From: Candidatus Marinacidobacterales bacterium
GTDB lineage: Bacteria > Acidobacteriota > Vicinamibacteria > Marinacidobacterales > SMYC01
Reading direction: 5' to 3'
DNA: 64,000 nucleotides
Assembly (NCBI GenBank): GCA_965224085.1
Contig: CBDCYI010000005.1
Span: 1,984,001-2,048,000 of the forward strand
Shown here: in pieces, positions 1 to 64,000 of the stretch
Position numbering within the stretch: the stretch's first letter is position 1
How the letters are laid out: each line of letters starts with the position of its first letter
The notes under the pieces: model-generated
The model's input: only the letters and a program-made list of their open reading frames with translations
Told to the model about the DNA's origin: nothing
Databases searched by the model: none
Translations under genes and position numbers: made by a program

Positions 1-2
1 TT

Positions 3-224
3 CAGGTCGCGATGGGAAGGGTGCCGGAGAACAATACACCTCGCAAGCGACACGTCTATTGGTTCAACTACGAAACCCTTGCCCGCGTCGTCTCCACGGT
101 CGGACTCGAGGTCGGTGCCGAGCGGCACCATACGTTCAAGTACGACCACCCGTGGCTCGCTGCGTCTTTGCGGTGGCTCGGTCGATTACATCCACCCTTG
201 CTCTCGTTGGTATTGTCAAGTTGA
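3..224 (+). CDS. 3' end of a probable class I SAM-dependent methyltransferase (partial, runs off window)
   Basis: Frame open from window start; HVYWFNYETLARVVSTVGLEV resembles the H-x-x-x-F...L..L....G.EV C-terminal motif of Methyltransf_23-like proteins. Confidence 0.4.
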   Translation, partial: QVAMGRVPENNTPRKRHVYWFNYETLARVVSTVGLEVGAERHHTFKYDHPWLAASLRWLGRLHPPLLSLVLSS

Positions 225-315
225 GGTCTCAAGCTCGAAGCGGGCCGCTAGATGATGGGCCTTGAGCGCACGGCGTTGCCAATATCTTGGGGTCGGATCG
301 GCCCTGAATGCCTCA

Positions 316-987
316 ACTAATAAGAAACTCAGGGTGTAGCGTTGGCAAGAGGTGTGAGAGTGACGTCAAAACCGAGCTCCCTTAGGCGTCGTGTCATTCG
401 TATTGTGAGCTGTTCCTTGTCGCGTTGATGGAAGTAATCGGCACCCAGTTCCCGGTATGGAATCTCATTGTGGAGCATGTAGTAGACGGCGGTGATGATG
501 GAGGCGGCGACGGCGACGACAGCTTTCTTGGGGCCCCGACGAGATTTGAGCCGGAAGAACTGGGCACGCAGATAGCTGTCGCGCTTGCGGCTTGCCGCCC
601 AAGCGGCTTGGACAAGAGCGGTCTTGAGCCATGGAGCCCCTTTGCGGGTTTTCTGAGAAAAGCGTTTACCGGCACTCTCATGAAGCCGTGGGCATAGACC
701 GGCCCAAGAGCGAAGGTGTCCGGCCGTTGGGAATGCCGAGACATCGGGTCCGATCTCGGCGACGAGAATGGCCGCCGTGGCTTCACTGATGCCCGGGATC
801 GTCACCAGAAGCTCGATGGCCGATCGAAAAGGGCGCAGGCTCTCTGTGATACGGGATTCGAGCGCGCTCACTGAGGCTTCAAGCTGCTCGATATGATTGA
901 GATGAAAACCCAACAGGAAACGATGATGGTCGGTAACGTAGCCCTCGAGCGCTGCGCTCAATTCCTGTTCAGTGGCTTTGAGTCGGC
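316..987 (-). mobile_element. IS110-family transposase, C-terminal half only, with probable right end
   Basis: LVTIPGIS..AAILVAEIG..S.FPTAGHLRSWAGLCP..HESAGK and KKAVVAVA motifs (Transposase_20); N-terminal DEDD RuvC domain absent; stop codon at 331-329. Confidence 0.9.
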
Positions 988-1767
988 TTGAAGGAGGAAC
1001 GCCAACGTCGCCCCAAAGAGAACCAGCTGGCCTGACAGGTGCAGCGCTAGGGCCGGGGCCGACATCCGACACCTCAGGTGTGCGAAGAATGGAACACTGA
1101 GGAGAAATGTCGTTTCCTTGTTCCAGAGCGCTAGAGCGTAGACAGCGTAGAACAGCACCCACTGCCGTCGCCAGAGAAACGTGAGACCGAGCGTGAACAG
1201 CGTCAGGGCCGGGAAGTCGTAGAGCGTGTGCGCACCGAAGCCCCCGAAAAACGCGGGGAGCATGCAGAGGGCCATCAGGGCCAGAAGATCGGGTGTGCCT
1301 TTCGAGGAGAACTCGTAGAGACTCTCGGCAAGGACCCTGAATGCGAGCGGGAAGCCCACGAGGGCCACGTAGGACAGCGCGATAGCGATCAGAGATTCAA
1401 GGAAGTGACGGCGGGGCACCCGGAACTCACGAGCCGCACGCCGCATGGCTCCGGTGTCGAGCCTTGCTACCAGCCAGTCGGCCACGGAGTCGGGCACGGC
1501 AGACCTGATCAGAAGAGCCGTCGATGGCACCAGCGTCCGGCGGACCCAAGGCTTTTCTGCCTCACCATGGATCATCGCGGGGACCGTAGCTTCGACGTTC
1601 CTCAGGCGTAGGTGGGTGACCTGCAGGCTCCAATCTACCCCTATCCAGGAGACGAAGATCGGAAGCGCAGCAGCCGTGTAGACCGCCAAGCGGAGCAGGC
1701 CGCTTGAAGCTCTGCGCGTCGCTCGGCGCCCGCCCTGGTCCTCGACACCTGATGTGCTCGAACTCAT
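958..1767 (-). pseudogene. Polytopic membrane protein (GT-C-like), 3'-truncated by fusion to IS110 fragment
   Basis: Several hydrophobic helices, LYDFPAL and LALWNKETT motifs; last residues (ADSKPLNRN) are read out of frame from transposase DNA. Confidence 0.55.
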
Positions 1768-1830
1768 TGCGCCTTCAATCAACGGAGCCTCCTCCAGCAG
1801 ATGCCTTGGCAACGACACTTGCCTTCATCA

Positions 1831-2098
<268 letters not shown>

Positions 2099-2100
2099 TA

Positions 2101-2259
2101 CCGCATTCATCGCTCGGGCCAGGCCTTCCCACCACCTGTGTCGAGCTTCCGATGAAACCGGACCAGCACCGGCATCAATTACCCGCCCAGCGCGCCGTTG
2201 CCTCGAGGCCGGTCCTTGGTGGGCTCCATCACGATTACCGGTTGTCACGCGTCGCCTGA
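2101..2259 (+). mobile_element. C-terminal fragment of an integrase-core (rve) transposase
   Basis: Manual translation PHSSLGPGLP...RPVLGGLHHDYRLSRVA* matches the typical RPHSSL / LGGLHHEY tail; not in ORF track. Confidence 0.75.
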
Positions 2260-2404
2260 AGGACCTAGCTTCTCGCGGGGAACACCGCGTTCTTTCTCAA
2301 GCACGTTATTGCGTCGGTGGCCCGGCAGCGACAGAGTGCAGAACCTCCACCGAGGCGAACACGAGTTCGCAGGACTTCAACTCCCATGGCTGTCTGCCCG
2401 TCAA

Positions 2405-2921
2405 TACGCGATCTTCTTTTTTGCGGATCACACCCGCGCCAGGTCGCCTACGATGGCGCGTTTTCTTCAAAGGCAAACTTGGAAGCCATCAAAGGCAAGG
2501 GAGTTGAAGATGTTGCCTTTACCAAGGCTCAAGGTTTCGCCGTGACCGATATGGTCAAGAGTTCCTGGGTCTATCAACGCCTGCGGCGATTTCGCTGCGG
2601 GATCGAAGGCGTCATTTCGTTCTTGAAACGAGTCTTTGGTCTCGACCGATGCACATGGCGCTCATTGCCTTCTTTTAAATCGTACGTATGGGGTTCTATC
2701 ATCACCTGCAATCTACTGGTGATGGCGAGACATCTATTAAGATCATAACTATTACTCTTCCGCTCCCATAGCCATGGATTGCTGACGATTCGCCTCTCGT
2801 TTCGTCCAAGATTTTCATTCGCTTCCGAGCCTACGAGGTGCCGACTGAAAACGTATAATACCCACATCTTCGATAGGCCTCTCGTACACCACAAGTTATG
2901 GTGTTTCTGGACAGGTACTAG
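2405..2921 (+). mobile_element. ISNCY (ISDol1-like) transposase C-terminal fragment with probable terminal sequence
   Basis: RQVAYDGAFSS...MVKSSWVYQRLRRFRCGIEGVISFLKRVFGLDRCTW; stop at 2748; lower-GC tail ending ...GGACAGGTACTAG. Confidence 0.75.
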
Positions 2922-3075
2922 TTAGTAAAATTCGTCACTGCTCGCTGTCAACGATAACCGTCAGGTCAACCGGGATGTGCCCGTAACAAAAGTGCAAACA
3001 GACGCTCGTCGGGCCTGCTTCGCTTTGGATTCTCGTCGTCGGCCCACTGTCGAATCCTCCCTATTGCTATCGATT

Positions 3076-3105
3076 GTTGACCCGCAAGTCAACTTCTTTG
3101 ATAAT
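3076..3105 (+). promoter_or_regulatory. sigma70 promoter with overlapping palindromic operator
   Basis: TTGACC(3077-3082)-17 bp-GATAAT(3100-3105); palindrome GTTGAC-N6-GTCAAC at 3076-3093. Confidence 0.7.
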
Positions 3106-3134
3106 CACGTCTCTGTCCAGAGCGCGTTTTGACA

Positions 3135-4182
3135 ATGGCAACGCTCGGTGCCAGCCTCGCCCTCACCGGGCCCGAGACCGTCTATGCCAATCAGCTGCGC
3201 CACGCTCTGGAGCTGGCCCTCGAAGATGCCGGCACTCCGTCAGTCTCCTTGTATATCGAAGACGACGCTTCCGAGAAAGAGGAAGCGCGCGCCGCCGCCT
3301 GAACGGCTCGCGGCGGACCCTGCTGTTTTTGCGGTCGTCGGCCCGATGAACTCATGGACGGCAGAGGTCCAGGCGCCGATTTTCGCCCGTGCCGGACTCG
3401 CCCAGCTGACGCCATCGGCATCCAAACCCGAGCTTTCCCAGCGGCGCTGGGCGAGCTTCTTTCGCATGTGTGCCAATGATCTCGAGCAGGGGAAGGTGCT
3501 CGCCAGGCTCGCCGCAGATGTGCTCCACTCCCGCTCGGTCGGGACGATCCACGACGGTACCTCCTTTGGCGAGCCTCTCGCCAACGTCTTCGCCCAGGAA
3601 TCCGAGCGACTGGGAATGGACGTCTCGTGCCGCTTGGGGTTACGCTTTGGCGAAGAGTCTTCCTTCGTTTCTGCGGCGAGAGCCGTGGCGCGGCACCAGC
3701 CGGATGCGGTCCTGGTGGTGGGACTCGAAGACCCGTGCCGGGATGTGGCTCGCGCCATGCGAGAAGAAGGGGTGAAAAGCGTCTTCCTCGGCACCGACGC
3801 CATCAAGCCCACTCAGGTGCTCGTCACCCCCGGCTTCGAGGGCCCCTATCTGACCAATGCCGGGACCCACGCCGCCGATCAGATCCCGGAGTTTCACCGC
3901 CGGTTCGAATCCCGATTCGGAACGCACCATTCCATCTACACGGTGGAAGCATACGATGCGGCGCGCTTGCTGGTCGAAGTGATGAACGACGTCGGACGGG
4001 AGAGAGCGCGGGTAGTCGAGGCTCTGAGAAGTCTCCACTTCGAAGGCATGAGCGGGTCCATTCGCTTCGACGACAATGGGGAGAGACGTAATCCCGTGAT
4101 CGGGTTTTACCGCTACGACGACGGCCTCCACTACCTCGGAACCGCTCACCAGGTGCTGTCGCGCGGGGCAGAGGCTTCGTGA
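3135..4182 (+). pseudogene. Branched-chain amino acid (LivJ-type) substrate-binding protein, frameshifted at ~3300
   Basis: ATG 3135 gives MATLGASLALTGPE...IEDDASEKEEARAAA* (TGA 3300); the +1 frame continues ERLAADPAVFAVVGPMNS...FEGMSGSIRFDDNGER; could be a sequencing indel. Confidence 0.75.
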
Positions 4183-4910
4183 GAGCCGCTTCCCGCGACC
4201 GGGCCGCTCTCGTCTGCGGCGCCGCCGGGGAGCTTGGGTGCGCCGTGGCCAATCGACTCGCTCGTGAAGGTACGGCACTCGTTCTCGTCGACGTCGATGA
4301 GCCCTACCTCGAGCGCGTGGCCGGACAGGCCAGCGATTGGAAAACACCGGTTGCTCAGGTGGTCGCCGATCTGACGACTGAAAACGGGCGGCTGCGATTG
4401 GCGACAGCGCTGTCGGAGCTCACTGGAGCAATACCATCGGTGCTGGTAAGCCACGCCCGCATCGAAACGCGCGCACCGTTCCTCTCCGTAGAACCGAGAG
4501 ACTATCGCCGCCAGATGGACGCATCGGTCGAAGCGGCGTTCTTTGCCGGCCAGCAATTGGCATGCCAGTGGATCGAGTCCGATAGCGCGGGAGTGGTGGT
4601 CCACATCGCGTCCATTGCCGGCACGGTGCATTTCCCGGAGCGCTCCGCCTGCGCCACCGCCATGGCGGCCCTCCGGGGATTGACGGGCGCGATGGCCTAC
4701 GAACTCGCACCGCACGGTATTCGTGTCAACGCGGTCGCTCCGGGATGCCTGGAAACGGCTGTGAACGGGATCGAGCGCACCTCCGTCCCCGCCGGTCGTC
4801 TCGGATCCGCAGACGAGGTCGCAGGAGTCATCTCGTTCCTCGTCTCCGAGCGCTCCTCTTACATCACCGGCCAGACGATCACCGTGGATGGAGGCTACTC
4901 GCTTCAGTGA
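4179..4910 (+). CDS. Atypical SDR-family protein lacking catalytic YxxxK
   Basis: GAAGELG, RVNAVAPG, YITGQTITVDGG present; SACATAM at the YxxxK position. Confidence 0.85.
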   Translation: MRAASRDRAALVCGAAGELGCAVANRLAREGTALVLVDVDEPYLERVAGQASDWKTPVAQVVADLTTENGRLRLATALSELTGAIPSVLVSHARIETRAPFLSVEPRDYRRQMDASVEAAFFAGQQLACQWIESDSAGVVVHIASIAGTVHFPERSACATAMAALRGLTGAMAYELAPHGIRVNAVAPGCLETAVNGIERTSVPAGRLGSADEVAGVISFLVSERSSYITGQTITVDGGYSLQ

Positions 4911-5647
4911 AAGACAAGCGCCTCCGGGACAAAGTCGCGATCGTCACCGGCGGTGGTCGTGGTATCGGCTACGCGACCGCGGTGGAGATGTGGCGTGAGG
5001 GAGCTCGGGTCTTCGTCGCCGATCTGCCGGAACGTGGTCTGCCCGAGACGGAACTCCCTCTCGAGCGCGTGCCGGTGGACCTCACCGAGCCGGGCGCTGT
5101 CTCGAGTCTGATGGAGCGGGTCGTTTCGAAGGCGGGGGCGCTCGACGTGCTGGTGAACAACGCCGGCCTGTTGCTCTCGAGACTTGTGCAAGATGTCACT
5201 CGGGAAGACTGGTCGCGGCTCATGGCGGTGAACCTCGAGGCGGTGTTCTTCGCCAGCCGCGAGGCGGCGTCGATGATGAGCAAGCGAAACGGAGGCGCTA
5301 TCGTCAACATCGCGAGCACATCGGCGTTCGTCGCCTGCGGGGGGCAGGCCGTCTACGAAGCCTCGAAGGCCGGGGTCGCAATGCTCACGCGCTCGATGGC
5401 GGTGGAAATGGCGCCCGACAACATTCGCATCAACGCGGTTGCTCCCGGCCTCATCGAGACCGACATGACGAGGTCTCTTTTCGGGAGCCAGGAAAAGCTG
5501 GCGTCCCGGGTTCGCGAAAAAGTACCTCTGAACCGCGCCGGAACGCCGGAGGATATTGCCAAAGCGATCGTGTTTCTCGCATCCGAGGACGCGAGCTTTA
5601 TCTACGGCGAAACGCTGGTCGTCGACGGCGGCTGGTTGCTTTCGTGA
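4907..5647 (+). CDS. SDR-family NAD(P)-dependent oxidoreductase
   Basis: GTG start overlapping upstream stop; TGGGRGIG, NNAG, YEASK. Confidence 0.92.
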   Translation: MKDKRLRDKVAIVTGGGRGIGYATAVEMWREGARVFVADLPERGLPETELPLERVPVDLTEPGAVSSLMERVVSKAGALDVLVNNAGLLLSRLVQDVTREDWSRLMAVNLEAVFFASREAASMMSKRNGGAIVNIASTSAFVACGGQAVYEASKAGVAMLTRSMAVEMAPDNIRINAVAPGLIETDMTRSLFGSQEKLASRVREKVPLNRAGTPEDIAKAIVFLASEDASFIYGETLVVDGGWLLS

Positions 5648-5658
5648 GGGCATCGAGG

Positions 5659-5793
5659 ATGGAAGATATCAACCTGCTGTCGCATTGGTTGTTTCTCTAT
5701 GGGCCCCTGATCCTCTACCTCGTGATCGGCATCGTGGTGCACCTGAGCTACGGCAAAGGTGGACGAGGTACGAAGAAAGAGGACGCCTCCTGA
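5659..5793 (+). CDS. Small (44 aa) single-TM protein, putative symporter accessory subunit
   Basis: Manual translation MEDINLLSHWLFLYGPLILYLVIGIVVHLSYGKGGRGTKKEDAS*; TGATG overlap with symporter start. Confidence 0.7.
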   Translation: MEDINLLSHWLFLYGPLILYLVIGIVVHLSYGKGGRGTKKEDAS

Positions 5794-7331
5794 TGTCCGG
5801 CATCTCCATCGCATTCGTGCTCTACCTGAGCGCGATCATCGTGATCGCGGTGAAAAGCATGCGGGCCGTCGGCTCTACGACCGACTTCCTGCTGGGAGGC
5901 CGCAAGATCGGTGCTGTCGCGACGGCAATCAGTGCCGCCTCCTCGGCCCGGAGCGCATCCAGCATGATTGGCCAGGCGGGTCTCGCTTTCATGATGGGGT
6001 TCCAGGCGATCTGGATCGTTTTCGCTTCGACCATCCTCGAGTACCTTGCCATGCTTTATTTCCTCGGTCCGAAGCTGAGGCGGTTCTCCGGTCGTCGGGG
6101 TGCCATCACCATCCCTGAATATCTAGAAGAGCGTTTCCAGGATCGCGGACACGTGCTGCGGGTCACCTGCGCGCTGGCCTTGATCGTCTTCATGATCGCC
6201 TACGTCGTCTCGCAATACGTGGGGATGAGTTTCACGATCTCGCAGGTCCTGAACTGGCCGCTCGTTCCCGCGGTGATTCTCGCCGCCGTCATCACCGCGA
6301 GCTACACCATGATCGGTGGCTATCGGGCGGTCGTCCATACCGACGTCATGCAGGGTTGCATGATGGCCCTGGCCATGCTGGTGGTCCCCGTTCTCGCCTG
6401 GCGATCGGCGGGCGGGCTCGAGAATGTCGTTCGCTCGCTGAACGAGATCGGCGGCACGGATCTCTCCGGTGTCATCGGAAGCGGCGGCTATCCATTCGCC
6501 ATCGGCATGCTCTTTGCCGGTCTCGGGGCCTTCGGGAATCCTCACATCGTCATCCGTTACATGAGCATTCGATCCGTGAGCGAGCTTAAGCTCGCCGCCT
6601 TCATCAACCTCATTTTCAACATCATTATCAACTGGGGCGGGATGTTCATCGGGCTGGCGGGACGGGTCCTGTACCGGGACGTCTCGGCCCTGCCTTTCGA
6701 GAACCGCGAGATGATCTTCTTCGAGGTGAGCCGGAACATGGTCCCGTACAGCTTCCTGGTCGGGATCATGTGGGCGGGGGTGTTCGCCGCGATGATGTCG
6801 TCCGCCGACTCGATGATGCTGGTCGTTACTTCGTCGGTCAGCCGCGACATCTACGAAAAAGTGATCAAGGCCGGGGAGAAGATTCGAGAAGGGGATCTGG
6901 TGCGAATCGATCGCCTGGTGGTCCTGGGTGTCGTGCTGATCTGCCTCGTGCTCACCTTCTTCCTAGAAAAGTCGGCTCTCCTGATCGCTCTGTTCGCCTA
7001 TGGGGGCTTGGGCGGAGCGCTCGGTCCCGTGATTCTTCTTTCACTCTGGTGGCCGCGCATGACAAAGTGGGGTGCCTTTGCCGGATTGCTGGGAGGGATT
7101 GCGATGGCCGTCGTCTGGCGATTCACGCCGGCGCTGGTGGCCATCGTCGCCTACGAGGCTCTTCCGGCGTTCCTGTTCTCGCTCGGCGTGGCCGTCATCA
7201 TGAGTCTCTTGACCCGGCCCACGCCGGATCCGAACCTGTTAGAAGATCTTGGGGTCCGCGCGAGAATAAGTGCCCATTCTTGGGTGTCGAGGCGCCCGTC
7301 TGGCAAGGCGCGAGAAGCGAATAATATGTAG
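5793..7331 (+). CDS. Sodium:solute symporter (PutP/OpuE-like)
   Basis: DFLLGGRK, AITIPEYLEERF, YTMIGGYRAVVHTD, GNPHIVIRYM, AAMMSSADS; many TM helices. Confidence 0.93.
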   Translation: MSGISIAFVLYLSAIIVIAVKSMRAVGSTTDFLLGGRKIGAVATAISAASSARSASSMIGQAGLAFMMGFQAIWIVFASTILEYLAMLYFLGPKLRRFSGRRGAITIPEYLEERFQDRGHVLRVTCALALIVFMIAYVVSQYVGMSFTISQVLNWPLVPAVILAAVITASYTMIGGYRAVVHTDVMQGCMMALAMLVVPVLAWRSAGGLENVVRSLNEIGGTDLSGVIGSGGYPFAIGMLFAGLGAFGNPHIVIRYMSIRSVSELKLAAFINLIFNIIINWGGMFIGLAGRVLYRDVSALPFENREMIFFEVSRNMVPYSFLVGIMWAGVFAAMMSSADSMMLVVTSSVSRDIYEKVIKAGEKIREGDLVRIDRLVVLGVVLICLVLTFFLEKSALLIALFAYGGLGGALGPVILLSLWWPRMTKWGAFAGLLGGIAMAVVWRFTPALVAIVAYEALPAFLFSLGVAVIMSLLTRPTPDPNLLEDLGVRARISAHSWVSRRPSGKAREANNM

Positions 7332-7463
7332 ATATATGAGCATCTTGGCGGAAAGCGGCGAGCAACGCAGTCAGACGGGATGGACCGGCGTCCAAGAATC
7401 GGTAGTCATTTTTGCGCGGGCCCCTAGGTTTCCGCCGGCCTCGGAAACGGATGTGGAGCTCCG

Positions 7464-8225
7464 ATGAGATATTCTTTCAATGACCAAGTGGCGATCGTGA
7501 CCGGCGCCGCCGGGGGGATCGGAAGCGCGGTTTCGAAACGCTTCCTTTCCGAAGGCGCACGCGTCGTCCTTCTGGATCTTCCCACCTCGCGCGTTGTCTC
7601 CTTTGCGAAAGAGCTGGACGAGACCGAGAAACGTGTGATGGCCGTTGCCGCCGACGTCACCCGGCAAGAAGACGTTCGCGGCGCGGTGCACGAGGCGAAG
7701 GAGCGCTTCGGCTCGGTCGACATCCTCATCAACAACGCCGGTATCGCCCCGAAGTCGCCCTTCCTCGAGCTCGATATGGCCACCTTCGACAAAGTCATGG
7801 CGGTCAACGTTCGGGGCTCGTTTCTCATGGCCCTTGAATGTGCCCGGGAAATGGTGCGCCAGTGCCGCGGATCGATCGTGCAGATTGCCTCGACCTGTGC
7901 GTTCTCGGCGGGGGCCTCCCGAAATCTTTCCGCCTACAACATGTCCAAGGCCGCAGTGCGCCAAATGGTGCCGAGCCTGGCGGCCGAGCTGGCGCATCTC
8001 GGCGTGCGCGTCAACGCCGTGGCACCCGGCACCATCGACACCGAGATGACGAGGGCCTGCATTCCCGATGAGGATTCGGTGGCAGGGGCCCTCGGTAAGA
8101 TTCCGTTGCGCAGCTTCGGCGAGCCGGAAGACATCGCCGCGACCTGCGCGTTCCTGTGCTCACCGGACGCGGCCTACATCACCGGGCAGACGGTCATCGT
8201 CGACGGCGGCTGGCTCATCAGCTGA
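7464..8225 (+). CDS. SDR-family oxidoreductase
   Basis: TGAAGGIG, NNAG, YNMSK. Confidence 0.93.
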   Translation: MRYSFNDQVAIVTGAAGGIGSAVSKRFLSEGARVVLLDLPTSRVVSFAKELDETEKRVMAVAADVTRQEDVRGAVHEAKERFGSVDILINNAGIAPKSPFLELDMATFDKVMAVNVRGSFLMALECAREMVRQCRGSIVQIASTCAFSAGASRNLSAYNMSKAAVRQMVPSLAAELAHLGVRVNAVAPGTIDTEMTRACIPDEDSVAGALGKIPLRSFGEPEDIAATCAFLCSPDAAYITGQTVIVDGGWLIS

Positions 8226-8282
8226 TGTCTTTCGCCTGAAAGGTTCACTATGGCCCTGGACTGAGGCATCCCTCTCGAGAGG

Positions 8283-8326
8283 TTGACACTTTCGAGCCGC
8301 TCCTGTATTTTCGACCGGCGAGTCAA
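8283..8326 (+). promoter_or_regulatory. sigma70 promoter and downstream operator
   Basis: TTGACA(8283-8288)-17 bp-TATTTT(8306-8311); TCGAC-N6-GTCAA at 8311-8326. Confidence 0.65.
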
Positions 8327-8351
8327 ACTCTCGAGCCCGCACCGAGGACAG

Positions 8352-9113
8352 ATGGCCAACTCCCTACAAAGTCGGGTCGCTCTCGTCACCGGAGCGGCGG
8401 GCGGCATCGGAAGGGCGATCTGCGAGCGGTTTCTTGCGGAGGGGGCGCGGGTAGCCCTTCTCGACGTTGCTGGGTCGACGATCGCCGATGCGACCGCCGA
8501 ACTCGATCCGACGGGAGAGAGAGCGTTCGCACTCCCAGCCGACGCGAGTGTCGAACAAGAGGTGCAGCAGGCGGTGGCCGCTGCCAAGGATCGGTTCGGC
8601 TCGGTGGACATCCTCGTCAACAACGCGGGGATCCCGGGGATGGGCGCGTTGTTGGACACGGAAATGGATCGTTTCGACCGGGTCATGGAGGTCAACGTCC
8701 GCGGCTCTTTCCTGATGGCGCGAACCTGTGCGGGGGAGATGGTCCGGCAGCGTCGCGGGTCCATCGTGCAGATCGCCTCGACTTTTGCTTATTCCGCGGG
8801 GGCGCTTCGTCACTTCTCCGTTTACAACATGTCGAAGGCGGCGGTGCGGCAGATGGTTCCCAGTCTCGCCGGCGAGCTCGCACCGCACAACGTGCGGGTA
8901 AATGCGGTGGCTCCGGGCACCATCGATACCGCATTCGCGAGGCAATGCATGCCGAACGAAAAATCGGTCGAGATGACCCTCCGGAGGATTCCACTCCGCC
9001 GCTTCGGCCAGCCGCACGACATCGCCAGTGTGTGTGCTTTTCTGTGCTCCGACGATGCCCGCTACATCACCGGCCAGACGGTGGTGGCCGACGGCGGCTT
9101 CTTGATTGGGTGA
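8352..9113 (+). CDS. SDR-family oxidoreductase, paralog of 7464-8225
   Basis: TGAAGGIG, NNAG, YNMSKAAVRQMVPSLA shared with upstream gene; GAGGA RBS. Confidence 0.93.
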   Translation: MANSLQSRVALVTGAAGGIGRAICERFLAEGARVALLDVAGSTIADATAELDPTGERAFALPADASVEQEVQQAVAAAKDRFGSVDILVNNAGIPGMGALLDTEMDRFDRVMEVNVRGSFLMARTCAGEMVRQRRGSIVQIASTFAYSAGALRHFSVYNMSKAAVRQMVPSLAGELAPHNVRVNAVAPGTIDTAFARQCMPNEKSVEMTLRRIPLRRFGQPHDIASVCAFLCSDDARYITGQTVVADGGFLIG

Positions 9114-9121
9114 GGTCCGCA

Positions 9122-9538
9122 ATGAAAACTATCCAGAAGCGTCTCTCCGAGATTCCACTGACCCGAAGCGTCATTCCGACCAACAAGGGCACGACCCATT
9201 ACAAGCGTGCCTACGAGCGCGGCGCCGACGGCGTCGTGGGTCCCTGGGAATGCGTCGACTACATGATCATCCCGCCCGGAACCCAGTTCGGTGTGCACAT
9301 CCACGACGGCTCGGAGGAAATGTACTTCCTCATCAAGGGGCGCGGCACGGCGCTGCTCGACGGTGAGGAGCACCCGGTAGGCCCGGGAGACTTCTTGATG
9401 TTGCAAAACGGCGGGGCCCATGGCCTCCGGAACGATGGCACCGAGGACATCGAGCTTCTCTGCGTGTGCGTCTACCTCGGCGATGATCACAACCTGATTC
9501 CCGTCTGGGACGGGACGGACGCGGAGGCCGAACGGTGA
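9122..9538 (+). CDS. Cupin domain protein
   Basis: GVHIHDGSEEMYFLIKGRG and GGAHGLRN cupin motifs. Confidence 0.88.
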   Translation: MKTIQKRLSEIPLTRSVIPTNKGTTHYKRAYERGADGVVGPWECVDYMIIPPGTQFGVHIHDGSEEMYFLIKGRGTALLDGEEHPVGPGDFLMLQNGGAHGLRNDGTEDIELLCVCVYLGDDHNLIPVWDGTDAEAER

Positions 9539-10719
9539 GCGGGCGGCGGCCGGCGCGACGGTTGGACGACGTAGAGATCTCGGGCATTCGAGAGGTCCTC
9601 GAGGCGCTCACCGCATGGTCCGGTGAAGGCAAACCGATACCGTTTCACATGGGGATGCCCGACTTCGACACGCCCCAGCACATCAAGCACGCGCTCTACG
9701 ACGCGGTCGACGAGGGATTCGTGCGCTACACGTCGAGCCTCGGCATTCCGGATCTGCGTGCCGCTCTGGCGCGAAAGCTGGCTCGTGAGAACGGTATCCA
9801 GGCCGACCCCGACAGGAATCTCGTCATCACTTGCGGGGCGAACGAGGCCATCAGTGCTGCCATCCTCGCTCTCGTCAACCCGGACGACGAGGTGATCCTT
9901 CCCGATCCGGCCTGGCCTCACTACGTCTACTGCCTCCGTCTCGCGGGCGCGAGGCCGGTCCAGTGCTCCCTCCGCGAGGAAGAAGGATTCGCCATGACGC
10001 CCGAGGCGGTCACCTCGCTCTGGAGCGACCGGACGCGTATGGTGATTATCAACTCGCCGCACAACCCGACCGGAGCGGTCATGTCGCGCGACCAGATTGA
10101 AGCGATCGCAACGATGGCCCGGGACCGGGGTGCCTGGCTCCTTTCGGACGAGCCCTACGAGCGCATGGTCTATGAAGGCGAGCATGTGAGCCCCGCCTCC
10201 CTTCCCGACATGGAGGATGCGGTCCTCACCGTGGGTTGCCTGTCCAAAACCTACGCCATGACCGGGTGGCGGCTCGGCTATCTCTGCGGTCCCGCGCAGG
10301 CGGTGGAGAGCGTCAACCGCGTTCATCTGTACACCGTCAGCTGCGCGGTTTCCTTCGTTCAGAAGGCGGCGATCGCAGCGCTCGACGGCGACCAGAGCTG
10401 TGTCGACGACATGGTCTCTGCCTATCGCAGGCGGCGGGACCTCGTCGTCTCGCTGCTTCGCGAGATTCCCGGTGTTCGCACCGAAAAACCCGCCGGCGCG
10501 TTTTATGCCTTTCCGAACGTGACCGCCTTCGGCCTGCCGTCGAGGGAGGTGGCGATGCGTCTGGTCCGCGAAGCGGGCGTCGGCGCCGTGCACGGATCGG
10601 CCTTCGGAGCAGCTGGCGAGGGCTACCTGCGGATCGCCTACGCCTGCTCGGAAGAGGAGATACGCGACGGAATCGGACGCATGAGGGAGGTGCTCGCCAC
10701 CTTGCCCCATGGTGCATGA
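9535..10719 (+). CDS. PLP-dependent aminotransferase class I/II
   Basis: GMPDFDTP, NSPHNPTG, SDEPY, SKTYAMTGWRLG. Confidence 0.95.
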   Translation: MSGRRPARRLDDVEISGIREVLEALTAWSGEGKPIPFHMGMPDFDTPQHIKHALYDAVDEGFVRYTSSLGIPDLRAALARKLARENGIQADPDRNLVITCGANEAISAAILALVNPDDEVILPDPAWPHYVYCLRLAGARPVQCSLREEEGFAMTPEAVTSLWSDRTRMVIINSPHNPTGAVMSRDQIEAIATMARDRGAWLLSDEPYERMVYEGEHVSPASLPDMEDAVLTVGCLSKTYAMTGWRLGYLCGPAQAVESVNRVHLYTVSCAVSFVQKAAIAALDGDQSCVDDMVSAYRRRRDLVVSLLREIPGVRTEKPAGAFYAFPNVTAFGLPSREVAMRLVREAGVGAVHGSAFGAAGEGYLRIAYACSEEEIRDGIGRMREVLATLPHGA

Positions 10720-10732
10720 CAGGAATCTCGCC

Positions 10733-11665
10733 ATGACCGACGGCCCGAAGCTCAGCAACTGGGGTCGCTGGGGCGACGACGACGAGTTGGGCACTGCGAA
10801 CTTCCTGACACCCGAAGCCATCGTTCGTGCCAGCCGTCTGGTCAAGAAAGGCCGCGTTTTCAGTTGCGCCATTCCTCTCGACGATCGCGGTCCCGTTTAC
10901 CCCGGCCGGTTGCCGCCGAAACACGTGATGACGTTGTCGGGAGCCGATTACGCGGCGGGACAACGAGGGTTCGGCGACTACCCGGAGGGCGGGATGAAAT
11001 TCGCCGATGATTATATCTTTGCCGCCCTTCAATGCTCGACGCAGTGGGACGCTCTTTCCCACGCCTGGTATGGGGAGCAGCTCTTCAACGGGTTCAGCCA
11101 GAGCTACGTTCGCGGGAGCACCGGGGCCCGTCGCCTGGGTATCGAGAAGCTCTACCGGCACTTTGTGGGCCGGGGTGTGCTCCTCGATCTCCCCCGGGCG
11201 GTGAACGACGGAGAGCGACTGAAGCCGGGCTACGCCGTGCCCGCGACCGATCTCGACAAGGCGCTGGCACTCGCGAACACGGAGGTTCAGACGGGTGACA
11301 TCCTGCTGGTGCGCACCGGGCACCTGCCCTGGTTCTACGAGCTGAAAGACAAAAGCGAGTTCTGGGACGGTGCCCCGGGTCTCGGCGAAAGCACCGTTTT
11401 GTGGCTGCACGAGCGTCAGGTCTCGGCGGTTGCGGCAGACAACATCACCGTCGAAGTCCAGCCGGCCGAAAGAGCGGGCGCAAGCCTACCGCTGCACGGA
11501 ACGTTGATTCGGGATCTCGGCCTCACGCTGGGAGAGATGTTCCACCTGGAGGAGCTGGCCGAGGATTGCGCCGTCGACGGTGTCTACCAGTTCTTCTTCG
11601 TCGGCCAGCCGCTTCGAATCACCGGAGCCGTGGGCTCACCCATCAACCCGCTCGCCATCAAGTAG
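10733..11665 (+). CDS. Cyclase-family (kynurenine formamidase-like) protein
   Basis: NWGRWGDDDELGTANFLT, STQWDALSH, GRGVLLD, GAVGSPINPLAI. Confidence 0.9.
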   Translation: MTDGPKLSNWGRWGDDDELGTANFLTPEAIVRASRLVKKGRVFSCAIPLDDRGPVYPGRLPPKHVMTLSGADYAAGQRGFGDYPEGGMKFADDYIFAALQCSTQWDALSHAWYGEQLFNGFSQSYVRGSTGARRLGIEKLYRHFVGRGVLLDLPRAVNDGERLKPGYAVPATDLDKALALANTEVQTGDILLVRTGHLPWFYELKDKSEFWDGAPGLGESTVLWLHERQVSAVAADNITVEVQPAERAGASLPLHGTLIRDLGLTLGEMFHLEELAEDCAVDGVYQFFFVGQPLRITGAVGSPINPLAIK

Positions 11666-11675
11666 AGGCCAATCG

Positions 11676-12524
11676 GTGCTGCGACACTCGTTCGTTCTTC
11701 TTGTCACCGCTACGCTGCTCCCGCTTTCTTGCCGCGGCGGTGGCGGTGGAGGGGAGGCACCGTCGCTGCTCGACGAAATCCCCAGACGCGGCGTGATGCG
11801 AGTGGGTGTCGAGTGTGTCTACAAGGGTACCTGCTTCGTGGACCCCGAGACGGGCGAGGCGGTGGGGTACTCGGTCGAGCTGACGAACCTCATGGCCCGG
11901 GACCTCGGCGTTACGGTGGAGTGGGTCGATCTCGAGTGGACCGCACTCATCCCCGCGATCACGACCGGCAATGTGGACATCGTTACCCAGGGGATGACCA
12001 ACACCCCCGAACGGGCCAAGGTCGTCGAGATGACGAGGCCGATGGACTACTATCCCGGCGTTCTGATCCTGCCTGCCGATAGCCCCTTGCACGACCAGGC
12101 AACTCTCGACGAGTTACTCGCAGTCCTGAACACTCCCGAGCGAACGGTCTCTTTCCTGCTCGGCGGCTCACAGGAGAGCACGGCGAACGCTCTCTTTCCG
12201 GAAGCAACCCATCGGGCACTGGACGTTGCGGCTGCGTACATGGAGCTCGTGAGCGGACGCGCCGACGCCATGATTGCGGACGCTTCTGACGCCTGGGACA
12301 TGACCCGCGAGAATCCCGCAGGCAAGATCTGGCGCGATCAGATCGTCTACTCCCTCTATGGCTGTATGGTGATCCGGGCCGGCGATCAGCGATTTTTGAA
12401 CTGGCTCGACAACTGGATCGACTACTACACGTCCAACCAGACGCTCTGGAACGTGAAGCTGAAATGGAATCGAGAGCGCGGCGTCCCCGACTGGATGCAA
12501 GTACTGCCGCCGTCTCTCGATTGA
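11676..12524 (+). CDS. Polar amino acid ABC transporter substrate-binding lipoprotein
   Basis: Lipobox-like LPLSC; SBP_bac_3 features (WTALIPAITTGNVD, TPERAK). Confidence 0.88.
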   Translation: MLRHSFVLLVTATLLPLSCRGGGGGGEAPSLLDEIPRRGVMRVGVECVYKGTCFVDPETGEAVGYSVELTNLMARDLGVTVEWVDLEWTALIPAITTGNVDIVTQGMTNTPERAKVVEMTRPMDYYPGVLILPADSPLHDQATLDELLAVLNTPERTVSFLLGGSQESTANALFPEATHRALDVAAAYMELVSGRADAMIADASDAWDMTRENPAGKIWRDQIVYSLYGCMVIRAGDQRFLNWLDNWIDYYTSNQTLWNVKLKWNRERGVPDWMQVLPPSLD

Positions 12525-12548
12525 GAGCCGGCGAGGCGTTGGTTCCCT

Positions 12549-13316
12549 ATGCCCGATGAGATTCTGCGGCTGGTCAACCTGCGAAAATCGTTCGGTGAGA
12601 TCGAGATCCTGCGCGGCATCGACCTCCAAGTGCGCCGAGGCGAGACTGTCGTTGTCATCGGGCCGAGTGGAAAAGGGAAGAGCACCCTACTGAAGTGCGT
12701 CAATCTGATCACCGTCCCGGACTCCGGGCAGGTGTTTTTCATGGGCCAGGAATACGCCGAGAGCGTGCGGAAGAAGGGGCTAGGGCTGAGGGCGAACCCC
12801 GAGCTTCGTTTTCTGAGGACCCACATCGGACTCGTCTTCCAGCAGTTCAATCTCTTTCCGCACTTGAGCGTCCTCGCCAACGTCATGCTCGCGCCGGTGC
12901 GCGTACTCGGCATGTCGAAGGACGAAGCGCGAGACAAGAGCCTCAAAACGCTCGAGAGAATGGGCCTCACCGGAAAAGTGGATGCGGTTCCTTCGAAGCT
13001 CTCGGGCGGCGAGCAGCAGCGGGTCGCGATAGCCCGTGCGCTCATCATGGAGCCCGAGCTCATGCTGTTCGACGAAATCACGTCGGCCCTCGACCCGGAG
13101 CTGGTGGGAGACGTCGTGAGGGACATGAAGCAGCTGGCTGAAGACGGCATGACGATGATCGTCGTCACTCATCAGATGAGCTTCGCCCGGGAATGTGGCG
13201 ACCGCATCCTTTTTCTCGACGAAGGCGTGATCGTCGAAGAGGGAAGTCCGGAATCGATGCTCTCCCATCCCGAGGAGGAACGGACGCAAGCATTCCTGCG
13301 ACGAATTCGCGTTTGA
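12549..13316 (+). CDS. Amino acid ABC transporter ATP-binding protein
   Basis: [36 protein letters not shown]. Confidence 0.95.
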
Positions 13317-14000
13317 GTGACTGGTATGAACCTCGACTTCGGTCCTGTTCTAAAGAGCGCACCATTCCTCTTGCAGGGCCTCGGGATGACCCTCTTCGTC
13401 ACCGTCGTCGCGATGACCGTCGCGCTCCTGCTCGGTCTACCCATCGCTCTCATGCGGCTGTCCGCCATCCCAACGCTGAAACTAGTCTCCGCCGTCTATG
13501 TGGATTTCTTCCGTGGGCTTCCCCAGCTGGTCTTCCTTATGTGGATGTACTTCGGTGTCGTCGTCGCCTTCGGACTGAAGCTTTCTCCCCTGCAGGCGGC
13601 GATCGCCTGCTTGGCCATTCAGGAGGCCGCCCATCTGGCAGAGATCTACCGGTCGGGAATCGAAGCCATCCCTCGAGAGCAGACCGAGGCTGCCCTGTCC
13701 CTGGGACTCACCCCACTTCAAGCGTTCAAGGATGTGGTGTTCGCGCAGGCCCTTCGGATCGTCACGCCTACGATCGGAAACGACTTCATTGGAATGCTCA
13801 AGGGCTCGGCGCTGGTCTCGATACTCGGTGTGTACGAGCTCATGAGGGCGGCGCAGGCCCGGGGAAACTACTTTTTCCGTCCCTTCGAGTTCCTGACGAC
13901 CGCGGCCGTGATCTACGTCGTCATCGCGCTCGGACTGGGAGCGGTCGTCTCGAGGCTCGAGACCCGTCTTGCGAAAACGTCGGTGTCGGAGGCCTCGTAG
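13317..14000 (+). CDS. Amino acid ABC transporter permease
   Basis: FFRGLP, AEIYRSGI, EAALSLG (HisM/GlnP type). Confidence 0.93.
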   Translation: MTGMNLDFGPVLKSAPFLLQGLGMTLFVTVVAMTVALLLGLPIALMRLSAIPTLKLVSAVYVDFFRGLPQLVFLMWMYFGVVVAFGLKLSPLQAAIACLAIQEAAHLAEIYRSGIEAIPREQTEAALSLGLTPLQAFKDVVFAQALRIVTPTIGNDFIGMLKGSALVSILGVYELMRAAQARGNYFFRPFEFLTTAAVIYVVIALGLGAVVSRLETRLAKTSVSEAS

Positions 14001-14006
14001 GACGGC

Positions 14007-14660
14007 ATGTACCGCTTCAACTTCGCCCCCGTCCTCGAGCAGTCCGATCTGATCCTGAAAGCGATGGGGATGACGCTTCTCATCACCGCGGTATCGATGG
14101 TGCTCGCGGGCATCCTCGGGCTCCTGGTGGCGGTCTGCCGGCTCTCGCAATCCCGCGTTCTGGCCACACTGGCTCGCGGCTACGTGCAGCTGTTCCGTGG
14201 GATTCCTCTCTACGTCTACATCATCTGGCTGTATTACGGCCTGGCGCTTCTGCTCGGCATCACTTTCTCACCGTTCCAGGCAGGCGTGATTTGTCTTTCG
14301 ACGCTCTATGGCGCGTACCTGGCGGAAGTCGACCGGGGGGCGCTCGCCTCGATTCCGAAAGAGCAGAAGGAGGCGGCACTGGCTCTCGGACTGACGCCCT
14401 CGCAGACCTTCTGGAGCGTCGTTGTTCCGCAGGCGGTTCGGAGAGCGCTTCCGCCGACCACCAATCTGTTTGCGGTGATGCTCATGGACTCATCGCTCGT
14501 CTCGGTGATCGGAGTCATGGATTTGATGCGCCTCGTCCGCATCGGCGCCAGCGAGTCCTTTCGTGCGCTCGAGTTCTACACCACAGGCGGCGTTATCTAC
14601 GTCGGCCTGGTCCTGGTCATCACTCGACTCTCTCGGCTGCTGGAGAGGCGGTTTCGCTAA
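14007..14660 (+). CDS. Amino acid ABC transporter permease
   Basis: LFRGIP, EAALALG, PQAVRRALP. Confidence 0.93.
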   Translation: MYRFNFAPVLEQSDLILKAMGMTLLITAVSMVLAGILGLLVAVCRLSQSRVLATLARGYVQLFRGIPLYVYIIWLYYGLALLLGITFSPFQAGVICLSTLYGAYLAEVDRGALASIPKEQKEAALALGLTPSQTFWSVVVPQAVRRALPPTTNLFAVMLMDSSLVSVIGVMDLMRLVRIGASESFRALEFYTTGGVIYVGLVLVITRLSRLLERRFR

Positions 14661-14675
14661 GGAGGAGATAAGAAC

Positions 14676-15428
14676 ATGATGGAACGAACCGTGTTGGACG
14701 CGATTCGCGAAAGAGGTGTGCTTCGCATCGCTGTCGAGTTCAATCCCCCGCCGGAGGAGGGAGGATTTCCTCCCGAGTTCTACATTGATCCCAAGACCGG
14801 AAAGCCATGGGGCATCGCGCCGATCATCGGCGGACTGATTGCCGAAGACCTCGGTGTCGAGCTCGAGTGCGTGGACCTTCCGTGGCCCGAGCACATCCCG
14901 GCTCTGCTTTCGGGGAAGGTCGACCTGCTTCCCAAGCATACGAACACGCCACAGCGGGCCCTCGAGGTCGAGTTCGCCACCGGGCGTCTGACCGCTTACA
15001 GAGTGACGGCGCTCATCCCCGCCGACAGCGAGATCACCGACAAGCGCGAGCTCAATCAAAAAGGCAAGGTCGCAACGGTGTGGCACGGCTCTTCTATCCG
15101 GGATATCATCCTGAAAGAGTTCCCGAAGGCCACGATGAGGGAGCTCAAAAAGCCTTCCGAGGAAGTCGAGCAAGGACGCGCCGACGCCTGTCTAACCGAT
15201 TCGGTGACGAAAATCTTCATGGAGAAGCATCCCGGTCTGAAGTTTCTGAGGGACGAGGAGGGAAAGCTCGTCATCTTCTCGCGCGAAGTCGTGCATCCTT
15301 CCATAAAGCCGGGTGACGCCCGTTTCCTCAACTGGCTGAACAACTGGCTGGAGTACCATCACGCACAGGGTACTCTCGGCTACTGGTGCGATGAATGGTG
15401 GGAGTCCTGGATGGCCGACAACGAGTAG
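14676..15428 (+). CDS. SBP_bac_3-fold protein without signal peptide
   Basis: Strong RBS AAGGAGGA; LDAIRERGVLRIA, IPALLSGKVD, NTPQRA, FLNWLNNW; no N-terminal hydrophobic segment. Confidence 0.85.
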   Translation: MMERTVLDAIRERGVLRIAVEFNPPPEEGGFPPEFYIDPKTGKPWGIAPIIGGLIAEDLGVELECVDLPWPEHIPALLSGKVDLLPKHTNTPQRALEVEFATGRLTAYRVTALIPADSEITDKRELNQKGKVATVWHGSSIRDIILKEFPKATMRELKKPSEEVEQGRADACLTDSVTKIFMEKHPGLKFLRDEEGKLVIFSREVVHPSIKPGDARFLNWLNNWLEYHHAQGTLGYWCDEWWESWMADNE

Positions 15429-15466
15429 GCAGTCGAAGCAGAGCTCGCACGAGGGCACTTGGTGCC

Positions 15467-15560
15467 AACGAATTCAATGGAGTACGTTTCTGAAAGCACA
15501 CTGGGGAGCCATCGCCGCGACGGACTTGTTCACCGTCGAAGTGTTGACAAGGTCCGGACC
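15467..15560 (+). mobile_element. Internal fragment of integrase-core (rve) transposase
   Basis: QWSTFLKAHWGAIAATDLFTVEVLT matches the WxTFL.AH...IAA.DFFTV motif. Confidence 0.7.
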
Positions 15561-15589
15561 GGTGCCAGGCTTCTCATCGGAAGGCCTCC

Positions 15590-17746
15590 TTACGGAGTGG
15601 TGGGCGTAACGACGCTCACCGTCGTGCCCGAAAGAGCGAAAACAAAAATAGCGTTGATTCCACGGGTCGGCTTGATCTCGGTATGGACGGAGAGAACACG
15701 CCGTTCCGGCACGGCGGTCGCGCCACCGACGGGCACCGCGACGTATTGACGGCCATCGACCCCGTAGCTCACCGGATGCGCGGAGACGGGCGCACTCAGA
15801 ATCGTCTCCCAGAGCACCTCGCCGGTTCGATCGTCGAACGCCTTGAAGCGTCGATTGACGTCGCCTCCGAAAACGAGGCCTCCGGCAGTGGCCACCAGGC
15901 CGCTGATCATTCCCGCACGCTGTTGATGGAGCCAGGCCGTCTTCCCCGTCTCGATGGAGACGGCGTCGACACGCCCGACCGGATAGGGCTCCTGCCGGAT
16001 CGAAGGGTCCTCCACGAAGAAGACCGTCGAAGCGTAGCCGTCCTCGGGACGGGCGGACTCCGTGCTTCCGGTGTGGAGCATGCAGAGGTTCTGCTGCGGC
16101 TGGTACATCAAACCGGTGAGCGGGCTGTAAGCTCCCGCCGGCCAGTTCTTGCCTCCCGAACGGGCGGGGCAGACGAGAATCTCCTCGTACGCATCCACCA
16201 CCAGCTCCTCGTTGATGTGGACTCTTCCACTCTCCAGATCGATCTTCGTCACGAGGTTCTGATAGAGGGTCTCCTTTGCCCACAGGAACTCGCCGGTCTC
16301 TCGGTCGAGGGTGTAGACGATACCCGTCTTACCCGGAATGCCAGTGACCACTTTTCGCGTCTCGCCACGTTCGGCGCGAGGGCTGATCCATTCCACCGAG
16401 TCCGGGTCCGGCGCCACCCGCGTCTCGACCAGGTAGCGCTCGAAGACATGATCGAGATCCCAGTTGTCGCGGGGCAGGTGCTGGTAGTACCAGACGATCT
16501 CCCCGGTATCGGCATCGAGAGCGAGCGTACAGTTCGAGTAGAGGACGTCCCCTCCCGGCGTTCCCCGAACGCGTTCCAGAGAGGGCGCGGGCACGGATGT
16601 TCCCCAGAAGATCAGGTTCAGCTCCGGATCGTAGCTTCCCACGCTCCAGGCCCCGACGTGGCGCCGCTCCTCGTACGGAAGCTCGCCCCAGCTGTCGCCG
16701 CCTGGCTCGTCCGGGCGAGGGATCAGTCGTGTGCGCCAGAACTCCGATCCGTCATCCGGATCGTAGGCGGCGATATAGCAGACGTCCGGGCCCTCGACCG
16801 GCGAGCAGGAGCGGCCGTTGACGATCTTGCCGTTTGCGACGATAGGTCCGGAAGAGAAGTTGCCCTCGACCGGAACCTCCCAGACGAGCTCGCCGGTGCG
16901 GGCATCGAGCGCAATCAGATACGGCTCGCCCTTCGTGAAGTGGAAGATTTTGTCCTGGTAGATCGCGATGTTCCGCACGCGCGTCTTGCCGGCGGTGATG
17001 GGACCGCGGCGGTACTCCCAGATGAGGTCGCCGTTGCGCGCATGAAGCGCCTGGATCACGTCCCCCGGATTCGCCAGGTACATGACCCCGTCGTGCACGA
17101 GAGGCGTCGTTTCCTGCTCGCCCGGCTCCATGGCGCGCGACCAGGCGAGTTGCAGCCGCGAGACGTTCTCCCGGTCGATCTGGCCGAGGGGGCTGTAGGC
17201 CCAGGCGTCATACGTTCGGCGATACATCAGCCAGTCACCGGGCGGAGGGCTCTCGAGCACCTCCGAGCTCACCGGAGTGAACTCCTCGACCGTCCGTTGA
17301 GCGAGCGGTTGCAGCTCGATGTCCCTCACGTCGGGATAGCTGAGCGAGCGTACGAACGCCACCAGCGCGACCAGGTCGTCGCTGCGGATGTGGGGGTGGG
17401 CAGGCATCTCGAAGCCGCCGTAGCGCACGAAGTTGGCGAGGTCCATATCGGAGAGGTAATTCATCATTCGAGGATCGGTCTGGTCTTTCGGCTTCGCGGT
17501 CAGATCGCGCGACAGGGGCCCTTCACCGCGCCCGCCGTCCCCGTGGCAGGAAGCGCAGTCCTTCCGGTAGAGCTCGGCACCCTGCTCGAGCGTCGCGGGG
17601 GTCAGGACCAACGACGCGACCGCGGGCGCAATCCCTTCTCGCGGTGGCGGGTAGACAGGAATGTCTTCGTGTTCCCTGTCGTCTTCACAGGCAAACAGTC
17701 CGACGACAAGAAGGCAAGCGGCCAATCGATGATCGAACCGCATCAT
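15590..17746 (-). CDS. Lipoprotein quinohemoprotein: N-terminal cytochrome c plus PQQ-dependent dehydrogenase
   Basis: Lipobox GLFAC, CASCH, WLMYRRTY..YSPL.QI, TPLVHDG, DNWDLD, GGKNW, G.QYVAV. Confidence 0.88.
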   Translation of the reverse strand: MMRFDHRLAACLLVVGLFACEDDREHEDIPVYPPPREGIAPAVASLVLTPATLEQGAELYRKDCASCHGDGGRGEGPLSRDLTAKPKDQTDPRMMNYLSDMDLANFVRYGGFEMPAHPHIRSDDLVALVAFVRSLSYPDVRDIELQPLAQRTVEEFTPVSSEVLESPPPGDWLMYRRTYDAWAYSPLGQIDRENVSRLQLAWSRAMEPGEQETTPLVHDGVMYLANPGDVIQALHARNGDLIWEYRRGPITAGKTRVRNIAIYQDKIFHFTKGEPYLIALDARTGELVWEVPVEGNFSSGPIVANGKIVNGRSCSPVEGPDVCYIAAYDPDDGSEFWRTRLIPRPDEPGGDSWGELPYEERRHVGAWSVGSYDPELNLIFWGTSVPAPSLERVRGTPGGDVLYSNCTLALDADTGEIVWYYQHLPRDNWDLDHVFERYLVETRVAPDPDSVEWISPRAERGETRKVVTGIPGKTGIVYTLDRETGEFLWAKETLYQNLVTKIDLESGRVHINEELVVDAYEEILVCPARSGGKNWPAGAYSPLTGLMYQPQQNLCMLHTGSTESARPEDGYASTVFFVEDPSIRQEPYPVGRVDAVSIETGKTAWLHQQRAGMISGLVATAGGLVFGGDVNRRFKAFDDRTGEVLWETILSAPVSAHPVSYGVDGRQYVAVPVGGATAVPERRVLSVHTEIKPTRGINAIFVFALSGTTVSVVTPTTP

Positions 17747-19665
17747 TCTCCCTCGTCCGGAAGCGCGAAGGCCACGAGCGTGGCATCTTCGCCGAAGCCG
17801 GTGGCGACGACCACGAACTGCCGGCCACGGCGCGAGCGGTAGGTCATGGGCGTTCCGGTCGTCGGGCGGGGGAGCGCTCCGTGCCACAGCGCCGCTCCGC
17901 TCCGCGCGTCGAACGCGTGAAGCGCCCGATCGCCACCGCCCACGAAAACCAGGCCCCCTTTGGTGACAATCGCACCGGGAGGTCCCGGCGCTCCGAGCTG
18001 CTCCGGCAGCCGAGCATTTCTGAGCGCCGGATGGCGCCGAAGCTCCGGCCAGTCACCGAGCGTCACGCGCCAGGCGATCTCGCCGCGGTTGAGATCGATC
18101 GCCGTCAGATGTGCGTACGGTGGCTTGATGAGCGGAAGACCGTTGGCGAACGAGGCGTTCATGCGTGATACTACCCACTCGGCATCCGTCGGAACCCGCT
18201 CCGGCAGATGGCTCTGCGACGGGACCTCGCCGGCGGGACCGGGCCGTTCGAGGCGTGTGATCCGGAGCGTGTCGGACGTCTTCACGTAGAAGAGGCCCGT
18301 CTCCGGATCAAAAGCTCCACCACCCCAGTTCGCACCGCCGAGTGAGCCAGGTAGCTGAAGCGTGCCCTCGAGGGAAGGCGGCGTGTAGATCGGTCCCCGG
18401 CGGTACTTCTTCAGCTCGGCCCGGGCCGCTGCCTCGAGCTCCGGGGTCAGATCGAAAGCATCCTCGAGGAACACACCCTGTCGGGCAAACGGCGGGGGGC
18501 GCGTCGGAAAAGGCTGGGTGGGCCATGCCTTCTCCCCCGGTACGTCGCTCGAAGGCACCGGCCGCTCCTCGATGGGCCAGACGGGCTCGCCGGTGACGCG
18601 ATCGAACACGAAAGCGAAACCCATCTTGGTGACCTGCACGACCGCATCGATCGTTCGCTCCTCGCCGTGAAGCGTCACGAGGACGGGAGCGGCGGGAGGG
18701 TCGTAGTCCCACAGTCCGTGGTGAACGAGCTGATAGTGCCACTTGCGCTCGCCCGTCATCGCGTCGAGACAAACGAGCGATTCGGCGAAGAGGTTCTTGC
18801 CCGGTCGTTTTCCTCCGTACCAGTCGTTGCTGGGAGTGCTCACCGGGAGATAAAGAAGGCCTCTCTCCTCGTCGAGACTCATGGGCGGCCAGACGTTGGC
18901 GTGCCCGGTGAACTTCCACGAGCCGTCCTCCCATGTCTCGCGGCCGAACTCGCCTTCCCGTGGAACGGTATGGAACGTCCAGACCAGCTCTCCCGTCCGG
19001 GCATGGAAAGCGCGCACGTCGCCGGGCGGGTCGTTGTCGAAGATGAGCCAGTCCGGAATGTGGCTTCCAACGATCACCAGGTCCCGGTAGACCACCGGAG
19101 GCGAGCGGGTCTCGAAGTGCGTCTTCTCCACCGGCCGATCGAACGTCTCGACCAGATCCACGACGCCATCACGGCCGAAGGCTCCCACCGGCTCACCGGT
19201 CACCGCGTCGAGCGAGACCAGCTTGTGTCGGGCGTTGATGAAGATTCTGAGACGTCCCTCGTCTCGCCACGCGGCCACGCCCCGGTGCGCAAAACCGATT
19301 CCAGTGAAGCCGGGACCGAGCCGGTAGGTCTTTGGATCGTAAGTCCAGAGAGACTGACCCGTCTCGGCGTCGAGGGCAACGACGCGGCTGTAGGATGTGC
19401 TCAGATAGAGAACGTTATCGATGAGAATCGGCGTGGCCTCGAACTTGCCCGGTCGGGTCCCGAACGCCTTCTCCGCTCGCTCCCCCGTCTGCCACTCCCA
19501 GGCGATCTCGAGCCGTTCGACATTACCGCGGTGGATCTGCTCGAGCGAAGAATACTTGGTGGCCGCCTGGTCGGCGCCGTAATTGGACCACTCCTGGGCG
19601 ACAGCGCCGGGGCCCACTACGCACGAGATCAGCGAGACGACGAGCGAACGAACAACGTGTTTCAT
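17743..19665 (-). CDS. Secreted PQQ-dependent dehydrogenase (glucose/quinate/shikimate-like)
   Basis: Signal peptide; FEATPI, HHGLWDYD, GGANWGG, PPY, TPMTY..GRQFVVVA. Confidence 0.9.
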   Translation of the reverse strand: MKHVVRSLVVSLISCVVGPGAVAQEWSNYGADQAATKYSSLEQIHRGNVERLEIAWEWQTGERAEKAFGTRPGKFEATPILIDNVLYLSTSYSRVVALDAETGQSLWTYDPKTYRLGPGFTGIGFAHRGVAAWRDEGRLRIFINARHKLVSLDAVTGEPVGAFGRDGVVDLVETFDRPVEKTHFETRSPPVVYRDLVIVGSHIPDWLIFDNDPPGDVRAFHARTGELVWTFHTVPREGEFGRETWEDGSWKFTGHANVWPPMSLDEERGLLYLPVSTPSNDWYGGKRPGKNLFAESLVCLDAMTGERKWHYQLVHHGLWDYDPPAAPVLVTLHGEERTIDAVVQVTKMGFAFVFDRVTGEPVWPIEERPVPSSDVPGEKAWPTQPFPTRPPPFARQGVFLEDAFDLTPELEAAARAELKKYRRGPIYTPPSLEGTLQLPGSLGGANWGGGAFDPETGLFYVKTSDTLRITRLERPGPAGEVPSQSHLPERVPTDAEWVVSRMNASFANGLPLIKPPYAHLTAIDLNRGEIAWRVTLGDWPELRRHPALRNARLPEQLGAPGPPGAIVTKGGLVFVGGGDRALHAFDARSGAALWHGALPRPTTGTPMTYRSRRGRQFVVVATGFGEDATLVAFALPDEGE

Positions 19666-19973
19666 ACCGTTTCCGCGGGAGAGATGTTGGCGGCCGTCGA
19701 GCCCTTGGTTTTCGACCTCGTCAGAACGAACATGAACTCGTAGACTCGATCCCTCGCCAGCTCCTGCGTCACCAGGTTCTCGAGAATGTAGATCCCGTTC
19801 TGGGTAAGAAGCATCTGGTGGACCGGGTCCGACTCCTCCGAGTCCTCACTCGGCAGGACTTCGAACCCGTTGTTGGCCGCCCCCGCCATAGCGACTCTCC
19901 GGTCGATGAGCCACTGGGCCGCTTCTTTGCCGATCCCGGGCTCACTCGCGCGAAACCGTTGATTGTCTTTCAT
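19662..19973 (-). pseudogene. Cyclase-family C-terminal fragment
   Basis: EPGIG..AAQWL, PVHQMLL..NGIYILENL, YEFMFV; N-terminal two-thirds absent. Confidence 0.7.
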
Positions 19974-20025
19974 TCTACCTCTCGAGAGATGCCGGTGATG
20001 AAAGCCGCCTCGGTGCCGTGGACTT

Positions 20026-21615
20026 CTATTGTGGCGGGTTTCCGTTTCGCCGTTTCGGAAGCTCGACCTTCTTGTGACGCAAGGCCTCGAGGGAGCGAAT
20101 CAGAACGGCGCGGGTGTCCCGTGGGTCGATAATGTCGTCCACGAAGTCGTAACGGTAATTCTCCGCGAGGCTGAAGATGTTGATGTACTTCTCCCGATAC
20201 TCCCGGCAGCGCTCCTCGAGGAGCCGCGCCTGTTCTTCGTTGTTCTTCGCGTTGTCCAGGTCCTTGGACCAGATGATGGCGGCCGCCTGCTCTGGCCCCA
20301 TGATCGAGATCTCGGCGGTGGGCCAGGCGTAGGAGAAATCGGCTCCCATCGTCTTCGAGCCCATGACCACGTTGCCGCCGCCATAAGAGCGGCGCACCAC
20401 AATCGAGATCTTGGGGACGGTGGCACAAGCATAGCCGTACAAAAGCTTCGCCCCGTGACGGAGGATCGCCTGATTCTCCCATTCGCGACCCACCACGAAG
20501 CCCGGGGTGTCGATCAGCGTGATGATGGGGAGATGGAAGGCGTTGCAGAAGGTCATGAGACGCATGTACTTGTCGGAGCAGTCGTTCTCCATGACCCCGC
20601 CCATCTCGTCGGGGTTGTTCGCGATGAGCCCCACCGGCTGGCCACCGAAGCGCGCCAGACCGGTGATGATGTTGGGAGCGAAGTCCGGCTTGATCTCGAG
20701 AAAGCTCCTTTGATCCACGATGCGTTCGACGATCTCGTGCATGTCGTAGGTCATCTGCGGGGAGTCCGGAAGGATGTCGAGCAGCTCTTCGTCCCGCCGA
20801 TCGGCGGGATCGTCGCAGGAGACCCGTGGGGGTTGCTCTTCACAATGCTGCGGCAGGTAGGCCAGGAGCTGCCGGGCGAACAGCACCGCCTCTCCATCGT
20901 CCTCGGCGATGAGATCGCACTGCCCGGCCGCCATGTTCGAGTCCGCCGAGCCCACCACAGAGTCGTCGATGTCCTCGCCGGTCGCCGCCTTGGTCAGGCG
21001 AGGACCACCCAGCCACATGAACGCCGTTTTCCGCGTCATGATCAGGAAGTCCGACAGCATCGGCGAATAGCCCTGCCCGGCCGCACAGGGACCCATCAGG
21101 ATCTGGATCTGGGGTATCACACCGGAATGTATGGACTGGTTGATGAAGATGCGGTTGAAGGGTCGGGACAGAGCACTCCCTTCATGAAGCCGTGCCCCTG
21201 CCGAGTCGAGCATGCCGACCACCGGTACCCTCATTCGACCGGCAAGCTCGATGATGGCGGCGATTTTGGCCGAGTGGCTTTCGCCGGCGCTTCCGGCCAG
21301 GATGGTGAAATCGGTCGCGTAGACACAGACTTCCCGTCCCTCGACTCTGCCGTGGCCGATCACGACACCGTCCGCGGGCGTGTCCCGCCCCTTCATCCCG
21401 AACTCCTCGTTGTGGGAGCGCACCAGCCCGCCGAGCTCGACGAAACTTCCTGGGTCGAAGAAACTGACGAGCCGTTCCCGGGCAGCGAGCTTTCCCCGGC
21501 TGTGCTGTTTCGCGACTTTTTCGGCGCCGCCCATGGCGGCGAGCTTCGCCTTTTTCGCTTCGAGCTCCTCTAGCAGACGGTCGATCGACCGCGCGCCGGT
21601 TTTCGCCGTACCCAT
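20026..21615 (-). CDS. Acyl-CoA carboxylase carboxyltransferase (beta) subunit
   Basis: RGKLAARER, DGVV.G.G, DSAGARL, DTPGF, AWPTAEI.IMG. Confidence 0.95.
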   Translation of the reverse strand: MGTAKTGARSIDRLLEELEAKKAKLAAMGGAEKVAKQHSRGKLAARERLVSFFDPGSFVELGGLVRSHNEEFGMKGRDTPADGVVIGHGRVEGREVCVYATDFTILAGSAGESHSAKIAAIIELAGRMRVPVVGMLDSAGARLHEGSALSRPFNRIFINQSIHSGVIPQIQILMGPCAAGQGYSPMLSDFLIMTRKTAFMWLGGPRLTKAATGEDIDDSVVGSADSNMAAGQCDLIAEDDGEAVLFARQLLAYLPQHCEEQPPRVSCDDPADRRDEELLDILPDSPQMTYDMHEIVERIVDQRSFLEIKPDFAPNIITGLARFGGQPVGLIANNPDEMGGVMENDCSDKYMRLMTFCNAFHLPIITLIDTPGFVVGREWENQAILRHGAKLLYGYACATVPKISIVVRRSYGGGNVVMGSKTMGADFSYAWPTAEISIMGPEQAAAIIWSKDLDNAKNNEEQARLLEERCREYREKYINIFSLAENYRYDFVDDIIDPRDTRAVLIRSLEALRHKKVELPKRRNGNPPQ

Positions 21616-21619
21616 GCGC

Positions 21620-21943
21620 CTAGTCCTTTATCTCGAGCTCGAGGCGGAGCAGGTTGGGGCCATAAGCTTTGCCCGTCTGGTCCATCATCAGGGTGCGGGT
21701 CGCACCGCCACCCAGCGCCTGTTTTAGCACGAACTCGAGAGAATTCAGGTTGTCCATCTCATAGCGCGTCACATCACCCCTGACGAAATCCTTGAAGTGC
21801 GACTTCACTTTGTCCGCGCTCAGGTGCTTCTTGAGCGTGGCGTAGGCAGCGTCGTCCTTGGCCATGACGCCGATGTTGATGATATCTCCCTTGTCGCCCG
21901 AGCGAGCATAGGCGAGCTCACGCAGCTGGACCGTTTGCGCCAT
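21620..21943 (-). CDS. AtuA-related small protein (ferredoxin-like domain)
   Basis: AYARSGDKGD..NIGV, ALGGG.T.TL..DQTGK. Confidence 0.88.
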   Translation of the reverse strand: MAQTVQLRELAYARSGDKGDIINIGVMAKDDAAYATLKKHLSADKVKSHFKDFVRGDVTRYEMDNLNSLEFVLKQALGGGATRTLMMDQTGKAYGPNLLRLELEIKD

Positions 21944-23310
21944 TAAGACACCTCGAGGACTTCCACGCGCTCCCGGACGAGCTCGCGCGGAATGAGCGTC
22001 GGCCACAAAGCAATGATCTCTCGCGGCGGTGGCGGGGAGATGACCGCGGTGGTGCCCACCGGGCCATGGGTCCAGAGGTGCGTCACTTCCCGCCGGACTT
22101 GATTGGCGAACTGGCGGCTGGTCGTCTTGACCGCGACCCGAACCCGGACCTCGTTGACTTCCGCGAGATCGGAGGGCAATTTCGCAAGCGGACCGTGAAT
22201 GGAGTTGAGTCCGATGTAGTCGAAACGCGACTCGACGATGGGAATCTCGCGCGCCTCGAATCGACCGCGAAGGAAGCGCTCGCAGAACTGGGCTTTTTCG
22301 TAAGCGTCGGGCCAGCACACGCTGATTTCGGACTCGCCGAGCCAGCCGTCCGTGTAGCCGAGGCAGAACTTGAGCTTCTCCGGTCGCGGTTTGCCCCGAA
22401 AGCCGCTCACTTTGACCTGATCCGGACCTACCGGTTCCAGTCGGATGTCCGAGAAATCCGCAATCGCATCCGCCATCAAGTAATTCTTCGGATCGTGAAC
22501 TTCGTAAACGAGATGCTCTTTGACCGTCCACTCCGTGACCATCCGCCCGCTGCCCGGCGCCTTGGTGATGATCGCCTCGCCGTTCTCCTCGACTTGTGCG
22601 ATGGGAAAGGCGACGCGCCAGGGCTCCTCGATGTCTTTCCAGAAGTTCGACATGCCGCCCGCGCAACCCGCCGAGCACTCGATGATGTGACCGATGGTGA
22701 CCGCCGCCGCCATCTTGTCCCAATCGTCCAGGGACCAACCCAGCTCGTGCACCATCGGCGCGACGTAGACCGAGTTATCGGTGGCCCTGCCGGTGATGAT
22801 GACGTCGGCGCCGGCTCCGAGCGCCTCGATCTGGCCCTCCGAACCGATATAGGCATTGGCGGAGACAATGCGGTCGGCGACCGGATCGATGTCCTCCTCG
22901 CCGGTATCCAGATTGGGGAATTTCACGCCTTCATTTCGAAAGTCGGAAAGCTGTTCCAAGACGTCGTCACCAAACACCAGACCAAGCTTCATCCCCTTGT
23001 ACCCGAGCTCCGAGGCCACAGCCGCCACGGCCTCGCCGGCCGCCTGTACGTTGGCCCCGCCAGCGTTGGTCAGCATGCGAATGCCCTTGTCTCGCGCGAT
23101 GGGCAAGAGTTTCTTCATCCATGGAATCAAATCGGGGATGTAGCCGCGCTGGGGATCCTTGTTCTTCATTCGCTGAAGGATGGACATGGTGAGCTCGGCG
23201 AGGTGATCGAAGCCGATGTACTGCACCTCCCCCTTCTCTGCGAGCTCCACCGCCGGGTCGAGCATGTCCCCCCAGGACGCGGAGCCACAGCCCATCCGAA
23301 CAGATTTCAT
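21943..23310 (-). CDS. Acyclic terpene utilization AtuA family protein (DUF1446)
   Basis: GCGSASWGD, DHLAELTM, NAGG, SANAYIG, GHIIEC, EHLVYEVHDP..Y. Confidence 0.92.
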   Translation of the reverse strand: MKSVRMGCGSASWGDMLDPAVELAEKGEVQYIGFDHLAELTMSILQRMKNKDPQRGYIPDLIPWMKKLLPIARDKGIRMLTNAGGANVQAAGEAVAAVASELGYKGMKLGLVFGDDVLEQLSDFRNEGVKFPNLDTGEEDIDPVADRIVSANAYIGSEGQIEALGAGADVIITGRATDNSVYVAPMVHELGWSLDDWDKMAAAVTIGHIIECSAGCAGGMSNFWKDIEEPWRVAFPIAQVEENGEAIITKAPGSGRMVTEWTVKEHLVYEVHDPKNYLMADAIADFSDIRLEPVGPDQVKVSGFRGKPRPEKLKFCLGYTDGWLGESEISVCWPDAYEKAQFCERFLRGRFEAREIPIVESRFDYIGLNSIHGPLAKLPSDLAEVNEVRVRVAVKTTSRQFANQVRREVTHLWTHGPVGTTAVISPPPPREIIALWPTLIPRELVRERVEVLEVS

Positions 23311-23440
23311 ACAGACCCCTGCGTCCTAGCGCGATCCGGAACCGGCGTCTCAGCGTTCACACTCACCTGCGAAAATGGAATCGGGATTGGCTGCGGTGGG
23401 ACACATGTCACTTCCGTCCGGGACCGGTTCCCCGCGTATT

Positions 23441-23485
23441 TCGACCCGCCGGTAGAATTATAGTGACCGGGTAGGATCCTGTCTA
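23441..23485 (-). promoter_or_regulatory. sigma70 promoter for AtuA operon with operator
   Basis: Minus strand TAGACA(23485-23480)-17 bp-TATAAT(23462-23457), followed by TCTAC-N6-GTCGA(23456-23441). Confidence 0.7.
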
Positions 23486-23595
23486 TCCTTCTACGTAAAA
23501 AAGTACACTCCTTTCCCGCATGGAAATGAGACGCGCAGCCGCAGCCGATGAGGCGGTATCTCCGTAAATCATTCTACCGTTACGGTCAAAAACGT

Positions 23596-23648
23596 TTGAC
23601 AACGTGTTGGCGCTGACCTTATAAGGGAGTTCTTGACGATGGAGTCGC
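23596..23648 (+). promoter_or_regulatory. sigma70 promoter for LLM-E1/E2 operon with operator
   Basis: TTGACA(23596-23601)-18 bp-TATAAG; TTGAC-N6-GTCGC at 23633-23648. Confidence 0.55.
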
Positions 23649-23671
23649 TCGCTGAAGGCTGGAGGTGATTT

Positions 23672-24589
23672 GTGCAGTTCGGCGTCACCCTGCCAAATTT
23701 CCCTTACGGTGCAGCACCGAGCCGCGATCACTTGCTGGAGGTGGCCCGCGTTGCCGAGGAGCAGGGTTACACCTCGCTTTGGACGAGCGATCATATCCTC
23801 GTGGGGTCCGCGTTTCCCCGATACGGCCACATCTACGAGGCCCTCGTGACACTGGCCTGGCTGGCGGCGAAGACCAAGACGATTCGGCTGGGCACTTCGG
23901 TTCTGGTCGTACCCATGCGCAACGCGATCCTGACCGCGAAACAAGTGGCCACGATTGATGAGCTGTCCGGCGGGCGCTTCATCCTCGGGGCGGGCATTGG
24001 GTGGAACGAAGAGGAGTACGGCTTTCTCGGCGCCAAATTCAAGAAAAGGGGCGAGGTGATGAACGAGTCGCTCGCCGTGATTCGCGACCTGTGGACAGCC
24101 GAGAAGCCCTCGTTCTCCGGCCAGTTTCACCGCTACGAGAACGCGCTGTTCGAACCGAAGCCGGAGCAGAAGGGAGGGCCTCCGATCTGGGTGGGGGGGA
24201 ACTCGGACCGGGCGCTCAGTCGCGCCGCCCGGCTGGGCGACGGCTGGCACGCCGACGAGGTCGACCCGGCGGGCTTCGCCGAAGCGTCCAGGAAGGTCGA
24301 GCGCTATGCCAGCGAGCACGGGAGGAGCGTCGGCGTCTCGATCCGATATACCGTCGACCTCTTCGCGGCCACCGGAAACAAGAAGGAACAGGCTGTTTCC
24401 GAAGGCTATTATCTCGGAAACCAAGGCGAGGTCGGGATGCGCGGATCGCTCGAAGAGATGATCGACTTCGTGCGGAAATACCGGAACATGGGTGCCACCG
24501 ATTTCATTTGCCAGTTCGAGCACGATTCGGTGGAGCAGCACCTGGACTTCATACGCACGTTTCGCCGCGAGGTCGCGGACCAGATCTGA
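23672..24589 (+). CDS. LLM-class (putatively F420-dependent) oxidoreductase
   Basis: WTSDH, RLGTSVLV.P.R, LSGGR..LG.G.GW..EEY, PPIWVGG. Confidence 0.9.
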   Translation: MQFGVTLPNFPYGAAPSRDHLLEVARVAEEQGYTSLWTSDHILVGSAFPRYGHIYEALVTLAWLAAKTKTIRLGTSVLVVPMRNAILTAKQVATIDELSGGRFILGAGIGWNEEEYGFLGAKFKKRGEVMNESLAVIRDLWTAEKPSFSGQFHRYENALFEPKPEQKGGPPIWVGGNSDRALSRAARLGDGWHADEVDPAGFAEASRKVERYASEHGRSVGVSIRYTVDLFAATGNKKEQAVSEGYYLGNQGEVGMRGSLEEMIDFVRKYRNMGATDFICQFEHDSVEQHLDFIRTFRREVADQI

Positions 24590-24601
24590 GAGGAGCGAGG
24601 T

Positions 24602-25711
24602 TTGCTTCAGCAAGCGAAGGCATCGAAAGCTGCGGAGGGCCGCGGACACCAACGAGGACCGGTCCGCACGCTGGATCCGGAGGGGAACCTCCTCGTGGAC
24701 GAGCCGCCACTGAGCGACGAGGAGGCTGTCGCGGGTCTTCGCGCGATGTTGCTCGGACGACGGTACGACGAGCTCTGTATCAAGCTGGCTCGCCGCGGTC
24801 TCATGGTGACCCTCGCACCCGGCATCGGCCAGGAAGCCTGTAGCGTCGGAAGCGTCCTGCCGCTCGAGCGTCATCGTGACTGGTTCGTTCCCCAGTACCG
24901 CGAGGCGGCCGGCCAGCTGTTCCACGGATTGGACCTCGTCCAGGCCTTCTTGTGGCACATGGGAAGCCCCATCGGGTTTTACATTCCGGAAGGCGTGAAG
25001 ATGCTCCCCTTCCAGGCCGCGGTGTCCGGGCAGATCCCTCACGCGGTGGGACTCGCCTGGGGGCTCAAGCACCAGGGGAAGACCGACGTCGTCGTGGTGC
25101 ACTTCGGCGAAGGGGGATCCTCACAAGGAGATTTTCTCGAGGCGGCCAACCTGGCTGGCCTCCGCAAGGCTCCGGTCATCTTCTTCTGCCAAAACAACGA
25201 ATGGGCCATCGCCACTCCGCGAGAGCTGCAAACCGCGTCCGAGACCATCGCGCAAAAGGCCGACGCGTTCGGATTCCGCGGTGTTTCGGTGGACGGAAAC
25301 GATCTCTTCGCCGTGTACGACGTGACGCGCCAAGCGGTCGAGCGCGCCCGGGCCGGAGAGGGTCCGACGCTCATCGAGGGCATGACCTACCGATTGGGAA
25401 TCCACACCACCGCGGATGCCTCGCGCCTCGATCCTCCCGAAGTCTTCGAAGCCTGGGAGAAGAAAGACCCGCTGCTTCGCGTTCAGCGCTACCTGGAAAA
25501 GCGCGGCGCCTGGAACGCGTCGGTGGGGGAGGCGATGGAGCAGGAAGTCAAGGCGGAGCTCGATGCCGCCTGGGCGGAGGCGCAGCAGCGTCCGCCTTCG
25601 CGAGGCCACGAGGGCATCGCTCACGTCTTCGCCCAAATGCCCCCCCGACTTCGGGAGCAGCAGCGCGAGCTCCGGGAGCGAGCCGGTAACGGAGATGACG
25701 CCCGTGACTAA
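24602..25711 (+). CDS. 2-oxoacid dehydrogenase E1 alpha subunit
   Basis: GQEA, PQYRE, GEGGSSQGD...NNEWAI, VDGND, YRLGIHTT. Confidence 0.93.
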   Translation: MLQQAKASKAAEGRGHQRGPVRTLDPEGNLLVDEPPLSDEEAVAGLRAMLLGRRYDELCIKLARRGLMVTLAPGIGQEACSVGSVLPLERHRDWFVPQYREAAGQLFHGLDLVQAFLWHMGSPIGFYIPEGVKMLPFQAAVSGQIPHAVGLAWGLKHQGKTDVVVVHFGEGGSSQGDFLEAANLAGLRKAPVIFFCQNNEWAIATPRELQTASETIAQKADAFGFRGVSVDGNDLFAVYDVTRQAVERARAGEGPTLIEGMTYRLGIHTTADASRLDPPEVFEAWEKKDPLLRVQRYLEKRGAWNASVGEAMEQEVKAELDAAWAEAQQRPPSRGHEGIAHVFAQMPPRLREQQRELRERAGNGDDARD

Positions 25712-26687
25712 AATGACGATGGTGGAGGCCATTCGCGACACCCTTCACCACGAGATGGAGCGCGACCCGCGGGTCGTCGTTCTCGGCGAGGACGTCGCCC
25801 GGGTCGGCGGCGTTTTTCGCGCCACCGAGGGACTTGCAGAGGCGTTCGGCACTGACCGTGTCGTGGACATGCCGCTCGCCGAGGGCACCATCATCGGTTC
25901 CGTCCTCGGTCTTGCGATATCGGGCCTGGTTCCGGTTGTCGAGATCCAGTTCATGGGCTTTACGCACAACGCCTTCAATCAAATCGTCGAACAGCTGGCA
26001 CGGATCCGTTACCGCTCGTGGGGAAGTCTCTCCGCGCCGGTGACGATTCGCACGCCCTACGGCGGAGGGGTGCGGGCTCCCGAGATGCACTCGGATGGAT
26101 TCGAGGCGCATTTTGCCCACTGTCCTGGCCTGAAGCTCGTGGCGCCGTCGAATCCCGCGGACGCACGGGGGCTCCTGCTGTCTTCGGTGCGCGATCCCGA
26201 TCCGGTCATGTTCCTCGAACCGCTTCGCGGATATCGACTGACGAAAGGCGAGGTTCCGTCCAGCTACGAACCCTTTCCCCTCGGCGAGGCTCGAGTCGTG
26301 CGGGAGGGTGAGGACTGCACCGTCATCGCGTGGAGCGCGGCGGTCGAAGTCGTCCGCCAGGCCGCCGAAGAGGCCGCTCGGCATGGTATTTCGGCGGAGG
26401 TCATCGACCTGAGAACACTCGTTCCGCTCGATACGGAGACGCTCGCTGATTCGGTCCGGAAGACCGGCCGAGTCGTGGTGGCCCAGGAGTCCTGCAAGAC
26501 GGGCGGATTTGCCGCAGAGGTCCTCACGTCGATTCAAGAGGCAGAGGATGTGTTCTACTCCCTCGAGGCGCCGATGATCCGCGTCTGCGCGCCCGACATG
26601 CCGTACCCGGTGCAGGTGCTCGAGCCCGACTACCTGCTCAACAAGGACCACGTGCTCGAGGCCATGCAAAAGGTCGTGGGGAGCTAG
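25695..26687 (+). CDS. 2-oxoacid dehydrogenase E1 beta subunit
   Basis: GEDV...GGVFRAT, EIQF, PEMHS, EVIDLRTLVPLD. Confidence 0.93.
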   Translation: MTPVTKMTMVEAIRDTLHHEMERDPRVVVLGEDVARVGGVFRATEGLAEAFGTDRVVDMPLAEGTIIGSVLGLAISGLVPVVEIQFMGFTHNAFNQIVEQLARIRYRSWGSLSAPVTIRTPYGGGVRAPEMHSDGFEAHFAHCPGLKLVAPSNPADARGLLLSSVRDPDPVMFLEPLRGYRLTKGEVPSSYEPFPLGEARVVREGEDCTVIAWSAAVEVVRQAAEEAARHGISAEVIDLRTLVPLDTETLADSVRKTGRVVVAQESCKTGGFAAEVLTSIQEAEDVFYSLEAPMIRVCAPDMPYPVQVLEPDYLLNKDHVLEAMQKVVGS

Positions 26688-26734
26688 CACCTTGTTCGAG
26701 AAGGGGCTGCGGGCGGGCACGGAGCACTGAAGCC

Positions 26735-27976
26735 ATGGCGCGCCTGGAGTTCCGTATGCCCGATGTGGGCGAAGGGCTGGCCGAAGCGGAAGTCCTGAAG
26801 TGGCTCGTGAAAGTCGGGGAACGGGTCGCGGAGAACGATCCCGTCGCCGAGGTGGAGACCGACAAAGCGGTCGTTACGATGCCCGCCCCCGCCACCGGAA
26901 CGATGGCGGAGCTCACCGTGAGCGAGGGCGAGAGAGTGAAAGTTGGCTCGCTCCTTTTCGTCATGGACTTGGACGGGGCGGCGACCTCGACGACGGCTGG
27001 GGCGCCAGAGAAGGAGGTCGAGGCGGTTGTTTCACGCGCGGGTCCCGCTCCGCACGGCGCTGGCCAGGCGGGAGAGGGCGCATCCGCTCGGGTCCTCGCC
27101 GCCCCGGTCGTCCGGAAGCTAGCAGAAGCGAAGGGCATCGATCTCGAGTCGGTTCCGGGCTCAGGTCCCCGGGGGCGCATCACCCGCGAGGATGTCGAGG
27201 GCTTTGTGCAAAAGCGGGATGAGCCGCTGAGCGCATCCGCCGCCGCGGCACCGGAAGAGCCGGGTAAGCAAGTCGAGCGCATCCCGCTGCGAGGACTGAG
27301 GCGGCGCATCGCCGAGGCCATGACCCTTTCGGCGAGAACCATCCCCCACGTCTGCGGCTTTCACGAAATCGACGCCGCACCGCTCACGAACCTGAGAGCC
27401 AGACTCCGGCCGCGTGCCGAGGCTTCTTCGGTAAGGCTGACCTATCTTCCCTTCATCGTTCGTGCGACGGTGCTCGCACTCGAGCAGCATCCCTATCTCA
27501 ACGCCTCCATTGACGAGAAAGAGCTCGTCATCACGTTAAAGAAGCGCTTCAACGTCGGCATCGCCATCGCCACCGAAGAGGGCCTAGTCGTTCCCGTCCT
27601 TCACGGAGCCGATCGGCTCGGGATACTGGAGCTGGCACGTCGCATCGAGGCGCTCGGTCTCGCCGCCCGCGAGCGGCGGCTCCAACCGGCGGACATGCGT
27701 GGAGGCACGTTCACCATCACCAACGTCGGGCAGGCGGGAGGCTGGTTCGGTACTTCCATCATCCGCCATCCCGAAGCCGCGATCCTCGGAGTGGGTCGTA
27801 TCAGCAAGCGTCCAGTGGTGCGCGACGGCCAGATCGTCGTCGGTGCCGTGCTGCCCATTTCGCTGACGTTCGACCATCGGATCCTCGATGGCGATGGGGC
27901 GCTCGCGTTCGTCCAGAGCCTGCGGGATCAGCTCGAGCGTCCGGAGCAGCTTCTGCTCGGCGAGCCCCAGTGGTAG
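26735..27976 (+). CDS. Dihydrolipoamide acyltransferase (E2)
   Basis: Lipoyl ETDKA, GSGPRGRITREDV, TFTITN, DHRILDG. Confidence 0.95.
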   Translation: MARLEFRMPDVGEGLAEAEVLKWLVKVGERVAENDPVAEVETDKAVVTMPAPATGTMAELTVSEGERVKVGSLLFVMDLDGAATSTTAGAPEKEVEAVVSRAGPAPHGAGQAGEGASARVLAAPVVRKLAEAKGIDLESVPGSGPRGRITREDVEGFVQKRDEPLSASAAAAPEEPGKQVERIPLRGLRRRIAEAMTLSARTIPHVCGFHEIDAAPLTNLRARLRPRAEASSVRLTYLPFIVRATVLALEQHPYLNASIDEKELVITLKKRFNVGIAIATEEGLVVPVLHGADRLGILELARRIEALGLAARERRLQPADMRGGTFTITNVGQAGGWFGTSIIRHPEAAILGVGRISKRPVVRDGQIVVGAVLPISLTFDHRILDGDGALAFVQSLRDQLERPEQLLLGEPQW

Positions 27977-27990
27977 GGGCAGCGGCAGTT

Positions 27991-28980
27991 ATGAAATTCG
28001 GGCTCTGGTATCACCTCAGAAATCCTCCCCAATGGAAGCAGCCCTGGGGCGAGCTCTACGCCCACGCACTGGAGCAGATCGAAACTGCAGAAACGCTCGG
28101 ATTCGATTCGATCTGGACGTCCGAGCATCATTTCATCGAGGACGGCTACCTTCCGTCCTCACTCGTATTCCTGGCCGGTGTGGCGGGCCGAACTCGCCGG
28201 GTCAGGCTCGGGACGCTGGTCCTGCTGCTGCCGCTTCACAATCCGATTCGCGTCGCCGAGGACACGGCGGTGCTGGATCTCCTTTCGGGTGGGCGGGTCG
28301 ATCTCGGAGTCGCCGCCGGCTATCGCGTGGAAGAGTTCGAGGCGTTCGGGGTTTCCCATCGCGAGCGCGGAAAGCGAATGGACGAAGCGGTTTCGATCCT
28401 CCGGGGAGCCTGGAAGGAGGGGAACTTCTCTTACAAGGGGAGCTTTTTCGAGATCGACGAGCTGGACGTCACGCCCAAGCCACTCCAGGATCCGCTTCCG
28501 CTGTTCATGGGAGGAGGCTCGAAAGCCGCCATGCGGCGGGCGGCACGACTGGGCTGTCACCTGCTGCCGCCTCCCGACCGGGAGCTCATCGAGTTGTACC
28601 GTGACGAGCTCGAGAAGAACGGAAAAAAACCCGACGAGTTCCGAATAAAGTTGTTCCAGCCGATGTATTGCTGCGAGGATCGGGAGCTGGGCTGGAAGGA
28701 AGTCAAAGAGCACTATCTCTACATGCACAACTGGTATCGGCGATGGTACCGGGAGGCGGGAGATGGAACCGCGCCGGAACTGACGGACCCCGACGCTATA
28801 CCGCGAGACGCCTACTTCGTCGGCACTCCCGACGATTGCGCGGCGGCGATTCGGCGGCTCACGGCCAACTTTAACTTCGAGGAGTTCATCTTCTGGGCAC
28901 GACCTCCCGGACTCGCCTGGGACAAATCCACGCGCTCGATGGAGCTGTTTGCCCGCGAGGTGCTTCCGCGATTCCATTGA
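27991..28980 (+). CDS. LLM-class flavin-dependent oxidoreductase
   Basis: WTSEHHF..DGYLPS, LPLHNPIRVAED, LSGGR. Confidence 0.9.
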   Translation: MKFGLWYHLRNPPQWKQPWGELYAHALEQIETAETLGFDSIWTSEHHFIEDGYLPSSLVFLAGVAGRTRRVRLGTLVLLLPLHNPIRVAEDTAVLDLLSGGRVDLGVAAGYRVEEFEAFGVSHRERGKRMDEAVSILRGAWKEGNFSYKGSFFEIDELDVTPKPLQDPLPLFMGGGSKAAMRRAARLGCHLLPPPDRELIELYRDELEKNGKKPDEFRIKLFQPMYCCEDRELGWKEVKEHYLYMHNWYRRWYREAGDGTAPELTDPDAIPRDAYFVGTPDDCAAAIRRLTANFNFEEFIFWARPPGLAWDKSTRSMELFAREVLPRFH

Positions 28981-28993
28981 TAGAGAAAGTTCC

Positions 28994-29776
28994 TTGACGT
29001 ACCGGCACCTTGCATCTTCCCGCGACGGGGCTGTCGAGCACCTGACGCTCGATCGGCCCGACGTCAGAAACGCCTTCAACGAGGCGCTCATCGGGGAGCT
29101 GGCGGCGTGGGCCGCGGCGGCGCGTAAGGACGAATCGCTTCGGGTCGTGGTGCTCTCCGGCCGGGGGAAAGTCTTCTCCGCGGGGGCGGACCTCGAATGG
29201 ATGTCGAAGACCGCCGGCTACACCGAGGACCAGTATCTCCGCGATGCTTCGAGACTCGCGGACATGCTCGCGTCGCTCGACACGCTGCCGCAGGCACTGG
29301 TGGGTCGGGTCCACGGCGCCGCCATCGCCGGCGGTATCGGCCTCGTGAGCGTCTGCGACATCGTCATCGCCGAGGAGAACACCGTTTTCGGGTTTTCCGA
29401 AGTCAACCTGGGCATCGTTCCCGCCGTGATCTCGCCGTACGTCGTCGCGAAGATCGGTCCCTCGGCGGCGCGGGAGCTTTTCGTGACCGGCAGGCGCTTC
29501 GGCGCCGAGCGGGCTCGCGAGCTGGGCCTGGTCCATTCGGTCGTTCCAGCGTCGGAGCTCGACCGGGCGGTCGAAAGCCATCTTCAGGAGCTGCGTTCCT
29601 CGGCACCGGCAGCGGTCGCCGACGCGAAGACACTCGTCCGGTCGATCTTTGCGAAATCGCCCGCCGAGGCCCGGGACGTGGCGAGTGGGATCCTGGCGAG
29701 ACGCCGCGCCTCGGACGAGGCCCGGGCTGGCATGAAGGCGTTTTTCGAGAAGAAAAAGCCTCCTTGGGCCGAATAG
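28994..29776 (+). CDS. Enoyl-CoA hydratase (methylglutaconyl-CoA hydratase-like)
   Basis: RPDVRNAFN, FSAGADL, GGIGL, FSEV.LGIVPAVISPYV. Confidence 0.9.
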   Translation: MTYRHLASSRDGAVEHLTLDRPDVRNAFNEALIGELAAWAAAARKDESLRVVVLSGRGKVFSAGADLEWMSKTAGYTEDQYLRDASRLADMLASLDTLPQALVGRVHGAAIAGGIGLVSVCDIVIAEENTVFGFSEVNLGIVPAVISPYVVAKIGPSAARELFVTGRRFGAERARELGLVHSVVPASELDRAVESHLQELRSSAPAAVADAKTLVRSIFAKSPAEARDVASGILARRRASDEARAGMKAFFEKKKPPWAE

Positions 29777-29806
29777 CAGATCACTGGATAGAGAGAGGAG
29801 GACATC

Positions 29807-31012
29807 ATGCGACAGGTCGTCATCACGAGCGCCGTGCGACTCCCCATCGGGCGATTCCTAGGCTCGCTCAAGGAAGTGCACACCGGTGAAATGGGCGCGA
29901 CGGTGGCGAAAGCCGCTCTCGACCGATCCGGCATCGAAGGCTCATGCGTCGACGAGGTGGTTACGTCCGAAACTTATCGCGGCGACTTGCCGGGCTGCTC
30001 CGCTCGTCCCATTGGACTGAAGGCTTTAGTTCCGCTCGAGGTTCCGGGCTTCAACCTCAACATGCACTGCGGCACCGGCCTGAAGGCCGTTGTGCTGGCG
30101 AGTCAGATGATCCGATGCGGCGACGCGGACGTCGTTCTGGTGATCACCGTGGAGTCGATGAGCCGCGCTGCTTTCTTCCTTCGCAACGCTCGTGCAGGCT
30201 TCCGCCTCGGCCACGCCACCGTCGTCGACCAGCTCGTCCAGAAGGGCGACCCGGCACGCGATCCCCGCCTGGACCCGACGGCGAAATTCTCGATGGGGGA
30301 GACGGCGGAAAATCTCGCCGAGAAGTACTCGATCTCGCGGGAACGCCAGGACGAGTACGCGCTCCGATCCCAACAGCGCGCCGCCGAGGCCATGGGAGAG
30401 GATCGCTTCGCGAGCCAGCTCGTTCCGATCGAAGTACCCCGGGGACGGAACGAGACGGCTCTTTTCGACGAGGACGAACATCCGCGGCCGGACGCGACGA
30501 TCGAAGCGCTCGCACGGCTGCGGCCGGTCTTCACGGACGGGGGTACGGTCACCGCCGGCAACTCCAGTGGCATGAACGATGGCGCCGCCGCGCTGGTGCT
30601 GATGTCGGAAGAGCGCGCCCGAGGGCTGGGGGCAGAGCGGCTCGGTCGCCTCGTCGGGCACGCCTCGGCCGGCGTTGCTCCCGAGCACATGGGGCTGGGG
30701 CCCGTCCCGGCAACGCGCAAGCTCTTGAGGCGCATCGAGCGCGGCCTGGACGACTTTGCCGTGATCGAGCTGAACGAGGCCTTCGCCGCTCAGGTGCTCG
30801 CCTGCTTCGAGGAGTATCCGGAGCTTGGCCAGAAGCTCGACCGCATCAACGTCAACGGCTCCGGAATCTCCCTGGGCCACCCCATCGGGGCCACTGGGGG
30901 TATCCTCGCGGTCAAGGCCCTCCACGAACTCCGACGGATCGGGGGCGGGCTCGGCCTCCTCACGATGTGCATCGGCGGAGGCCAGGGGATCGCAGTGGCG
31001 GTCGAAACGTGA
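29807..31012 (+). CDS. Thiolase (acetyl-CoA C-acyltransferase)
   Basis: [27 protein letters not shown]. Confidence 0.95.
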
Positions 31013-31019
31013 CCGCCCT

Positions 31020-31262
31020 CTATTCACCTTCCTGCGACGCTTCGGAAGACAGAAGGTGAACCTCGTAGAGCAGCTCTTCTTTGGTCTCGAAGTAGTAGTA
31101 GATGCTCGCCTTGGTGACGTCCAGCTCGGCCGCGATCTCATCCAACGTGGTTGCGTGAAACCCTTTACGGCCAAAAGCTTGCGCGGCCGCGCGAACGATG
31201 AGCTCCCGCTTGCGGCTGAAACGCGCGCCCTTCTTGGGTAGGTCGGGTTTCGTCGTCGCCAT
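31020..31262 (-). pseudogene. TetR/AcrR regulator, HTH domain only (C-terminally truncated)
   Basis: AAQAFGRKGFHATTLDEIAAELDVTKASIYYYFETKEELL then stop after 80 aa; AAGGAG RBS. Confidence 0.8.
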
Positions 31263-31365
31263 CTTGGACTCCTTTACCTTTGCGGCTCATTGCGCGCTCA
31301 TGCCATGCGTGGTGTTGTCGGTCCCACCCCCAACCAGTCCGGCGCGTTCGTTCGGGACGGTAGCA

Positions 31366-32133
31366 TCAGGATACATTGAGAGCCTGGCCCCCGTCGATGC
31401 GCAGGATCGAGCCGGTCATGAACTCCGAGGCGTCGGAGGCGAGGTAGTTGACGAGTGGTCCGATCTCGGGAGGGTTCCCGAACCGGCGCAGGGGGATGCG
31501 CGACAGCACCCGCTGGCGGAGCTCGGGGTCCTCGAGCACCGCTTTGGGCATGTCGGTCTCGAAGTAGCCGGGCGCGATCCCGTTGACTGTGATCCGGTAG
31601 CGGGCCCACTCGACGGCCAGCGTCTGCACGAGCTGGTGGAGCCCGCCCTTCGAGGCATTGTAGGCGACGGTGAGCGGAAGCGCCCGCCCAACGAAGGTCG
31701 TGCCGAAAATGACGATCCGGCCACCTTGCTCTTTCATTGTGGACGCCACCTCGCGCGCGACGAGAAAAGCTCCTGTCAGGTTGGTTGTGAGAACGCGATC
31801 CCAGTCCGCTTTTGTGGTCTGAAGTGCCGGGGCCGCGTGCATTGTCCCGGCGGAGTAGACGAGGATGTCGATGCGGCCGAAATGATCCGAGACCGCGCCA
31901 ACCCCGTTCCGGATCGATTCCTCCGCGGTGACGTCCGCGACGGTGAAAAAGCTTCGGTGACCCTTCTCCTTGATGGCCCCCGCGACGGCGACGAGCGCAT
32001 CGCGAGAGCGGGCGGCGCAAGCGACGTCCGCCCCGGCCTCCGCGAGCGCGAGCGCGGATTCGCGCCCGAGCCCCTTGCTGGCACCGATCACCAGAGCGAC
32101 CTTGCCGGAAAGGTCGTACCAGGCGCGGGTCAT
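31366..32133 (-). CDS. SDR-family oxidoreductase
   Basis: GASKGLG, YNASK, VNGIAPGYFET. Confidence 0.92.
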   Translation of the reverse strand: MTRAWYDLSGKVALVIGASKGLGRESALALAEAGADVACAARSRDALVAVAGAIKEKGHRSFFTVADVTAEESIRNGVGAVSDHFGRIDILVYSAGTMHAAPALQTTKADWDRVLTTNLTGAFLVAREVASTMKEQGGRIVIFGTTFVGRALPLTVAYNASKGGLHQLVQTLAVEWARYRITVNGIAPGYFETDMPKAVLEDPELRQRVLSRIPLRRFGNPPEIGPLVNYLASDASEFMTGSILRIDGGQALNVS

Positions 32134-32164
32134 TTCGTGCCTCAGTGCGCGCTCACTCCTCGTT

Positions 32165-32337
32165 CCCGCCTTCGCCAAGGCTTCGGCGGGTCCGCCCGAA
32201 GTTCTCGAGCCATTGGCGTACAACGAAGGCGGACGCGCGCTTGGCGCTCCCGTCCTCGGCCCATTCGGGCCGGTCTCGCGGCAGACGCGTTGGTGGCTGC
32301 TCGGCACGGCGGCCTGCGTTTTTTAGCACCCTGCTAT
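32165..32337. repeat. REP/MITE-like extragenic palindromic element
   Basis: CCCGCCTTCGCCAAGGCTTCGGCGGG hairpin; CCGCCTTCG...CGAAGGCGG long-range pair; IS-end-like TTTTTAGCACCCTGCTA. Confidence 0.5.
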
Positions 32338-33722
32338 GCCTCGTCGTCCTTACTCTCCGGGGCGAGACGCGGTAGCAGATCCAGTGTATACGATCCTTTC
32401 CGGAAAGCATCGTCCTTGAGCACGCGCTTCAGGAAGGGAGCAGTCGTGTGGATCGGGCCGATCACGAGCTCGGACAGTGCGCTCCGCATGGTATCGATCG
32501 CCTCCTCGCGCGTCGCTCCGTGCGTAATCACCTTGGCCAGCAACGAATCATAGTAGAACGGCACCGCGTAGCCTTCGAACACATGCGTGTCGAATCGCAC
32601 CGATGGACCCGCGGGAGATCTGAACGTCTCGATCGTTCCCGGTTGGGGGAGGAAACCGTCGTCCGGATCTTCCGCGTTGATACGGCACTCGATGGCATGA
32701 CCTCGAAACGCGATGTCGCTCTGGCTCAATGACAGCTCGCCGGTTGCCGCTTCCTCGACCTGCGCCCGCACCAGGTCGACGCCGGTGATGGCTTCGGTGA
32801 CCGGATGTTCCACCTGAATGCGAGCGTTCACCTCCAGGAAATAGAATCGATTGTCCGCGTCGACCAGGAACTCGACCGTCCCCGCGCTCCGGTAGCGCGT
32901 CGCCTCCACGATGGTCAAGGCCGCTTCGTGAAGCTGGCGCGCGAGCTCGCGCGGAAGCGCGGGCGACGGCGCTTCCTCGAGCAGCTTCTGGTGACGGCGC
33001 TGGAGAGAGCAGTTGCGTTCTCCCAGATGAACCGCCTTTCCCTTCGAATCACAGAGGACCTGAACCTCGATATGTCGGGCCCCCTCGATGCGTCGTTCCA
33101 GATACAACGTGGGGTCACCGAACGAGGCGCGCGCTTCTGCCTGCGCGAGTGGGAAAGCTTCGACGAGGGCGTCCTCATCGGCGATCGGACGAATGCCCTT
33201 TCCGCCGCCGCCGGCCGCCGCCTTGAGCATCGCCGGGTAACCGATCGAGGCGGCGAGACGACGAGCGACGGAAAGCTCGCGCAGAGGCTGGTTCGAGCCC
33301 GGGATGACCGGGACGCCGGCGCTCTCAACGCTCCGCCGCGCTTGCAGCTTGTTACCCGCCAAACGCAGGCTCTCCGGACTGGGACCAATGAAAGTGAGCC
33401 CCGCCGTCGCGCAGGCCTCGGCGAAGCTTGCGTTCTCGGAGAGAAAGCCGTATCCGGGATGGATCGCGCTCGCGCCGGTTTGCCCGGCGGCCGCGAGAAC
33501 GGACTCGACGTTCAAGTAGCTCTGTGCAGGAGCGGGTGGCCCGATCAGGACCGCTTCGTCCGCGAGCCGCGCCGGAAGGGCCTCGACATCCGCTTCCGAG
33601 TAGACGGCCACGCTCTCGATCCCCATTTCCTTCAGCGTCCGGAGAATGCGAACCGCGATCTCACCACGGTTGGCGACGAGAACTTTTTCGAACATCGCGA
33701 CGCCGAACCCCGGGACGCTCAT
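32334..33722 (-). CDS. accC: Biotin carboxylase subunit
   Basis: ANRGEIA, HPGYGFLSEN, GGGGKG, QRRHQK, EVNARIQVEH, YYDSLLAK. Confidence 0.93.
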   Translation of the reverse strand: MSVPGFGVAMFEKVLVANRGEIAVRILRTLKEMGIESVAVYSEADVEALPARLADEAVLIGPPAPAQSYLNVESVLAAAGQTGASAIHPGYGFLSENASFAEACATAGLTFIGPSPESLRLAGNKLQARRSVESAGVPVIPGSNQPLRELSVARRLAASIGYPAMLKAAAGGGGKGIRPIADEDALVEAFPLAQAEARASFGDPTLYLERRIEGARHIEVQVLCDSKGKAVHLGERNCSLQRRHQKLLEEAPSPALPRELARQLHEAALTIVEATRYRSAGTVEFLVDADNRFYFLEVNARIQVEHPVTEAITGVDLVRAQVEEAATGELSLSQSDIAFRGHAIECRINAEDPDDGFLPQPGTIETFRSPAGPSVRFDTHVFEGYAVPFYYDSLLAKVITHGATREEAIDTMRSALSELVIGPIHTTAPFLKRVLKDDAFRKGSYTLDLLPRLAPESKDDEA

Positions 33723-33976
33723 GATGCAGCACGAATCGAGAAGAGCGTTTGTCCGACGAGAACCGTCTCTCCGTTGACGCCCAGGATCTCGACCACTTCG
33801 CCGGCCACCGGGGCCTTGATCTTGGAATAGAGCTTCATCGACTCGAGCAGGGCCAACGTGTGACCCTCGTCGACCTGAGAGCCGACCTGGACGAACGGCT
33901 CTGCCTCCGGGTCAGTGCTTCGGTAGAAGACTCCCGATAGTCTCGCCTTGATCTCAACAAGGCCGGTTTCGGACAA
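33719..33976 (-). CDS. Biotin carboxyl carrier protein
   Basis: GVFYR...PFV.VG, ESMK biotinylation motif. Confidence 0.88.
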   Translation of the reverse strand: MSETGLVEIKARLSGVFYRSTDPEAEPFVQVGSQVDEGHTLALLESMKLYSKIKAPVAGEVVEILGVNGETVLVGQTLFSIRAAS

Positions 33977-34005
33977 CTTCTGCTTCCATCGCGATATTCA
34001 ACTGA

Positions 34006-34128
34006 ACAGTAACGATCTCGAAGGGCTGTGTCAATCTCAAGTGCTTCCAAAATGAGGACTAACGAGCCTTCTCGTTTTGACTCACGCGTCAAAAATCCGT
34101 TGACTTTCCGGTGGGAGCCGTCTACCAT
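34006..34128. promoter_or_regulatory. Divergent sigma70 promoters flanking a perfect palindrome
   Basis: Minus TTGACA(34034-34029)-17-TACTGT; plus TTGACT(34100-34105)-17-TACCAT; TTTTGAC-N6-GTCAAAA at 34075-34094. Confidence 0.65.
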
Positions 34129-34187
34129 CCTCCTCCAGCGGACCCTCCTTGTCTGTCCGCCGATTGTCCTCCCCAGCCAGGAGGGCA

Positions 34188-35939
34188 GTGGCTCGCGAGC
34201 GCGAGGTGGCCCATTTGTCGAGTTTCCCAAGCGCGGGTTTCACGGTGGCGGTGGCGCTTCTCGCGCCGTCGCCGGCCGGCGCGACTGAGCACCCGGCCGC
34301 GCTTCTGGCCATCGTCGAAGAGTTGCGAGCGCTCCGCGTGCCGGACGAGATCGACGGCGTCCCCGACTACTCGGCCGCGGCGGTGGATCGCCAGAAGCGC
34401 GCTTTGAGAACGCTCGCTCAGCGATTCGACCGACTCGCCCCGGAGGGCTGGACACGGCACGACCGGGTGGACTATCTGCTCCTGCGCTCCGAGCTGGACC
34501 GTCTGGAGTACGTGCTCTACGTGGAGCGTCCGACGTCGCGGAACCCGAATTTCTACCTGTCATCGATCTCTTCGGCGGGAATGCTGAGCGGCGCCGCGCT
34601 GAGCCGGCTCGGACGGCTGGTCAGTCAGCCCCCGCCGTTCGATCCTGGAAGAACCGAGCGCATCCTCGAGCAGATGCGTTCGGTGCCGCCCCTGCTCACC
34701 GCCGCTCGGGCGAACCTCACCGAGGCCGACGCCCCGCGGGCCGAGTGGGCGCTCGAAACGCTGAAAGGCACCCTCGCAGGTAGCCGGCGGTTCGCCCAAG
34801 CCCTCGCACCGCATGTTCCGAAAGAGCTAAGAGGGGAGATCTCTGTCGCGGCCGAGCGCATGGGTGAAGCGTTCGACGGGTACGAGAGGTGGCTTCGCGA
34901 CAACCTGGACCAAATGGGAGAGCCGCGGCCGGCGGGCCGGAAACTCTATGACTGGATCCTGCGAAACGTTTGGCTTCTTCCCTACGACGCGGAGGACATC
35001 CTCCGGATGGGCGAGCAGGAGCTAGCGAGGCTCCAGGCGTTTACCGCGTTCGAAGAGAAGCGCAACGAGGGGCAGCCGAAGCTCGTCGCGGCAGTGACAA
35101 CCCGCGAGTACGCGACCAGAACGGAGCAAGAGGCAAGGCGCATCCGGGCGTTTCTGAAGGAAAAGGACGCCATCACGATTCCGTCACTGGTAGGTCCCTA
35201 CCGTCGTACCGTCATGCCGGACTACCTCCAAGCCTTTGCGCTGTGGAACGCCCTCAGTGGCTATCGCACCGGCGACGGCGGTGCCGTCAAGTATGCCGTG
35301 CCCGAAACGCACCCTTTCCAGAGCACCTACTGGGAAGCGATCATGCGCACCGACCCCGCCACGAACATCTTCCACGACGGCATTCCGGGTCATCACTTTC
35401 AAGGCCTGCTGGCGGCGGAGAATCCGTGTCCGGTGCGTCGCGGGCACAACGAGCGCTTCAAGAGCGAAGGGTGGGCCACCTACTGGGAAGAGGCCGCGGT
35501 GCAGCTCGGCTACTACGACGACCGGCCCAGGAGTCGCGAGCTGATCTACAGCTATCTCCGCCTGCGTGCGTTGCGCGTCATCGTGGACGTGAAGATGGCG
35601 CTGGGGGAGATGACGAAGGAGGAGGCGGTGGCGACGTTGATGTCGACGCCGATGGATCGGCGCATCGCGCGGGAGGAAGTCGACGATTTCTTCGCCGCCC
35701 CGACTGGCGGCATCGTCTACCTGATCGGCAAGCTTCAGATCGAATCCCTGCTTTCTAAACGCCGGCGACAGCTCGGCGACGACTTCCGTCTGCGCACGCT
35801 CCACGATGAGCTCATGACCGCCGGCTGGGTGCCTCTCGCGCTGACGGAATGGGAGATGACGGGAGAGTCGCGCGCGGTCCAGATCCTGTTCGAAGACCGT
35901 CGACCGCTACCGCGTTCGCAAAGTGGAGAGGGCTTCTGA
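34188..35939 (+). CDS. DUF885 family protein (exported); start uncertain
   Basis: HDGIPGHHFQ, EGWATYWE, LRALRVIVD, YLIGKLQI, HDELM. Confidence 0.85.
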   Translation: MAREREVAHLSSFPSAGFTVAVALLAPSPAGATEHPAALLAIVEELRALRVPDEIDGVPDYSAAAVDRQKRALRTLAQRFDRLAPEGWTRHDRVDYLLLRSELDRLEYVLYVERPTSRNPNFYLSSISSAGMLSGAALSRLGRLVSQPPPFDPGRTERILEQMRSVPPLLTAARANLTEADAPRAEWALETLKGTLAGSRRFAQALAPHVPKELRGEISVAAERMGEAFDGYERWLRDNLDQMGEPRPAGRKLYDWILRNVWLLPYDAEDILRMGEQELARLQAFTAFEEKRNEGQPKLVAAVTTREYATRTEQEARRIRAFLKEKDAITIPSLVGPYRRTVMPDYLQAFALWNALSGYRTGDGGAVKYAVPETHPFQSTYWEAIMRTDPATNIFHDGIPGHHFQGLLAAENPCPVRRGHNERFKSEGWATYWEEAAVQLGYYDDRPRSRELIYSYLRLRALRVIVDVKMALGEMTKEEAVATLMSTPMDRRIAREEVDDFFAAPTGGIVYLIGKLQIESLLSKRRRQLGDDFRLRTLHDELMTAGWVPLALTEWEMTGESRAVQILFEDRRPLPRSQSGEGF

Positions 35940-35953
35940 TCGAAGGAGGATAG

Positions 35954-37717
35954 ATGATGAGGAACCTGAGATCGTTCGCAAGCCTAGGCATGCTCGTGCT
36001 CCCTGCAGTGTGGCTGGCAATGACGGAGGCGCGCGCCCAGGAGAGCCAACCGGTCCGCCACGCATCCCCGGAGCTCATCCAGCTCGCCGAAGAGTTTCGC
36101 GCCTTCCGCAGCCCGTTGTTTCGGCCGCGAACCTGGACTCCTACCCATCGGGTGGCTGGCGTGCCGGACTACGCGACGGTGGTGCGAGAGCAGCGAGAAG
36201 GACTGACGCGATTTCAAGAGCGACTGCGGGCCCTCGACCACCGCAGCTGGCCGGTGCACGACCGCGTCGACTACCTGGTGCTTCGCTCGGAGATGGACGA
36301 CGTTTTCTTCGAGCAGCACGTGCTGCGCGAGGTCGAGACCAATCCCAGCTACTACGTCGAGCAGGCCATCAACGGGGTCGCGCGGGAGATGGGTGACGTC
36401 GTTGCTTACAGTACGCAGAAGGCGGAAGCGATCATCGCCGCCTTCGAGCGGACCGGTCCCATCCTCGAGCAGACCGCCGGCAATATCGTGCTGGCCGAAA
36501 CCGCACCCGCGTTCGGCCGGATGGGCATGCGTCACGTGAAGAACATTCGAGCGCAATATGCCGCGGGCGTTCAACTTCTCGAGCCCCACTTCCCCGCGGG
36601 GCGTCGCGCGAGGCTGAGCTCGGCGGCCGAGCAAGCCGCGATCGAGCTCGAGAAGTACGGCACGTGGATCGAAGCGAACCTTCCGCAGATGAAAGGCCAG
36701 GCGCACGTCGGCCGGAAGAACATGGAGTGGTACTTCGAGCGGGTGAACTTCTCGCCCTGGAACGTCGAGGAGCTCCTGTTTCTCGGTGAGATGGAAAAGA
36801 ACCGCTTCCTCATGTCCATCGAGGTCGAAGAGACCGTAAACCAGGGGCTCAAAGAGCTCACGATGCCGACCACCGACGAGATGATCGAGTGGTTCCGGCT
36901 CACGTATCTGCAGACGAAGTACTGGCTGAAGGACACGGATCTCATCAGCTTCCATCCCTACATCGGGGAGTCGTACCTTCAAGCAGGAGCCTGGCAGGAG
37001 CCTTTCGGCCGCCTCGGCAACCGACCGGGGCTCATCGGTTTTCCCACCGAGCCGAAGCCGGAGCCCACCAAGCGGCTGTTCGTGGTCCCTGAAGGCCACT
37101 GGTTCACCGAAACGTACTGGGAGCGCACGATGCGGCTCGATCCGATCACCGACTACCAGCACTCCGACTGGCCGGGTCACTACTTCGAGGCCGCAGTGAC
37201 CAAGCGAAACCCTTGTCCCGTTCGGGCCGTTCACAAGGACACCGGCTTCTCGCAGGGCTGGGCGCACTACTGGGAGGAGCTGTTCCTGGACATGGGCTAT
37301 CCCTACTTGCGGGGACCGCGGACGCGTGAGCTCACGTACAACTTCCTGTTGTTGCGGGCGGTGCGGATCCCGCTCGACATCTATTTGTCCACCGGCGAGC
37401 ACTCGGTGGACGAGGCGGTTCAGTATCAGGTCGACCGCGTTCCCACGATGGAAGAGCACATCTCCCGGGCGGAGGTGGATATGTACGTGCGCTGGCCCTA
37501 TCAGGCTACGAGCTACATCGTGGGGAAGAAACAGATCGAGCAGATGCTTGCGGAGACGATCGTGAAGGGAGACTACAGCGTGAACTGGCGTGAGTTCCAC
37601 GATGCCATGCTCCAGTACGGACAGATCCCGCTGGCTCTGGTCCGATGGGAGCTGACAGGGAACTCCGATCAGGTCGAGGAGTTCTGGAAGGATCCGGATC
37701 GGCCGTCCACCGAATAG
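35954..37717 (+). CDS. DUF885 family protein (signal peptide)
   Basis: ARA-Q signal; HSDWPGHY, QGWAHYWE, PYQATSYIVGK, EFHDAML. Confidence 0.85.
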   Translation: MMRNLRSFASLGMLVLPAVWLAMTEARAQESQPVRHASPELIQLAEEFRAFRSPLFRPRTWTPTHRVAGVPDYATVVREQREGLTRFQERLRALDHRSWPVHDRVDYLVLRSEMDDVFFEQHVLREVETNPSYYVEQAINGVAREMGDVVAYSTQKAEAIIAAFERTGPILEQTAGNIVLAETAPAFGRMGMRHVKNIRAQYAAGVQLLEPHFPAGRRARLSSAAEQAAIELEKYGTWIEANLPQMKGQAHVGRKNMEWYFERVNFSPWNVEELLFLGEMEKNRFLMSIEVEETVNQGLKELTMPTTDEMIEWFRLTYLQTKYWLKDTDLISFHPYIGESYLQAGAWQEPFGRLGNRPGLIGFPTEPKPEPTKRLFVVPEGHWFTETYWERTMRLDPITDYQHSDWPGHYFEAAVTKRNPCPVRAVHKDTGFSQGWAHYWEELFLDMGYPYLRGPRTRELTYNFLLLRAVRIPLDIYLSTGEHSVDEAVQYQVDRVPTMEEHISRAEVDMYVRWPYQATSYIVGKKQIEQMLAETIVKGDYSVNWREFHDAMLQYGQIPLALVRWELTGNSDQVEEFWKDPDRPSTE

Positions 37718-37750
37718 TGGACGTCACCAGAAGAGAGAGCCGAGAGGCAA

Positions 37751-39091
37751 GTGACAAATAACAACGAAGCGTCAAGCAACGTCCGATGGCGCATCATCGC
37801 CCTTCTGGTGGGCTTCAGCCTGGTGAGCTACATCCTCCGGATGAATATCTCCATCGCCGCCCAGTTCATGATGCCGGAGCTCGACATCACCCAGATACAG
37901 ATGGGGCAGATCTTCAGCGCGTTTCTGCTCGGCTACGCGCTGTTTCAGATCCCGCTCGGTGTCCTCGGAGACCGTCTGGGCTCCGGAATGCTGGTGACTC
38001 TCGGCGTCGTGTGGGCGGTGCTGACGGTGATCTCGGGGCTCCTGCCCGGCGTTGTCTTCGGGACCGGGACGGCCGCTTTCGTTCTGCTCGTTGTCGTGCG
38101 ATTCGTGCTGGGTGTCACCATCGCTGGCGTCTACCCCATCTCGGCGCTCACCGTGGCGAAGTGGCAGCCCGTGACGCAAAGGGCTTTTTCGTACTCGTTC
38201 ATCGTGGCCGGGGTCTTCATTGGCTCGGCGGTCACGCCGCCGATCGTGGCCTGGCTCATGGTGACGCTCGGCTGGAGAGAATCTTTCTATCTCGTGTCCG
38301 TTTTCGGCGTTGCAGCCGCTCTCACCTGGAAGTTCTACGGTGCCAACCATCCACGGGAGCATCCGGACGTCAGCCCCGGCGAGCTCGCGCTCATCACCGA
38401 GGGGCGGGAGCCCGCGGTGGGACCTCCTCCCGTGGGAGCGGTGTGGTGGACACTTCGCAACCCCTCGGTTCTCTTCCTGAGCGCCAGCTATTTCCTCGCC
38501 GGCTACGTGCTCTACACCTTCATTTTCTGGTTCTTCACGTATCTGGTGGAAGAGCGCCAGTTCACCCTCCTCGAGGGCGGCGTCTACGCGAGCTTGCCGT
38601 TCATCGCGGCGGGCATTCTGTCACCCGTTGGTGGTGCCATCTGCGACTGGTCGACGATGCGCTTCGGTCAGCGGTGGGGCCGACGACTCACCGCCTTCGC
38701 AGGACCGATTCTGGCCGGCGCACTGCTTTTCTGGGGAGCGCGAACCGAGAACGTGATTCTGGCCATCTGCGCGCTGGCGCTGAGCTTCGGTTTTCAAGAG
38801 TTCGCCGAAGCGGCCTATTGGTCGACCACCATGGATATCAGCGGCCGGATGACCGGCGCCGCGACGGGAATCCTGAACACGGCCAACAATCTCGGGGGCG
38901 TGGTCTCCACGGCGTTGATGCCGGTTCTGGTCCAGAAATGGGGGTGGGTTCCGGCCCTGGACAGTTGCAGCCTGCTGGCTGTTGTCTCGGCGGTGCTCTG
39001 GCTCGGCGTCCGTCCGGATCAGCCGATCGAAGTGCGGCAAGCGAACAGCGCGCAGGAGGTCGATGCCAGCTCGGCGGCTTCGCTTCCTTGA
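37751..39091 (+). CDS. MFS transporter (ACS/galactonate-like)
   Basis: R.NISIA, YALFQIP.G.LGDR, LGWR..F, G.LNT..NLGG; about 12 TMs. Confidence 0.92.
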   Translation: MTNNNEASSNVRWRIIALLVGFSLVSYILRMNISIAAQFMMPELDITQIQMGQIFSAFLLGYALFQIPLGVLGDRLGSGMLVTLGVVWAVLTVISGLLPGVVFGTGTAAFVLLVVVRFVLGVTIAGVYPISALTVAKWQPVTQRAFSYSFIVAGVFIGSAVTPPIVAWLMVTLGWRESFYLVSVFGVAAALTWKFYGANHPREHPDVSPGELALITEGREPAVGPPPVGAVWWTLRNPSVLFLSASYFLAGYVLYTFIFWFFTYLVEERQFTLLEGGVYASLPFIAAGILSPVGGAICDWSTMRFGQRWGRRLTAFAGPILAGALLFWGARTENVILAICALALSFGFQEFAEAAYWSTTMDISGRMTGAATGILNTANNLGGVVSTALMPVLVQKWGWVPALDSCSLLAVVSAVLWLGVRPDQPIEVRQANSAQEVDASSAASLP

Positions 39092-39108
39092 GCCGGACGG
39101 AAACCACT

Positions 39109-39612
39109 ATGGAAAAAGAATACTTCGAAGACTACACGGTGGGCGAGACGTTCGTCAGCCCGGCCCGCACGGTGACCGAATCGGACACCAACGCTTTCGC
39201 GATGCTGACCGGAGACTGGCATCCTTTGCACACCGACGTGACCTACGCGGAGAGCTCGGTGTTCGGCGAGCGCATCGCGCACGGGATGCTCACGTTGATC
39301 CTCGGCTCCACACTGGTCCTACGCCTCGGACCCCACGTTTACCTGCCGAAGAGCTTCATCGCTTTTTATGGCATCGACCGGGTGCGTTTCACGGCCCCGG
39401 TAAAGATCGGGGACACCATCCACGCCGTGAACCGCGTCAAAGATCTCGCTCCCAAGGACGAGGAGCGAGGAATCCTCCACTACGACGGCACGGTCCAGAA
39501 CCAGCGCGATGAAACGGTTCTCGTCTGGGAGGTCCGCATGCTGGTGGGCTGTCGCCCCGGGCAAACCGGGAGGGAGGAACAGGCCGCTGTCGAAGTGGAT
39601 TCTCGTTCGTGA
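39109..39612 (+). CDS. MaoC-family dehydratase
   Basis: YFED..VG, FAMLTGDWHPLH.D, RIAHGML, RFTAPV.IGDT. Confidence 0.9.
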   Translation: MEKEYFEDYTVGETFVSPARTVTESDTNAFAMLTGDWHPLHTDVTYAESSVFGERIAHGMLTLILGSTLVLRLGPHVYLPKSFIAFYGIDRVRFTAPVKIGDTIHAVNRVKDLAPKDEERGILHYDGTVQNQRDETVLVWEVRMLVGCRPGQTGREEQAAVEVDSRS

Positions 39613-39625
39613 GGAGGGAATTTTT

Positions 39626-41248
39626 ATGAAGAAGAAGAAACTGTGTCTTGCTGTCGCCACCGTTGTTCTCCTGGCTTCCGTCGCTTGTGGTCTGAGCAGC
39701 GGTGCCGGTGACTACCAGGCCCTCGTCGATCTCAACGACGAGTTTCTCGAGTTCCGCCGGCCGGCGATGACCAACGGCCTGCCAGACTACCGCAACGAAA
39801 CGATCGAGAGCCAGCGCGCGGGCCTGGAAAGCTTCGCCCAGCGGCTCCAGGCCATCGATCCGACGTCGTGGCCGGTGTCTCAGCAGGTGGACTACCTGCT
39901 CGTGCGGGCGCAGATCAATCGACTCGATTTCGATCATCGAGCGCGACGACGCTGGTCTCGTGATCCGGGCCTGTACGTCGACACCGTGCAGCGGCTGGCG
40001 TTCCATGAGTTTCCGCTCGAAGGGGAAAAGCTCGCCGAGCTGGAGACGCAGCTGGGCGGCGTTCCCGCTTTCCTGGCGCAGGCCGAAGACAACCTCACCG
40101 ACGGTGCGGGTGAGCTGACGATGCTCGCCCTCCGCAATCTCGTGACGGCCGACGGTGTGGGGCATGGCCATCCTTATCGGGAAGTGCCTCCCGCCGGCAC
40201 CATCGCCTGGTACGAGGATCTGGGTGAACAGCTCGAAAAGCACCACTCGGAGCTCGCCCCGAAAGCGAAAGAGGCGAAGGCGGCAGTCGAAGGATTCCAC
40301 CACTGGCTCAAAGCGAATCAAGGCCGGATGACCGCGCCTTCCGGAGTCGGCCGGGAGAACTACGACTGGTACCTTAAGTACGTAGCCATGATGCCCTTCA
40401 CGTGGGACGACGTGAACCGAATGGGCGATCGCGAGCTCCATCGGTCCTGGACCTTCCTGGAACTCGAAAGAAACAAGAACCGGAATCTGCCTCCGCTCGA
40501 GCCGGCGAAGAGTGCCGAGGACTACGCCCAGCGTATTCGCGAAGCGGATGAGCATATTCGGAAGTTCATCGTGGACATGGGCATCATCACCATCCCCGAC
40601 TACGTTGGCGACTTCGGCAGCAACGTTCCCTGGATCGTGCGCGAGGGCGGCAAGCGCAACTTCTGGGAGGAGGTCCAGTACCGCGATCCGCGGCCGGATC
40701 ACGTTCACGCCGTCATTCCAGGACATCGTTTCGACGGGCTGGTGAGAAGCCACGACGACCGGCCCGTTCGGGGTACGTACCGGGACAGAGGTCGTTCCGA
40801 GGGCTGGGGGTTTTATCTCGAGGAGATGATGCTGCAGGCGGGGCTTCTGGACGAGCGACCACGCACCCGGGAGCTCTATTACATCTTCCAGATTGCGCGT
40901 GCGGTTCGAAACCGCGCGGAAGCCCTGATGCATACCAACGACTTCACCGTCCAGGAAGCGGTGGACTACATGGTGGACAACACGCCCTTCATGGACGAAG
41001 ACGTGGCCCGGGTGGACGCCGAGATCTATCTGAAGACGCCGGGCTCGGGGATCGCCTATCAGATGGGGAAGCTTCAGATCGACGAGCTCATGATGGATCG
41101 CGCGCTTCAGCTGGGTGACAAGTTCAACTTGAAGGAGTTCCACGATGCGTTCATGGCGGCGGGAACGATCCCGATCTCGCTCATCCGTTGGGAAATGACC
41201 GGTTACGACGACGAGGTCAAGGACTTGTTCGAGAAGCCCGAAACATGA
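39626..41248 (+). CDS. DUF885 family protein (probable lipoprotein)
   Basis: SVAC lipobox-like; HAVIPGHR, EGWGFYLE, F.LKEFHD. Confidence 0.85.
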   Translation: MKKKKLCLAVATVVLLASVACGLSSGAGDYQALVDLNDEFLEFRRPAMTNGLPDYRNETIESQRAGLESFAQRLQAIDPTSWPVSQQVDYLLVRAQINRLDFDHRARRRWSRDPGLYVDTVQRLAFHEFPLEGEKLAELETQLGGVPAFLAQAEDNLTDGAGELTMLALRNLVTADGVGHGHPYREVPPAGTIAWYEDLGEQLEKHHSELAPKAKEAKAAVEGFHHWLKANQGRMTAPSGVGRENYDWYLKYVAMMPFTWDDVNRMGDRELHRSWTFLELERNKNRNLPPLEPAKSAEDYAQRIREADEHIRKFIVDMGIITIPDYVGDFGSNVPWIVREGGKRNFWEEVQYRDPRPDHVHAVIPGHRFDGLVRSHDDRPVRGTYRDRGRSEGWGFYLEEMMLQAGLLDERPRTRELYYIFQIARAVRNRAEALMHTNDFTVQEAVDYMVDNTPFMDEDVARVDAEIYLKTPGSGIAYQMGKLQIDELMMDRALQLGDKFNLKEFHDAFMAAGTIPISLIRWEMTGYDDEVKDLFEKPET

Positions 41249-41262
41249 GGCAGGAGGTCAAG

Positions 41263-42963
41263 ATGACGTACACGTTGCAACTCGGTCTCGCTCTCGCCGT
41301 CGCGCTCGCCGCCACGACGTCCGTGAGCCTTGCCCAGAAGTCTGCGGATTCTCGGGACGCGCTCCTCAACCAGGGACCCAAGGCCCTGGCCAGCGGCGAG
41401 TCAGCCATGGTGTCGACCCAGCTCCCCAACGTCACTCGAGCCGCTCTGAGAGTTCTGGCGGACGGAGGAAATGCGGTCGATGCCTTCGTGACCGCTGTTT
41501 TTCTCCAGCACGTCGAGGATACGCATCAAGTCTCGCACTTCGGTGCGATGTCCGGCCTCTACTATGAAGCTTCCACCGGGAACTACTATGCCTTCAACGC
41601 CTTCTCGGAGCGACCCCGGGCCGATCGATGCGGGAGCGGCAAGAAGGTCGGCCGGCTCGCGATTGGAGGCACGGTGCGAGGTCTCGAATCCCTGGCCAAG
41701 CGCTTCGGCACGATACCCTGGCCGAGCTATCTCGAGCCCGCCATCGCCTCGGCGGAGCAAGGGGTCCTCGTCACGAACTTCATGTACGCCCGTAACTACA
41801 ACTTGTGGGAAACGGGAGATCTGATTCAGCAGAACGAAGAGGCGCGAGCGTTCTACATGCCGGCGGGCCACCTCGTTCCGGTGGGCGGGTACTGGAAGAT
41901 GCCGGCCCTCGCGGAGACGCTCAGAAAGGTCGCGGAACACGGAGCAGACCATCTGTACAAAGGTGAGTGGGCGCAGAAATTCGTCGAGCAGGCCAAAAAG
42001 CGTGGCTACTGCGTCACCCTCGACGATCTCGCCGAGTACGAGACGCGCTGGCTCGAGCCGGCGCATTTCACGTATCGGGGCCACGAGATCATCGTCGAGC
42101 CGCCTCCCAACAAGGGCGGCCTGCTGGTCGGCCAGAACCTGAACGTACTGGAACAGTTCGACCTGAAGAGCAAAGGCCATTACGCGGAGTCGGCCGAGAC
42201 GCTCGAGATCATGGTCCGGAGCTTCGGCAAAGTCGAATCGGACATGAAGTGGTCGATCCAGGATCCGGCCGCCTACCACAACCCGTTCGAGCTCTGGTAC
42301 TCGAAGGAGTACGCGAAGATGAGCGCCGAGTACGTCCGGCAGACGATGCCGCAGCCGGGCGTCGATCTGTCGTCGGCGATGAAACGCGTGGCCATGGACA
42401 CCAAGGTGGCGTCGAACGTGATGAACCTGGGCAGCAACCACAACGTGATCGTCGACGCCGAAGGCAACTGGATTACGTCGCTCCACACCGGACACGGCGG
42501 TGCACCCGGTATCTTCATCGACGGCGTCCGCGCGACGGGCAGCGGGGTCAAAGCCGAGACGATGGGCCCGGGACGGCGCATTCTCGCCGAAGTGACGGGC
42601 GTGTTCGTGGCCCGAGACGGAAAGCCCTGGCTCTCGCTGGGGACACCCGGCTTTCCACCGCAACCGGTAACCGAAGTTCTCGTCAATATCCTTGACTTCG
42701 GGATGCATCCAAAGGAGGCCGCCGCCGTACCGCGATTCTGGGCTTTCCTCTACCGTCAGACGGACCGTCGCCTTCTTCGCATCGAATCGCGGATCTCGGA
42801 GAGCGTTCGCAACGGCATGGCAAGAAGTGGCATCCAGCTGGAAGAGCTCGGGGACTACAACTGGCATACCGGCTCGATGCAGATCGTCTGGCGGGATGCG
42901 GCGACCGGAAGGATTCACGGAGTCAGCGATCCGAGGCGACTCGGCCATGCCGAAGGCTTCTGA
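41263..42963 (+). CDS. Gamma-glutamyltransferase-like Ntn hydrolase (exported)
   Basis: Signal peptide; GGNAVDA, LAETL, YRG, SNHNVIVDAEGN, SDPRR. Confidence 0.85.
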   Translation: MTYTLQLGLALAVALAATTSVSLAQKSADSRDALLNQGPKALASGESAMVSTQLPNVTRAALRVLADGGNAVDAFVTAVFLQHVEDTHQVSHFGAMSGLYYEASTGNYYAFNAFSERPRADRCGSGKKVGRLAIGGTVRGLESLAKRFGTIPWPSYLEPAIASAEQGVLVTNFMYARNYNLWETGDLIQQNEEARAFYMPAGHLVPVGGYWKMPALAETLRKVAEHGADHLYKGEWAQKFVEQAKKRGYCVTLDDLAEYETRWLEPAHFTYRGHEIIVEPPPNKGGLLVGQNLNVLEQFDLKSKGHYAESAETLEIMVRSFGKVESDMKWSIQDPAAYHNPFELWYSKEYAKMSAEYVRQTMPQPGVDLSSAMKRVAMDTKVASNVMNLGSNHNVIVDAEGNWITSLHTGHGGAPGIFIDGVRATGSGVKAETMGPGRRILAEVTGVFVARDGKPWLSLGTPGFPPQPVTEVLVNILDFGMHPKEAAAVPRFWAFLYRQTDRRLLRIESRISESVRNGMARSGIQLEELGDYNWHTGSMQIVWRDAATGRIHGVSDPRRLGHAEGF

Positions 42964-43046
42964 GCAGGCGGCTCCTGAGAATGCATCGGCAGAGGCTGCC
43001 GAAGAGGAGGACGGGAGCAGCGAACGAGGAGTGAGCGACCATTGAT

Positions 43047-43116
43047 GAAAGGCCGAAAGGCCGAAAAGCCGACGACACACCGAGCGCCGAGCGAGGAGCG
43101 AGGCGCCAGGCGCGCG
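43047..43116 (+). repeat. Short imperfect tandem repeats (8-mer GAAAGGCC x3; 7-mer GAGCGAG-like x5)
   Basis: Directly visible in the intergenic spacer. Confidence 0.5.
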
Positions 43117-43159
43117 AACGAGCAGTGAGCGCACAATGATACAAAAAAGGAGGAACGTA

Positions 43160-44881
43160 ATGAGAAGATCTAAATGGACCCAAGTCCTGGCAGTGGTGGG
43201 CGTCATCGCCTTTGCCTCCGCCGGGATAGCACAGGACGTACCGACCGACCCCGCCGATCCCCGGCTCAACCAGGGACCGAAACCGGAGGCGATCGGGGAG
43301 AAGGTCATGGTGGCCACCCAGCTGCCGCAGGTCAGCAATGTGGCGATCCAGGTGATGAAGGATGGAGGCAATGCGGTAGATGCCATGGTGGCGGCCGTCT
43401 TCATGCAGCACGTGAACGATTTTCACCAGGTCTCTCACTTCGGCTCGATGTCGGTCATCGGTTATGACGCCGCGACCGACAAGTACTGGGCGCTGAACGC
43501 GGTCTCCGAGCGCCCGCCGGCCGATCGCCACGAGCACGGGGACCCCGAGAAGGTCGCCATCGGTGGCGTCGTGCGCGGTCTCGAAGCGATCGCCGAACGC
43601 TACGGAAGCGGCACCATGGAGTGGTCGAGCTACCTTCAGCCGGCCATCACCTCGGCGGAGGAAGGCGTTGTCGTGACCTCCTTCATGTACGGCATCAACT
43701 ACGGGCTCATGGAGCGAGGTGAGCTCGTCAAGAACCCGGAGGCGCGCCAGGCCTACATGGCGAACGGTCATCTCGTTCCGGTCGGAGAGCGCTGGAAGCG
43801 CCCGAAGTTCGCCGAGACGCTTCGCAAGGTCGCCTCCGAAGGGGCCGACTACCTCTACACCGGAGCCTGGGCCAAGAAGTTCGTCGAGGCCGCCAACAAG
43901 AAAGACTATGCGGTCAGCATGCAGGACCTGGCGGAGTACGAGCCGAAGTGGGACGAGCCGACACGATTCACTTATCGGGGCCTCGAGTTCTACGGCTCCC
44001 CACCGCCGGACACCGGTGGCCTGATCGTCGGAAGCAACCTCAACATTCTGGAGAACTTCGATCTGAAGAGCATGGGCCACTACAGTGAGTCGCCCGAGGC
44101 CCTCGAGATCATGATCCGCGCCTTCGGCCGGGTCAACGACGAGACCCGTTGGGTCATCAAGGATCCGCTCAATTTCCGCATCCCCTCGGAGCTCTGGCTC
44201 TCCAAAGAGTACGGAAAGATGGGAGCCAAGTTCGTGGAGAACACGATGCTGCTTCCCAAAGTGGACCTCGCTCCCGCCACCGAGACCACCGCCGCATTGG
44301 TACAGCCGGCGACGCCGCTGTTTCCCGCCGGCGCCGACGGTGCGGACAGCGCCGATCTGGGAAGCAACCACAACGTCATCGTGGACTCGCAAGGGAACTG
44401 GGTGTCGATGCTCCACACCGGACACGGTGGTGCCCCGGGCATCTTCATCGATGGGGTGAGGGCGACGGGAAGTGGCGCCCGCGCCTACACCGCGGGTCCC
44501 GGCCGTCGACTGGTCCTGCCGATCACCGGGATCATCGTCGCCAAGGACGGAAAGCCGTGGCTGGCGATGGGTACCCCCGGCTCGCCTCCGCAGCCGGTGA
44601 CCGAGGTTCTGGTGAACATCATCGACTACGGCATGCATCCGAAAGATGCCGCAGACGCGCCGCGCTTCTGGGCCTTCCGAAACGACGAACGTGGGGTTCG
44701 CATCGAGTCCCGCATCTCCGACAGCGTGCGGAAGGGCATGAAGAGGAGGGGGATCAAGGTGACCGATCTCGGTGATTACAACTGGCACACCGGCTCCATG
44801 CAGATCATCTGGATGGGTGAGGACGGGAAGCTTCACGGAGCCACCGATCCCCGACGACTCGGAACGGTCATAGGTTACTGA
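43160..44881 (+). CDS. Gamma-glutamyltransferase-like Ntn hydrolase (exported)
   Basis: AGGAGG RBS, signal peptide, GGNAVDA, SNHNVIVDSQGN, TDPRR. Confidence 0.85.
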   Translation: MRRSKWTQVLAVVGVIAFASAGIAQDVPTDPADPRLNQGPKPEAIGEKVMVATQLPQVSNVAIQVMKDGGNAVDAMVAAVFMQHVNDFHQVSHFGSMSVIGYDAATDKYWALNAVSERPPADRHEHGDPEKVAIGGVVRGLEAIAERYGSGTMEWSSYLQPAITSAEEGVVVTSFMYGINYGLMERGELVKNPEARQAYMANGHLVPVGERWKRPKFAETLRKVASEGADYLYTGAWAKKFVEAANKKDYAVSMQDLAEYEPKWDEPTRFTYRGLEFYGSPPPDTGGLIVGSNLNILENFDLKSMGHYSESPEALEIMIRAFGRVNDETRWVIKDPLNFRIPSELWLSKEYGKMGAKFVENTMLLPKVDLAPATETTAALVQPATPLFPAGADGADSADLGSNHNVIVDSQGNWVSMLHTGHGGAPGIFIDGVRATGSGARAYTAGPGRRLVLPITGIIVAKDGKPWLAMGTPGSPPQPVTEVLVNIIDYGMHPKDAADAPRFWAFRNDERGVRIESRISDSVRKGMKRRGIKVTDLGDYNWHTGSMQIIWMGEDGKLHGATDPRRLGTVIGY

Positions 44882-44940
44882 CACTACATTGGATGGCGGG
44901 GTCTCTGACTCGAGGGGCCCCGCCTCGAAAAGGAGGGGGC

Positions 44941-46662
44941 ATGCACTGCGCAAAAGCCATGCGGATGATACTGGTTGGTCTGCTCACCTGGCTCTCTGTG
45001 TCGACCGCCTGGAGCCAACCGACCCTGCCCGACGATGCACGGGACGCCATCTACAACCAGGGCCCGAAGCAGGAAGCGGTCGGCGACAAGGTGATGGTGT
45101 CGACGCAGCTTCCCATCGTGACCGAGACCGCCCTTCAGGTTCTTCGCGACGGGGGTAATGCGATCGATGCCTTCGTCACCGCCGTCTTTCTTCAAAACGT
45201 CGTCGACTATCACCAGGTGAGTCTCTTCGGTGCCATGGGCGGGCTCTATTACGAGGCGGCCACCGGGAAGTACCACGTCTTCGAGTCCTACTCGGAGAGA
45301 CCGCTCGCGGGTCGCTGTGGCGAAGGCGATCCTTCCAAGGTGGCCATCGGCGGCAAAGTGGCGGGCCTGAACGCTCTCGCCGAACGATTCGGCACCCGCA
45401 AGTGGGCGGAGTATCTCGATCCGGCCATCGCCGCGGCGGAAGAAGGTGTTCTAGTCACCTCCTTCATGTACGGCAGCAACTACAACAACTGGGAAACGGG
45501 CGACCTCATCCAGCAGAACGAGGAGGCCAGAGATTTCTACATGCCGGAGGGTCATCTCGTTCCGGTGGGCCACCGCTGGAAGATGCCGAAAGTGGCGGAG
45601 ACGTTGCGCCATATCGCCTCGGAGGGGGCCGACTATCTCTACACCGGCGCCTGGGGGAAGAAGTTCGTCGAGAAGTCACGCGAGAAAGGTTATTGCGTGA
45701 GCCTCGAAGACATGGCGGACTTCCAGGTGCGCTGGTCCGATCCCGTCCGCTCCACGTACCGCGGCTACGAGATCGTGAGCGAGTCGCCACCGAAAAAGGG
45801 TGGCGTTCAGATCGCCTACAACCTCAACATTCTCGAGAACTTCGATCTGAAGAGCCTCGGTCACTACGCGACGTCGGCGGAAAGCCTCGAGATCCTGACG
45901 AGGGCGCTCGGCAGGGTGGAGAACGATATGCGGTACGGGATCGCCGATCCGAAGGCGTTTCAGATCCCAACCGAGGTGTGGCTGTCGAAAGACTACGCCC
46001 GGTTCGGCGCCGATTTCGTACGGCAGACGATGGTCGTTCCCAACGTGGATTTGACGCCGGCCAAAGCAACGGCAGCGCTCCATCGTCTGGCCCCGACACG
46101 GATCGCGCGGTCCGCCGACGCGCCGCCGCTGGTCGACGAGAGCAATCACAACGTCATCGTCGATGCCGAAGGGAACTGGATCACGTCGCTTCACACCGGA
46201 CATGGCGGCGCGCCGGGGATCTTCATCGACGGCTTGCGGGCGACCGGGAGCGGTTTTCCCGGCCAGACGGTGGGCCCAGGCCGGCGGGTGAGCCCCAACA
46301 GCACCGGTACGATCGTGGCCAAGGACGGAAAGCCGTGGCTCGCTCTCGGCTCGCCGGGCGTACCGCCCCAGCCGGTGACCCAGATACTGGTGAACATCAT
46401 CGACTTCGGCATGGATCCCGGCGACGCCGCGGACGCACCGCGCTTTTTCGCCTTCCGTACCAACGAGCGGGTTCTGGCCATCGAGTCCCGCATCTCCGAC
46501 GACGTGCGAAAGGGTCTGAAGGCCCGCGGCATCAAGATCGAAGACCTTGGTCCGTACAACTGGCACACCGGCTCCATGCAAATCGTCTGGAGGGATCCGG
46601 AGACGGGAAAGCTTCACGGCGTGAGCGATCCCCGCCGACTCGGCCGCGCCGCCGGCTTCTGA
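44941..46662 (+). CDS. Gamma-glutamyltransferase-like Ntn hydrolase (exported)
   Basis: AAGGAGG RBS, signal peptide, GGNAIDA, SNHNVIVDAEGN, SDPRR. Confidence 0.85.
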   Translation: MHCAKAMRMILVGLLTWLSVSTAWSQPTLPDDARDAIYNQGPKQEAVGDKVMVSTQLPIVTETALQVLRDGGNAIDAFVTAVFLQNVVDYHQVSLFGAMGGLYYEAATGKYHVFESYSERPLAGRCGEGDPSKVAIGGKVAGLNALAERFGTRKWAEYLDPAIAAAEEGVLVTSFMYGSNYNNWETGDLIQQNEEARDFYMPEGHLVPVGHRWKMPKVAETLRHIASEGADYLYTGAWGKKFVEKSREKGYCVSLEDMADFQVRWSDPVRSTYRGYEIVSESPPKKGGVQIAYNLNILENFDLKSLGHYATSAESLEILTRALGRVENDMRYGIADPKAFQIPTEVWLSKDYARFGADFVRQTMVVPNVDLTPAKATAALHRLAPTRIARSADAPPLVDESNHNVIVDAEGNWITSLHTGHGGAPGIFIDGLRATGSGFPGQTVGPGRRVSPNSTGTIVAKDGKPWLALGSPGVPPQPVTQILVNIIDFGMDPGDAADAPRFFAFRTNERVLAIESRISDDVRKGLKARGIKIEDLGPYNWHTGSMQIVWRDPETGKLHGVSDPRRLGRAAGF

Positions 46663-46668
46663 AGTACC

Positions 46669-46694
46669 GAGGGGGAGCCGAGGGGCTCCCCCTC
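46669..46694 (+). terminator. GC-rich hairpin (terminator or mRNA stabiliser)
   Basis: GAGGGGGAGCC-gagg-GGCTCCCCCTC directly after stop; weak U-tract. Confidence 0.5.
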
Positions 46695-46718
46695 AGACTT
46701 CATGCAATGGTGGACGTG

Positions 46719-48332
46719 ATGAAAAGAAGCACTCTCGCCGCAATTCTTGGTTCCGTTGTACTGGCTCCTGCACCGGCCTATTCGCAAGGCGCCCACGCGG
46801 ACGTCGTTCGCTTGTACGATGAGCTCCAGGAGCTCCGAGAGCCAGAGTTCGTCGACGGTGTGCCGGATCTTTCATCGGAAGCGATAGAGAAGCAGAAGCG
46901 CGGCCTGGAAGCACTCCGTCGCGAGCTGAACATGATCGAGCCGAGAGCCTGGCCCGTTCCGCAACAGGTGGACTACCTGCTGGTGCGCGCGAAGATGGAC
47001 GAACTCGACTTTCATCATCGCGTCATAAAGCCGTGGGCGCGCGACCCGGGCTTCTATCTCGACTCGATAGCACAGATACCTTTTGCCGAGGTCCCGCTCG
47101 ACTCCGGGGAAGCCTCCGAGCTCGAACGTCGACTGCGGTCGGTGCCCGCCGTCCTGGAGCAGGCGAAGTCGTACTTGACGGAAGGCGCCCGCGATCTTTT
47201 GGTGGTCGCCCTCAGAAACCTGAAAGAGTCACGCCGCGTCGGCGGGGGACAGCCGATGCGGAACGAGCCACCCCCGGGTGTGGTTGGCTGGTACCAGGAC
47301 CTCGTCGAGCGCCTTGCCGACCAACATTCCGACCTGGTGCCGGTGGCGAAGGAAGCTCTCGCTGCCGTCGAGGGCTACCGGGACTGGCTCGAGGAGAACC
47401 GGGAGCAGATGACCGCTCCAGGTGGCATCGGACTCGACGACTACGACTGGTTCTTGAAGCACGCCCGCCTGATGCCCTTTACCGCCGGCGACGTGCGGGC
47501 CTTGGGAGAGCGGGAGGAGCAGCGCGGGTGGGCTTTTCTGAAGATCGAGCAGAACCAGAATCGAGACCTTCCCGAGCTCGAGCTGGCGAAAACAAGAGAA
47601 GAGTACATTGGACGCGTGCGGGAGGCGGACGTGCACATCCGGGCGTTCATCCGCACCGAGGGCATCTTGACGATCCCCGATTTCATCGGAGAGCTTGACC
47701 GGCACGTCCCGTGGGTGGAGCGTCCGACCGACTATCTTCGCTTCTGGGAGCAGCTCCAGTATCGCGATCCCCGTACCGACCACGTGCACGCCACGATCCC
47801 CGGCCACCAGTTCGACGGACGGATCCAGGCCCGGGACGAGCGGCCCATCCGGGCTGGGTACCGGGACGGCGCCCGCGGCGAAGGCTGGGGTTTCTATCTG
47901 GAAGAGATGATGCTTCAGGCCGGTCTTCTCGACGAGCGGCCCCGAGCTCGCGAGCTCTACTACATCGCCCAGCTCGGCCGGGCGGTCCGCATCGCCTCGG
48001 AGCTCATGATGCACGGCCGGGAGGGGTCGATCGAAGAGGCGGTCCGCTACATGCTCGAGCACACGCCCTGGATGGACGAGCACGTCGCCTGGTTCGACTG
48101 CGAGGTGTACCTGCGGCGGCCGACCTATGGCATTGGCTACACGATCGGAGCCGTCCAGATTCAGCAGCTCTTGTCCGACCGGGCCCGTCAGCTCGGGGAG
48201 GCCTTCGACCTTCGCGAGTTCCACGACGCGATTCTGGGCGCGGGGCGGATTCCCATCTCGATGACCCGATGGGAGATGACCGGCCTGGGCGATGAAGGGA
48301 GCAGGTTTTTTGACGACTCAGGCGGGCAGTAG
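46719..48332 (+). CDS. DUF885 family protein (signal peptide), paralog of 39626-41248
   Basis: HATIPGHQ, EGWGFYLEEMMLQAGLLDERPR shared with 39626-41248, FDLREFHD. Confidence 0.85.
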   Translation: MKRSTLAAILGSVVLAPAPAYSQGAHADVVRLYDELQELREPEFVDGVPDLSSEAIEKQKRGLEALRRELNMIEPRAWPVPQQVDYLLVRAKMDELDFHHRVIKPWARDPGFYLDSIAQIPFAEVPLDSGEASELERRLRSVPAVLEQAKSYLTEGARDLLVVALRNLKESRRVGGGQPMRNEPPPGVVGWYQDLVERLADQHSDLVPVAKEALAAVEGYRDWLEENREQMTAPGGIGLDDYDWFLKHARLMPFTAGDVRALGEREEQRGWAFLKIEQNQNRDLPELELAKTREEYIGRVREADVHIRAFIRTEGILTIPDFIGELDRHVPWVERPTDYLRFWEQLQYRDPRTDHVHATIPGHQFDGRIQARDERPIRAGYRDGARGEGWGFYLEEMMLQAGLLDERPRARELYYIAQLGRAVRIASELMMHGREGSIEEAVRYMLEHTPWMDEHVAWFDCEVYLRRPTYGIGYTIGAVQIQQLLSDRARQLGEAFDLREFHDAILGAGRIPISMTRWEMTGLGDEGSRFFDDSGGQ

Positions 48333-48590
48333 AGAGCTTCGGATAGGGGAAGTTCAATTTTCCGAACGGAACGATCCAGCTGCCCGGATTGCCGTTCCGC
48401 GAAAATATATTCCAGCTAAACCACACAACACGAAGGGATTACGGGCTTGACGCGGCGCGTCACGGTCCAGGGCAATTTAAACTCTTGGGTCAAGAAAACC
48501 AAAATCTTGAATCTCCCTCGATCCAGAGACGGACCATACATCTAACATCAATGTTCTGAATGAGTTGTGAGCATTCACTGGAGGATCAAG

Positions 48591-48606
48591 TGGTATGTAT
48601 ATTGCA
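48591..48606 (+). promoter_or_regulatory. sigma54 (-24/-12) promoter
   Basis: TGGTATGTATATTGCA with canonical GG-N10-GC spacing in an AT-rich 400 bp spacer. Confidence 0.65.
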
Positions 48607-48739
48607 TCCGTACCAAATGAGAGTTGTTCATTCGTGCCTTTGTTTTACTCGCCAGTGAACCGGGGATCGCTTCCTCGGTTTTGTCTATTTCTCGCCGGAC
48701 GCTGATCGAGTGGGCTCGGCGGCAAGGAGGATCCAAGCT

Positions 48740-51613
48740 ATGTCCTTAAATTCGTTGCTCCATCGACCTTCATGGCGTTTGACGCTGACGGCGGTGCTCG
48801 TTGTGGTGCTGGCCTCGGGGCTCGCCTTCGCCCAGGATCGGACGGGCGACATCTACGGCAAAGTCACCGACGACCAGGGACTCGGAATCCCTGGGGCGAC
48901 GGTCACCGTCACCAGCCCGGCGCACATCAAGACCGAGATAATCGTCACCGGCAACGAGGGAAACTACCGGGCCGTCCGCCTGAGCCCGGGCTCCTACACG
49001 GTGAAAGTAGAGCTTTCCGGTTTCCGGACGGTGACGAACCAAGAAGTGGTGCTGCTGGCGGGTCAGTCGATCGCGGTAAACGCGACGCTCTCACCCGCCG
49101 CGGTAGAGGAGACGATCACCGTCACCGGCGAGTCGCCCTTGGTGGACGTCAAGAACGTCCAGGTGATGCGGACGCTGGAAACGGAGCTTCTCGACAACAT
49201 CCCGAACGGTCGCAAGTACGCGGACCTTCTCACCACGGTGGCCGGGGTGCTCGACGCCGAGTACGGCTTCACGCCCGCCCAGACGGTGCACGGGAGCTCG
49301 CCCCGGGACAACCTGTACAACATCGACGGGGCGGCCTTGAACGACACCACGGTGGGTTATATCGCCACCGAGATCCCGATCGATATGATCGAAGAAGTCC
49401 AGATCACCACCAGCGGTATCTCGGCGGAGCACGGTCTGTCCACCGGGGGTGTGTTCAACTTCGTCACCAAATCGGGCGGTAACGACTTCAGCGGCACCGC
49501 CAACTTCTTTTACGAGGGCGAGGGCCTGACCGCGGACAACCTGACCCCCGAGCTTGCGGAGCAGATCCCCCAGGGAAGCGTCATCGAAAAGAACCAGGAG
49601 ATCGGCGGCACCGTCGGTGGTCCGATCAAGCGCGATAGTGTCTGGTTCTTTTTCAATTTGCGCCGGACCGAAGTGGATGTCGCAGAGCCTTTCCTTCCGC
49701 CGGGCTCGCCCCGTGCCACGAATCAGACCCACAGCTTCACCAAGGCGACCTGGCAGGCGCATGCGAACACCCGGATCGAAGGCTCCTTGACCACGCGGGA
49801 TCAGGACCAGAATCCCGGCAACGTCCGAAGCTTCTCGAACGCCGACGCCCCCGAGACCTGGGAGATCCTCAAACGCTCCCAGCGCATCGTTCACGTGGCC
49901 GCAACGCACGTCTTCTCGCAGAACACGCTCATGGACGCGCGATTCAACCGGGTGTTCAAGAACTTCGACCGGGAGTATCCCAACAATCCCGATCTCGTTG
50001 TGGGGTACAGAGACATCGGCACCAACAAGCAGTTCGGTGGTCAGTTCGACCGCAGAGGACTCCGAAGAACCTTGGCCCGCGACATCGGGCAGTTCCACGT
50101 CTCGCTCTCGAACTACAAGGAGAACTGGGGAGGCTCGCACGAGTTCAAGGGCGGTTTCTACGCGGAGCGCTCACCGTTCGATAACGAGAACTTCTGGCCG
50201 AACGGTGAGGACATCGAGCAGCGCCTGCGCTTCGGCGAGGCCCACCGCGTGCGCTTGTGCGTGTGTCCGCAGGACGGCGTCAAGTCGAGCATCGACCGCT
50301 ATGCCGCCTACTTCCAGGATCAGTGGACGATCACCGATCGGGTGACACTGAACGCCGGCATCCGCTGGGAGGGCACCGAGGGATGGATTCCGGAGCAGAG
50401 CGCCGGCGGCGGCCGATTCTTCGCCTTGGAGACCCAGGAAGAGCTACGGGACCAGATCAACTTGAGCACCTTCGCTCCGCGGCTGGGCGTCGCCATTGCG
50501 CTCGACGAGGCAGGGCGGAGTACGCTGAAGGCCAGCTACGGTCGTTACTACGCCATGCTCCTGAATCAGACGGCGCTCAGGCTCGTCCAGGTGGGAGGCT
50601 TCGAGGAATACCGGTGGAACGACCTCAACGGCGATCTCGTCTTCCAGGAAGGTGAGGCGGGAGCCCTGACCCGCGGGCGCAGCGCCGGTTTGCGCGAGTC
50701 CGATCCCGACTTGAAGCAGCAGTATGTCGACAACTTCAACATCACCTTCGAGCAGCAGTTCGGCCGCGACTTCGTTTTCTCCGTGGCCGGGATCATCAAG
50801 CGGGAGAACGACATCATCGAGACCGCTGACATCGGCCGGCCCTTCTCCGCCTACAACGAGGTCACCGTGACGAACCCCGTCGACGGACAGCCCATCAACA
50901 TCTTCGTTCTCGATCCTTCCTTTCTGGGCTCCCCCACGGTTACCTTCATCACCAACCCCAAAGATCCGACACCGCTGTTCCGGGACTTCGACGCTCTCGA
51001 GCTCGTGTTCCAGAAGCGCTTCCGCGAGGGCTGGCAGATGCTCGCCTCCTACACCTGGAGCAGCTCCTACGGCAACATTGGCAACAGCTACGGCTCGAGC
51101 TCCGGTGGCCGGTCCGTCTACGACAACCCCAACACCACCCTCATCAACATCGAGGGTCCTCTCGATATGGACGTGCCCCACGCCTTCAAGCTCCAAGGCA
51201 CCTATGTGTTCCCGCACGACGTCTGGGTCAGCGCTTACTATCAGGGCCTTTCCGGCTTCCCCCTCAAGCTCCCCCAGGATTTCCCCAGCGACCCGGCACT
51301 CGGGGCCCGCACGGTTCGCTTCTTCCGTGAGGATGTACCGGAAATGGTGGTCGAGAGCTTCATCGACATCGCCGGCACGCAGAGGGGCTCCGAGCGACAT
51401 GACTTCAAGCATCTCGTGAACTTGCGGGCGGAAAAGAAATTCAACCTGGGAGGCGGCGCGCGCATCGGCATCATCGCCGATGTGTTCAACCTGTTCAACA
51501 GCAGCCGGGTGACCACGGTTCAGTCGTTGCGCGTCGACCTGCCACAGTTCCACGTTCCGGCGCGGATCGAGTTCGCCCGCCGGCTTCGAATCGGTCTCCG
51601 CTTCGAGTTCTAA
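48740..51613 (+). CDS. TonB-dependent receptor (Oar-like, carboxypeptidase-regulatory-like N-domain)
   Basis: AAGGAGG RBS, signal peptide, G.VTD..G..IPGATV, ETITVTGESPLVD, TKSGGN.F.G, QDQWT, C-terminal F. Confidence 0.92.
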   Translation: MSLNSLLHRPSWRLTLTAVLVVVLASGLAFAQDRTGDIYGKVTDDQGLGIPGATVTVTSPAHIKTEIIVTGNEGNYRAVRLSPGSYTVKVELSGFRTVTNQEVVLLAGQSIAVNATLSPAAVEETITVTGESPLVDVKNVQVMRTLETELLDNIPNGRKYADLLTTVAGVLDAEYGFTPAQTVHGSSPRDNLYNIDGAALNDTTVGYIATEIPIDMIEEVQITTSGISAEHGLSTGGVFNFVTKSGGNDFSGTANFFYEGEGLTADNLTPELAEQIPQGSVIEKNQEIGGTVGGPIKRDSVWFFFNLRRTEVDVAEPFLPPGSPRATNQTHSFTKATWQAHANTRIEGSLTTRDQDQNPGNVRSFSNADAPETWEILKRSQRIVHVAATHVFSQNTLMDARFNRVFKNFDREYPNNPDLVVGYRDIGTNKQFGGQFDRRGLRRTLARDIGQFHVSLSNYKENWGGSHEFKGGFYAERSPFDNENFWPNGEDIEQRLRFGEAHRVRLCVCPQDGVKSSIDRYAAYFQDQWTITDRVTLNAGIRWEGTEGWIPEQSAGGGRFFALETQEELRDQINLSTFAPRLGVAIALDEAGRSTLKASYGRYYAMLLNQTALRLVQVGGFEEYRWNDLNGDLVFQEGEAGALTRGRSAGLRESDPDLKQQYVDNFNITFEQQFGRDFVFSVAGIIKRENDIIETADIGRPFSAYNEVTVTNPVDGQPINIFVLDPSFLGSPTVTFITNPKDPTPLFRDFDALELVFQKRFREGWQMLASYTWSSSYGNIGNSYGSSSGGRSVYDNPNTTLINIEGPLDMDVPHAFKLQGTYVFPHDVWVSAYYQGLSGFPLKLPQDFPSDPALGARTVRFFREDVPEMVVESFIDIAGTQRGSERHDFKHLVNLRAEKKFNLGGGARIGIIADVFNLFNSSRVTTVQSLRVDLPQFHVPARIEFARRLRIGLRFEF

Positions 51614-51649
51614 GCGGGTACGGAAAAGGGAGTTCAACAAAGACCGGAT

Positions 51650-51670
51650 GGGGCGGCTTCGAGCCGCCCC
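51650..51670 (+). terminator. Hairpin between convergent genes
   Basis: GGGGCGGC-ttcga-GCCGCCCC. Confidence 0.55.
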
Positions 51671-51689
51671 GTTCGTCTCGCTTGAGGCG

Positions 51690-51815
51690 TTACGGTTTCA
51701 GCACCTGAAGGTACAGGCGCAGGAAGTTGAGGCCGAGGATTTTTTCGATGTCGGCGGACGAATGTCCCCGACGCTCGAGGCCCTGGCCGATGAAGTTCCT
51801 CGCGCTCCTTCTGGG
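51690..51815 (-). pseudogene. Membrane dipeptidase (M19) C-terminal remnant abutting IS1634
   Basis: Manual translation IGQGLERRGHSSADIEKILGLNFLRLYLQVLKP*. Confidence 0.7.
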
Positions 51816-53753
51816 TTAAGCGGAAGTTCCCGGCTTAGGCCAGACGTAATGTATTGAACGCGTGGAGTTTTTCATCAGGGAAGGTTTCCCGGCACTGGGA
51901 ACAAACCGAGCAGTTGCATTACGCGTTGTTGTGTTGAGTTGGCTTCGGTCACCATCTGGAATGGTGGAGCGGTCGGGTCGGCTTTGAGTTGGCAAAGGTT
52001 GAGACTGCGGGTAGCAAGCTCGGCAAGAAGCGTGGGGAAACTGTGAATAGGTAATCCGTCAGATGTGCGACGGACGCTCTTTTTGTTTTTGGCCGAAGTC
52101 GAGGGCAGAGCTGGCAAGACGGGGTCTCGGGTCTCGCGGTCGGCGTCAAGTTGCTCGTCGACGAAAAGTAGTGGAGCAAGGGCCTTTTTCATGTGCCATT
52201 GCACATAGTAGGCGAGCAAGCACAAGAAGATGTGTGCCCGCACGCGTTGGGCATCGCGATGGCGGATGGGTCGTACTAACAGGTCGATGCCCTTCAAACA
52301 ACGAAAGGCTTGTTCAACCTGAGAGAGCCGCTTGTAGCTGCGCACGGTGTCCTCGGCCGAGAGATGCTCAAGCGGCTCGCTGGTGCGGATTACGTAGATG
52401 CCGTCGCGTTCCGATTCTCGGCGAATGCTTTCCTCGCGTCTGCTGTAGCTAAAAAGGCTATCTTCGATCTTCAGTGTGAAGTGCTTGCCCACTTTGTAAT
52501 GGTTGAGCACCTTTCCGACCTTCTTGCCAATTTCAGCTTTGTCCAAAGGAGTTTTCGTTCGCCGGGCAACCTGTCGGCGGATCTTGTCGAACTTGGCCTC
52601 GGTCGCTTCAAGCAGGGCCTGGCGCTTCCTTCGCCTCTCTTCGGCCAGCAGAGGGTTGTAGCAAGCAATCAGTCGCTCACCGGGAAAATCAATAGAAGTG
52701 ATCTCCGCCAGGTTTTTTTGGTCGAACAGCGACAGCTGCAAACACTCCGTGTCCAGTAGTTTGCGAATCGCTGTCGAACGCAAGGCTGAGATCCAGCCAA
52801 GTCCTGGGTATTGCCTTAGAGCCTTAATCTGAGTCTGAGTGAGCAAGCCCCGGTCACCAACCAGCACCACCTGTTGAAGCTCAAAACGCTCACGAAGCTT
52901 TTGTACTTGATCCGGCAGTGTCGTCGGATCCCCTGTGTTCCCCGGGTAGACCTCCACGGCCACGGGACGTCCTTCGTGGTCCGTTAACACTCCATAGACA
53001 ACGATGGGTTTGCCCTTTTTACCATCTCGGCCGTAGCCGAAAAGAGCCAGTGGACAGGTGCGTCCTTCATAGTAGCTACTGCTCACATCGTAAAGCACCT
53101 GTGCACCCTCGGAAAGGTGTCGACTCGCCAGCTTCTTTTCGATCCGAGACTGGCGCTGGATCAACCAATCCATTGCCGCATAGAGATCATCTTCGTCCGC
53201 ATCGACCACGCCGAGCTCTTGCGCCAGCGTTGTCGTGTGCCACAGTCGTGTCGTGCCCAACTTCGAGCTGGGATGAATGAGTTGCTCGGCAATCATGGCG
53301 ATAACCAGATCGCGTTCGCGACATCGTTTCGACGCGATGAGTCTATCGAGTTCCAGTTGGTGGATGGTGCCGAGCACTGCCTCGACATGGCCGTGGGGCA
53401 GTGTCCGCTGCACGACGAACACATCCGACGGAGCCATCAAGGGCTCGTCTCTCAGTAAGCGTCGCAGGGCTTCGACCTTGGCCTTGGGCCACTCCGTCAG
53501 ATTGGCGATGGTGCGTTTTCGGATGCGCTTTCCCTCTCGCCAACCCTCGCGCAACAAGATGGCTGGCCGGGAGTTCCGGTTGGGAACGATGTCGACATAC
53601 ATGGCAACAATAATACACATAAAAAGCTTAATATCAATATAAAACAGATCAATACATGGGAAAACTTGTGGGGCCACGTTTTCTCGTTTCCCACTTAGAA
53701 TCAATGAATTACACCCCGTTCTAGGTGTTTCTGTTAGGGGAACTTCTGGTTAA
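51816..53753 (-). mobile_element. IS1634-family insertion sequence, apparently intact
   Basis: Imperfect IRs TTAAGCGGAAGTTCCC / GGGAACTTCTGGTTAA; GGG on both flanks; lower GC. Confidence 0.85.
51875..53602 (-). CDS. IS1634-family DDE transposase
   Basis: RTIANL, YDVSSSYYEG, FGYGRDGK, VGDRG, YK.L..VE.AFR.LK, VRAHIFLC. Confidence 0.93.
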   Translation of the reverse strand: MYVDIVPNRNSRPAILLREGWREGKRIRKRTIANLTEWPKAKVEALRRLLRDEPLMAPSDVFVVQRTLPHGHVEAVLGTIHQLELDRLIASKRCRERDLVIAMIAEQLIHPSSKLGTTRLWHTTTLAQELGVVDADEDDLYAAMDWLIQRQSRIEKKLASRHLSEGAQVLYDVSSSYYEGRTCPLALFGYGRDGKKGKPIVVYGVLTDHEGRPVAVEVYPGNTGDPTTLPDQVQKLRERFELQQVVLVGDRGLLTQTQIKALRQYPGLGWISALRSTAIRKLLDTECLQLSLFDQKNLAEITSIDFPGERLIACYNPLLAEERRRKRQALLEATEAKFDKIRRQVARRTKTPLDKAEIGKKVGKVLNHYKVGKHFTLKIEDSLFSYSRREESIRRESERDGIYVIRTSEPLEHLSAEDTVRSYKRLSQVEQAFRCLKGIDLLVRPIRHRDAQRVRAHIFLCLLAYYVQWHMKKALAPLLFVDEQLDADRETRDPVLPALPSTSAKNKKSVRRTSDGLPIHSFPTLLAELATRSLNLCQLKADPTAPPFQMVTEANSTQQRVMQLLGLFPVPGNLP

Positions 53754-53875
53754 GGGCCCGTTCGGCCTTCGGCCCGCCTATTTTGCCATTTTAGGCAATT
53801 GATCATGTGGCGACGCGTATTGAAGGAATTTCTGATACAGGACACTACTAGGTGTTACTGTTAGGGCACTTCAAG

Positions 53876-56800
53876 CTAACGAGGCGGCTCGGTCGGCAGC
53901 GGAATGGGCCTCCCGGCCGACCAGCGGAGACCGTCGTCGTCGAGCTTCCGATGCAAGTCTGCCACCGGACCGGCGAGTAGACCGTTCAGCGTCTCGACCT
54001 GCCGGGACAGCTTGTCGCGCACTTCCCGGGTGAGCCGGCTCTGCTGCTCGGTGGGACGAGCGGTGGCGATCTCGATGTTGGCATAGAGCTGGCGGACGCC
54101 CTCGGCGAGGGGTGGAGCACCCGGCTGCTCCGCCCGGCTCCTTTCGCCTTTCCCGAGCATCGCGATCAACACTTCCTTGAGCGCCTCATCGATGCTCGCC
54201 ACCTGCTGAGCCAGAGATTCGTCCGGCTGGGAACGATCCTGGAGCAACGCCTGGATCTCGCCTAGCCGGTCCCTCGACTGCTCTGCGGTCGAGAGCACCG
54301 CTTTGACCGTCGCGAACATTCCGTCCAGTGCGAGGAGCGTGTCGTGCCAGGCCCGACGGTCCTCGTTGCTGATCGCTATCAGAGGATCGCCTTCGACGTC
54401 GATGCTCGTGCTTCGCTCCACGTCTCCCACCTTCAAACGAGCTCGATAGCTACCCGGTAGCACGAAAGCGCCACGAAGATCTCCAGTGACGAACGAGTAG
54501 GCTTCCTCCTCGCTCGGTTCGAAGTAAAGAGCGTGCCGTAGATCCCAAACGAGCCTCTGGACCCCCGTTCCCTCTTCGGCCTGCCGCGGCTCGAGACGCC
54601 GCAGGAGGTTTCCCTCCGCGTCGAGAATGTCCACTTGGACCCTCGGTGGCCCGGATTCCGAGAGGGCACCGTTCGTCGACGCCTCCGAGTCCGCCATCAC
54701 CTTTGGGTTCACGTAATAGGTGATGATGGCTCCGTCGGGCGGATTCGGCGCCGTGAAGTAGCGCTGGCCCTGGCTTCTCCGGCCGCGGTCGATGCGGTGC
54801 ATCTGCGTCGCCGGGCGAATCCGGGCTAGGTGCGCCTCCGTCGCCAGAACCTCTGGGGTCAGCTCGTCCAGGATGCTCATGTCATCGAGGATCCACAAGC
54901 CCCGGCCATGGGTTCCCAGCACCAGGTCGTTCTCCCGCGCTTGGATGACCATGTCGTGCACCGGGACCGTCGGAAGGTTATTCTTCAGCTCTACCCACTC
55001 GCCTCCGCCGGTGATGGAGATGAAAACACTCAGCTCCGTACCGACCACCACAAGATCGGGATTCCTTGGATGCTCCACGATGACGCGCGTAGAGCCGTGC
55101 TCGGGCAGATTCCCGGTGATGTTGCTCCAGCTCGCTCCGAAGTCGTCGCTCGTCACCACGTAGGGCCGGAAGTCGTTGTCTTTGTGCGCGTCGAACACCG
55201 CATAAATCGTCTCGGGCTTCGCGTGGGAGAGAACCACCCGGCTCACCCTCGTCTGATCCAAAACGCCGGGAAACTCCTGCACCGTCGTCCAGCTCTCGCC
55301 GTCGTCGCTCGTCACCGAGATCTGGCCATCGTCCGTGCCCACCACCAGCCGCCCCCGTTGAAGCGGTGACTCCGAAACGGTGGTGATGTTCCCGTAATCG
55401 GATGTCCCCTGATGGAGCGCGATAGCGTCCCGGGGCCACAGTTTTCCTTGAAGGGGAAGCTCGTAGTGGTCGAGCCGGCGGGTCAGGTCCGCGCTCACGA
55501 CCTCCCAGCTATCCCCACGGTCCGGGCTCCGGAAGACTTTGTTCGCCGCAAAGTAGAGCGTCCGGTAATCATGACGCGAGATGAGAATCGGTGAGCTCCA
55601 GTTCCATCGATACTTCTCGCCCTCCGGGGGCTGCGGCTGGATCAATCGACGCTCGCCGGTTCGGGTGTCGAAGCGAACCAGCCTTCCGTACTGGGACTCG
55701 GTATAGACGATGTGAGGTTGCTCGGGATCGATCTGCACGTGGAATCCGTCGCCGGGAACTGTCATGAACCAGTCGTCGTTCACGATGCCGTCGATGTTTC
55801 GGGTGCCGCTGGGACCGCCGAAGCTGTTGTTGTCCTGCGTGCCGCCGTAGACGTAATAGAAGGGCTCGCGCTCGTCGACCGACACCGTGTAGAACTGCAT
55901 CACCGGAAGATTCGGCATGAACTCCCAGTTCTCGCCGCGATCGTAGGACGCGTAGAGACCACCGTCGGTACCGAGAAGCACCCGCTTCGAGTTGTCGGGG
56001 TCGATCAGAAGCGCCCGGTGATCCACGTGAACGCCGCCGCCTTGAACCAGCTCTCGAAACGTCTTGCCGCCATCTTCGGACACCACCGAGCGGGTATTGG
56101 GAACGTAGACCCGATCGGGGTCTTCGGGGTCACAGCGAACGATCCCGTAGGACCAGCGGGTGGTGTGCTCGGAGGTGCGCCGTTGCCAGCTCGCACCTCG
56201 ATCGTCGGAGCGGAAGACGCCTCCTCTCTCCTGCGCGGCGACGGCGGCATAGACGGTGTCCGGCTGACTCGCGCAGACGCTCACGCCGATACGTCCGACT
56301 TCGCCTTCCGGAAGGCCCCTGGTCAGCTTCTTCCAGCTCTCACCGCCGTCGGTGCTCTTGAAGAGCCCGCCTTCCGGACCTCCTGCCACGAAGCTCCAGT
56401 TGCGCCGCTCCCTCTGGTGCGCTGCGGCATAGAGCACGTCCGGATCGCGCGGGTCCATGACGATGTCTGCGATTCCGGTGTGCTGGCTGATGTAGAGAAC
56501 CTTGGACCAGCTCTCGCCGCCGTCCTGCGTCTTGAAGAGCCCCCGCTCTTCGCCCGCTCCCCACAGCGAGCCGAGAGCTGCGACGTACACGATGTCGGGA
56601 TCTTCCGGGTGGACGAGCACCTCGCCGATGTGTCGGGTCTCGGTCAGACCCATGTGCTTGAAGCTCTTGCCACCGTCGTCCGATTTGTAGACGCCGTCGC
56701 CCCAGGAGTTGCTCCGGGCGTTGAAGTCCTCACCGGTGCCGACCCAGACCACGTTCGGGTTCGAAGGCGAAAGAGCCACGTCTCCTACCGAGGGCGTTGC

Positions 56801-57058
56801 TTCCCTCTCGAACACCGGTTCCCAGGTGACGCCGCGATTCGTGGTCTTCCACACCCCGCCGGTGGCGGAGGCGGCGTAGATCAGCTCGTCGCCGGTCGCG
56901 GCGATGCTGGTGATACGACCACTGACGATCCCGGGACCGATGGGACGCCACTCGAGCGCCGCCAGATGATCGCTCGTGAGCGGCTGAGCCACCGCCGGCA
57001 CGAGAGCCGCCGTCAGCAGGAAACCGGACAGGGAAAGCCGAAGCACCGCTTGGCTCAT
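53876..57058 (-). CDS. VPS10/BNR-repeat beta-propeller protein (putative glycosyl hydrolase)
   Basis: Signal peptide, WRPIGP..SGRI, many S/T-x-D-x-G-x-x-W Asp-boxes, GGTQDN, GTHGRG. Confidence 0.88.
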   Translation of the reverse strand: MSQAVLRLSLSGFLLTAALVPAVAQPLTSDHLAALEWRPIGPGIVSGRITSIAATGDELIYAASATGGVWKTTNRGVTWEPVFEREATPSVGDVALSPSNPNVVWVGTGEDFNARSNSWGDGVYKSDDGGKSFKHMGLTETRHIGEVLVHPEDPDIVYVAALGSLWGAGEERGLFKTQDGGESWSKVLYISQHTGIADIVMDPRDPDVLYAAAHQRERRNWSFVAGGPEGGLFKSTDGGESWKKLTRGLPEGEVGRIGVSVCASQPDTVYAAVAAQERGGVFRSDDRGASWQRRTSEHTTRWSYGIVRCDPEDPDRVYVPNTRSVVSEDGGKTFRELVQGGGVHVDHRALLIDPDNSKRVLLGTDGGLYASYDRGENWEFMPNLPVMQFYTVSVDEREPFYYVYGGTQDNNSFGGPSGTRNIDGIVNDDWFMTVPGDGFHVQIDPEQPHIVYTESQYGRLVRFDTRTGERRLIQPQPPEGEKYRWNWSSPILISRHDYRTLYFAANKVFRSPDRGDSWEVVSADLTRRLDHYELPLQGKLWPRDAIALHQGTSDYGNITTVSESPLQRGRLVVGTDDGQISVTSDDGESWTTVQEFPGVLDQTRVSRVVLSHAKPETIYAVFDAHKDNDFRPYVVTSDDFGASWSNITGNLPEHGSTRVIVEHPRNPDLVVVGTELSVFISITGGGEWVELKNNLPTVPVHDMVIQARENDLVLGTHGRGLWILDDMSILDELTPEVLATEAHLARIRPATQMHRIDRGRRSQGQRYFTAPNPPDGAIITYYVNPKVMADSEASTNGALSESGPPRVQVDILDAEGNLLRRLEPRQAEEGTGVQRLVWDLRHALYFEPSEEEAYSFVTGDLRGAFVLPGSYRARLKVGDVERSTSIDVEGDPLIAISNEDRRAWHDTLLALDGMFATVKAVLSTAEQSRDRLGEIQALLQDRSQPDESLAQQVASIDEALKEVLIAMLGKGERSRAEQPGAPPLAEGVRQLYANIEIATARPTEQQSRLTREVRDKLSRQVETLNGLLAGPVADLHRKLDDDGLRWSAGRPIPLPTEPPR

Positions 57059-57083
57059 AGCGCCCTCCTTCAACAACATCGGT

Positions 57084-57172
57084 TCAGAGAATCCAGCCGC
57101 GGAGCTTGCCGGTCGCGTCGCGCCAGACGAGCTGGATGGAGCCGGTATGCCAGTTGTCCGGATCGACCGCAT
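57084..57172 (-). pseudogene. Collapsed remnant of a fourth GGT-like gene
   Basis: GGAGG RBS plus ATG(57172) joined out of frame to DNWHTGSIQLVWRDATGKLRG, matching the paralogs' C-terminus. Confidence 0.75.
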
Positions 57173-57197
57173 GACGAGACCTCCGCAAAACGACCAC

Positions 57198-58610
57198 TCA
57201 CTGAGAGCGGCCGATGACCAGTAGTTCTTGCTGCCGGGCAACGAAGTACCCCACCCCGTTGTCGGTGAGCCGGGCGTTCTCCTCGATGCGAATCGGCACC
57301 ACTTTGCCGTCCCACTCGGGGATGGGCGTGCTCACGTGAAGCTCGACCGAATACCAGGCTTCGGCTGCAAGCGGATAGCGCACACGATCCCCGTAGGCGA
57401 ACGGCCAGTCGATGGCAACCCGCGCGCCGATGTCGTGGGTGGAGTTTCCGACCGAATGGGAGTAGATGCCGACCTCCGGCTGGGTGGGGTCGGCTTCCAC
57501 GGCGCCGCCGGTCTTGGGCTGGCCGGCGTAGTACCCCATCATGCCGATGTCCTCCATCGTCAGCTCCCAGACCTCGTGTGCAATCGCCCCTGGTTTCATG
57601 TTCGCGGTCAGGACATCGGTCACCTTCATCGCGTCTGCGAAGGCCTTCTGGAGGCTTTCCGGGGCCTCCGTCTCACCGGGCTTCAGCACGTAGGCGGTTC
57701 GCTTGATGTCGGTACGGTAGTCGATGAAGGCAAGGCCCGCGTCGACCGAAAGGACGTCGCCCGGCTCGACGGTGTGCTCCGGGGTGTTGGTAGGAAGGTT
57801 CTCACCGTTGCGGGTGATGCGTATACCCGGCAGAAACTCCACCTGGAGACCGAGCTCCATCGCTCGCTGTCGCATCCACCAGTGAATGTTGTTCGCCGTC
57901 GTCTCTCCCACCGTCACGACCGCATCGGAGAACGCCTCTTCCTCCCAGGCCACCGTCCACTCGCAGAGATCACGAAAAACCTCGATCTCGTCGGCGATGT
58001 GCATCGTGCGAAAGTCGCGGACCAGCAGCTCCGCCGACACCATGCGGGACGCGTACTCGGGACCCAGGGTGTCCTCCAGAAACGTCCTCAGCGTCCACGA
58101 CAGGCCGTCAGCCATCGGAAGCGTCGGAGAGACGTTGATCCCGATCCTTTCCGGATCCCGCTCCCCCACGACCTTCTTCAAGTGGGGGCTGACACCCCCC
58201 TCGGTGTAGCCGTAGTAGATGAGTTCGTCGTAGGCGTCTCGAATCGTCGTGTCTCGGAGCTCGTGAGAGCCAATGAAGATCTTCTCCGGCGTGTCACCTC
58301 CCCGGTCGAAGAAGAGATAGGCATTGCGCACACCTCCCCAGCCTCCTCCGATCTCCGAGAGGATCGGGTCGGTGTGGTGCTCCCGGCTGAACACCAGCCA
58401 TAGATCGATGTCGTGCGCGCGCATGGCCGGGAGGAGCACGCCGTCCAGACGCTTTTGAATGAGGCGCTTTCGAATCTCAAAGCGCTCCCTGGCGTCCGGA
58501 ATCTCGAGTGTCTCGGTGGGACTCGCGGCGTCCCCGGCCCCGGAGGGACCGCAGCCGTTGGCGGCGAGGACGACCAGAAGAGTCGTCAGAAGCAGTCTAA
58601 TCCGAATCAT
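57198..58610 (-). CDS. M24-family aminopeptidase (lipoprotein)
   Basis: ANGC lipobox-like; D, D (TDIKRT), H (SHSVG..THD), E, E ligands. Confidence 0.88.
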   Translation of the reverse strand: MIRIRLLLTTLLVVLAANGCGPSGAGDAASPTETLEIPDARERFEIRKRLIQKRLDGVLLPAMRAHDIDLWLVFSREHHTDPILSEIGGGWGGVRNAYLFFDRGGDTPEKIFIGSHELRDTTIRDAYDELIYYGYTEGGVSPHLKKVVGERDPERIGINVSPTLPMADGLSWTLRTFLEDTLGPEYASRMVSAELLVRDFRTMHIADEIEVFRDLCEWTVAWEEEAFSDAVVTVGETTANNIHWWMRQRAMELGLQVEFLPGIRITRNGENLPTNTPEHTVEPGDVLSVDAGLAFIDYRTDIKRTAYVLKPGETEAPESLQKAFADAMKVTDVLTANMKPGAIAHEVWELTMEDIGMMGYYAGQPKTGGAVEADPTQPEVGIYSHSVGNSTHDIGARVAIDWPFAYGDRVRYPLAAEAWYSVELHVSTPIPEWDGKVVPIRIEENARLTDNGVGYFVARQQELLVIGRSQ

Positions 58611-58619
58611 CGCGTCACC

Positions 58620-59993
58620 TCATTCCCTGATTCCCTTTTCCGCCATGAGCTTTTCGATCTCATCCGGCTCGATGGGAGCATGGGCGGTGAGCCACTCGTG
58701 GCCGTCCTCCGTCACCACGATGACGTCCTCGAAACGAACGGCGAACTCGTCCGCCTGGACGTTCCACTCGATGACAAAGCACATGCCGGGCTCCCAGGGA
58801 ATGTCGTAGTCGCCCACATCGTGGATCTCCATGCCCACGAAGTGGCTGATTCCGAAGAGCACGGTGCGCTCGCCTAGCCCCGCCTCCGCCATGAGCCGGT
58901 CCTTGAGCGCCTGGCTCTTCCGGAACGTACCTCCGGGCTTCACCGCCGCGATCGTCTCTTTCTGGATCCGGGTGACGATCTCGGCGATACGGCGCTGCTC
59001 GCGCGTGTACTTGCCGCTCACCGGAATCGTGCGCCCGAAGTCCGAGGTGTAGTGCTTGTACTCGGCGCCGATGTCGTAGCTGATCATGTCGCCGTCCTTG
59101 ACCGGCCAGGACCCGAGACGCGGCGTGAGGCCGATCGGCCACTCGCGCTCGCCCCGTGGCCTCGGCGGTCCGGTAATTCTCACGTTGGTACGGAACGACG
59201 GGGCGGCGTGCTCGTAGGCGAAGACGAAGTTCACGATGGCGCCGATCTGCTGTGTCGTCAACCCGGCGCGGACCGCCCTGGCAGATTCCTTATACGCCTC
59301 GACCGTGATGTCCGAGGCTTTGCGCAAGAGCTCGATGTCCTTCTCGTCGTGGATCATCCGGAGTCGGTTCAGGATGTCGCTGGCGTCCTTCATCTGGACC
59401 TCGGGCGAGAAGTAGCGGATGCGATTCGCCACGTCCAGCCGCTCCGGTGGCGTGGTCGACAGGTTCAAGAAGCGCTGGTAGTTGAAATAGACGATCTTCT
59501 CCGTCCCCAGCGCCCGGGAGAGGTCGGTGGCCAGGGGCTTGCTGCCACGCTGCCAGGTTCGCAGCAGAGAGTAGTCGCTCATCGCATCCGACAGGTGCTC
59601 CAGAAAGAGCTGGTAGGGATAAACGTACTCGATCCCCGTCTTGTTCCGGACGGTTTCCGGATCCCCCGACGTGTAGAGGATCTCCCGGTAGGTTTCCGCG
59701 CCCGGGGCCATCACCAGGGCCGACTCCCAGGTGTCGGCTCCATCGAGCCCGGTCAGGTAAATGAAGTCGTGGAGATCGGAGTGGGGTACGAAGAACTCGT
59801 AGATGAAGTCCTGGTCCTTCTTGGACGCCATGATGACGGCGATACCGCCTTCCATCGCGCTTTGGAACCTCGCGCGGCGCGCGCGGTGATGCTCGACGTC
59901 TATCGGCTCTTCCTCGCGCTGAGACCAACCCAACGGGGCCTGCAAAAGAGCGAAGCACAACACGAAACGAAAGATCCGGGTCGCTCTCGTCAT
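58620..59993 (-). CDS. Xaa-Pro aminopeptidase (M24B), exported
   Basis: Signal peptide; DIGAEY..YTSDFGRT.P, SHFVGMEIHD, RFED. Confidence 0.9.
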   Translation of the reverse strand: MTRATRIFRFVLCFALLQAPLGWSQREEEPIDVEHHRARRARFQSAMEGGIAVIMASKKDQDFIYEFFVPHSDLHDFIYLTGLDGADTWESALVMAPGAETYREILYTSGDPETVRNKTGIEYVYPYQLFLEHLSDAMSDYSLLRTWQRGSKPLATDLSRALGTEKIVYFNYQRFLNLSTTPPERLDVANRIRYFSPEVQMKDASDILNRLRMIHDEKDIELLRKASDITVEAYKESARAVRAGLTTQQIGAIVNFVFAYEHAAPSFRTNVRITGPPRPRGEREWPIGLTPRLGSWPVKDGDMISYDIGAEYKHYTSDFGRTIPVSGKYTREQRRIAEIVTRIQKETIAAVKPGGTFRKSQALKDRLMAEAGLGERTVLFGISHFVGMEIHDVGDYDIPWEPGMCFVIEWNVQADEFAVRFEDVIVVTEDGHEWLTAHAPIEPDEIEKLMAEKGIRE

Positions 59994-60012
59994 ACGAAAC
60001 TCCTTGTCGAAC

Positions 60013-60120
60013 TTACAGAGGCATTGGAATCCGACGATACGGCGTCCATCGAACGCCGGCACCATCCCGTTGTTCGCGGAGCACGGCGAGGACAACGAGC
60101 GACTTGCGGCGAGACCTCAT
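60013..60120 (-). other. 35-aa small ORF or collapsed gene remnant
   Basis: AGGAGG RBS; MRSRRKSLVVLAVLREQRDGAGVRWTPYRRIPMPL*. Confidence 0.4.
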
Positions 60121-60193
60121 GGCCACCTCCTGGGCAAAGCGAGCAACATAGCAGAGCAAACAGAATCCGACCGTGCCCGCTCCAAGCGGAGGG

Positions 60194-60222
60194 ATTCTAC
60201 CGCCGGGTCAATAAAATCTCAA
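60194..60222 (-). promoter_or_regulatory. sigma70 promoter with operator in spacer
   Basis: Minus TTGAGA-17 bp-TAGAAT; TTGAC-N6-GTAGA at 60211-60196. Confidence 0.6.
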
Positions 60223-61118
60223 GCCGGGGAAGATGCGCGCGGCGTGAGACCGCAGATGTCGGCGACACGCTCCATGACATGCCGGAGAATCCGGAGATCG
60301 GGGTCATCCTCCTTGATGGGAGTATCCATGACGAGGTGATCGATACCCAGTTCCACGTGCCGGGCGTGGGTCTCGGCGTTGATCGGGTAGGTGTTTCCCG
60401 GACGCGCGATGACGGGAAGCGAGTCGTAGTCTCGACCGATTTGCTCGCAAAAGCCCTTTAGCTTGCCGAGTCCCTTCTTCAGCTGCTCCAGCGTAATCTG
60501 GGTCGGGTGCCAACCGTCTCCCACCCGGGCCACCCTTCGGAGCGTCGCGTCGCTGTGCCCGCCCCAGAAGACCGGAATCGTCGGCTGGACGGGTCGCGGA
60601 TACATTTTGAATCCGGACACCTGCCAGAATTCGCCCTGGAAGTCGACCGTTTCGCCGCTCCAGCACTGGCGCATGAGCTCGATCATCTCGGCGGCGCGCT
60701 TTCCTCTCCGGGAAAACGGCACATCGATCAGGTCGAACTCCTCTTCCATCCATCCCGCTCCCACTCCGAGGATGAAACGGCCACCGGTAAGGTAGTCCAG
60801 AGTGGAGAGCTGCTTCGCGAGAAGGAGGGGATTCCTGAGTGGAATCACCGCCACGGAGGTGCCGACTTTCAGGTTGGGGCAGCTCGCAGCGGCCCAGCAC
60901 AGCGACAACAGAGGGTCGAGCCAGGCGGTTTCCGGCGGGTAGTCCCACCGACCGTGCGAACGGTAGGGGTAGTAGGCCTCCACGGTTTCCGAGAGCGCCA
61001 CATGATCGGTCACCCAGACCGAGTGGTAACCCAACTCCTCCGCCCAGTGGGCGACCTTCGTCATGTTCTCCGGACTGGCCTTCGATCCCGCGTTAGGGAT
61101 GATGACTCCCGCCTCCAT
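60219..61118 (-). CDS. LLM-class (putatively F420-dependent) oxidoreductase
   Basis: WVTDHV...YPY, GTSV.V.P.RNP, G.GAGWMEEEF, GDGWHP. Confidence 0.9.
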   Translation of the reverse strand: MEAGVIIPNAGSKASPENMTKVAHWAEELGYHSVWVTDHVALSETVEAYYPYRSHGRWDYPPETAWLDPLLSLCWAAASCPNLKVGTSVAVIPLRNPLLLAKQLSTLDYLTGGRFILGVGAGWMEEEFDLIDVPFSRRGKRAAEMIELMRQCWSGETVDFQGEFWQVSGFKMYPRPVQPTIPVFWGGHSDATLRRVARVGDGWHPTQITLEQLKKGLGKLKGFCEQIGRDYDSLPVIARPGNTYPINAETHARHVELGIDHLVMDTPIKEDDPDLRILRHVMERVADICGLTPRASSPA

Positions 61119-61130
61119 GGGGCCTCCTTT

Positions 61131-61164
61131 GCGACTCGTAGGTCAAACCGCCGGATGATAGCAT
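61131..61164 (-). promoter_or_regulatory. Extended -10 promoter and operator
   Basis: Minus TGcTATCAT, then TTGAC-N6-GTCGC (61146-61131) just before RBS. Confidence 0.5.
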
Positions 61165-61238
61165 AGCTCCGGAGCCTCTTCCGGTAACGCGCGTCCTGGA
61201 TTCCACTGAGGCGATCGCGGCATAATTAGGAGGTGCTC

Positions 61239-63338
61239 ATGAAGGAACGAGCGCGTCGAACCGCGTGGGCTCTGGTGCTTTGCCTGGCGTCGGCCACGAT
61301 CGCGGCTGGCCAGGAGAAGCTCCTCGAACGCCTGTCGGAGGAGCACCGTCTCTGGCTCGAACAGGATGTCCGCTACATCATTACCGATCGAGAGAGAGAC
61401 GTTTTTCTTTCTCTCGAAACGTTGGAAGAGCGGGATCGCTTCATCGAGGCCTTTTGGCGAAGGCGTGATCCGTCGGCCGCCACGCCCGCGAACGAGTTCA
61501 AGGAAGAGCACTACCGGCGCATCGAGCACGCCAACAAGATTCTGGGGCGCGGGACACACCTGGAAGGATGGCGGACGGATCGCGGTCGCTACTACATCAT
61601 ACTGGGGGAGCCGCGGAGCATCGAGCGGTTCGGTGGCCACCCCGACGTCTACGACTCCGAGCTCTGGATGTACGACGGTGATACCCGCAGGGGCCTTCCC
61701 CCTTTTTTCTATCTTCTGTTCTTCCAGAAGGCCGATGTCGGCGAGCTGAGGCTCTACCATCCCGTGCTCGATACCCCGGAAGGGCTGCTCCGGGGCACGA
61801 CCCACCTGCCGGGCGCGGCCAATGTTGGCGCTCTGGAGACCCTGGAGAACATGTCGACGGAGCTCGCCCACGCCTCGCTCACGTATGACGCGAGCGAAGC
61901 GCCCGACTTAATTGGCGGCGAGCCCTCGCTGGGGGTCAACATCGTTCTCGCCCGAATCGAAGACTCTCCCAAGCGGCTCGTTCGCACGGACTGGGCGGCC
62001 GCCTGGCAGGTATACCGCAACCGGGTCGCTGCGGAGTACTCCTTCAACTATGTTCCCAATCGGCACGTCTTCGCCGTCATGGTCGGCCCGGAAGCAACGC
62101 CCTTCGTTCACTACAGCATCGAGCTCGACCCGGAAAGTTTCGGTCTCGAAGCGGACGACAACGGCAACAAGTTCTATACGACGCTGGACGTGACCTTCGA
62201 AGCGATGGATCCCGAAGGGAGGCTCGTTTTTTCCACCACGAACTCCGCCTACGTCGAGCTCACGCCCGAGCAGGTCCGTAGCGTGCAGAGGGCGCCCTTT
62301 GCCTACCAGGACGATGTGCCGGTCCTGCCCGGCCGCTACACGCTTTCGGTGATTCTGAGAAACCGCGCCATGACCAGCTATACGGTCGCCGAAGCCGAAG
62401 TGGAGGTCCCATCGTTCGAGCCCGGCCGTCCGGCGCTCGCCGACGTGATCTTGTATCACGGCGCCGAGATGGCTTTTGCGCAGTCCATCGACCCGCTGGA
62501 AATTCGGACCTTTCAGCTCGGAGGTCTTCGTCTCGAGCCCGCATCGGACCGTTTGTTTGCGGTTGGTGAAGCCATTAACGTTTTCACTCAGAGCTATGAG
62601 TCGCCACCGGGCTACCAGGTGACGTTCGAGCTCGTCGATGGGGAGCGCGTCTTCGACTCTGCCGTGACCGTGCTCTTCGAGTCGTCGGGCGGCGGGGTCA
62701 CCGCGGAGTTGACCACGTTGGGGATGGAGGGCGGGAACTATCAGGTCCGAGCGCGACTTCTCACGCCCGGTGGTGAGCTTTCGGCGGAGCGATCGGTACC
62801 GATCGTGCTGTCTCCACGGACGGCGGTCCCCCGCCCGGGATTCGTTTTTCGAAGAGCATTCGATACGAGAATCCCGGGACTGCTCTCGCTCACAATGGCC
62901 GACCAGTTATCGAATGTGGGTCGGCACGACGAGGCTCGAGCCGAGTACGAGAAGGTTGTCGCCGCGGAGAATCCGGATCTCGCTCAGGCTCGCTGGAAGC
63001 TCGCCATGGCTTACCTCAGGACTCAGGATGGGGCGCGAGCCCTCTCCCTCCTCGCGCCGCTCGAGCAATCCCACGCTTCGCGTTTCGAAGTCGTTGCCGG
63101 GCTCGGCTTCGCGCATTACTTCCAGAGAGATTTTCAGAGGGCGAGCGAGTATCTGGCGAAGGCGATGACGATCCGTCCTCCGGATGCCAGTCTCTTGAAC
63201 ATCGCGGCCGACTGCCACGAGCGCCTGGGGAACCCGGACAAGGCCAAGGCCTATTTCCGGCGCTCGCTCGAGCTGAACCCCAACCAGGAGGGCGTCAAGG
63301 CTCGCCTTGCCGAGCTGTCCAGCAACGAGTACTTCTAA
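61239..63338 (+). CDS. GWxTD domain protein with C-terminal TPRs
   Basis: WL..DV.YII, FW.RRDP, GWRTDRGR.YI..G.P; TPR-like helices. Confidence 0.92.
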   Translation: MKERARRTAWALVLCLASATIAAGQEKLLERLSEEHRLWLEQDVRYIITDRERDVFLSLETLEERDRFIEAFWRRRDPSAATPANEFKEEHYRRIEHANKILGRGTHLEGWRTDRGRYYIILGEPRSIERFGGHPDVYDSELWMYDGDTRRGLPPFFYLLFFQKADVGELRLYHPVLDTPEGLLRGTTHLPGAANVGALETLENMSTELAHASLTYDASEAPDLIGGEPSLGVNIVLARIEDSPKRLVRTDWAAAWQVYRNRVAAEYSFNYVPNRHVFAVMVGPEATPFVHYSIELDPESFGLEADDNGNKFYTTLDVTFEAMDPEGRLVFSTTNSAYVELTPEQVRSVQRAPFAYQDDVPVLPGRYTLSVILRNRAMTSYTVAEAEVEVPSFEPGRPALADVILYHGAEMAFAQSIDPLEIRTFQLGGLRLEPASDRLFAVGEAINVFTQSYESPPGYQVTFELVDGERVFDSAVTVLFESSGGGVTAELTTLGMEGGNYQVRARLLTPGGELSAERSVPIVLSPRTAVPRPGFVFRRAFDTRIPGLLSLTMADQLSNVGRHDEARAEYEKVVAAENPDLAQARWKLAMAYLRTQDGARALSLLAPLEQSHASRFEVVAGLGFAHYFQRDFQRASEYLAKAMTIRPPDASLLNIAADCHERLGNPDKAKAYFRRSLELNPNQEGVKARLAELSSNEYF

Positions 63339-63528
63339 TAGCCTCTATCGGGGTCGACAAGGTTCAACAGAGGTTGTCCCTCCTGCCACCGTTTTTCCGC
63401 CGGGATTGAGGTTCAGCTGGATTTCCCGCTCAATTGCACCCTAACCTAATGATGGATTTCGCCTTCACTCTGAGTATTTACACTACGGGATATCGACAAC
63501 GACGGTTATCTCGACGTCTATGTAGGGC

Positions 63529-64000
63529 TCACGGAACGACCCCCAACCCTTCTACCGCGATGAGACGCCGGCCAGCCGCTGCGGGACCGAGCTTCTCCAC
63601 CTCTCCCGAAGGCCATCGGATCACGATTCTCTCCGCGCTTTCGGCGGAAGCCAGGCCGAATAGCAGCGCCAGCGGCCCCTGCGAGAGATAGCTTGAGCCC
63701 GCTTTGATCTCTTTGAAGTACTTTTTTCCACCCGCTTCGATGGTCACCCGGGCTCCGACGGCGTCCCGGTTGGACCGACGCCCGACCAGACGGAGGCCAA
63801 TCCAGCGATTGCGGTTGCCTCCTTCGTTCCGCAAAAGCAGGGGTGCTTCACCGGACATGGTCACCAGGATGTCTTCGTCTCCGTCATCGTCGAAGTCGCC
63901 GGGAGCTGCTCCGCGGCCGACCATCTCTCGGCTGAATCCCGGTCCGGCTCGGTGGGAGATTTCCTCGAAGACCCCGTCCCCTCGGTTCTGGAATAGAAAG
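63529..64000 (-). CDS. CRTAC1-family / FG-GAP + ASPIC-UnbV protein, 3' part (partial)
   Basis: GDFDDDGDED, SNRDAVGARV, GSSYLSQ, FGL, IRWPSG. Confidence 0.88.
   Translation of the reverse strand, partial: FLFQNRGDGVFEEISHRAGPGFSREMVGRGAAPGDFDDDGDEDILVTMSGEAPLLLRNEGGNRNRWIGLRLVGRRSNRDAVGARVTIEAGGKKYFKEIKAGSSYLSQGPLALLFGLASAESAERIVIRWPSGEVEKLGPAAAGRRLIAVEGLGVVP

Follow-up and report, generated by a model that had tools for sequence, protein, structure and literature searches.

Bacterial gamma-glutamyltransferases (GGTs; MEROPS T03), represented by the solved enzymes of E. coli (2e0w/2dbu) and B. licheniformis (4y23), are exported proteins that use a Thr nucleophile. According to the available part of PMC8062742, the gamma-glutamyl group is held in the E. 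coli enzyme by Arg114, Asn411, Gln430, Asp433 and Ser462-Ser463. The same text describes Thr-to-Ser mutants of real GGTs as slow in processing and reduced in activity by ~90%, so that an enzyme with Ser at this position may be slow or may require compensating changes. Mutation of Asp433 (D433N) instead brings about cephalosporin (glutaryl-amide) acylase activity (PMC8062742, same part), a precedent for a GGT that loses its gamma-glutamyl-binding Asp and turns into an acyl-amide hydrolase. A cephalosporin acylase with GGT fold, 2nlz, is also among the solved structures.

DUF885 proteins belong to the Pfam clan Peptidase_MA, as listed in the accessible section of PMC12572635. Three solved members, 3u24 (Shewanella), 3o0y (Colwellia) and 3iuk (Arthrobacter), all carry the motif H-E-x-x-P-G-H; two of them were deposited as lipoproteins and none has a described function. 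The term DUF885 occurs in 17 open-access PMC and bioRxiv papers, but in neither title nor abstract of the 16 listed. With regard to locus architecture, the closest described systems are RagAB of Porphyromonas gingivalis and the SusC/SusD loci. RagAB consists of a receptor with a TPR lid and imports oligopeptides, as stated in parts of 10.1101/755678 and PMC11817032. Open-access PMC and bioRxiv texts gave no match for Acidobacteria in combination with TonB and GGT, and none for a serine nucleophile in GGT.

The locus analyzed here occupies positions 34188-51613 of the window, i.e., the whole 64-kb stretch of acidobacterial DNA under study. The preliminary description had listed ten co-oriented genes, comprising four DUF885, three GGT-like, one MFS, one MaoC and one TonB-dependent receptor gene, and the Pfam domains agree with this composition, all genes being encoded on the + strand. 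Start codons were picked by GGAGG-like sites upstream.

34188-35939, + strand: DUF885 protein D1 (PF05960, 204.9 bits)
35954-37717, + strand: DUF885 protein D2 (PF05960, 120.5 bits)
37751-39091, + strand: MFS permease (Pfam MFS_1, 180.4 bits)
39109-39612, + strand: MaoC protein (PF01575, MaoC_dehydratas, 86.2 bits against a 27-bit cutoff)
39626-41248, + strand: DUF885 protein D3 (Pfam PF05960)
41263-42963, + strand: GGT-like protein G1 (PF01019, G_glu_transpept)
43160-44881, + strand: GGT-like protein G2 (PF01019)
44941-46662, + strand: GGT-like protein G3 (PF01019)
46719-48332, + strand: DUF885 protein D4 (Pfam PF05960)
48740-51613, + strand: TonB-dependent receptor (Pfam CarboxypepD_reg, Plug, OMP_b-brl_4)

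From D1 to G1 the genes are separated by only 13-33 nt (13-17 nt from MFS over MaoC to D3). Wider gaps follow between G1 and G2 (196 nt), G2 and G3 (59 nt), G3 and D4 (56 nt) and, ahead of the receptor, D4 and the receptor gene (407 nt). The receptor gene probably has its own promoter; this last gap contains a promoter-like site at 48574-48603, which does not rise above shuffled background. Downstream of the gene lies a hairpin (51645-51675). Scanning the locus for promoters and terminators yielded counts no higher than in shuffled sequence, so the operon limits depend on gene spacing alone. No riboswitch or leader RNA was found ahead of the receptor at the Rfam gathering threshold; the sole match was a distant ALIL element. 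An IS element adjoins the receptor gene.

RNA-library contigs from four studies map to the locus, where they span the junctions D3-G1, G1-G2 and G2-G3; we take this as no more than a weak sign of transcription or of one transcript. Uncovered stretches in the RNA-library contigs (X19, X20) were not counted as absence.

As judged by eye, signal-peptide-like N-termini are present in D2, D3, D4, G1, G2, G3 and the receptor, and the N-terminus of D3 (MKKKKLCLAVATVVLLASVAC) resembles that of a lipoprotein. The hydrolase-like proteins of the cluster are thus predicted to be exported. The initial count of seven exported or lipid-anchored proteins holds for D2-D4 and G1-G3, but is less clear for D1. 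MaoC is without a signal peptide and therefore expected to be cytoplasmic. It contains a hot-dog domain of the (R)-specific enoyl-CoA hydratase-like type and matches the PaaZ C-terminal and RipB-like models of NCBIfam, with every equivalog model below cutoff. The MFS protein appears to be an inner-membrane permease nearest to the anion:cation symporter subfamily. Its earlier label as ACS-type fits only loosely, as the best NCBIfam match is TIGR00893 (D-galactonate transporter subfamily) but scores 186.2 bits against a cutoff of 395. The receptor, with its N-terminal carboxypeptidase-regulatory-like domain beside exported hydrolases, resembles those of RagAB and SusC/SusD loci. Unlike these, the cluster gives no match to the SusD/RagB family, has no TPR gene beside the window's receptor and belongs to a different phylum.

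G1-G3 match PF01019 over their whole length (241.7-249.1 bits in two stretches each, against a 27-bit cutoff). The best solved match in profile comparison is E. coli GGT (E 1.9e-62), and 2nlz is the third-best (E 4.6e-50), a sequence match by which these proteins share the fold of the cephalosporin acylase. However, G1, G2 and G3 remain below the cutoff of the equivalog model TIGR00066 (210.3, 216.8 and 232.8 bits, respectively; cutoff 357.85) as well as of PRK09615 (149-174 bits; cutoff 990). In the alignment, their S-N-H-N stretch coincides with the mutated nucleophile of the solved precursor 4y23 and places Ser at the position where solved GGTs have Thr. The corresponding codons are Ser391 of G1 (42433-42435), Ser402 of G2 (44363-44365) and Ser401 of G3 (46141-46143). 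We infer that the three proteins are self-processing N-terminal-nucleophile amidohydrolases in which Ser replaces Thr.

The residues that hold the substrate differ, too. Reading the alignment by eye, the equivalent of E. coli Arg114 is Ser or Gly, that of Asn411 is an invariant His, and Ser462-Ser463 of the PLSSMXP motif are replaced by a loop that varies between paralogues; the Gln430/Asp433 stretch is shortened, with uncertain alignment in this part. G1-G3 do keep a Thr409 equivalent, the first oxyanion Gly and the DPR motif near the C-terminus, and their predicted cleavage site lies at the same position. Since both nucleophile and substrate-holding residues have changed, the database name gamma-glutamyltransferase is very likely wrong for these proteins, and, having lost the residues holding a free gamma-glutamyl group, G1-G3 probably do not act as gamma-glutamyl or glutathione enzymes.

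The exchange of Thr for Ser marks a whole subfamily. S-N-H-N is found in all seven aligned paralogues of the source genome, and among the 120 best homologues of G3 some 116 have Ser at this position (98 of 120 by one pattern, and 18 of the remaining 22 by a second). At E<=1e-60, G3 homologues form at least 254 clusters, and a search of the ESM Atlas with G3 returned clusters named GGT only. In contrast to described bacterial GGTs, the locus holds three diverged tandem copies. In a MAFFT alignment and FastTree topology each of them clusters with its own positional orthologues, with which it shares a distinct loop signature; the G3 orthologue clade is sister to two M16-linked copies of the same genome. 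A conserved active-site-adjacent loop of its own in each protein points to three different specificities. We regard this subfamily as the most novel part of the locus.

All four DUF885 proteins score well above the PF05960 cutoff (120-205 bits against 32.4 bits), and all four lack the Glu of the H-E-x-x-P-G-H motif. The motif reads H-D-G-I-P-G-H in D1 (35373-35393), with Asp for Glu, H-S-D-W-P-G-H in D2 (37160-37180), H-A-V-I-P-G-H in D3 (40706-40726) and H-A-T-I-P-G-H in D4 (47787-47807). D1, D3 and D4 retain the motif His residues and the EGW..Y.E motif, and D2 has SQGW instead of EGW downstream. D3 and D4 are 53% identical to each other, and D1 shares 28-33% identity with D2, D3 and D4. The H-D variant also occurs in D1 homologues of three further loci (L078, L079 and L093; 55-58% identity). 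In the subfamily of D3 (540 residues), HA..PGH and EGW are present in 120 of the 120 best homologues, and H361, A362, P365, G366, H367, D370, E392 and E399-E400 are invariant.

The AlphaFold2 model of D3 (pLDDT 92.6) is closest to the DUF885 structures 3u24, 3o0y and 3iuk (TM 0.65-0.72), whose two-lobed fold it shares, and in this model H-x-x-x-P-G-H spans helix, loop and helix. Foldseek further indicates a weak likeness to likewise two-lobed zinc oligo- and carboxypeptidases of short peptides (ACE/ACE2 of family M2, Pz-peptidase A, oligoendopeptidase F, thimet/neurolysin of M3, and M32; E 0.008-0.05, probability about 0.9-0.99, TM 0.25-0.38). These enzymes have HEXXH and a catalytic Glu, however, whereas D1-D4 have H-x-x-x-P-G-H without Glu. 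The missing Glu suggests either a role in binding and hand-over or an alternative base, and judging from the motif the DUF885 proteins may not be enzymes at all. The changes in the active-site motifs of both families noted in the preliminary description were therefore borne out in all three GGT-like and all four DUF885 proteins. That they were altered coordinately is an interpretation. Of the 19 DUF885 frames of the source genome six are Glu-less, and two of these six lie outside the cluster.

The full ten-gene unit was found in only two near-identical genomes, whose proteins are 92-99% identical. In the closest relative (G003), the MFS gene contains an in-frame stop and D4 a frameshift; in another genome (G012) MFS is intact. 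A smaller unit is more widely kept: 13 of 28 loci of related acidobacterial genome bins show the order receptor, (TPR protein), D3, G1, G2, G3. The D3 orthologues 5' of G1 in these 13 loci have 74-80% identity and the motif HAVIPGH, and the receptor homologue 5' of D3 in relatives has 58-60%. The TPR protein 3' of the receptor in relatives, which gave TPR family matches only, recalls the receptor and TPR lid of RagAB. All 13 loci stem from separate species-level bins and preserve order and tight spacing while their flanks differ. Neither MFS nor MaoC was found in any of them, nor was D4 found 3' of G3; we regard MFS, MaoC and D4 as accessory genes of the cluster. In two loci (L026 and L029), an S9 peptidase takes the place of D3 5' of G1. 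Near the core locus, relatives also encode M24 peptidases and an aminotransferase of class IV.

The proposal that the two subfamilies co-localize was supported only in part. Of 31 genomes from the same order, 5 have D3-G1-G2-G3 together, but a genome of the same class with three Ser-type GGTs shows no co-location with a Glu-less DUF885 gene. Across the phylum, at least 8 of 401 genomes match at E<=1e-90, a lower bound given that three candidates were scored per genome. A Ser-type GGT is present at only one of 52 metagenome loci (>=6 kb) of H-A-type DUF885 genes; MFS is found at two and MaoC at one of these 52. Where upstream sequence sufficed, 6 of 36 such loci had a receptor gene on the same strand within 2.5 kb upstream. 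Two of the six receptor-bearing loci look like duplicates.

Within the source genome, which contains eight Ser-type GGT paralogues and 35 GGT-matching stretches, the pairing is likewise confined to the cluster. The other five copies have no DUF885 partner and adjoin M16 or S9 peptidases and receptors: three are part of modules with the order receptor, Ser-type GGT, M16, M16, one lies 3' of an S9 peptidase, and one lies 5' of an S9 peptidase, a divergently oriented receptor gene being present as well. The receptors heading the M16 modules are paralogues of the window's receptor (47-49% identity). In the cluster itself the receptor gene comes last, after the 407-nt gap, and elsewhere it heads the modules. 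As only the four-gene core is common to relatives, the finding points to a lineage-specific scavenging locus rather than to a new general system.

On balance, we lean toward a lineage-specific, modular and receptor-led nutrient-scavenging locus that would import and hydrolyze peptide or amide substrates. The receptor would move an oligopeptide or another amide-linked substrate over the outer membrane, and the exported proteins would process it, either at the cell surface or within the periplasm. The Glu-less DUF885 proteins may bind substrate and pass it on or, alternatively, hydrolyze it with another residue as base, the subfamily-invariant Asp370 of D3 being a candidate. Where present, MFS and MaoC could take up an anionic product and then process it in the cytoplasm. 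The part of the preliminary description that envisaged import and hydrolysis by a PUL-like locus is favored by the repeated placement of Ser-type GGTs, in this genome and elsewhere, next to exported peptidases and to receptors like that of the cluster, but the ten genes need not form one conserved system. Several points speak against the favored reading: the receptor gene closes the cluster instead of heading it, H-A-type DUF885 genes mostly occur without a Ser-type GGT and without a same-strand receptor upstream, the slow Thr-to-Ser mutants of real GGTs make a slow Ser enzyme conceivable, the loss of Glu may leave the DUF885 proteins inactive, and the many DUF885 and GGT copies of the genome could account for some of the adjacency.

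Its second part, deacylation coupled to the neighboring acyl-CoA pathway, has less in its favor and is in our view rather unlikely. In this account, N-acylated or lipid-modified peptides would be imported, the Ser-type GGTs would act as acylases to free the acyl group, and MFS uptake, CoA activation and MaoC would feed it into that pathway. Known acyl-amide Ntn acylases, e.g., penicillin acylase and PvdQ, have a Ser nucleophile. The acylase activity gained by Asp433 mutants of GGT (in the excerpted PMC8062742) is in line with the deacylation account, as are the packing of MFS, MaoC and D3 at 13-17 nt and, upstream in the window, genes for a biotin carboxylase, a thiolase, an enoyl-CoA hydratase and AtuA-type proteins. 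Further arguments come from two other loci. In the metagenome contig L071 (53-62% identity), a biotin carboxylase gene of opposite orientation is followed by MFS, receptor, MaoC and an H-A-type DUF885 gene, with the MaoC homologue (62%) directly 5' of the latter; the MFS homologue (56-57%) adjoins receptor and H-A-type DUF885 genes in L071 as well as in L073. In L078, a 3-hydroxyacyl-CoA dehydrogenase gene adjoins the receptor, followed by an H-A-type DUF885 gene. However, L071 ties MaoC to DUF885 and not to GGT, and no acyl-CoA ligase was seen within the cluster. MFS and MaoC were found at none of the 13 core loci and are scarce at the 52 metagenome loci, the MFS gene of G003 carries the in-frame stop, and a 6.6-kb RNA-library contig joins position 37821 to 39430, thereby omitting both MFS and MaoC.

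We consider it improbable that the locus is no functional system at all and merely reflects tandem duplication and shuffling of two expanded exported families in a genome rich in mobile elements and decaying genes. With 19 DUF885 frames and 35 GGT-matching stretches, eight of the paralogues being of the Ser type, some adjacency could stem from duplication alone. The restriction of the ten-gene order to near-identical genomes, the broken MFS and D4 genes in one of the two, the IS element beside the receptor and the lack of a Ser-type GGT at 51 of 52 H-A-type DUF885 loci would fit as well. Against this, order and spacing of D3-G1-G2-G3 are kept in 13 loci of separate species-level bins with varying flanks, and each GGT paralogue persists as a separate orthologue line marked by a distinct loop. 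Moreover, altered motifs that are fixed in large subfamilies argue for working genes under selection.

More doubtful still is a specialized form of the scavenging locus, in which the Ser-type GGTs constitute a new exported class of Ntn peptidases or amidases that have given up gamma-glutamyl substrates and the Glu-less DUF885 proteins capture their substrate, forming an enzyme/binder partnership of two families. Least probable of all are true gamma-glutamyl enzymes that salvage glutathione, gamma-glutamyl peptides, poly-gamma-glutamate or the gamma-D-glutamyl links of peptidoglycan: the full-length PF01019 match with E. coli GGT as best solved relative, the by-eye signal peptides matching the export of bacterial GGTs, and the class IV aminotransferase and M24 peptidases nearby in relatives would suit them, and an internal gamma-Glu link would need no residues for a free alpha-amino group, but the proteins fall below the TIGR00066 and PRK09615 cutoffs, have a Ser nucleophile, do not keep equivalents of Arg114, Asn411, Asp433 (in the uncertainly aligned stretch) and Ser462-463, and are far outscored by other GGT genes of the genome (up to 583 bits on PF01019).

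To our knowledge, Acidobacteriota of the sea and of sponges are uncultured, and little is known about their part in the turnover of dissolved organic nitrogen. The modular scavenging locus favored here draws attention to two large uncharacterized subfamilies that databases label merely as gamma-glutamyltransferase or DUF885. If the partnership of Ser-type GGTs and DUF885 proteins were true, it would degrade unusual amide-linked marine matter such as D-amino-acid, gamma-linked or acylated peptides, with the three Ser-type GGTs as a set of three specificities to which DUF885 hands over the substrate. A GGT fold that naturally uses a Ser nucleophile would also be relevant to the question why other GGTs retain Thr so strictly. 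In practical terms, the annotation can be corrected, and the proteins to be expressed and assayed are now defined.

All ten genes of the cluster (34188-51613) lie on the + strand, and Pfam bore out the gene list of the preliminary description: four DUF885 proteins (D1-D4), three GGT-family proteins (G1-G3), an MFS permease, the hot-dog protein MaoC and a TonB-dependent receptor that combines CarboxypepD_reg, Plug and barrel domains. When GGAGG-like sites are used to place the starts, the intergenic gaps from D1 to G1 measure 13-33 nt; wider gaps follow between G1 and G2 (196 nt), G2 and G3 (59 nt), G3 and D4 (56 nt) and D4 and the receptor (407 nt). Signal-peptide-like N-termini, judged by eye, were clear in seven of the eight export candidates and less clear in D1. 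Immediately 3' of the receptor lie the following features.

51645-51675, terminator-like hairpin, with the IS element right after it
51816-53753, IS element with 16-nt inverted repeats at 51816-51831 and 53738-53753
51875-53704, - strand, DDE_Tnp_1 transposase of the IS element, directly beyond the receptor

The close relative G003 is without the IS element at this place, and a sortilin-like gene directly follows the receptor there. In the window, 53876-60095 (- strand) encodes a 1121-aa sortilin/BNR-repeat protein and two M24 peptidases; since an M24 gene also lies 3' of the GGT triplet in relatives (75-79% identity), this flank is syntenic. A further insertion sequence close to the window start is suggested by an ALIL pseudoknot (Rfam RF01497, 99 bits) at 1963-2079 (- strand).

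Three solved DUF885 proteins carry the motif H-E-x-x-P-G-H; in D1, D2, D3 and D4 its first two residues are HD, HS, HA and HA. The 120 best D3 homologues, at identities down to 50%, all contained HA..PGH and EGW, and HAVIPGH was found in all 13 positional orthologues of D3. The Glu-less DUF885 proteins are therefore conserved working variants and not products of decay. The predicted D3 model is confident (pLDDT 92.6, pTM 0.89) and matches DUF885 structures at TM 0.65-0.72. It weakly resembles ACE/ACE2, Pz-peptidase A, oligoendopeptidase F, thimet oligopeptidase/neurolysin and M32 carboxypeptidases (E 0.008-0.05, TM 0.25-0.38). In the model, His361-Ala362 close one helix and His367 opens the next, with Pro365-Gly366 in the loop between them. 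Asp370, one turn past His367 and invariant across the subfamily, is a candidate substitute base.

Scanning one genome per species for the pattern of Ser-GGTs, which carry Ser at the nucleophile position where solved GGTs have Thr, gave 28 loci. In 13 of these (L009-L018, L020, L025 and L027, the last cut by a contig end) a receptor is followed by a D3 orthologue, G1, G2 and G3 at 74-86% identity. A 1.6-kb gap lies 3' of the receptor in 11 of these 13 core loci, and a TPR protein fills the gap in L010. The upstream sequence of L019 and L021 was too short for a judgement. An S9 (prolyl oligopeptidase family) gene occupies the D3 position directly 5' of G1 in two related genome bins, L026 (4672-6348) and L029 (8080-9927); other loci are lone Ser-GGTs, several of them adjoining S9 genes. 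The 31 genomes covered from the same order include eight with a Ser-GGT and five, across two families, with the D3-G1-G2-G3 block. At least 8 of 401 genomes in a phylum sample matched at E<=1e-90, with three candidates scored per genome.

Co-localisation of the two subfamilies outside this genome, whose absence would have counted against the preliminary description, held for the 13 core loci and the five genomes of the order but not throughout. Genome G258, of the same class, has three Ser-GGTs whose neighbours are S9, amidohydrolase or M24 genes; within about 9 kb of them no DUF885 was found. Searching metagenomes with the D3 profile left 80 loci, 52 of them at least 6 kb long; all D3- or D4-like matches with a readable motif were H-A, and just one of the 52 had a Ser-GGT (L067, 80% identity). 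The pairing of H-A DUF885 with Ser-GGT is therefore lineage-specific. A profile built from ten receptors, applied to the 36 loci that extend 3.2 kb or more upstream, placed a same-strand receptor within 2.5 kb upstream in six; L078 and L079 resemble duplicates.

All ten genes in this order turned up in G003 and G012 alone, two genomes whose proteins match the window's at 92-99% identity. In the closest relative, G003 (L049/L050, G003:C1:8916001-8950000) the MFS gene has an in-frame stop and D4 a frameshift near residue 428, the other eight genes being intact. By tblastn, D1, D2, MFS, MaoC and D4 were not found in any of the 13 core loci. A simpler arrangement occurs in the metagenome contig L071 (3234-11620, 53-62% identity), with an opposite-strand biotin carboxylase followed by MFS, receptor, MaoC and H-A DUF885, and an S9 gene also on the opposite strand. 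L073 carries MFS, receptor, S9 and three H-A DUF885 genes, and L078 a 3-hydroxyacyl-CoA dehydrogenase, receptor, H-A DUF885 and, farther along, an aminotransferase and an H-D DUF885. The window shares with L071 a biotin carboxylase divergent from the MFS gene, and L071 may represent a simpler or ancestral state of the cluster's left half. Given these arrangements and the core loci, the window looks like an MFS-MaoC-DUF885 module fused to one of DUF885 and the GGT triplet, with additional DUF885 copies. The region upstream of the cluster (15590-33722) is dense in catabolic genes, namely two PQQ dehydrogenases, carboxyltransferase, AtuA, 2-oxoacid dehydrogenase E1/E2, luciferase-like oxidoreductases, enoyl-CoA hydratase, thiolase, SDR and biotin carboxylase.

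Parts of the stretch were present in six RNA-library runs. Four runs from four studies were mapped to it, two of which cover all 30 bins of 33900-51800. Single contigs span the D2-MFS, D3-G1, G1-G2 and G2-G3 junctions, which proves neither transcription nor a single transcript. In one run, a 6.6-kb contig links 37821 to 39430, omitting MFS and the greater part of MaoC; contigs of two seawater runs link 44948 to 48980, across G3, D4 and the start of the receptor, which would be truncated. Both joins may be strain variants or deletions, or else assembly artefacts or chimeras.

Three receptor, Ser-GGT, M16, M16 modules lie elsewhere in the genome, on the contig of the window (C5:1984001-2048000).

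C5:693456-701604, - strand, receptor-Ser-GGT-M16-M16 module
C5:2063324-2071277, + strand, receptor-Ser-GGT-M16-M16 module
C5:2071329-2079483, - strand, receptor-Ser-GGT-M16-M16 module

Just past the window (C5:2051093-2079483), a receptor-M16-M16 set precedes the latter two; the receptor at 2063324-2065856 matched as two pieces and may be frameshifted. One more Ser-GGT copy lies 3' of an S9 peptidase, another 5' of an S9 peptidase with a divergent receptor, and a Glu-bearing DUF885 stands in the order receptor, DUF885, M20 peptidase. A receptor of the cluster's type beside exported peptidase-like proteins is thus a recurring picture.

The best-supported reading, which we hold somewhat more probable than its rivals combined, is a modular receptor-led locus for uptake and hydrolysis of peptide or amide substrates. 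The Ser-GGTs would be Ntn amidohydrolases no longer acting on gamma-glutamyl groups, and the Glu-less DUF885 proteins would serve as binders or atypical hydrolases. The import-and-deacylation system originally proposed is partly supported: its receptor with exported peptidase-like genes recurs, but its deacylation route via MFS and MaoC appears unlikely, these two genes not having been found in the 13 core loci. Mere duplication without joint function seems slightly less likely still. Both families are expanded in this genome, with 19 DUF885 frames (8 HE, 6 with the motif lacking Glu, 5 without motif) and 35 GGT-matching stretches, including 8 Ser-GGT paralogues at 59-80% identity; in a FastTree tree, G1, G2 and G3 each cluster with their own positional orthologues, and each line retains its own loop signature, so the GGT triplication appears old and maintained.

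The Ser of S-N-H-N aligns with the mutated nucleophile position of the B. licheniformis precursor 4y23, and SNHNVIVD is present in all seven aligned paralogues of the genome. The 120 top-ranking database homologues of G3 divide into 98 with S-x-H-x at this site, 18 with S-N or S-C and then A, Q or H, and four that are partial or without a pattern match. Judged from the alignments, the altered GGT and DUF885 motifs are real subfamily traits. At 36-42% identity, relatives carry either Thr (T-N-H) or Ser (S-C-E) in this position. The remoter L062 (G077), L063 (G043) and L066 (G071) share 36-40% identity; L062, a close sister of L063 in the tree, and L066 read G-S-C-E-L, with Ser at the nucleophile position, and L064 and L065 read T-N-H, so the Ser/Thr switch may have more than one origin.

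True gamma-glutamyl metabolism is the least probable reading. G1-G3 retain an equivalent of Thr409 and the first oxyanion Gly; of the gamma-glutamyl-holding residues named in the review PMC8062742, alignments read by eye give Ser or Gly for Arg114, an invariant His for Asn411, a shorter Gln430/Asp433 stretch, and a loop varying among G1, G2 and G3 for the PLSSMXP serines. In NCBIfam they reach 210-233 bits, below the cutoff of 357.85. According to the same review, a Thr-to-Ser mutation in two GGTs slows processing and costs ~90% of activity, and Asp433Asn confers cephalosporin acylase activity on GGT (PMC8062742).

For G1-G3 the nearest known counterparts are GGT itself and the acylases with its fold; D1-D4 come closest to the solved but uncharacterised DUF885 proteins, and the general logic of the cluster to loci of the RagAB or SusCD type. 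No description of a Ser-type GGT subfamily or of a DUF885/GGT pairing was found in the open-access literature. The Ser-GGT subfamily is the part of the cluster most deserving of experiment.

What the first reader, a model, noticed from the sequence alone, without database searches (positions are those of the whole stretch)
41263..46662. Tandem exported GGT-like Ntn hydrolases with a Ser at the nucleophile position and no gamma-glutamyl pocket
Seen: all three paralogs read S-N-H-N-V-I-V-D (Ser codons at 42433, 44363, 46141) where canonical GGTs have T-T/S-H-x-S-V-V-D. They have xxSERP in place of DFRE, lack the RPLSSM motif, replace GSPGG with GTPGF/GTPGS/GSPGV-PPQP, and have a shortened small subunit with HTGHGGAPGIFIDG. 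Known: E. coli GGT uses Thr391 for autoprocessing and catalysis, Arg114 and Ser462/463 to bind glutamate, and Gly483-Gly484 as oxyanion hole. Inference: conservation of these changes in diverged copies points to a distinct Ser-nucleophile amidase/acyltransferase subfamily acting on a non-glutamyl substrate.
Basis: partly seen in the sequence, partly recalled or inferred. Interest (0 to 1): 0.85.

Follow-up and report, generated by a model that had tools for sequence, protein, structure and literature searches.

The report
Serine-nucleophile GGT-like hydrolases beside peptidases
Three neighbouring genes labelled as glutathione-cleaving enzymes carry serine where that enzyme family is reported to use threonine, lack the glutamate-binding pocket and sit among peptidase and uptake genes, so they are probably untested amide-cleaving enzymes for feeding on peptides.

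Summary
Three tandem genes (41263-42963, 43136-44881, 44893-46662, + strand) belong to Pfam PF01019, the gamma-glutamyltranspeptidase (GGT) family. All three score below the GGT equivalog cut-off.

- **Nucleophile:** each has Ser (AGC) aligned with E. coli Thr391.
- **Kept residues:** D398, T409, G483 and R513.
- **Lost residues:** R114, N411, Q430, D433, S462, S463 and G484, so the gamma-glutamyl pocket is gone.
- **Fold:** the AlphaFold model (pLDDT 88.8) has the GGT fold, with a disordered linker ending just before the Ser.
- **Conservation:** Ser is present in 119 of 120 close homologues.
- **Selection:** each copy is under purifying selection (dN/dS 0.09-0.21), and the triplet is syntenic in 17 related metagenome-assembled genomes.

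Ser is not confined to this clade. Of the 122 nearest full-length cluster representatives, 56 have Ser. They fall in a Ser-dominated superclade with at least 11 Ser/Thr switches, separate from an all-Thr clade that holds E. coli GGT.

In this genome, 7 of the 8 Ser-type genes lie within 300 bp of a peptidase-family gene (DUF885, M16, S9), against 1.4% of random intervals. TonB-dependent receptor genes are often nearby.

Best reading: exported, self-cleaving Ser-nucleophile amidohydrolases of peptide-utilisation loci, not glutathione hydrolases. I found no characterised member and no report of one. Activity is untested.

The parts
41263..42963 (+). GGT-like Ser-type paralog 1 (566 aa); predicted signal peptide; Ser391 at the nucleophile position
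   Evidence: ORF. GGAGG lies 6 nt before the ATG. PF01019 E 1.7e-71, 242 bits; TIGR00066 210.3 bits against a cut-off of 357.85.
43136..44881 (+). GGT-like Ser-type paralog 2 (581 aa); Ser410 at the nucleophile position; this one was modelled
   Evidence: PF01019 E 1.2e-73. AlphaFold2 pLDDT 88.8. Foldseek best match is the E. coli GGT precursor 2e0w, E 9.7e-36.
44893..46662 (+). GGT-like Ser-type paralog 3 (589 aa from the first ATG; later in-frame ATGs up to 44965 give a more typical signal peptide, so the true start is uncertain)
   Evidence: ORF. PF01019 E 1.9e-72. N-terminus inspected.
42433..42435 (+). AGC Ser codon at the nucleophile position of paralog 1
44363..44365 (+). AGC Ser codon at the nucleophile position of paralog 2 (Ser410)
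46141..46143 (+). AGC Ser codon at the nucleophile position of paralog 3
39626..41248 (+). DUF885 protein c, directly upstream (14-nt gap); N-terminus with a Cys after a hydrophobic stretch
   Evidence: PF05960 E 7.5e-45. PDB relatives 3o0y and 3u24 are 'lipoprotein' entries. A DUF885 gene holds this position in 13 syntenic loci.
46707..48332 (+). DUF885 protein d, directly downstream (44-nt gap)
   Evidence: PF05960 E 5.7e-42
34149..35939 (+). DUF885 protein a, first gene of the same-strand run
   Evidence: PF05960 E 5.6e-60
35954..37717 (+). DUF885 protein b
   Evidence: PF05960 E 2.1e-34
37751..39091 (+). MFS transporter. Most of this gene and the first part of the MaoC-like gene (37822-39429) are skipped in one metatranscriptome contig, and neither gene was found in the syntenic loci
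   Evidence: PF07690 E 5.8e-53. Joint 37821>39430 in run X15. No MFS hit in the related loci.
39130..39612 (+). MaoC-like dehydratase domain protein
   Evidence: PF01575 E 1.1e-25
48710..51613 (+). TonB-dependent receptor with a CarboxypepD_reg N-terminal domain
   Evidence: PF25183, PF13620, PF00593, PF07715. A 59%-identical receptor lies upstream of the triplet in 13 syntenic loci.
57198..58610 (-). M24-family peptidase-like protein. Its orthologue (75-79% identity) follows the triplet in 13 of the 17 syntenic loci
   Evidence: PF00557

Best explanation
The three genes encode exported members of the GGT fold family (Pfam PF01019, N-terminal-nucleophile hydrolases).

Proposed mechanism (inferred, not shown):
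- Each precursor cuts itself in front of the conserved Ser (Ser391, Ser410, Ser417).
- The new N-terminal Ser then serves as the catalytic nucleophile.
- It is assisted by the conserved Thr of LHT (E. coli T409) and the backbone around the conserved Gly of G(T/S)PG (E. coli G483).

What they are not: glutathione hydrolases or gamma-glutamyltransferases. The whole glutamate-binding pocket is replaced or deleted.

Likely role: amidohydrolases working in the periplasm or at the cell surface inside peptide/protein-utilisation loci. There they would act with DUF885, M16, S9 and M24 family proteins and TonB-dependent receptors, probably on peptide-derived amide bonds.

Shown here: sequence features, fold, clade conservation, purifying selection, synteny and gene neighbourhood.
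Inferred: self-cleavage, catalysis by Ser, and substrate class.
For: 1. Position of the Ser. It aligns with E. coli Thr391 and with B. licheniformis residue 399. In the model a beta strand starts exactly at Ser410, after a low-confidence linker at 386-406. This matches a precursor cleavage site.
2. Fold. Foldseek gives probability 1.00 to the GGT precursors 2e0w (E 9.7e-36, TM 0.83 on the target) and 4y23, to cephalosporin acylase 2nlz and to LmbA 6j3a.
3. Conservation. Ser is found in 119 of 120 close homologues. In the 58-sequence alignment S410, D417, H427, T428, H430, G431, G432, R457, R458, G479, P481 and G482 are invariant. At this column, 120 of the 122 full-length representatives have only Ser or Thr, and the following Asp is kept in all 120. 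That is the pattern expected of a hydroxyl nucleophile.
4. Loss of the GGT pocket. R114, N411, Q430, D433, S462, S463 and G484 are kept in 0 of 9 clade rows each. Pfam HMM positions about 348-388 are unmatched. The TIGR00066 scores of 210-233 bits lie under the 357.85 cut-off.
5. The genes are functional. dN/dS is 0.089-0.206 in 9 orthologue comparisons, while the three copies are only 61-62% identical to each other. Tandem copies are kept in 17 related loci, 15 of them with all three.
6. Gene context. In this genome 7 of the 8 Ser-type genes have a DUF885, M16, S9, M24 or amidohydrolase hit within 300 bp, against 1.4% of 20,000 random 1.7-kb intervals. A TonB-dependent receptor hit lies within 2.5 kb for 5 of 8, against 1.6%.
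7. Context in distant cultured bacteria. A Pseudonocardia plasmid has a Ser-type (SCE) homologue next to amidohydrolase, S9 peptidase and MFS genes. A Lichenicola cladoniae plasmid has one next to a peptide ABC transporter and a DUF885 gene.
8. Chemistry. Engineered Thr-to-Ser mutants of H. pylori and B. licheniformis GGT and of Ant6 still self-process (passages of PMC8062742, and PMC5519988).
Against: - There are no biochemical data for any member.
- Thr-to-Ser mutants of true GGTs process slowly and lose about 89-92% of activity. LmbA T421S does not process at all. A Ser in this fold is therefore not automatically competent.
- The second oxyanion-hole Gly (E. coli G484) is replaced by F, S, V, W or L. 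The review lists a Gly-to-Arg change in the oxyanion-hole glycine pair of B. licheniformis GGT (G481R) that abolishes processing.
- Outside this lineage the peptidase context is partial. Only 15 of 40 non-syntenic loci showed a peptidase-family neighbour with my tblastn queries. Pfam on the neighbours of three distant loci gave unrelated genes apart from one TonB-dependent receptor.
- The DUF885 neighbours lack Glu after the first His of their H-x-x-x-P-G-H stretch, so they may not be active peptidases.
Confidence: 0.6

Rival explanations
1. Amide-bond acylases for non-peptide substrates, with the peptidase neighbourhood only loosely related. Examples would be N-acyl compounds, lipopeptide or siderophore tails, beta-lactam-like or other small amides. 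Known divergent GGT-fold enzymes of this kind are class IV cephalosporin acylase, the oxamate amidohydrolase HpxW and LmbA.
For: - The GGT fold has repeatedly been recruited to non-glutathione substrates. PDB relatives include cephalosporin acylase 2nlz, HpxW 5hft, CapD 3g9k and LmbA 6j3a.
- Amidohydrolase-family genes lie beside two homologues.
- 25 of 40 non-syntenic loci show no peptidase neighbour.
- MFS and MaoC genes sit inside this window's cluster.
Against: - Five separate loci in one genome pair the gene with M16, S9 or DUF885 genes and TonB-dependent receptors.
- The MFS/MaoC segment is not found in the syntenic loci, and most of it (37822-39429) is skipped in a metatranscriptome contig.
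- No biosynthetic genes are adjacent.
Confidence: 0.2
2. Non-catalytic proteins: uncleaved GGT-fold proteins used as binding or scaffold subunits, with the Ser merely tolerated.
For: - Thr-to-Ser changes cripple known GGTs and abolish LmbA processing.
- G484 is lost.
- The neighbouring DUF885 proteins also lack a residue expected for catalysis.
Against: - Only Ser or Thr occur at this column in 120 of 122 representatives, with repeated switching between the two and no other residue.
- T409, D398, G483 and R513 equivalents are kept in 9 of 9 clade rows.
- Purifying selection is strong.
- A dead site would be expected to drift.
Confidence: 0.1
3. Ordinary gamma-glutamyltransferases/glutathione hydrolases with a conservative Thr-to-Ser change, as the automatic annotations state.
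For: Source names for homologues read 'gamma-glutamyltranspeptidase/glutathione hydrolase'. The Pfam family match is strong.
Against: - 0 of 6 glutamate-binding residues are kept and the Q430/D433 loop is deleted.
- The scores lie under both NCBIfam GGT equivalog cut-offs.
- The same genome already has a canonical GGT with TTH, DFREMAP, RMLSSMTP and GSPGG (C9:453710-455401).
Confidence: 0.05

Closest known systems
E. coli gamma-glutamyltranspeptidase (Ggt, PDB 2dbu/2e0w; MEROPS family T03, name recalled)
   Same: Same Pfam family and fold, about 27% identity. Both are exported precursors with a hydroxyl residue at the start of the small-subunit strand. D398, T409, G483 and R513 equivalents are kept.
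   Different: Ser replaces Thr391. R114, N411, Q430, D433, S462, S463 and G484 are not kept. The lid loop and alpha-amino-binding loop are deleted. The small subunit is 14-18 residues shorter. The proteins fall in a different major clade.
Class IV cephalosporin acylase / YwrD-like GGT homologues (B. halodurans 2nlz)
   Same: GGT fold without the canonical Arg114 and Ser-Ser motif. An Arg sits two residues later in the N-x-S-x-R-x-P stretch, as in SERP. Foldseek E 2.0e-32.
   Different: These have a Thr nucleophile and GxxGG. The own-genome proteins with that motif fall in the all-Thr clade of the tree. That those proteins are YwrD-like is my reading of the motif and was not tested.
LmbA/Ant6, CapD, HpxW (GGT-fold enzymes with non-glutathione substrates)
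   Same: They show that this fold is reused for other acyl substrates. All are structural matches.
   Different: LmbA and Ant6 use Thr (passages). That CapD and HpxW do too is recalled. None is in the Ser-dominated superclade as far as the PDB searches show.
Ser-nucleophile Ntn hydrolases of other families (penicillin G acylase, class I cephalosporin acylase; recalled, and named in the PMC8062742 passage)
   Same: An N-terminal Ser generated by self-cleavage acts on amide bonds.
   Different: Different families, with no detectable sequence relation here.

Membership tests
Pfam PF01019 G_glu_transpept (GGT-fold Ntn hydrolases) | Score above the Pfam gathering threshold | tested here: met
   242, 249.1 and 245.2 bits against a cut-off of 27
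Pfam PF01019 G_glu_transpept (GGT-fold Ntn hydrolases) | GGT-type alpha-beta-beta-alpha fold | tested here: met
   Model pLDDT 88.8. Foldseek probability 1.00, with TM on the target 0.74-0.85 for the ten best matches, including 2e0w, 4y23, 2nlz and 6j3a.
Pfam PF01019 G_glu_transpept (GGT-fold Ntn hydrolases) | [quoted passage not shown] | tested here: not met
   Ser at the aligned column in all three proteins. A hydroxyl nucleophile is still present.
Pfam PF01019 G_glu_transpept (GGT-fold Ntn hydrolases) | Autocatalytic cleavage into large and small subunits | not testable with these tools
   Only indirect evidence: a disordered linker at 386-406 ends before Ser410 in the model.
Gamma-glutamyltransferase proper (NCBIfam TIGR00066 / NF007187 equivalogs) | Score above the equivalog cut-off | tested here: not met
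   210.3-232.6 bits against 357.85, and 149-173.9 bits against 990
Gamma-glutamyltransferase proper (NCBIfam TIGR00066 / NF007187 equivalogs) | Glutamate-binding residues R114, N411, Q430, D433, S462, S463 (E. coli numbering; roles from PMC8062742 and PMC4568574 passages and from recall) | tested here: not met
   0 of 9 clade rows keep any of the six. The loop with Q430 and D433 is deleted.
Gamma-glutamyltransferase proper (NCBIfam TIGR00066 / NF007187 equivalogs) | Gly-Gly oxyanion hole (G483-G484) | tested here: not met
   G483 is kept in 9 of 9 rows. G484 is kept in 0 of 9 and replaced by V, S, F, W or L.
Class IV cephalosporin acylase / YwrD-like clade | Branches with the T-V/I-Y, GxMGG proteins in a family tree | tested here: not met
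   Own-genome proteins with these motifs fall in the all-Thr clade. The window proteins fall in the other clade. No sequence of a named YwrD or class IV acylase was included in the tree.

The most novel reading that the evidence does not exclude
The whole Ser-dominated superclade of PF01019 may be an unrecognised class of exported Ser/Thr-nucleophile peptidases. The superclade makes up 56 of the 122 nearest 50%-identity cluster representatives and is everywhere annotated as GGT/glutathione hydrolase. These enzymes would cleave ordinary or modified peptide bonds inside TonB-dependent protein-utilisation loci of Acidobacteriota, Gemmatimonadota and others. That activity has not been described for the GGT fold. 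The repeated Ser/Thr switching would make the group a natural experiment on nucleophile choice in Ntn hydrolases.
Probability: 0.3. Interest if true: 0.75.

Novelty: new variant of a known kind. Interest (0 to 1): 0.58.

Why it matters
**For enzymology.** The passages I read (PMC4568574, PMC8062742, PMC5519988) describe only Thr as the nucleophile of characterised GGT-fold proteins. [quoted passage not shown] A large natural group with Ser, switching to Thr at least 11 times, would show that the fold tolerates either residue. It would also offer natural sequence backgrounds in which to ask why engineered Thr-to-Ser GGTs are poor enzymes.

**For annotation.** These proteins are named gamma-glutamyltranspeptidase/glutathione hydrolase by automatic pipelines. 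This genome alone has 8 of them beside 10 Thr-type family members, and one relative has 10 copies. Metabolic reconstructions of marine and sponge-associated Acidobacteriota that count such genes as glutathione or gamma-glutamyl metabolism would be misled.

**For ecology.** The recurrent pairing with TonB-dependent receptors and M16, S9 and DUF885 proteins points to a protein/peptide-foraging module. One of its components has no known substrate.

Tried and rejected
- **Promoter and terminator scan of 33500-52500.** It found 4 promoter-like sites against 3.1 expected and 11 terminator-like sites against 13.7 expected. Operon limits cannot be drawn from it.
- **Rfam on the whole window.** No riboswitch or leader lies near the locus. 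The only match is an ALIL element at 1963-2079. There are no tRNAs.
- **ESM Atlas.** It returned only generic 'gamma-glutamyltranspeptidase domain' clusters.
- **Pfam on neighbours in three distant loci (L049, L047, L043).** It gave PhoD, PfkB, MreB/MreC, DHDPS, a protein kinase, a thiolase and an amidohydrolase. Apart from a TonB-dependent receptor in L049, none of these informs on function.
- **Phylum-wide search.** Only 3 of 200 other genomes matched at E <= 1e-80, all at 37-39% identity, and at most 6 candidates were scored per genome. This shows the SNHN clade is rare in that sample, not absent.
- **Maximum-likelihood tree with treekit defaults.** It did not finish in 288 s. I used FastTree instead. 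The split between the all-Thr clade and the superclade has SH-like support of only 83, and the root is a midpoint. Two rows (P0127, P0189) had L or R at the nucleophile column, probably as fragments or misalignments. They were dropped before the tree.
- **Metatranscriptome contigs.** Contigs of four studies (X15, X17, X19, X20) cover the three genes at 95% likeness or more, including a 6.6-kb contig over 39430-45523. DNA carry-over in RNA libraries is not excluded, and the runs were selected with this very stretch. I therefore do not count this as proof of expression. Parts without cover are not interpreted.
- **Complex prediction and the second structure job.** Neither was used, because I make no binding claim.
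- **Literature searches.** They found no paper describing a natural Ser nucleophile in the GGT family or a characterised member of this clade. Additional file 3 of PMC4568574, the family alignment, could bear on this.

Full report
**What is there**

The window carries three same-strand ORFs at 41263-42963, 43136-44881 and 44893-46662.
- All three match Pfam PF01019 (G_glu_transpept) at E about 1e-72, with 242-249 bits against a cut-off of 27.
- All three stay well below the NCBIfam GGT equivalogs: TIGR00066 gives 210-233 bits against 357.85, and NF007187 gives 149-174 bits against 990.
- The reported Ser codons are AGC at 42433, 44363 and 46141, within (G/E)-SNHNVIVD.
- The three copies are 61-62% identical to one another (59-60%).
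- Each N-terminus has a hydrophobic segment followed by SLA-Q, GIA-Q or AWS-Q. This fits export, but no signal-peptide predictor was available.

**Is the Ser at the nucleophile position?**

I took E. coli K-12 ggt from an annotated record and aligned it with all 18 full-length PF01019 open frames of the window's genome.
- The Ser falls in the column of Thr391.
- Eight genome paralogs have Ser there and ten have Thr.
- An independent phmmer alignment to the B. licheniformis T399A precursor (4y23) puts the Ser opposite residue 399.
- An AlphaFold2 model of paralog 2, built on a 58-sequence alignment, has mean pLDDT 88.8 and pTM 0.88. Apart from short low-confidence stretches in the first 32 residues, only residues 386-406 fall below pLDDT 50. 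A beta strand starts exactly at Ser410. This is the layout of a GGT precursor.
- Foldseek finds the E. coli T391A precursor 2e0w first (E 9.7e-36, TM 0.83-0.85 on the target). It then finds 4y23, cephalosporin acylase 2nlz, LmbA 6j3a and the Thermoplasma homologue 2i3o.
- I could not inspect coordinates, and the second structural aligner was unavailable.

**What is kept and what is lost**

| E. coli residue(s) | State in the 9-row SNHN clade |
|---|---|
| D398, T409, G483, R513 | kept in 9 of 9 rows each |
| R114, N411, Q430, D433, S462, S463, G484 | kept in 0 of 9 rows each |

- The stretch around E. coli 425-455 is deleted. It holds Q430, D433 and the lid loop. Pfam shows the same gap between HMM positions 347 and about 387.
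- SERP, GPGRR and G(T/S)PGxPPQP replace DFREMAP, GPNKRPLSS and GSPGGSR.
- The roles of these E. coli residues come from passages of two papers (PMC4568574, PMC8062742) and from recall.
- The same genome has a canonical GGT with every one of these motifs, at C9:453710-455401. The Ser-type genes therefore do not replace it.

**How conserved, how widespread**

- A word-indexed search returned 433 relatives, of which the 120 best are listed at 55-99% identity.
  - 119 of the 120 have Ser at the site. The remaining one, P0072, matched neither pattern and was not resolved.
  - The next residues vary (N/D/C, then H/Q/A).
- In a 58-sequence alignment S410, D417, H427, T428, H430, G431, G432, R457, R458, G479, P481 and G482 are invariant.
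- An exhaustive phmmer search of 1.84 billion cluster representatives gave 11,181 hits at E <= 1e-3.
- Of the best 150 hits, 122 are 480 residues or longer. At the nucleophile column 64 have Thr, 56 have Ser and 2 have something else. The Asp seven residues later is kept in all 120 Ser/Thr rows.
- A FastTree tree of 139 rows separates two groups:
  - an all-Thr clade of 61 rows, which includes E. coli GGT;
  - a superclade of 78 rows, 64 with Ser and 14 with Thr, which needs 12 Ser/Thr changes, at least 11 of them forced by well-supported branches.
- The SNHN group is a 9-row clade with support 100. Its sister lineages read SCH/SCE and SNH/TNH.
- Caveats: the basal split has support of only 83 and the root is a midpoint.
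- The column holds only Ser or Thr and flips repeatedly between them. I take this as the strongest sequence argument that it is a working hydroxyl nucleophile.

**Are the genes alive?**

- Each of the three copies has a positional orthologue at 81-86% amino-acid identity in related metagenome-assembled genomes. dN/dS is 0.089-0.206 in nine comparisons.
- A scan of one genome per species found 58 loci.
  - 57 of them come from uncultured Acidobacteriota (Vicinamibacteria and sponge or marine bins), Aminicenantes, Gemmatimonadota, Wenzhouxiangella and a few others.
  - The 58th, in Roseobacter sp. S98, is only 28% identical and lies outside the clade.
- In 17 loci two or three tandem copies recur, and 15 of these have all three. 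In 13 they follow a TonB-dependent receptor gene and a DUF885 gene. An M24-family gene follows in 13.
- Among 30 relatives of the window's genome, 7 have the clade, with up to 10 copies in one genome.
- In a sample of 200 genomes of the phylum, none has a match above 39% identity.
- Contigs from metatranscriptomic libraries of four studies cover the genes. This does not exclude DNA carry-over.

**Context**

The window's genes from 34149 to 48332 are on one strand with gaps of 13-172 nt. In order they are:
1. DUF885
2. DUF885
3. MFS transporter
4. MaoC-like protein
5. DUF885
6. the three GGT-like genes
7. DUF885

A TonB-dependent receptor follows after a 377-nt gap.

The five other Ser-type genes of the genome lie as follows:
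- receptor, GGT-like gene, M16, M16 (C5:2071329-2079483);
- GGT-like gene, M16, M16 (C5:2066215-2071277);
- receptor, GGT-like gene, M16 (C5:694959-701604);
- amidohydrolase, S9 peptidase, GGT-like gene (C4:1175250-1181215);
- GGT-like gene, S9 peptidase (C11:146546-150262).

With tblastn family hits, 7 of the 8 genes have a peptidase-family neighbour within 300 bp, against 1.4% of 20,000 random intervals. The eighth is the middle gene of the triplet. A receptor lies within 2.5 kb for 5 of 8, against 1.6%.

Two cultured bacteria carry SCE-type relatives on plasmids.
- Pseudonocardia sp. EC080610-09 has one in two reading frames, beside amidohydrolase, S9 peptidase and MFS genes.
- Lichenicola cladoniae has an intact one beside a peptide ABC transporter and a DUF885 gene.

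In the 40 non-syntenic loci of other taxa, only 15 showed such a neighbour with my queries. The association is therefore strong in this lineage and partial elsewhere.

DUF885 is placed in the zinc-metallopeptidase clan Peptidase_MA, according to a passage of PMC12572635.

**Interpretation**

The best reading is a set of exported, self-cleaving Ser-nucleophile amidohydrolases of the GGT fold. They have lost glutamate recognition and work within peptide/protein-utilisation loci.

- The chemistry is plausible. Thr-to-Ser mutants of H. pylori and B. licheniformis GGT and of Ant6 still process themselves.
- Those mutants are poor enzymes, however, and LmbA T421S does not process at all. The second oxyanion Gly is also replaced here. 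Activity must therefore be shown, not assumed.
- The rival readings rank lower, for the reasons given under Rival explanations. They are acylases for non-peptide amides, non-catalytic proteins and ordinary GGTs.

**Novelty**

[quoted passage not shown] The 2021 review and the 2017 LmbA paper also describe only Thr for this fold. Seven full-text searches found no report of a natural Ser nucleophile in this family or of a characterised member of the clade. Subscription journals and supplementary files were not searchable.

No PDB entry found by sequence or fold search belongs to the superclade. I rate this a new variant of a known kind. It is worth an enzymologist's attention and relevant to annotation, but it is a conservative chemical change in a known fold.

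Noticed in passing
window 34149-35939, 35954-37717, 39626-41248, 46707-48332: Four DUF885 paralogs lie in one 14-kb run. Their H-x-x-x-P-G-H stretch reads HDGIPGH, HSDWPGH, HAVIPGH and HATIPGH. None has Glu after the first His, where I recall HE in the family motif. The family sits in a clan defined by HExxH (PMC12572635 passage). They may be non-catalytic binding proteins. The genome has about 16 DUF885 hits.
   Followed up: partly
G000 whole genome: PF01019 is strongly expanded, with 35 HMM matches. There are 18 full-length open frames (8 Ser-type, 10 Thr-type of several subtypes) plus fragments. Apparent broken copies include C4:414173-415959 (two overlapping frames) and C11:1212072-1213482 (3 in-frame TGA).
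   Followed up: partly
G000 C5:2066215-2068065 and C5:696628-698475: These two Ser-type paralogs are almost identical (branch lengths 0.006 and 0.019). Each lies next to M16-family genes, which points to a recent segmental duplication of a GGT-like/M16 module.
   Followed up: no
window 37821-39430: One 6.6-kb contig of metatranscriptome run X15 joins 37821 directly to 39430. It skips most of the MFS gene and the first part of the MaoC-like gene. The related syntenic loci also lack an MFS hit, so this segment looks like a strain-specific insertion.
   Followed up: partly
window 42964-43135: The 172-nt spacer between paralogs 1 and 2 carries several small insertions and deletions in contigs of three runs, while the flanking coding parts do not (table 4). 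This fits non-coding DNA.
   Followed up: no
window 1963-2079 (-): Rfam ALIL pseudoknot, 99 bits against a gathering score of 50. From recall, this is a frameshift element of IS3-type transposases, so an insertion sequence probably lies at the left end of the window.
   Followed up: no
window 20026-33722: A cluster of AtuA-family, carboxyltransferase, biotin carboxylase, enoyl-CoA hydratase, thiolase, short-chain dehydrogenase, 2-oxoacid dehydrogenase E1/E2 and three luciferase-like monooxygenase genes. It looks like a branched-chain or acyclic-terpene acyl-CoA degradation region, next to the peptide-related run.
   Followed up: no
window 53876-60095 (-): A 1121-aa Sortilin/BNR-repeat protein followed by two M24-family peptidase-like genes. 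The genome has 37 Sortilin-type hits, and such a gene also lies near the GGT-like gene in L040 and L065.
   Followed up: no
L072 (Pseudonocardia sp. EC080610-09 plasmid pBCI2-1) 5800-7700: The SCE-type GGT-like gene reads in two frames. Only its last 282 bases are annotated as a CDS. It is probably a frameshifted pseudogene or a sequencing error.
   Followed up: partly
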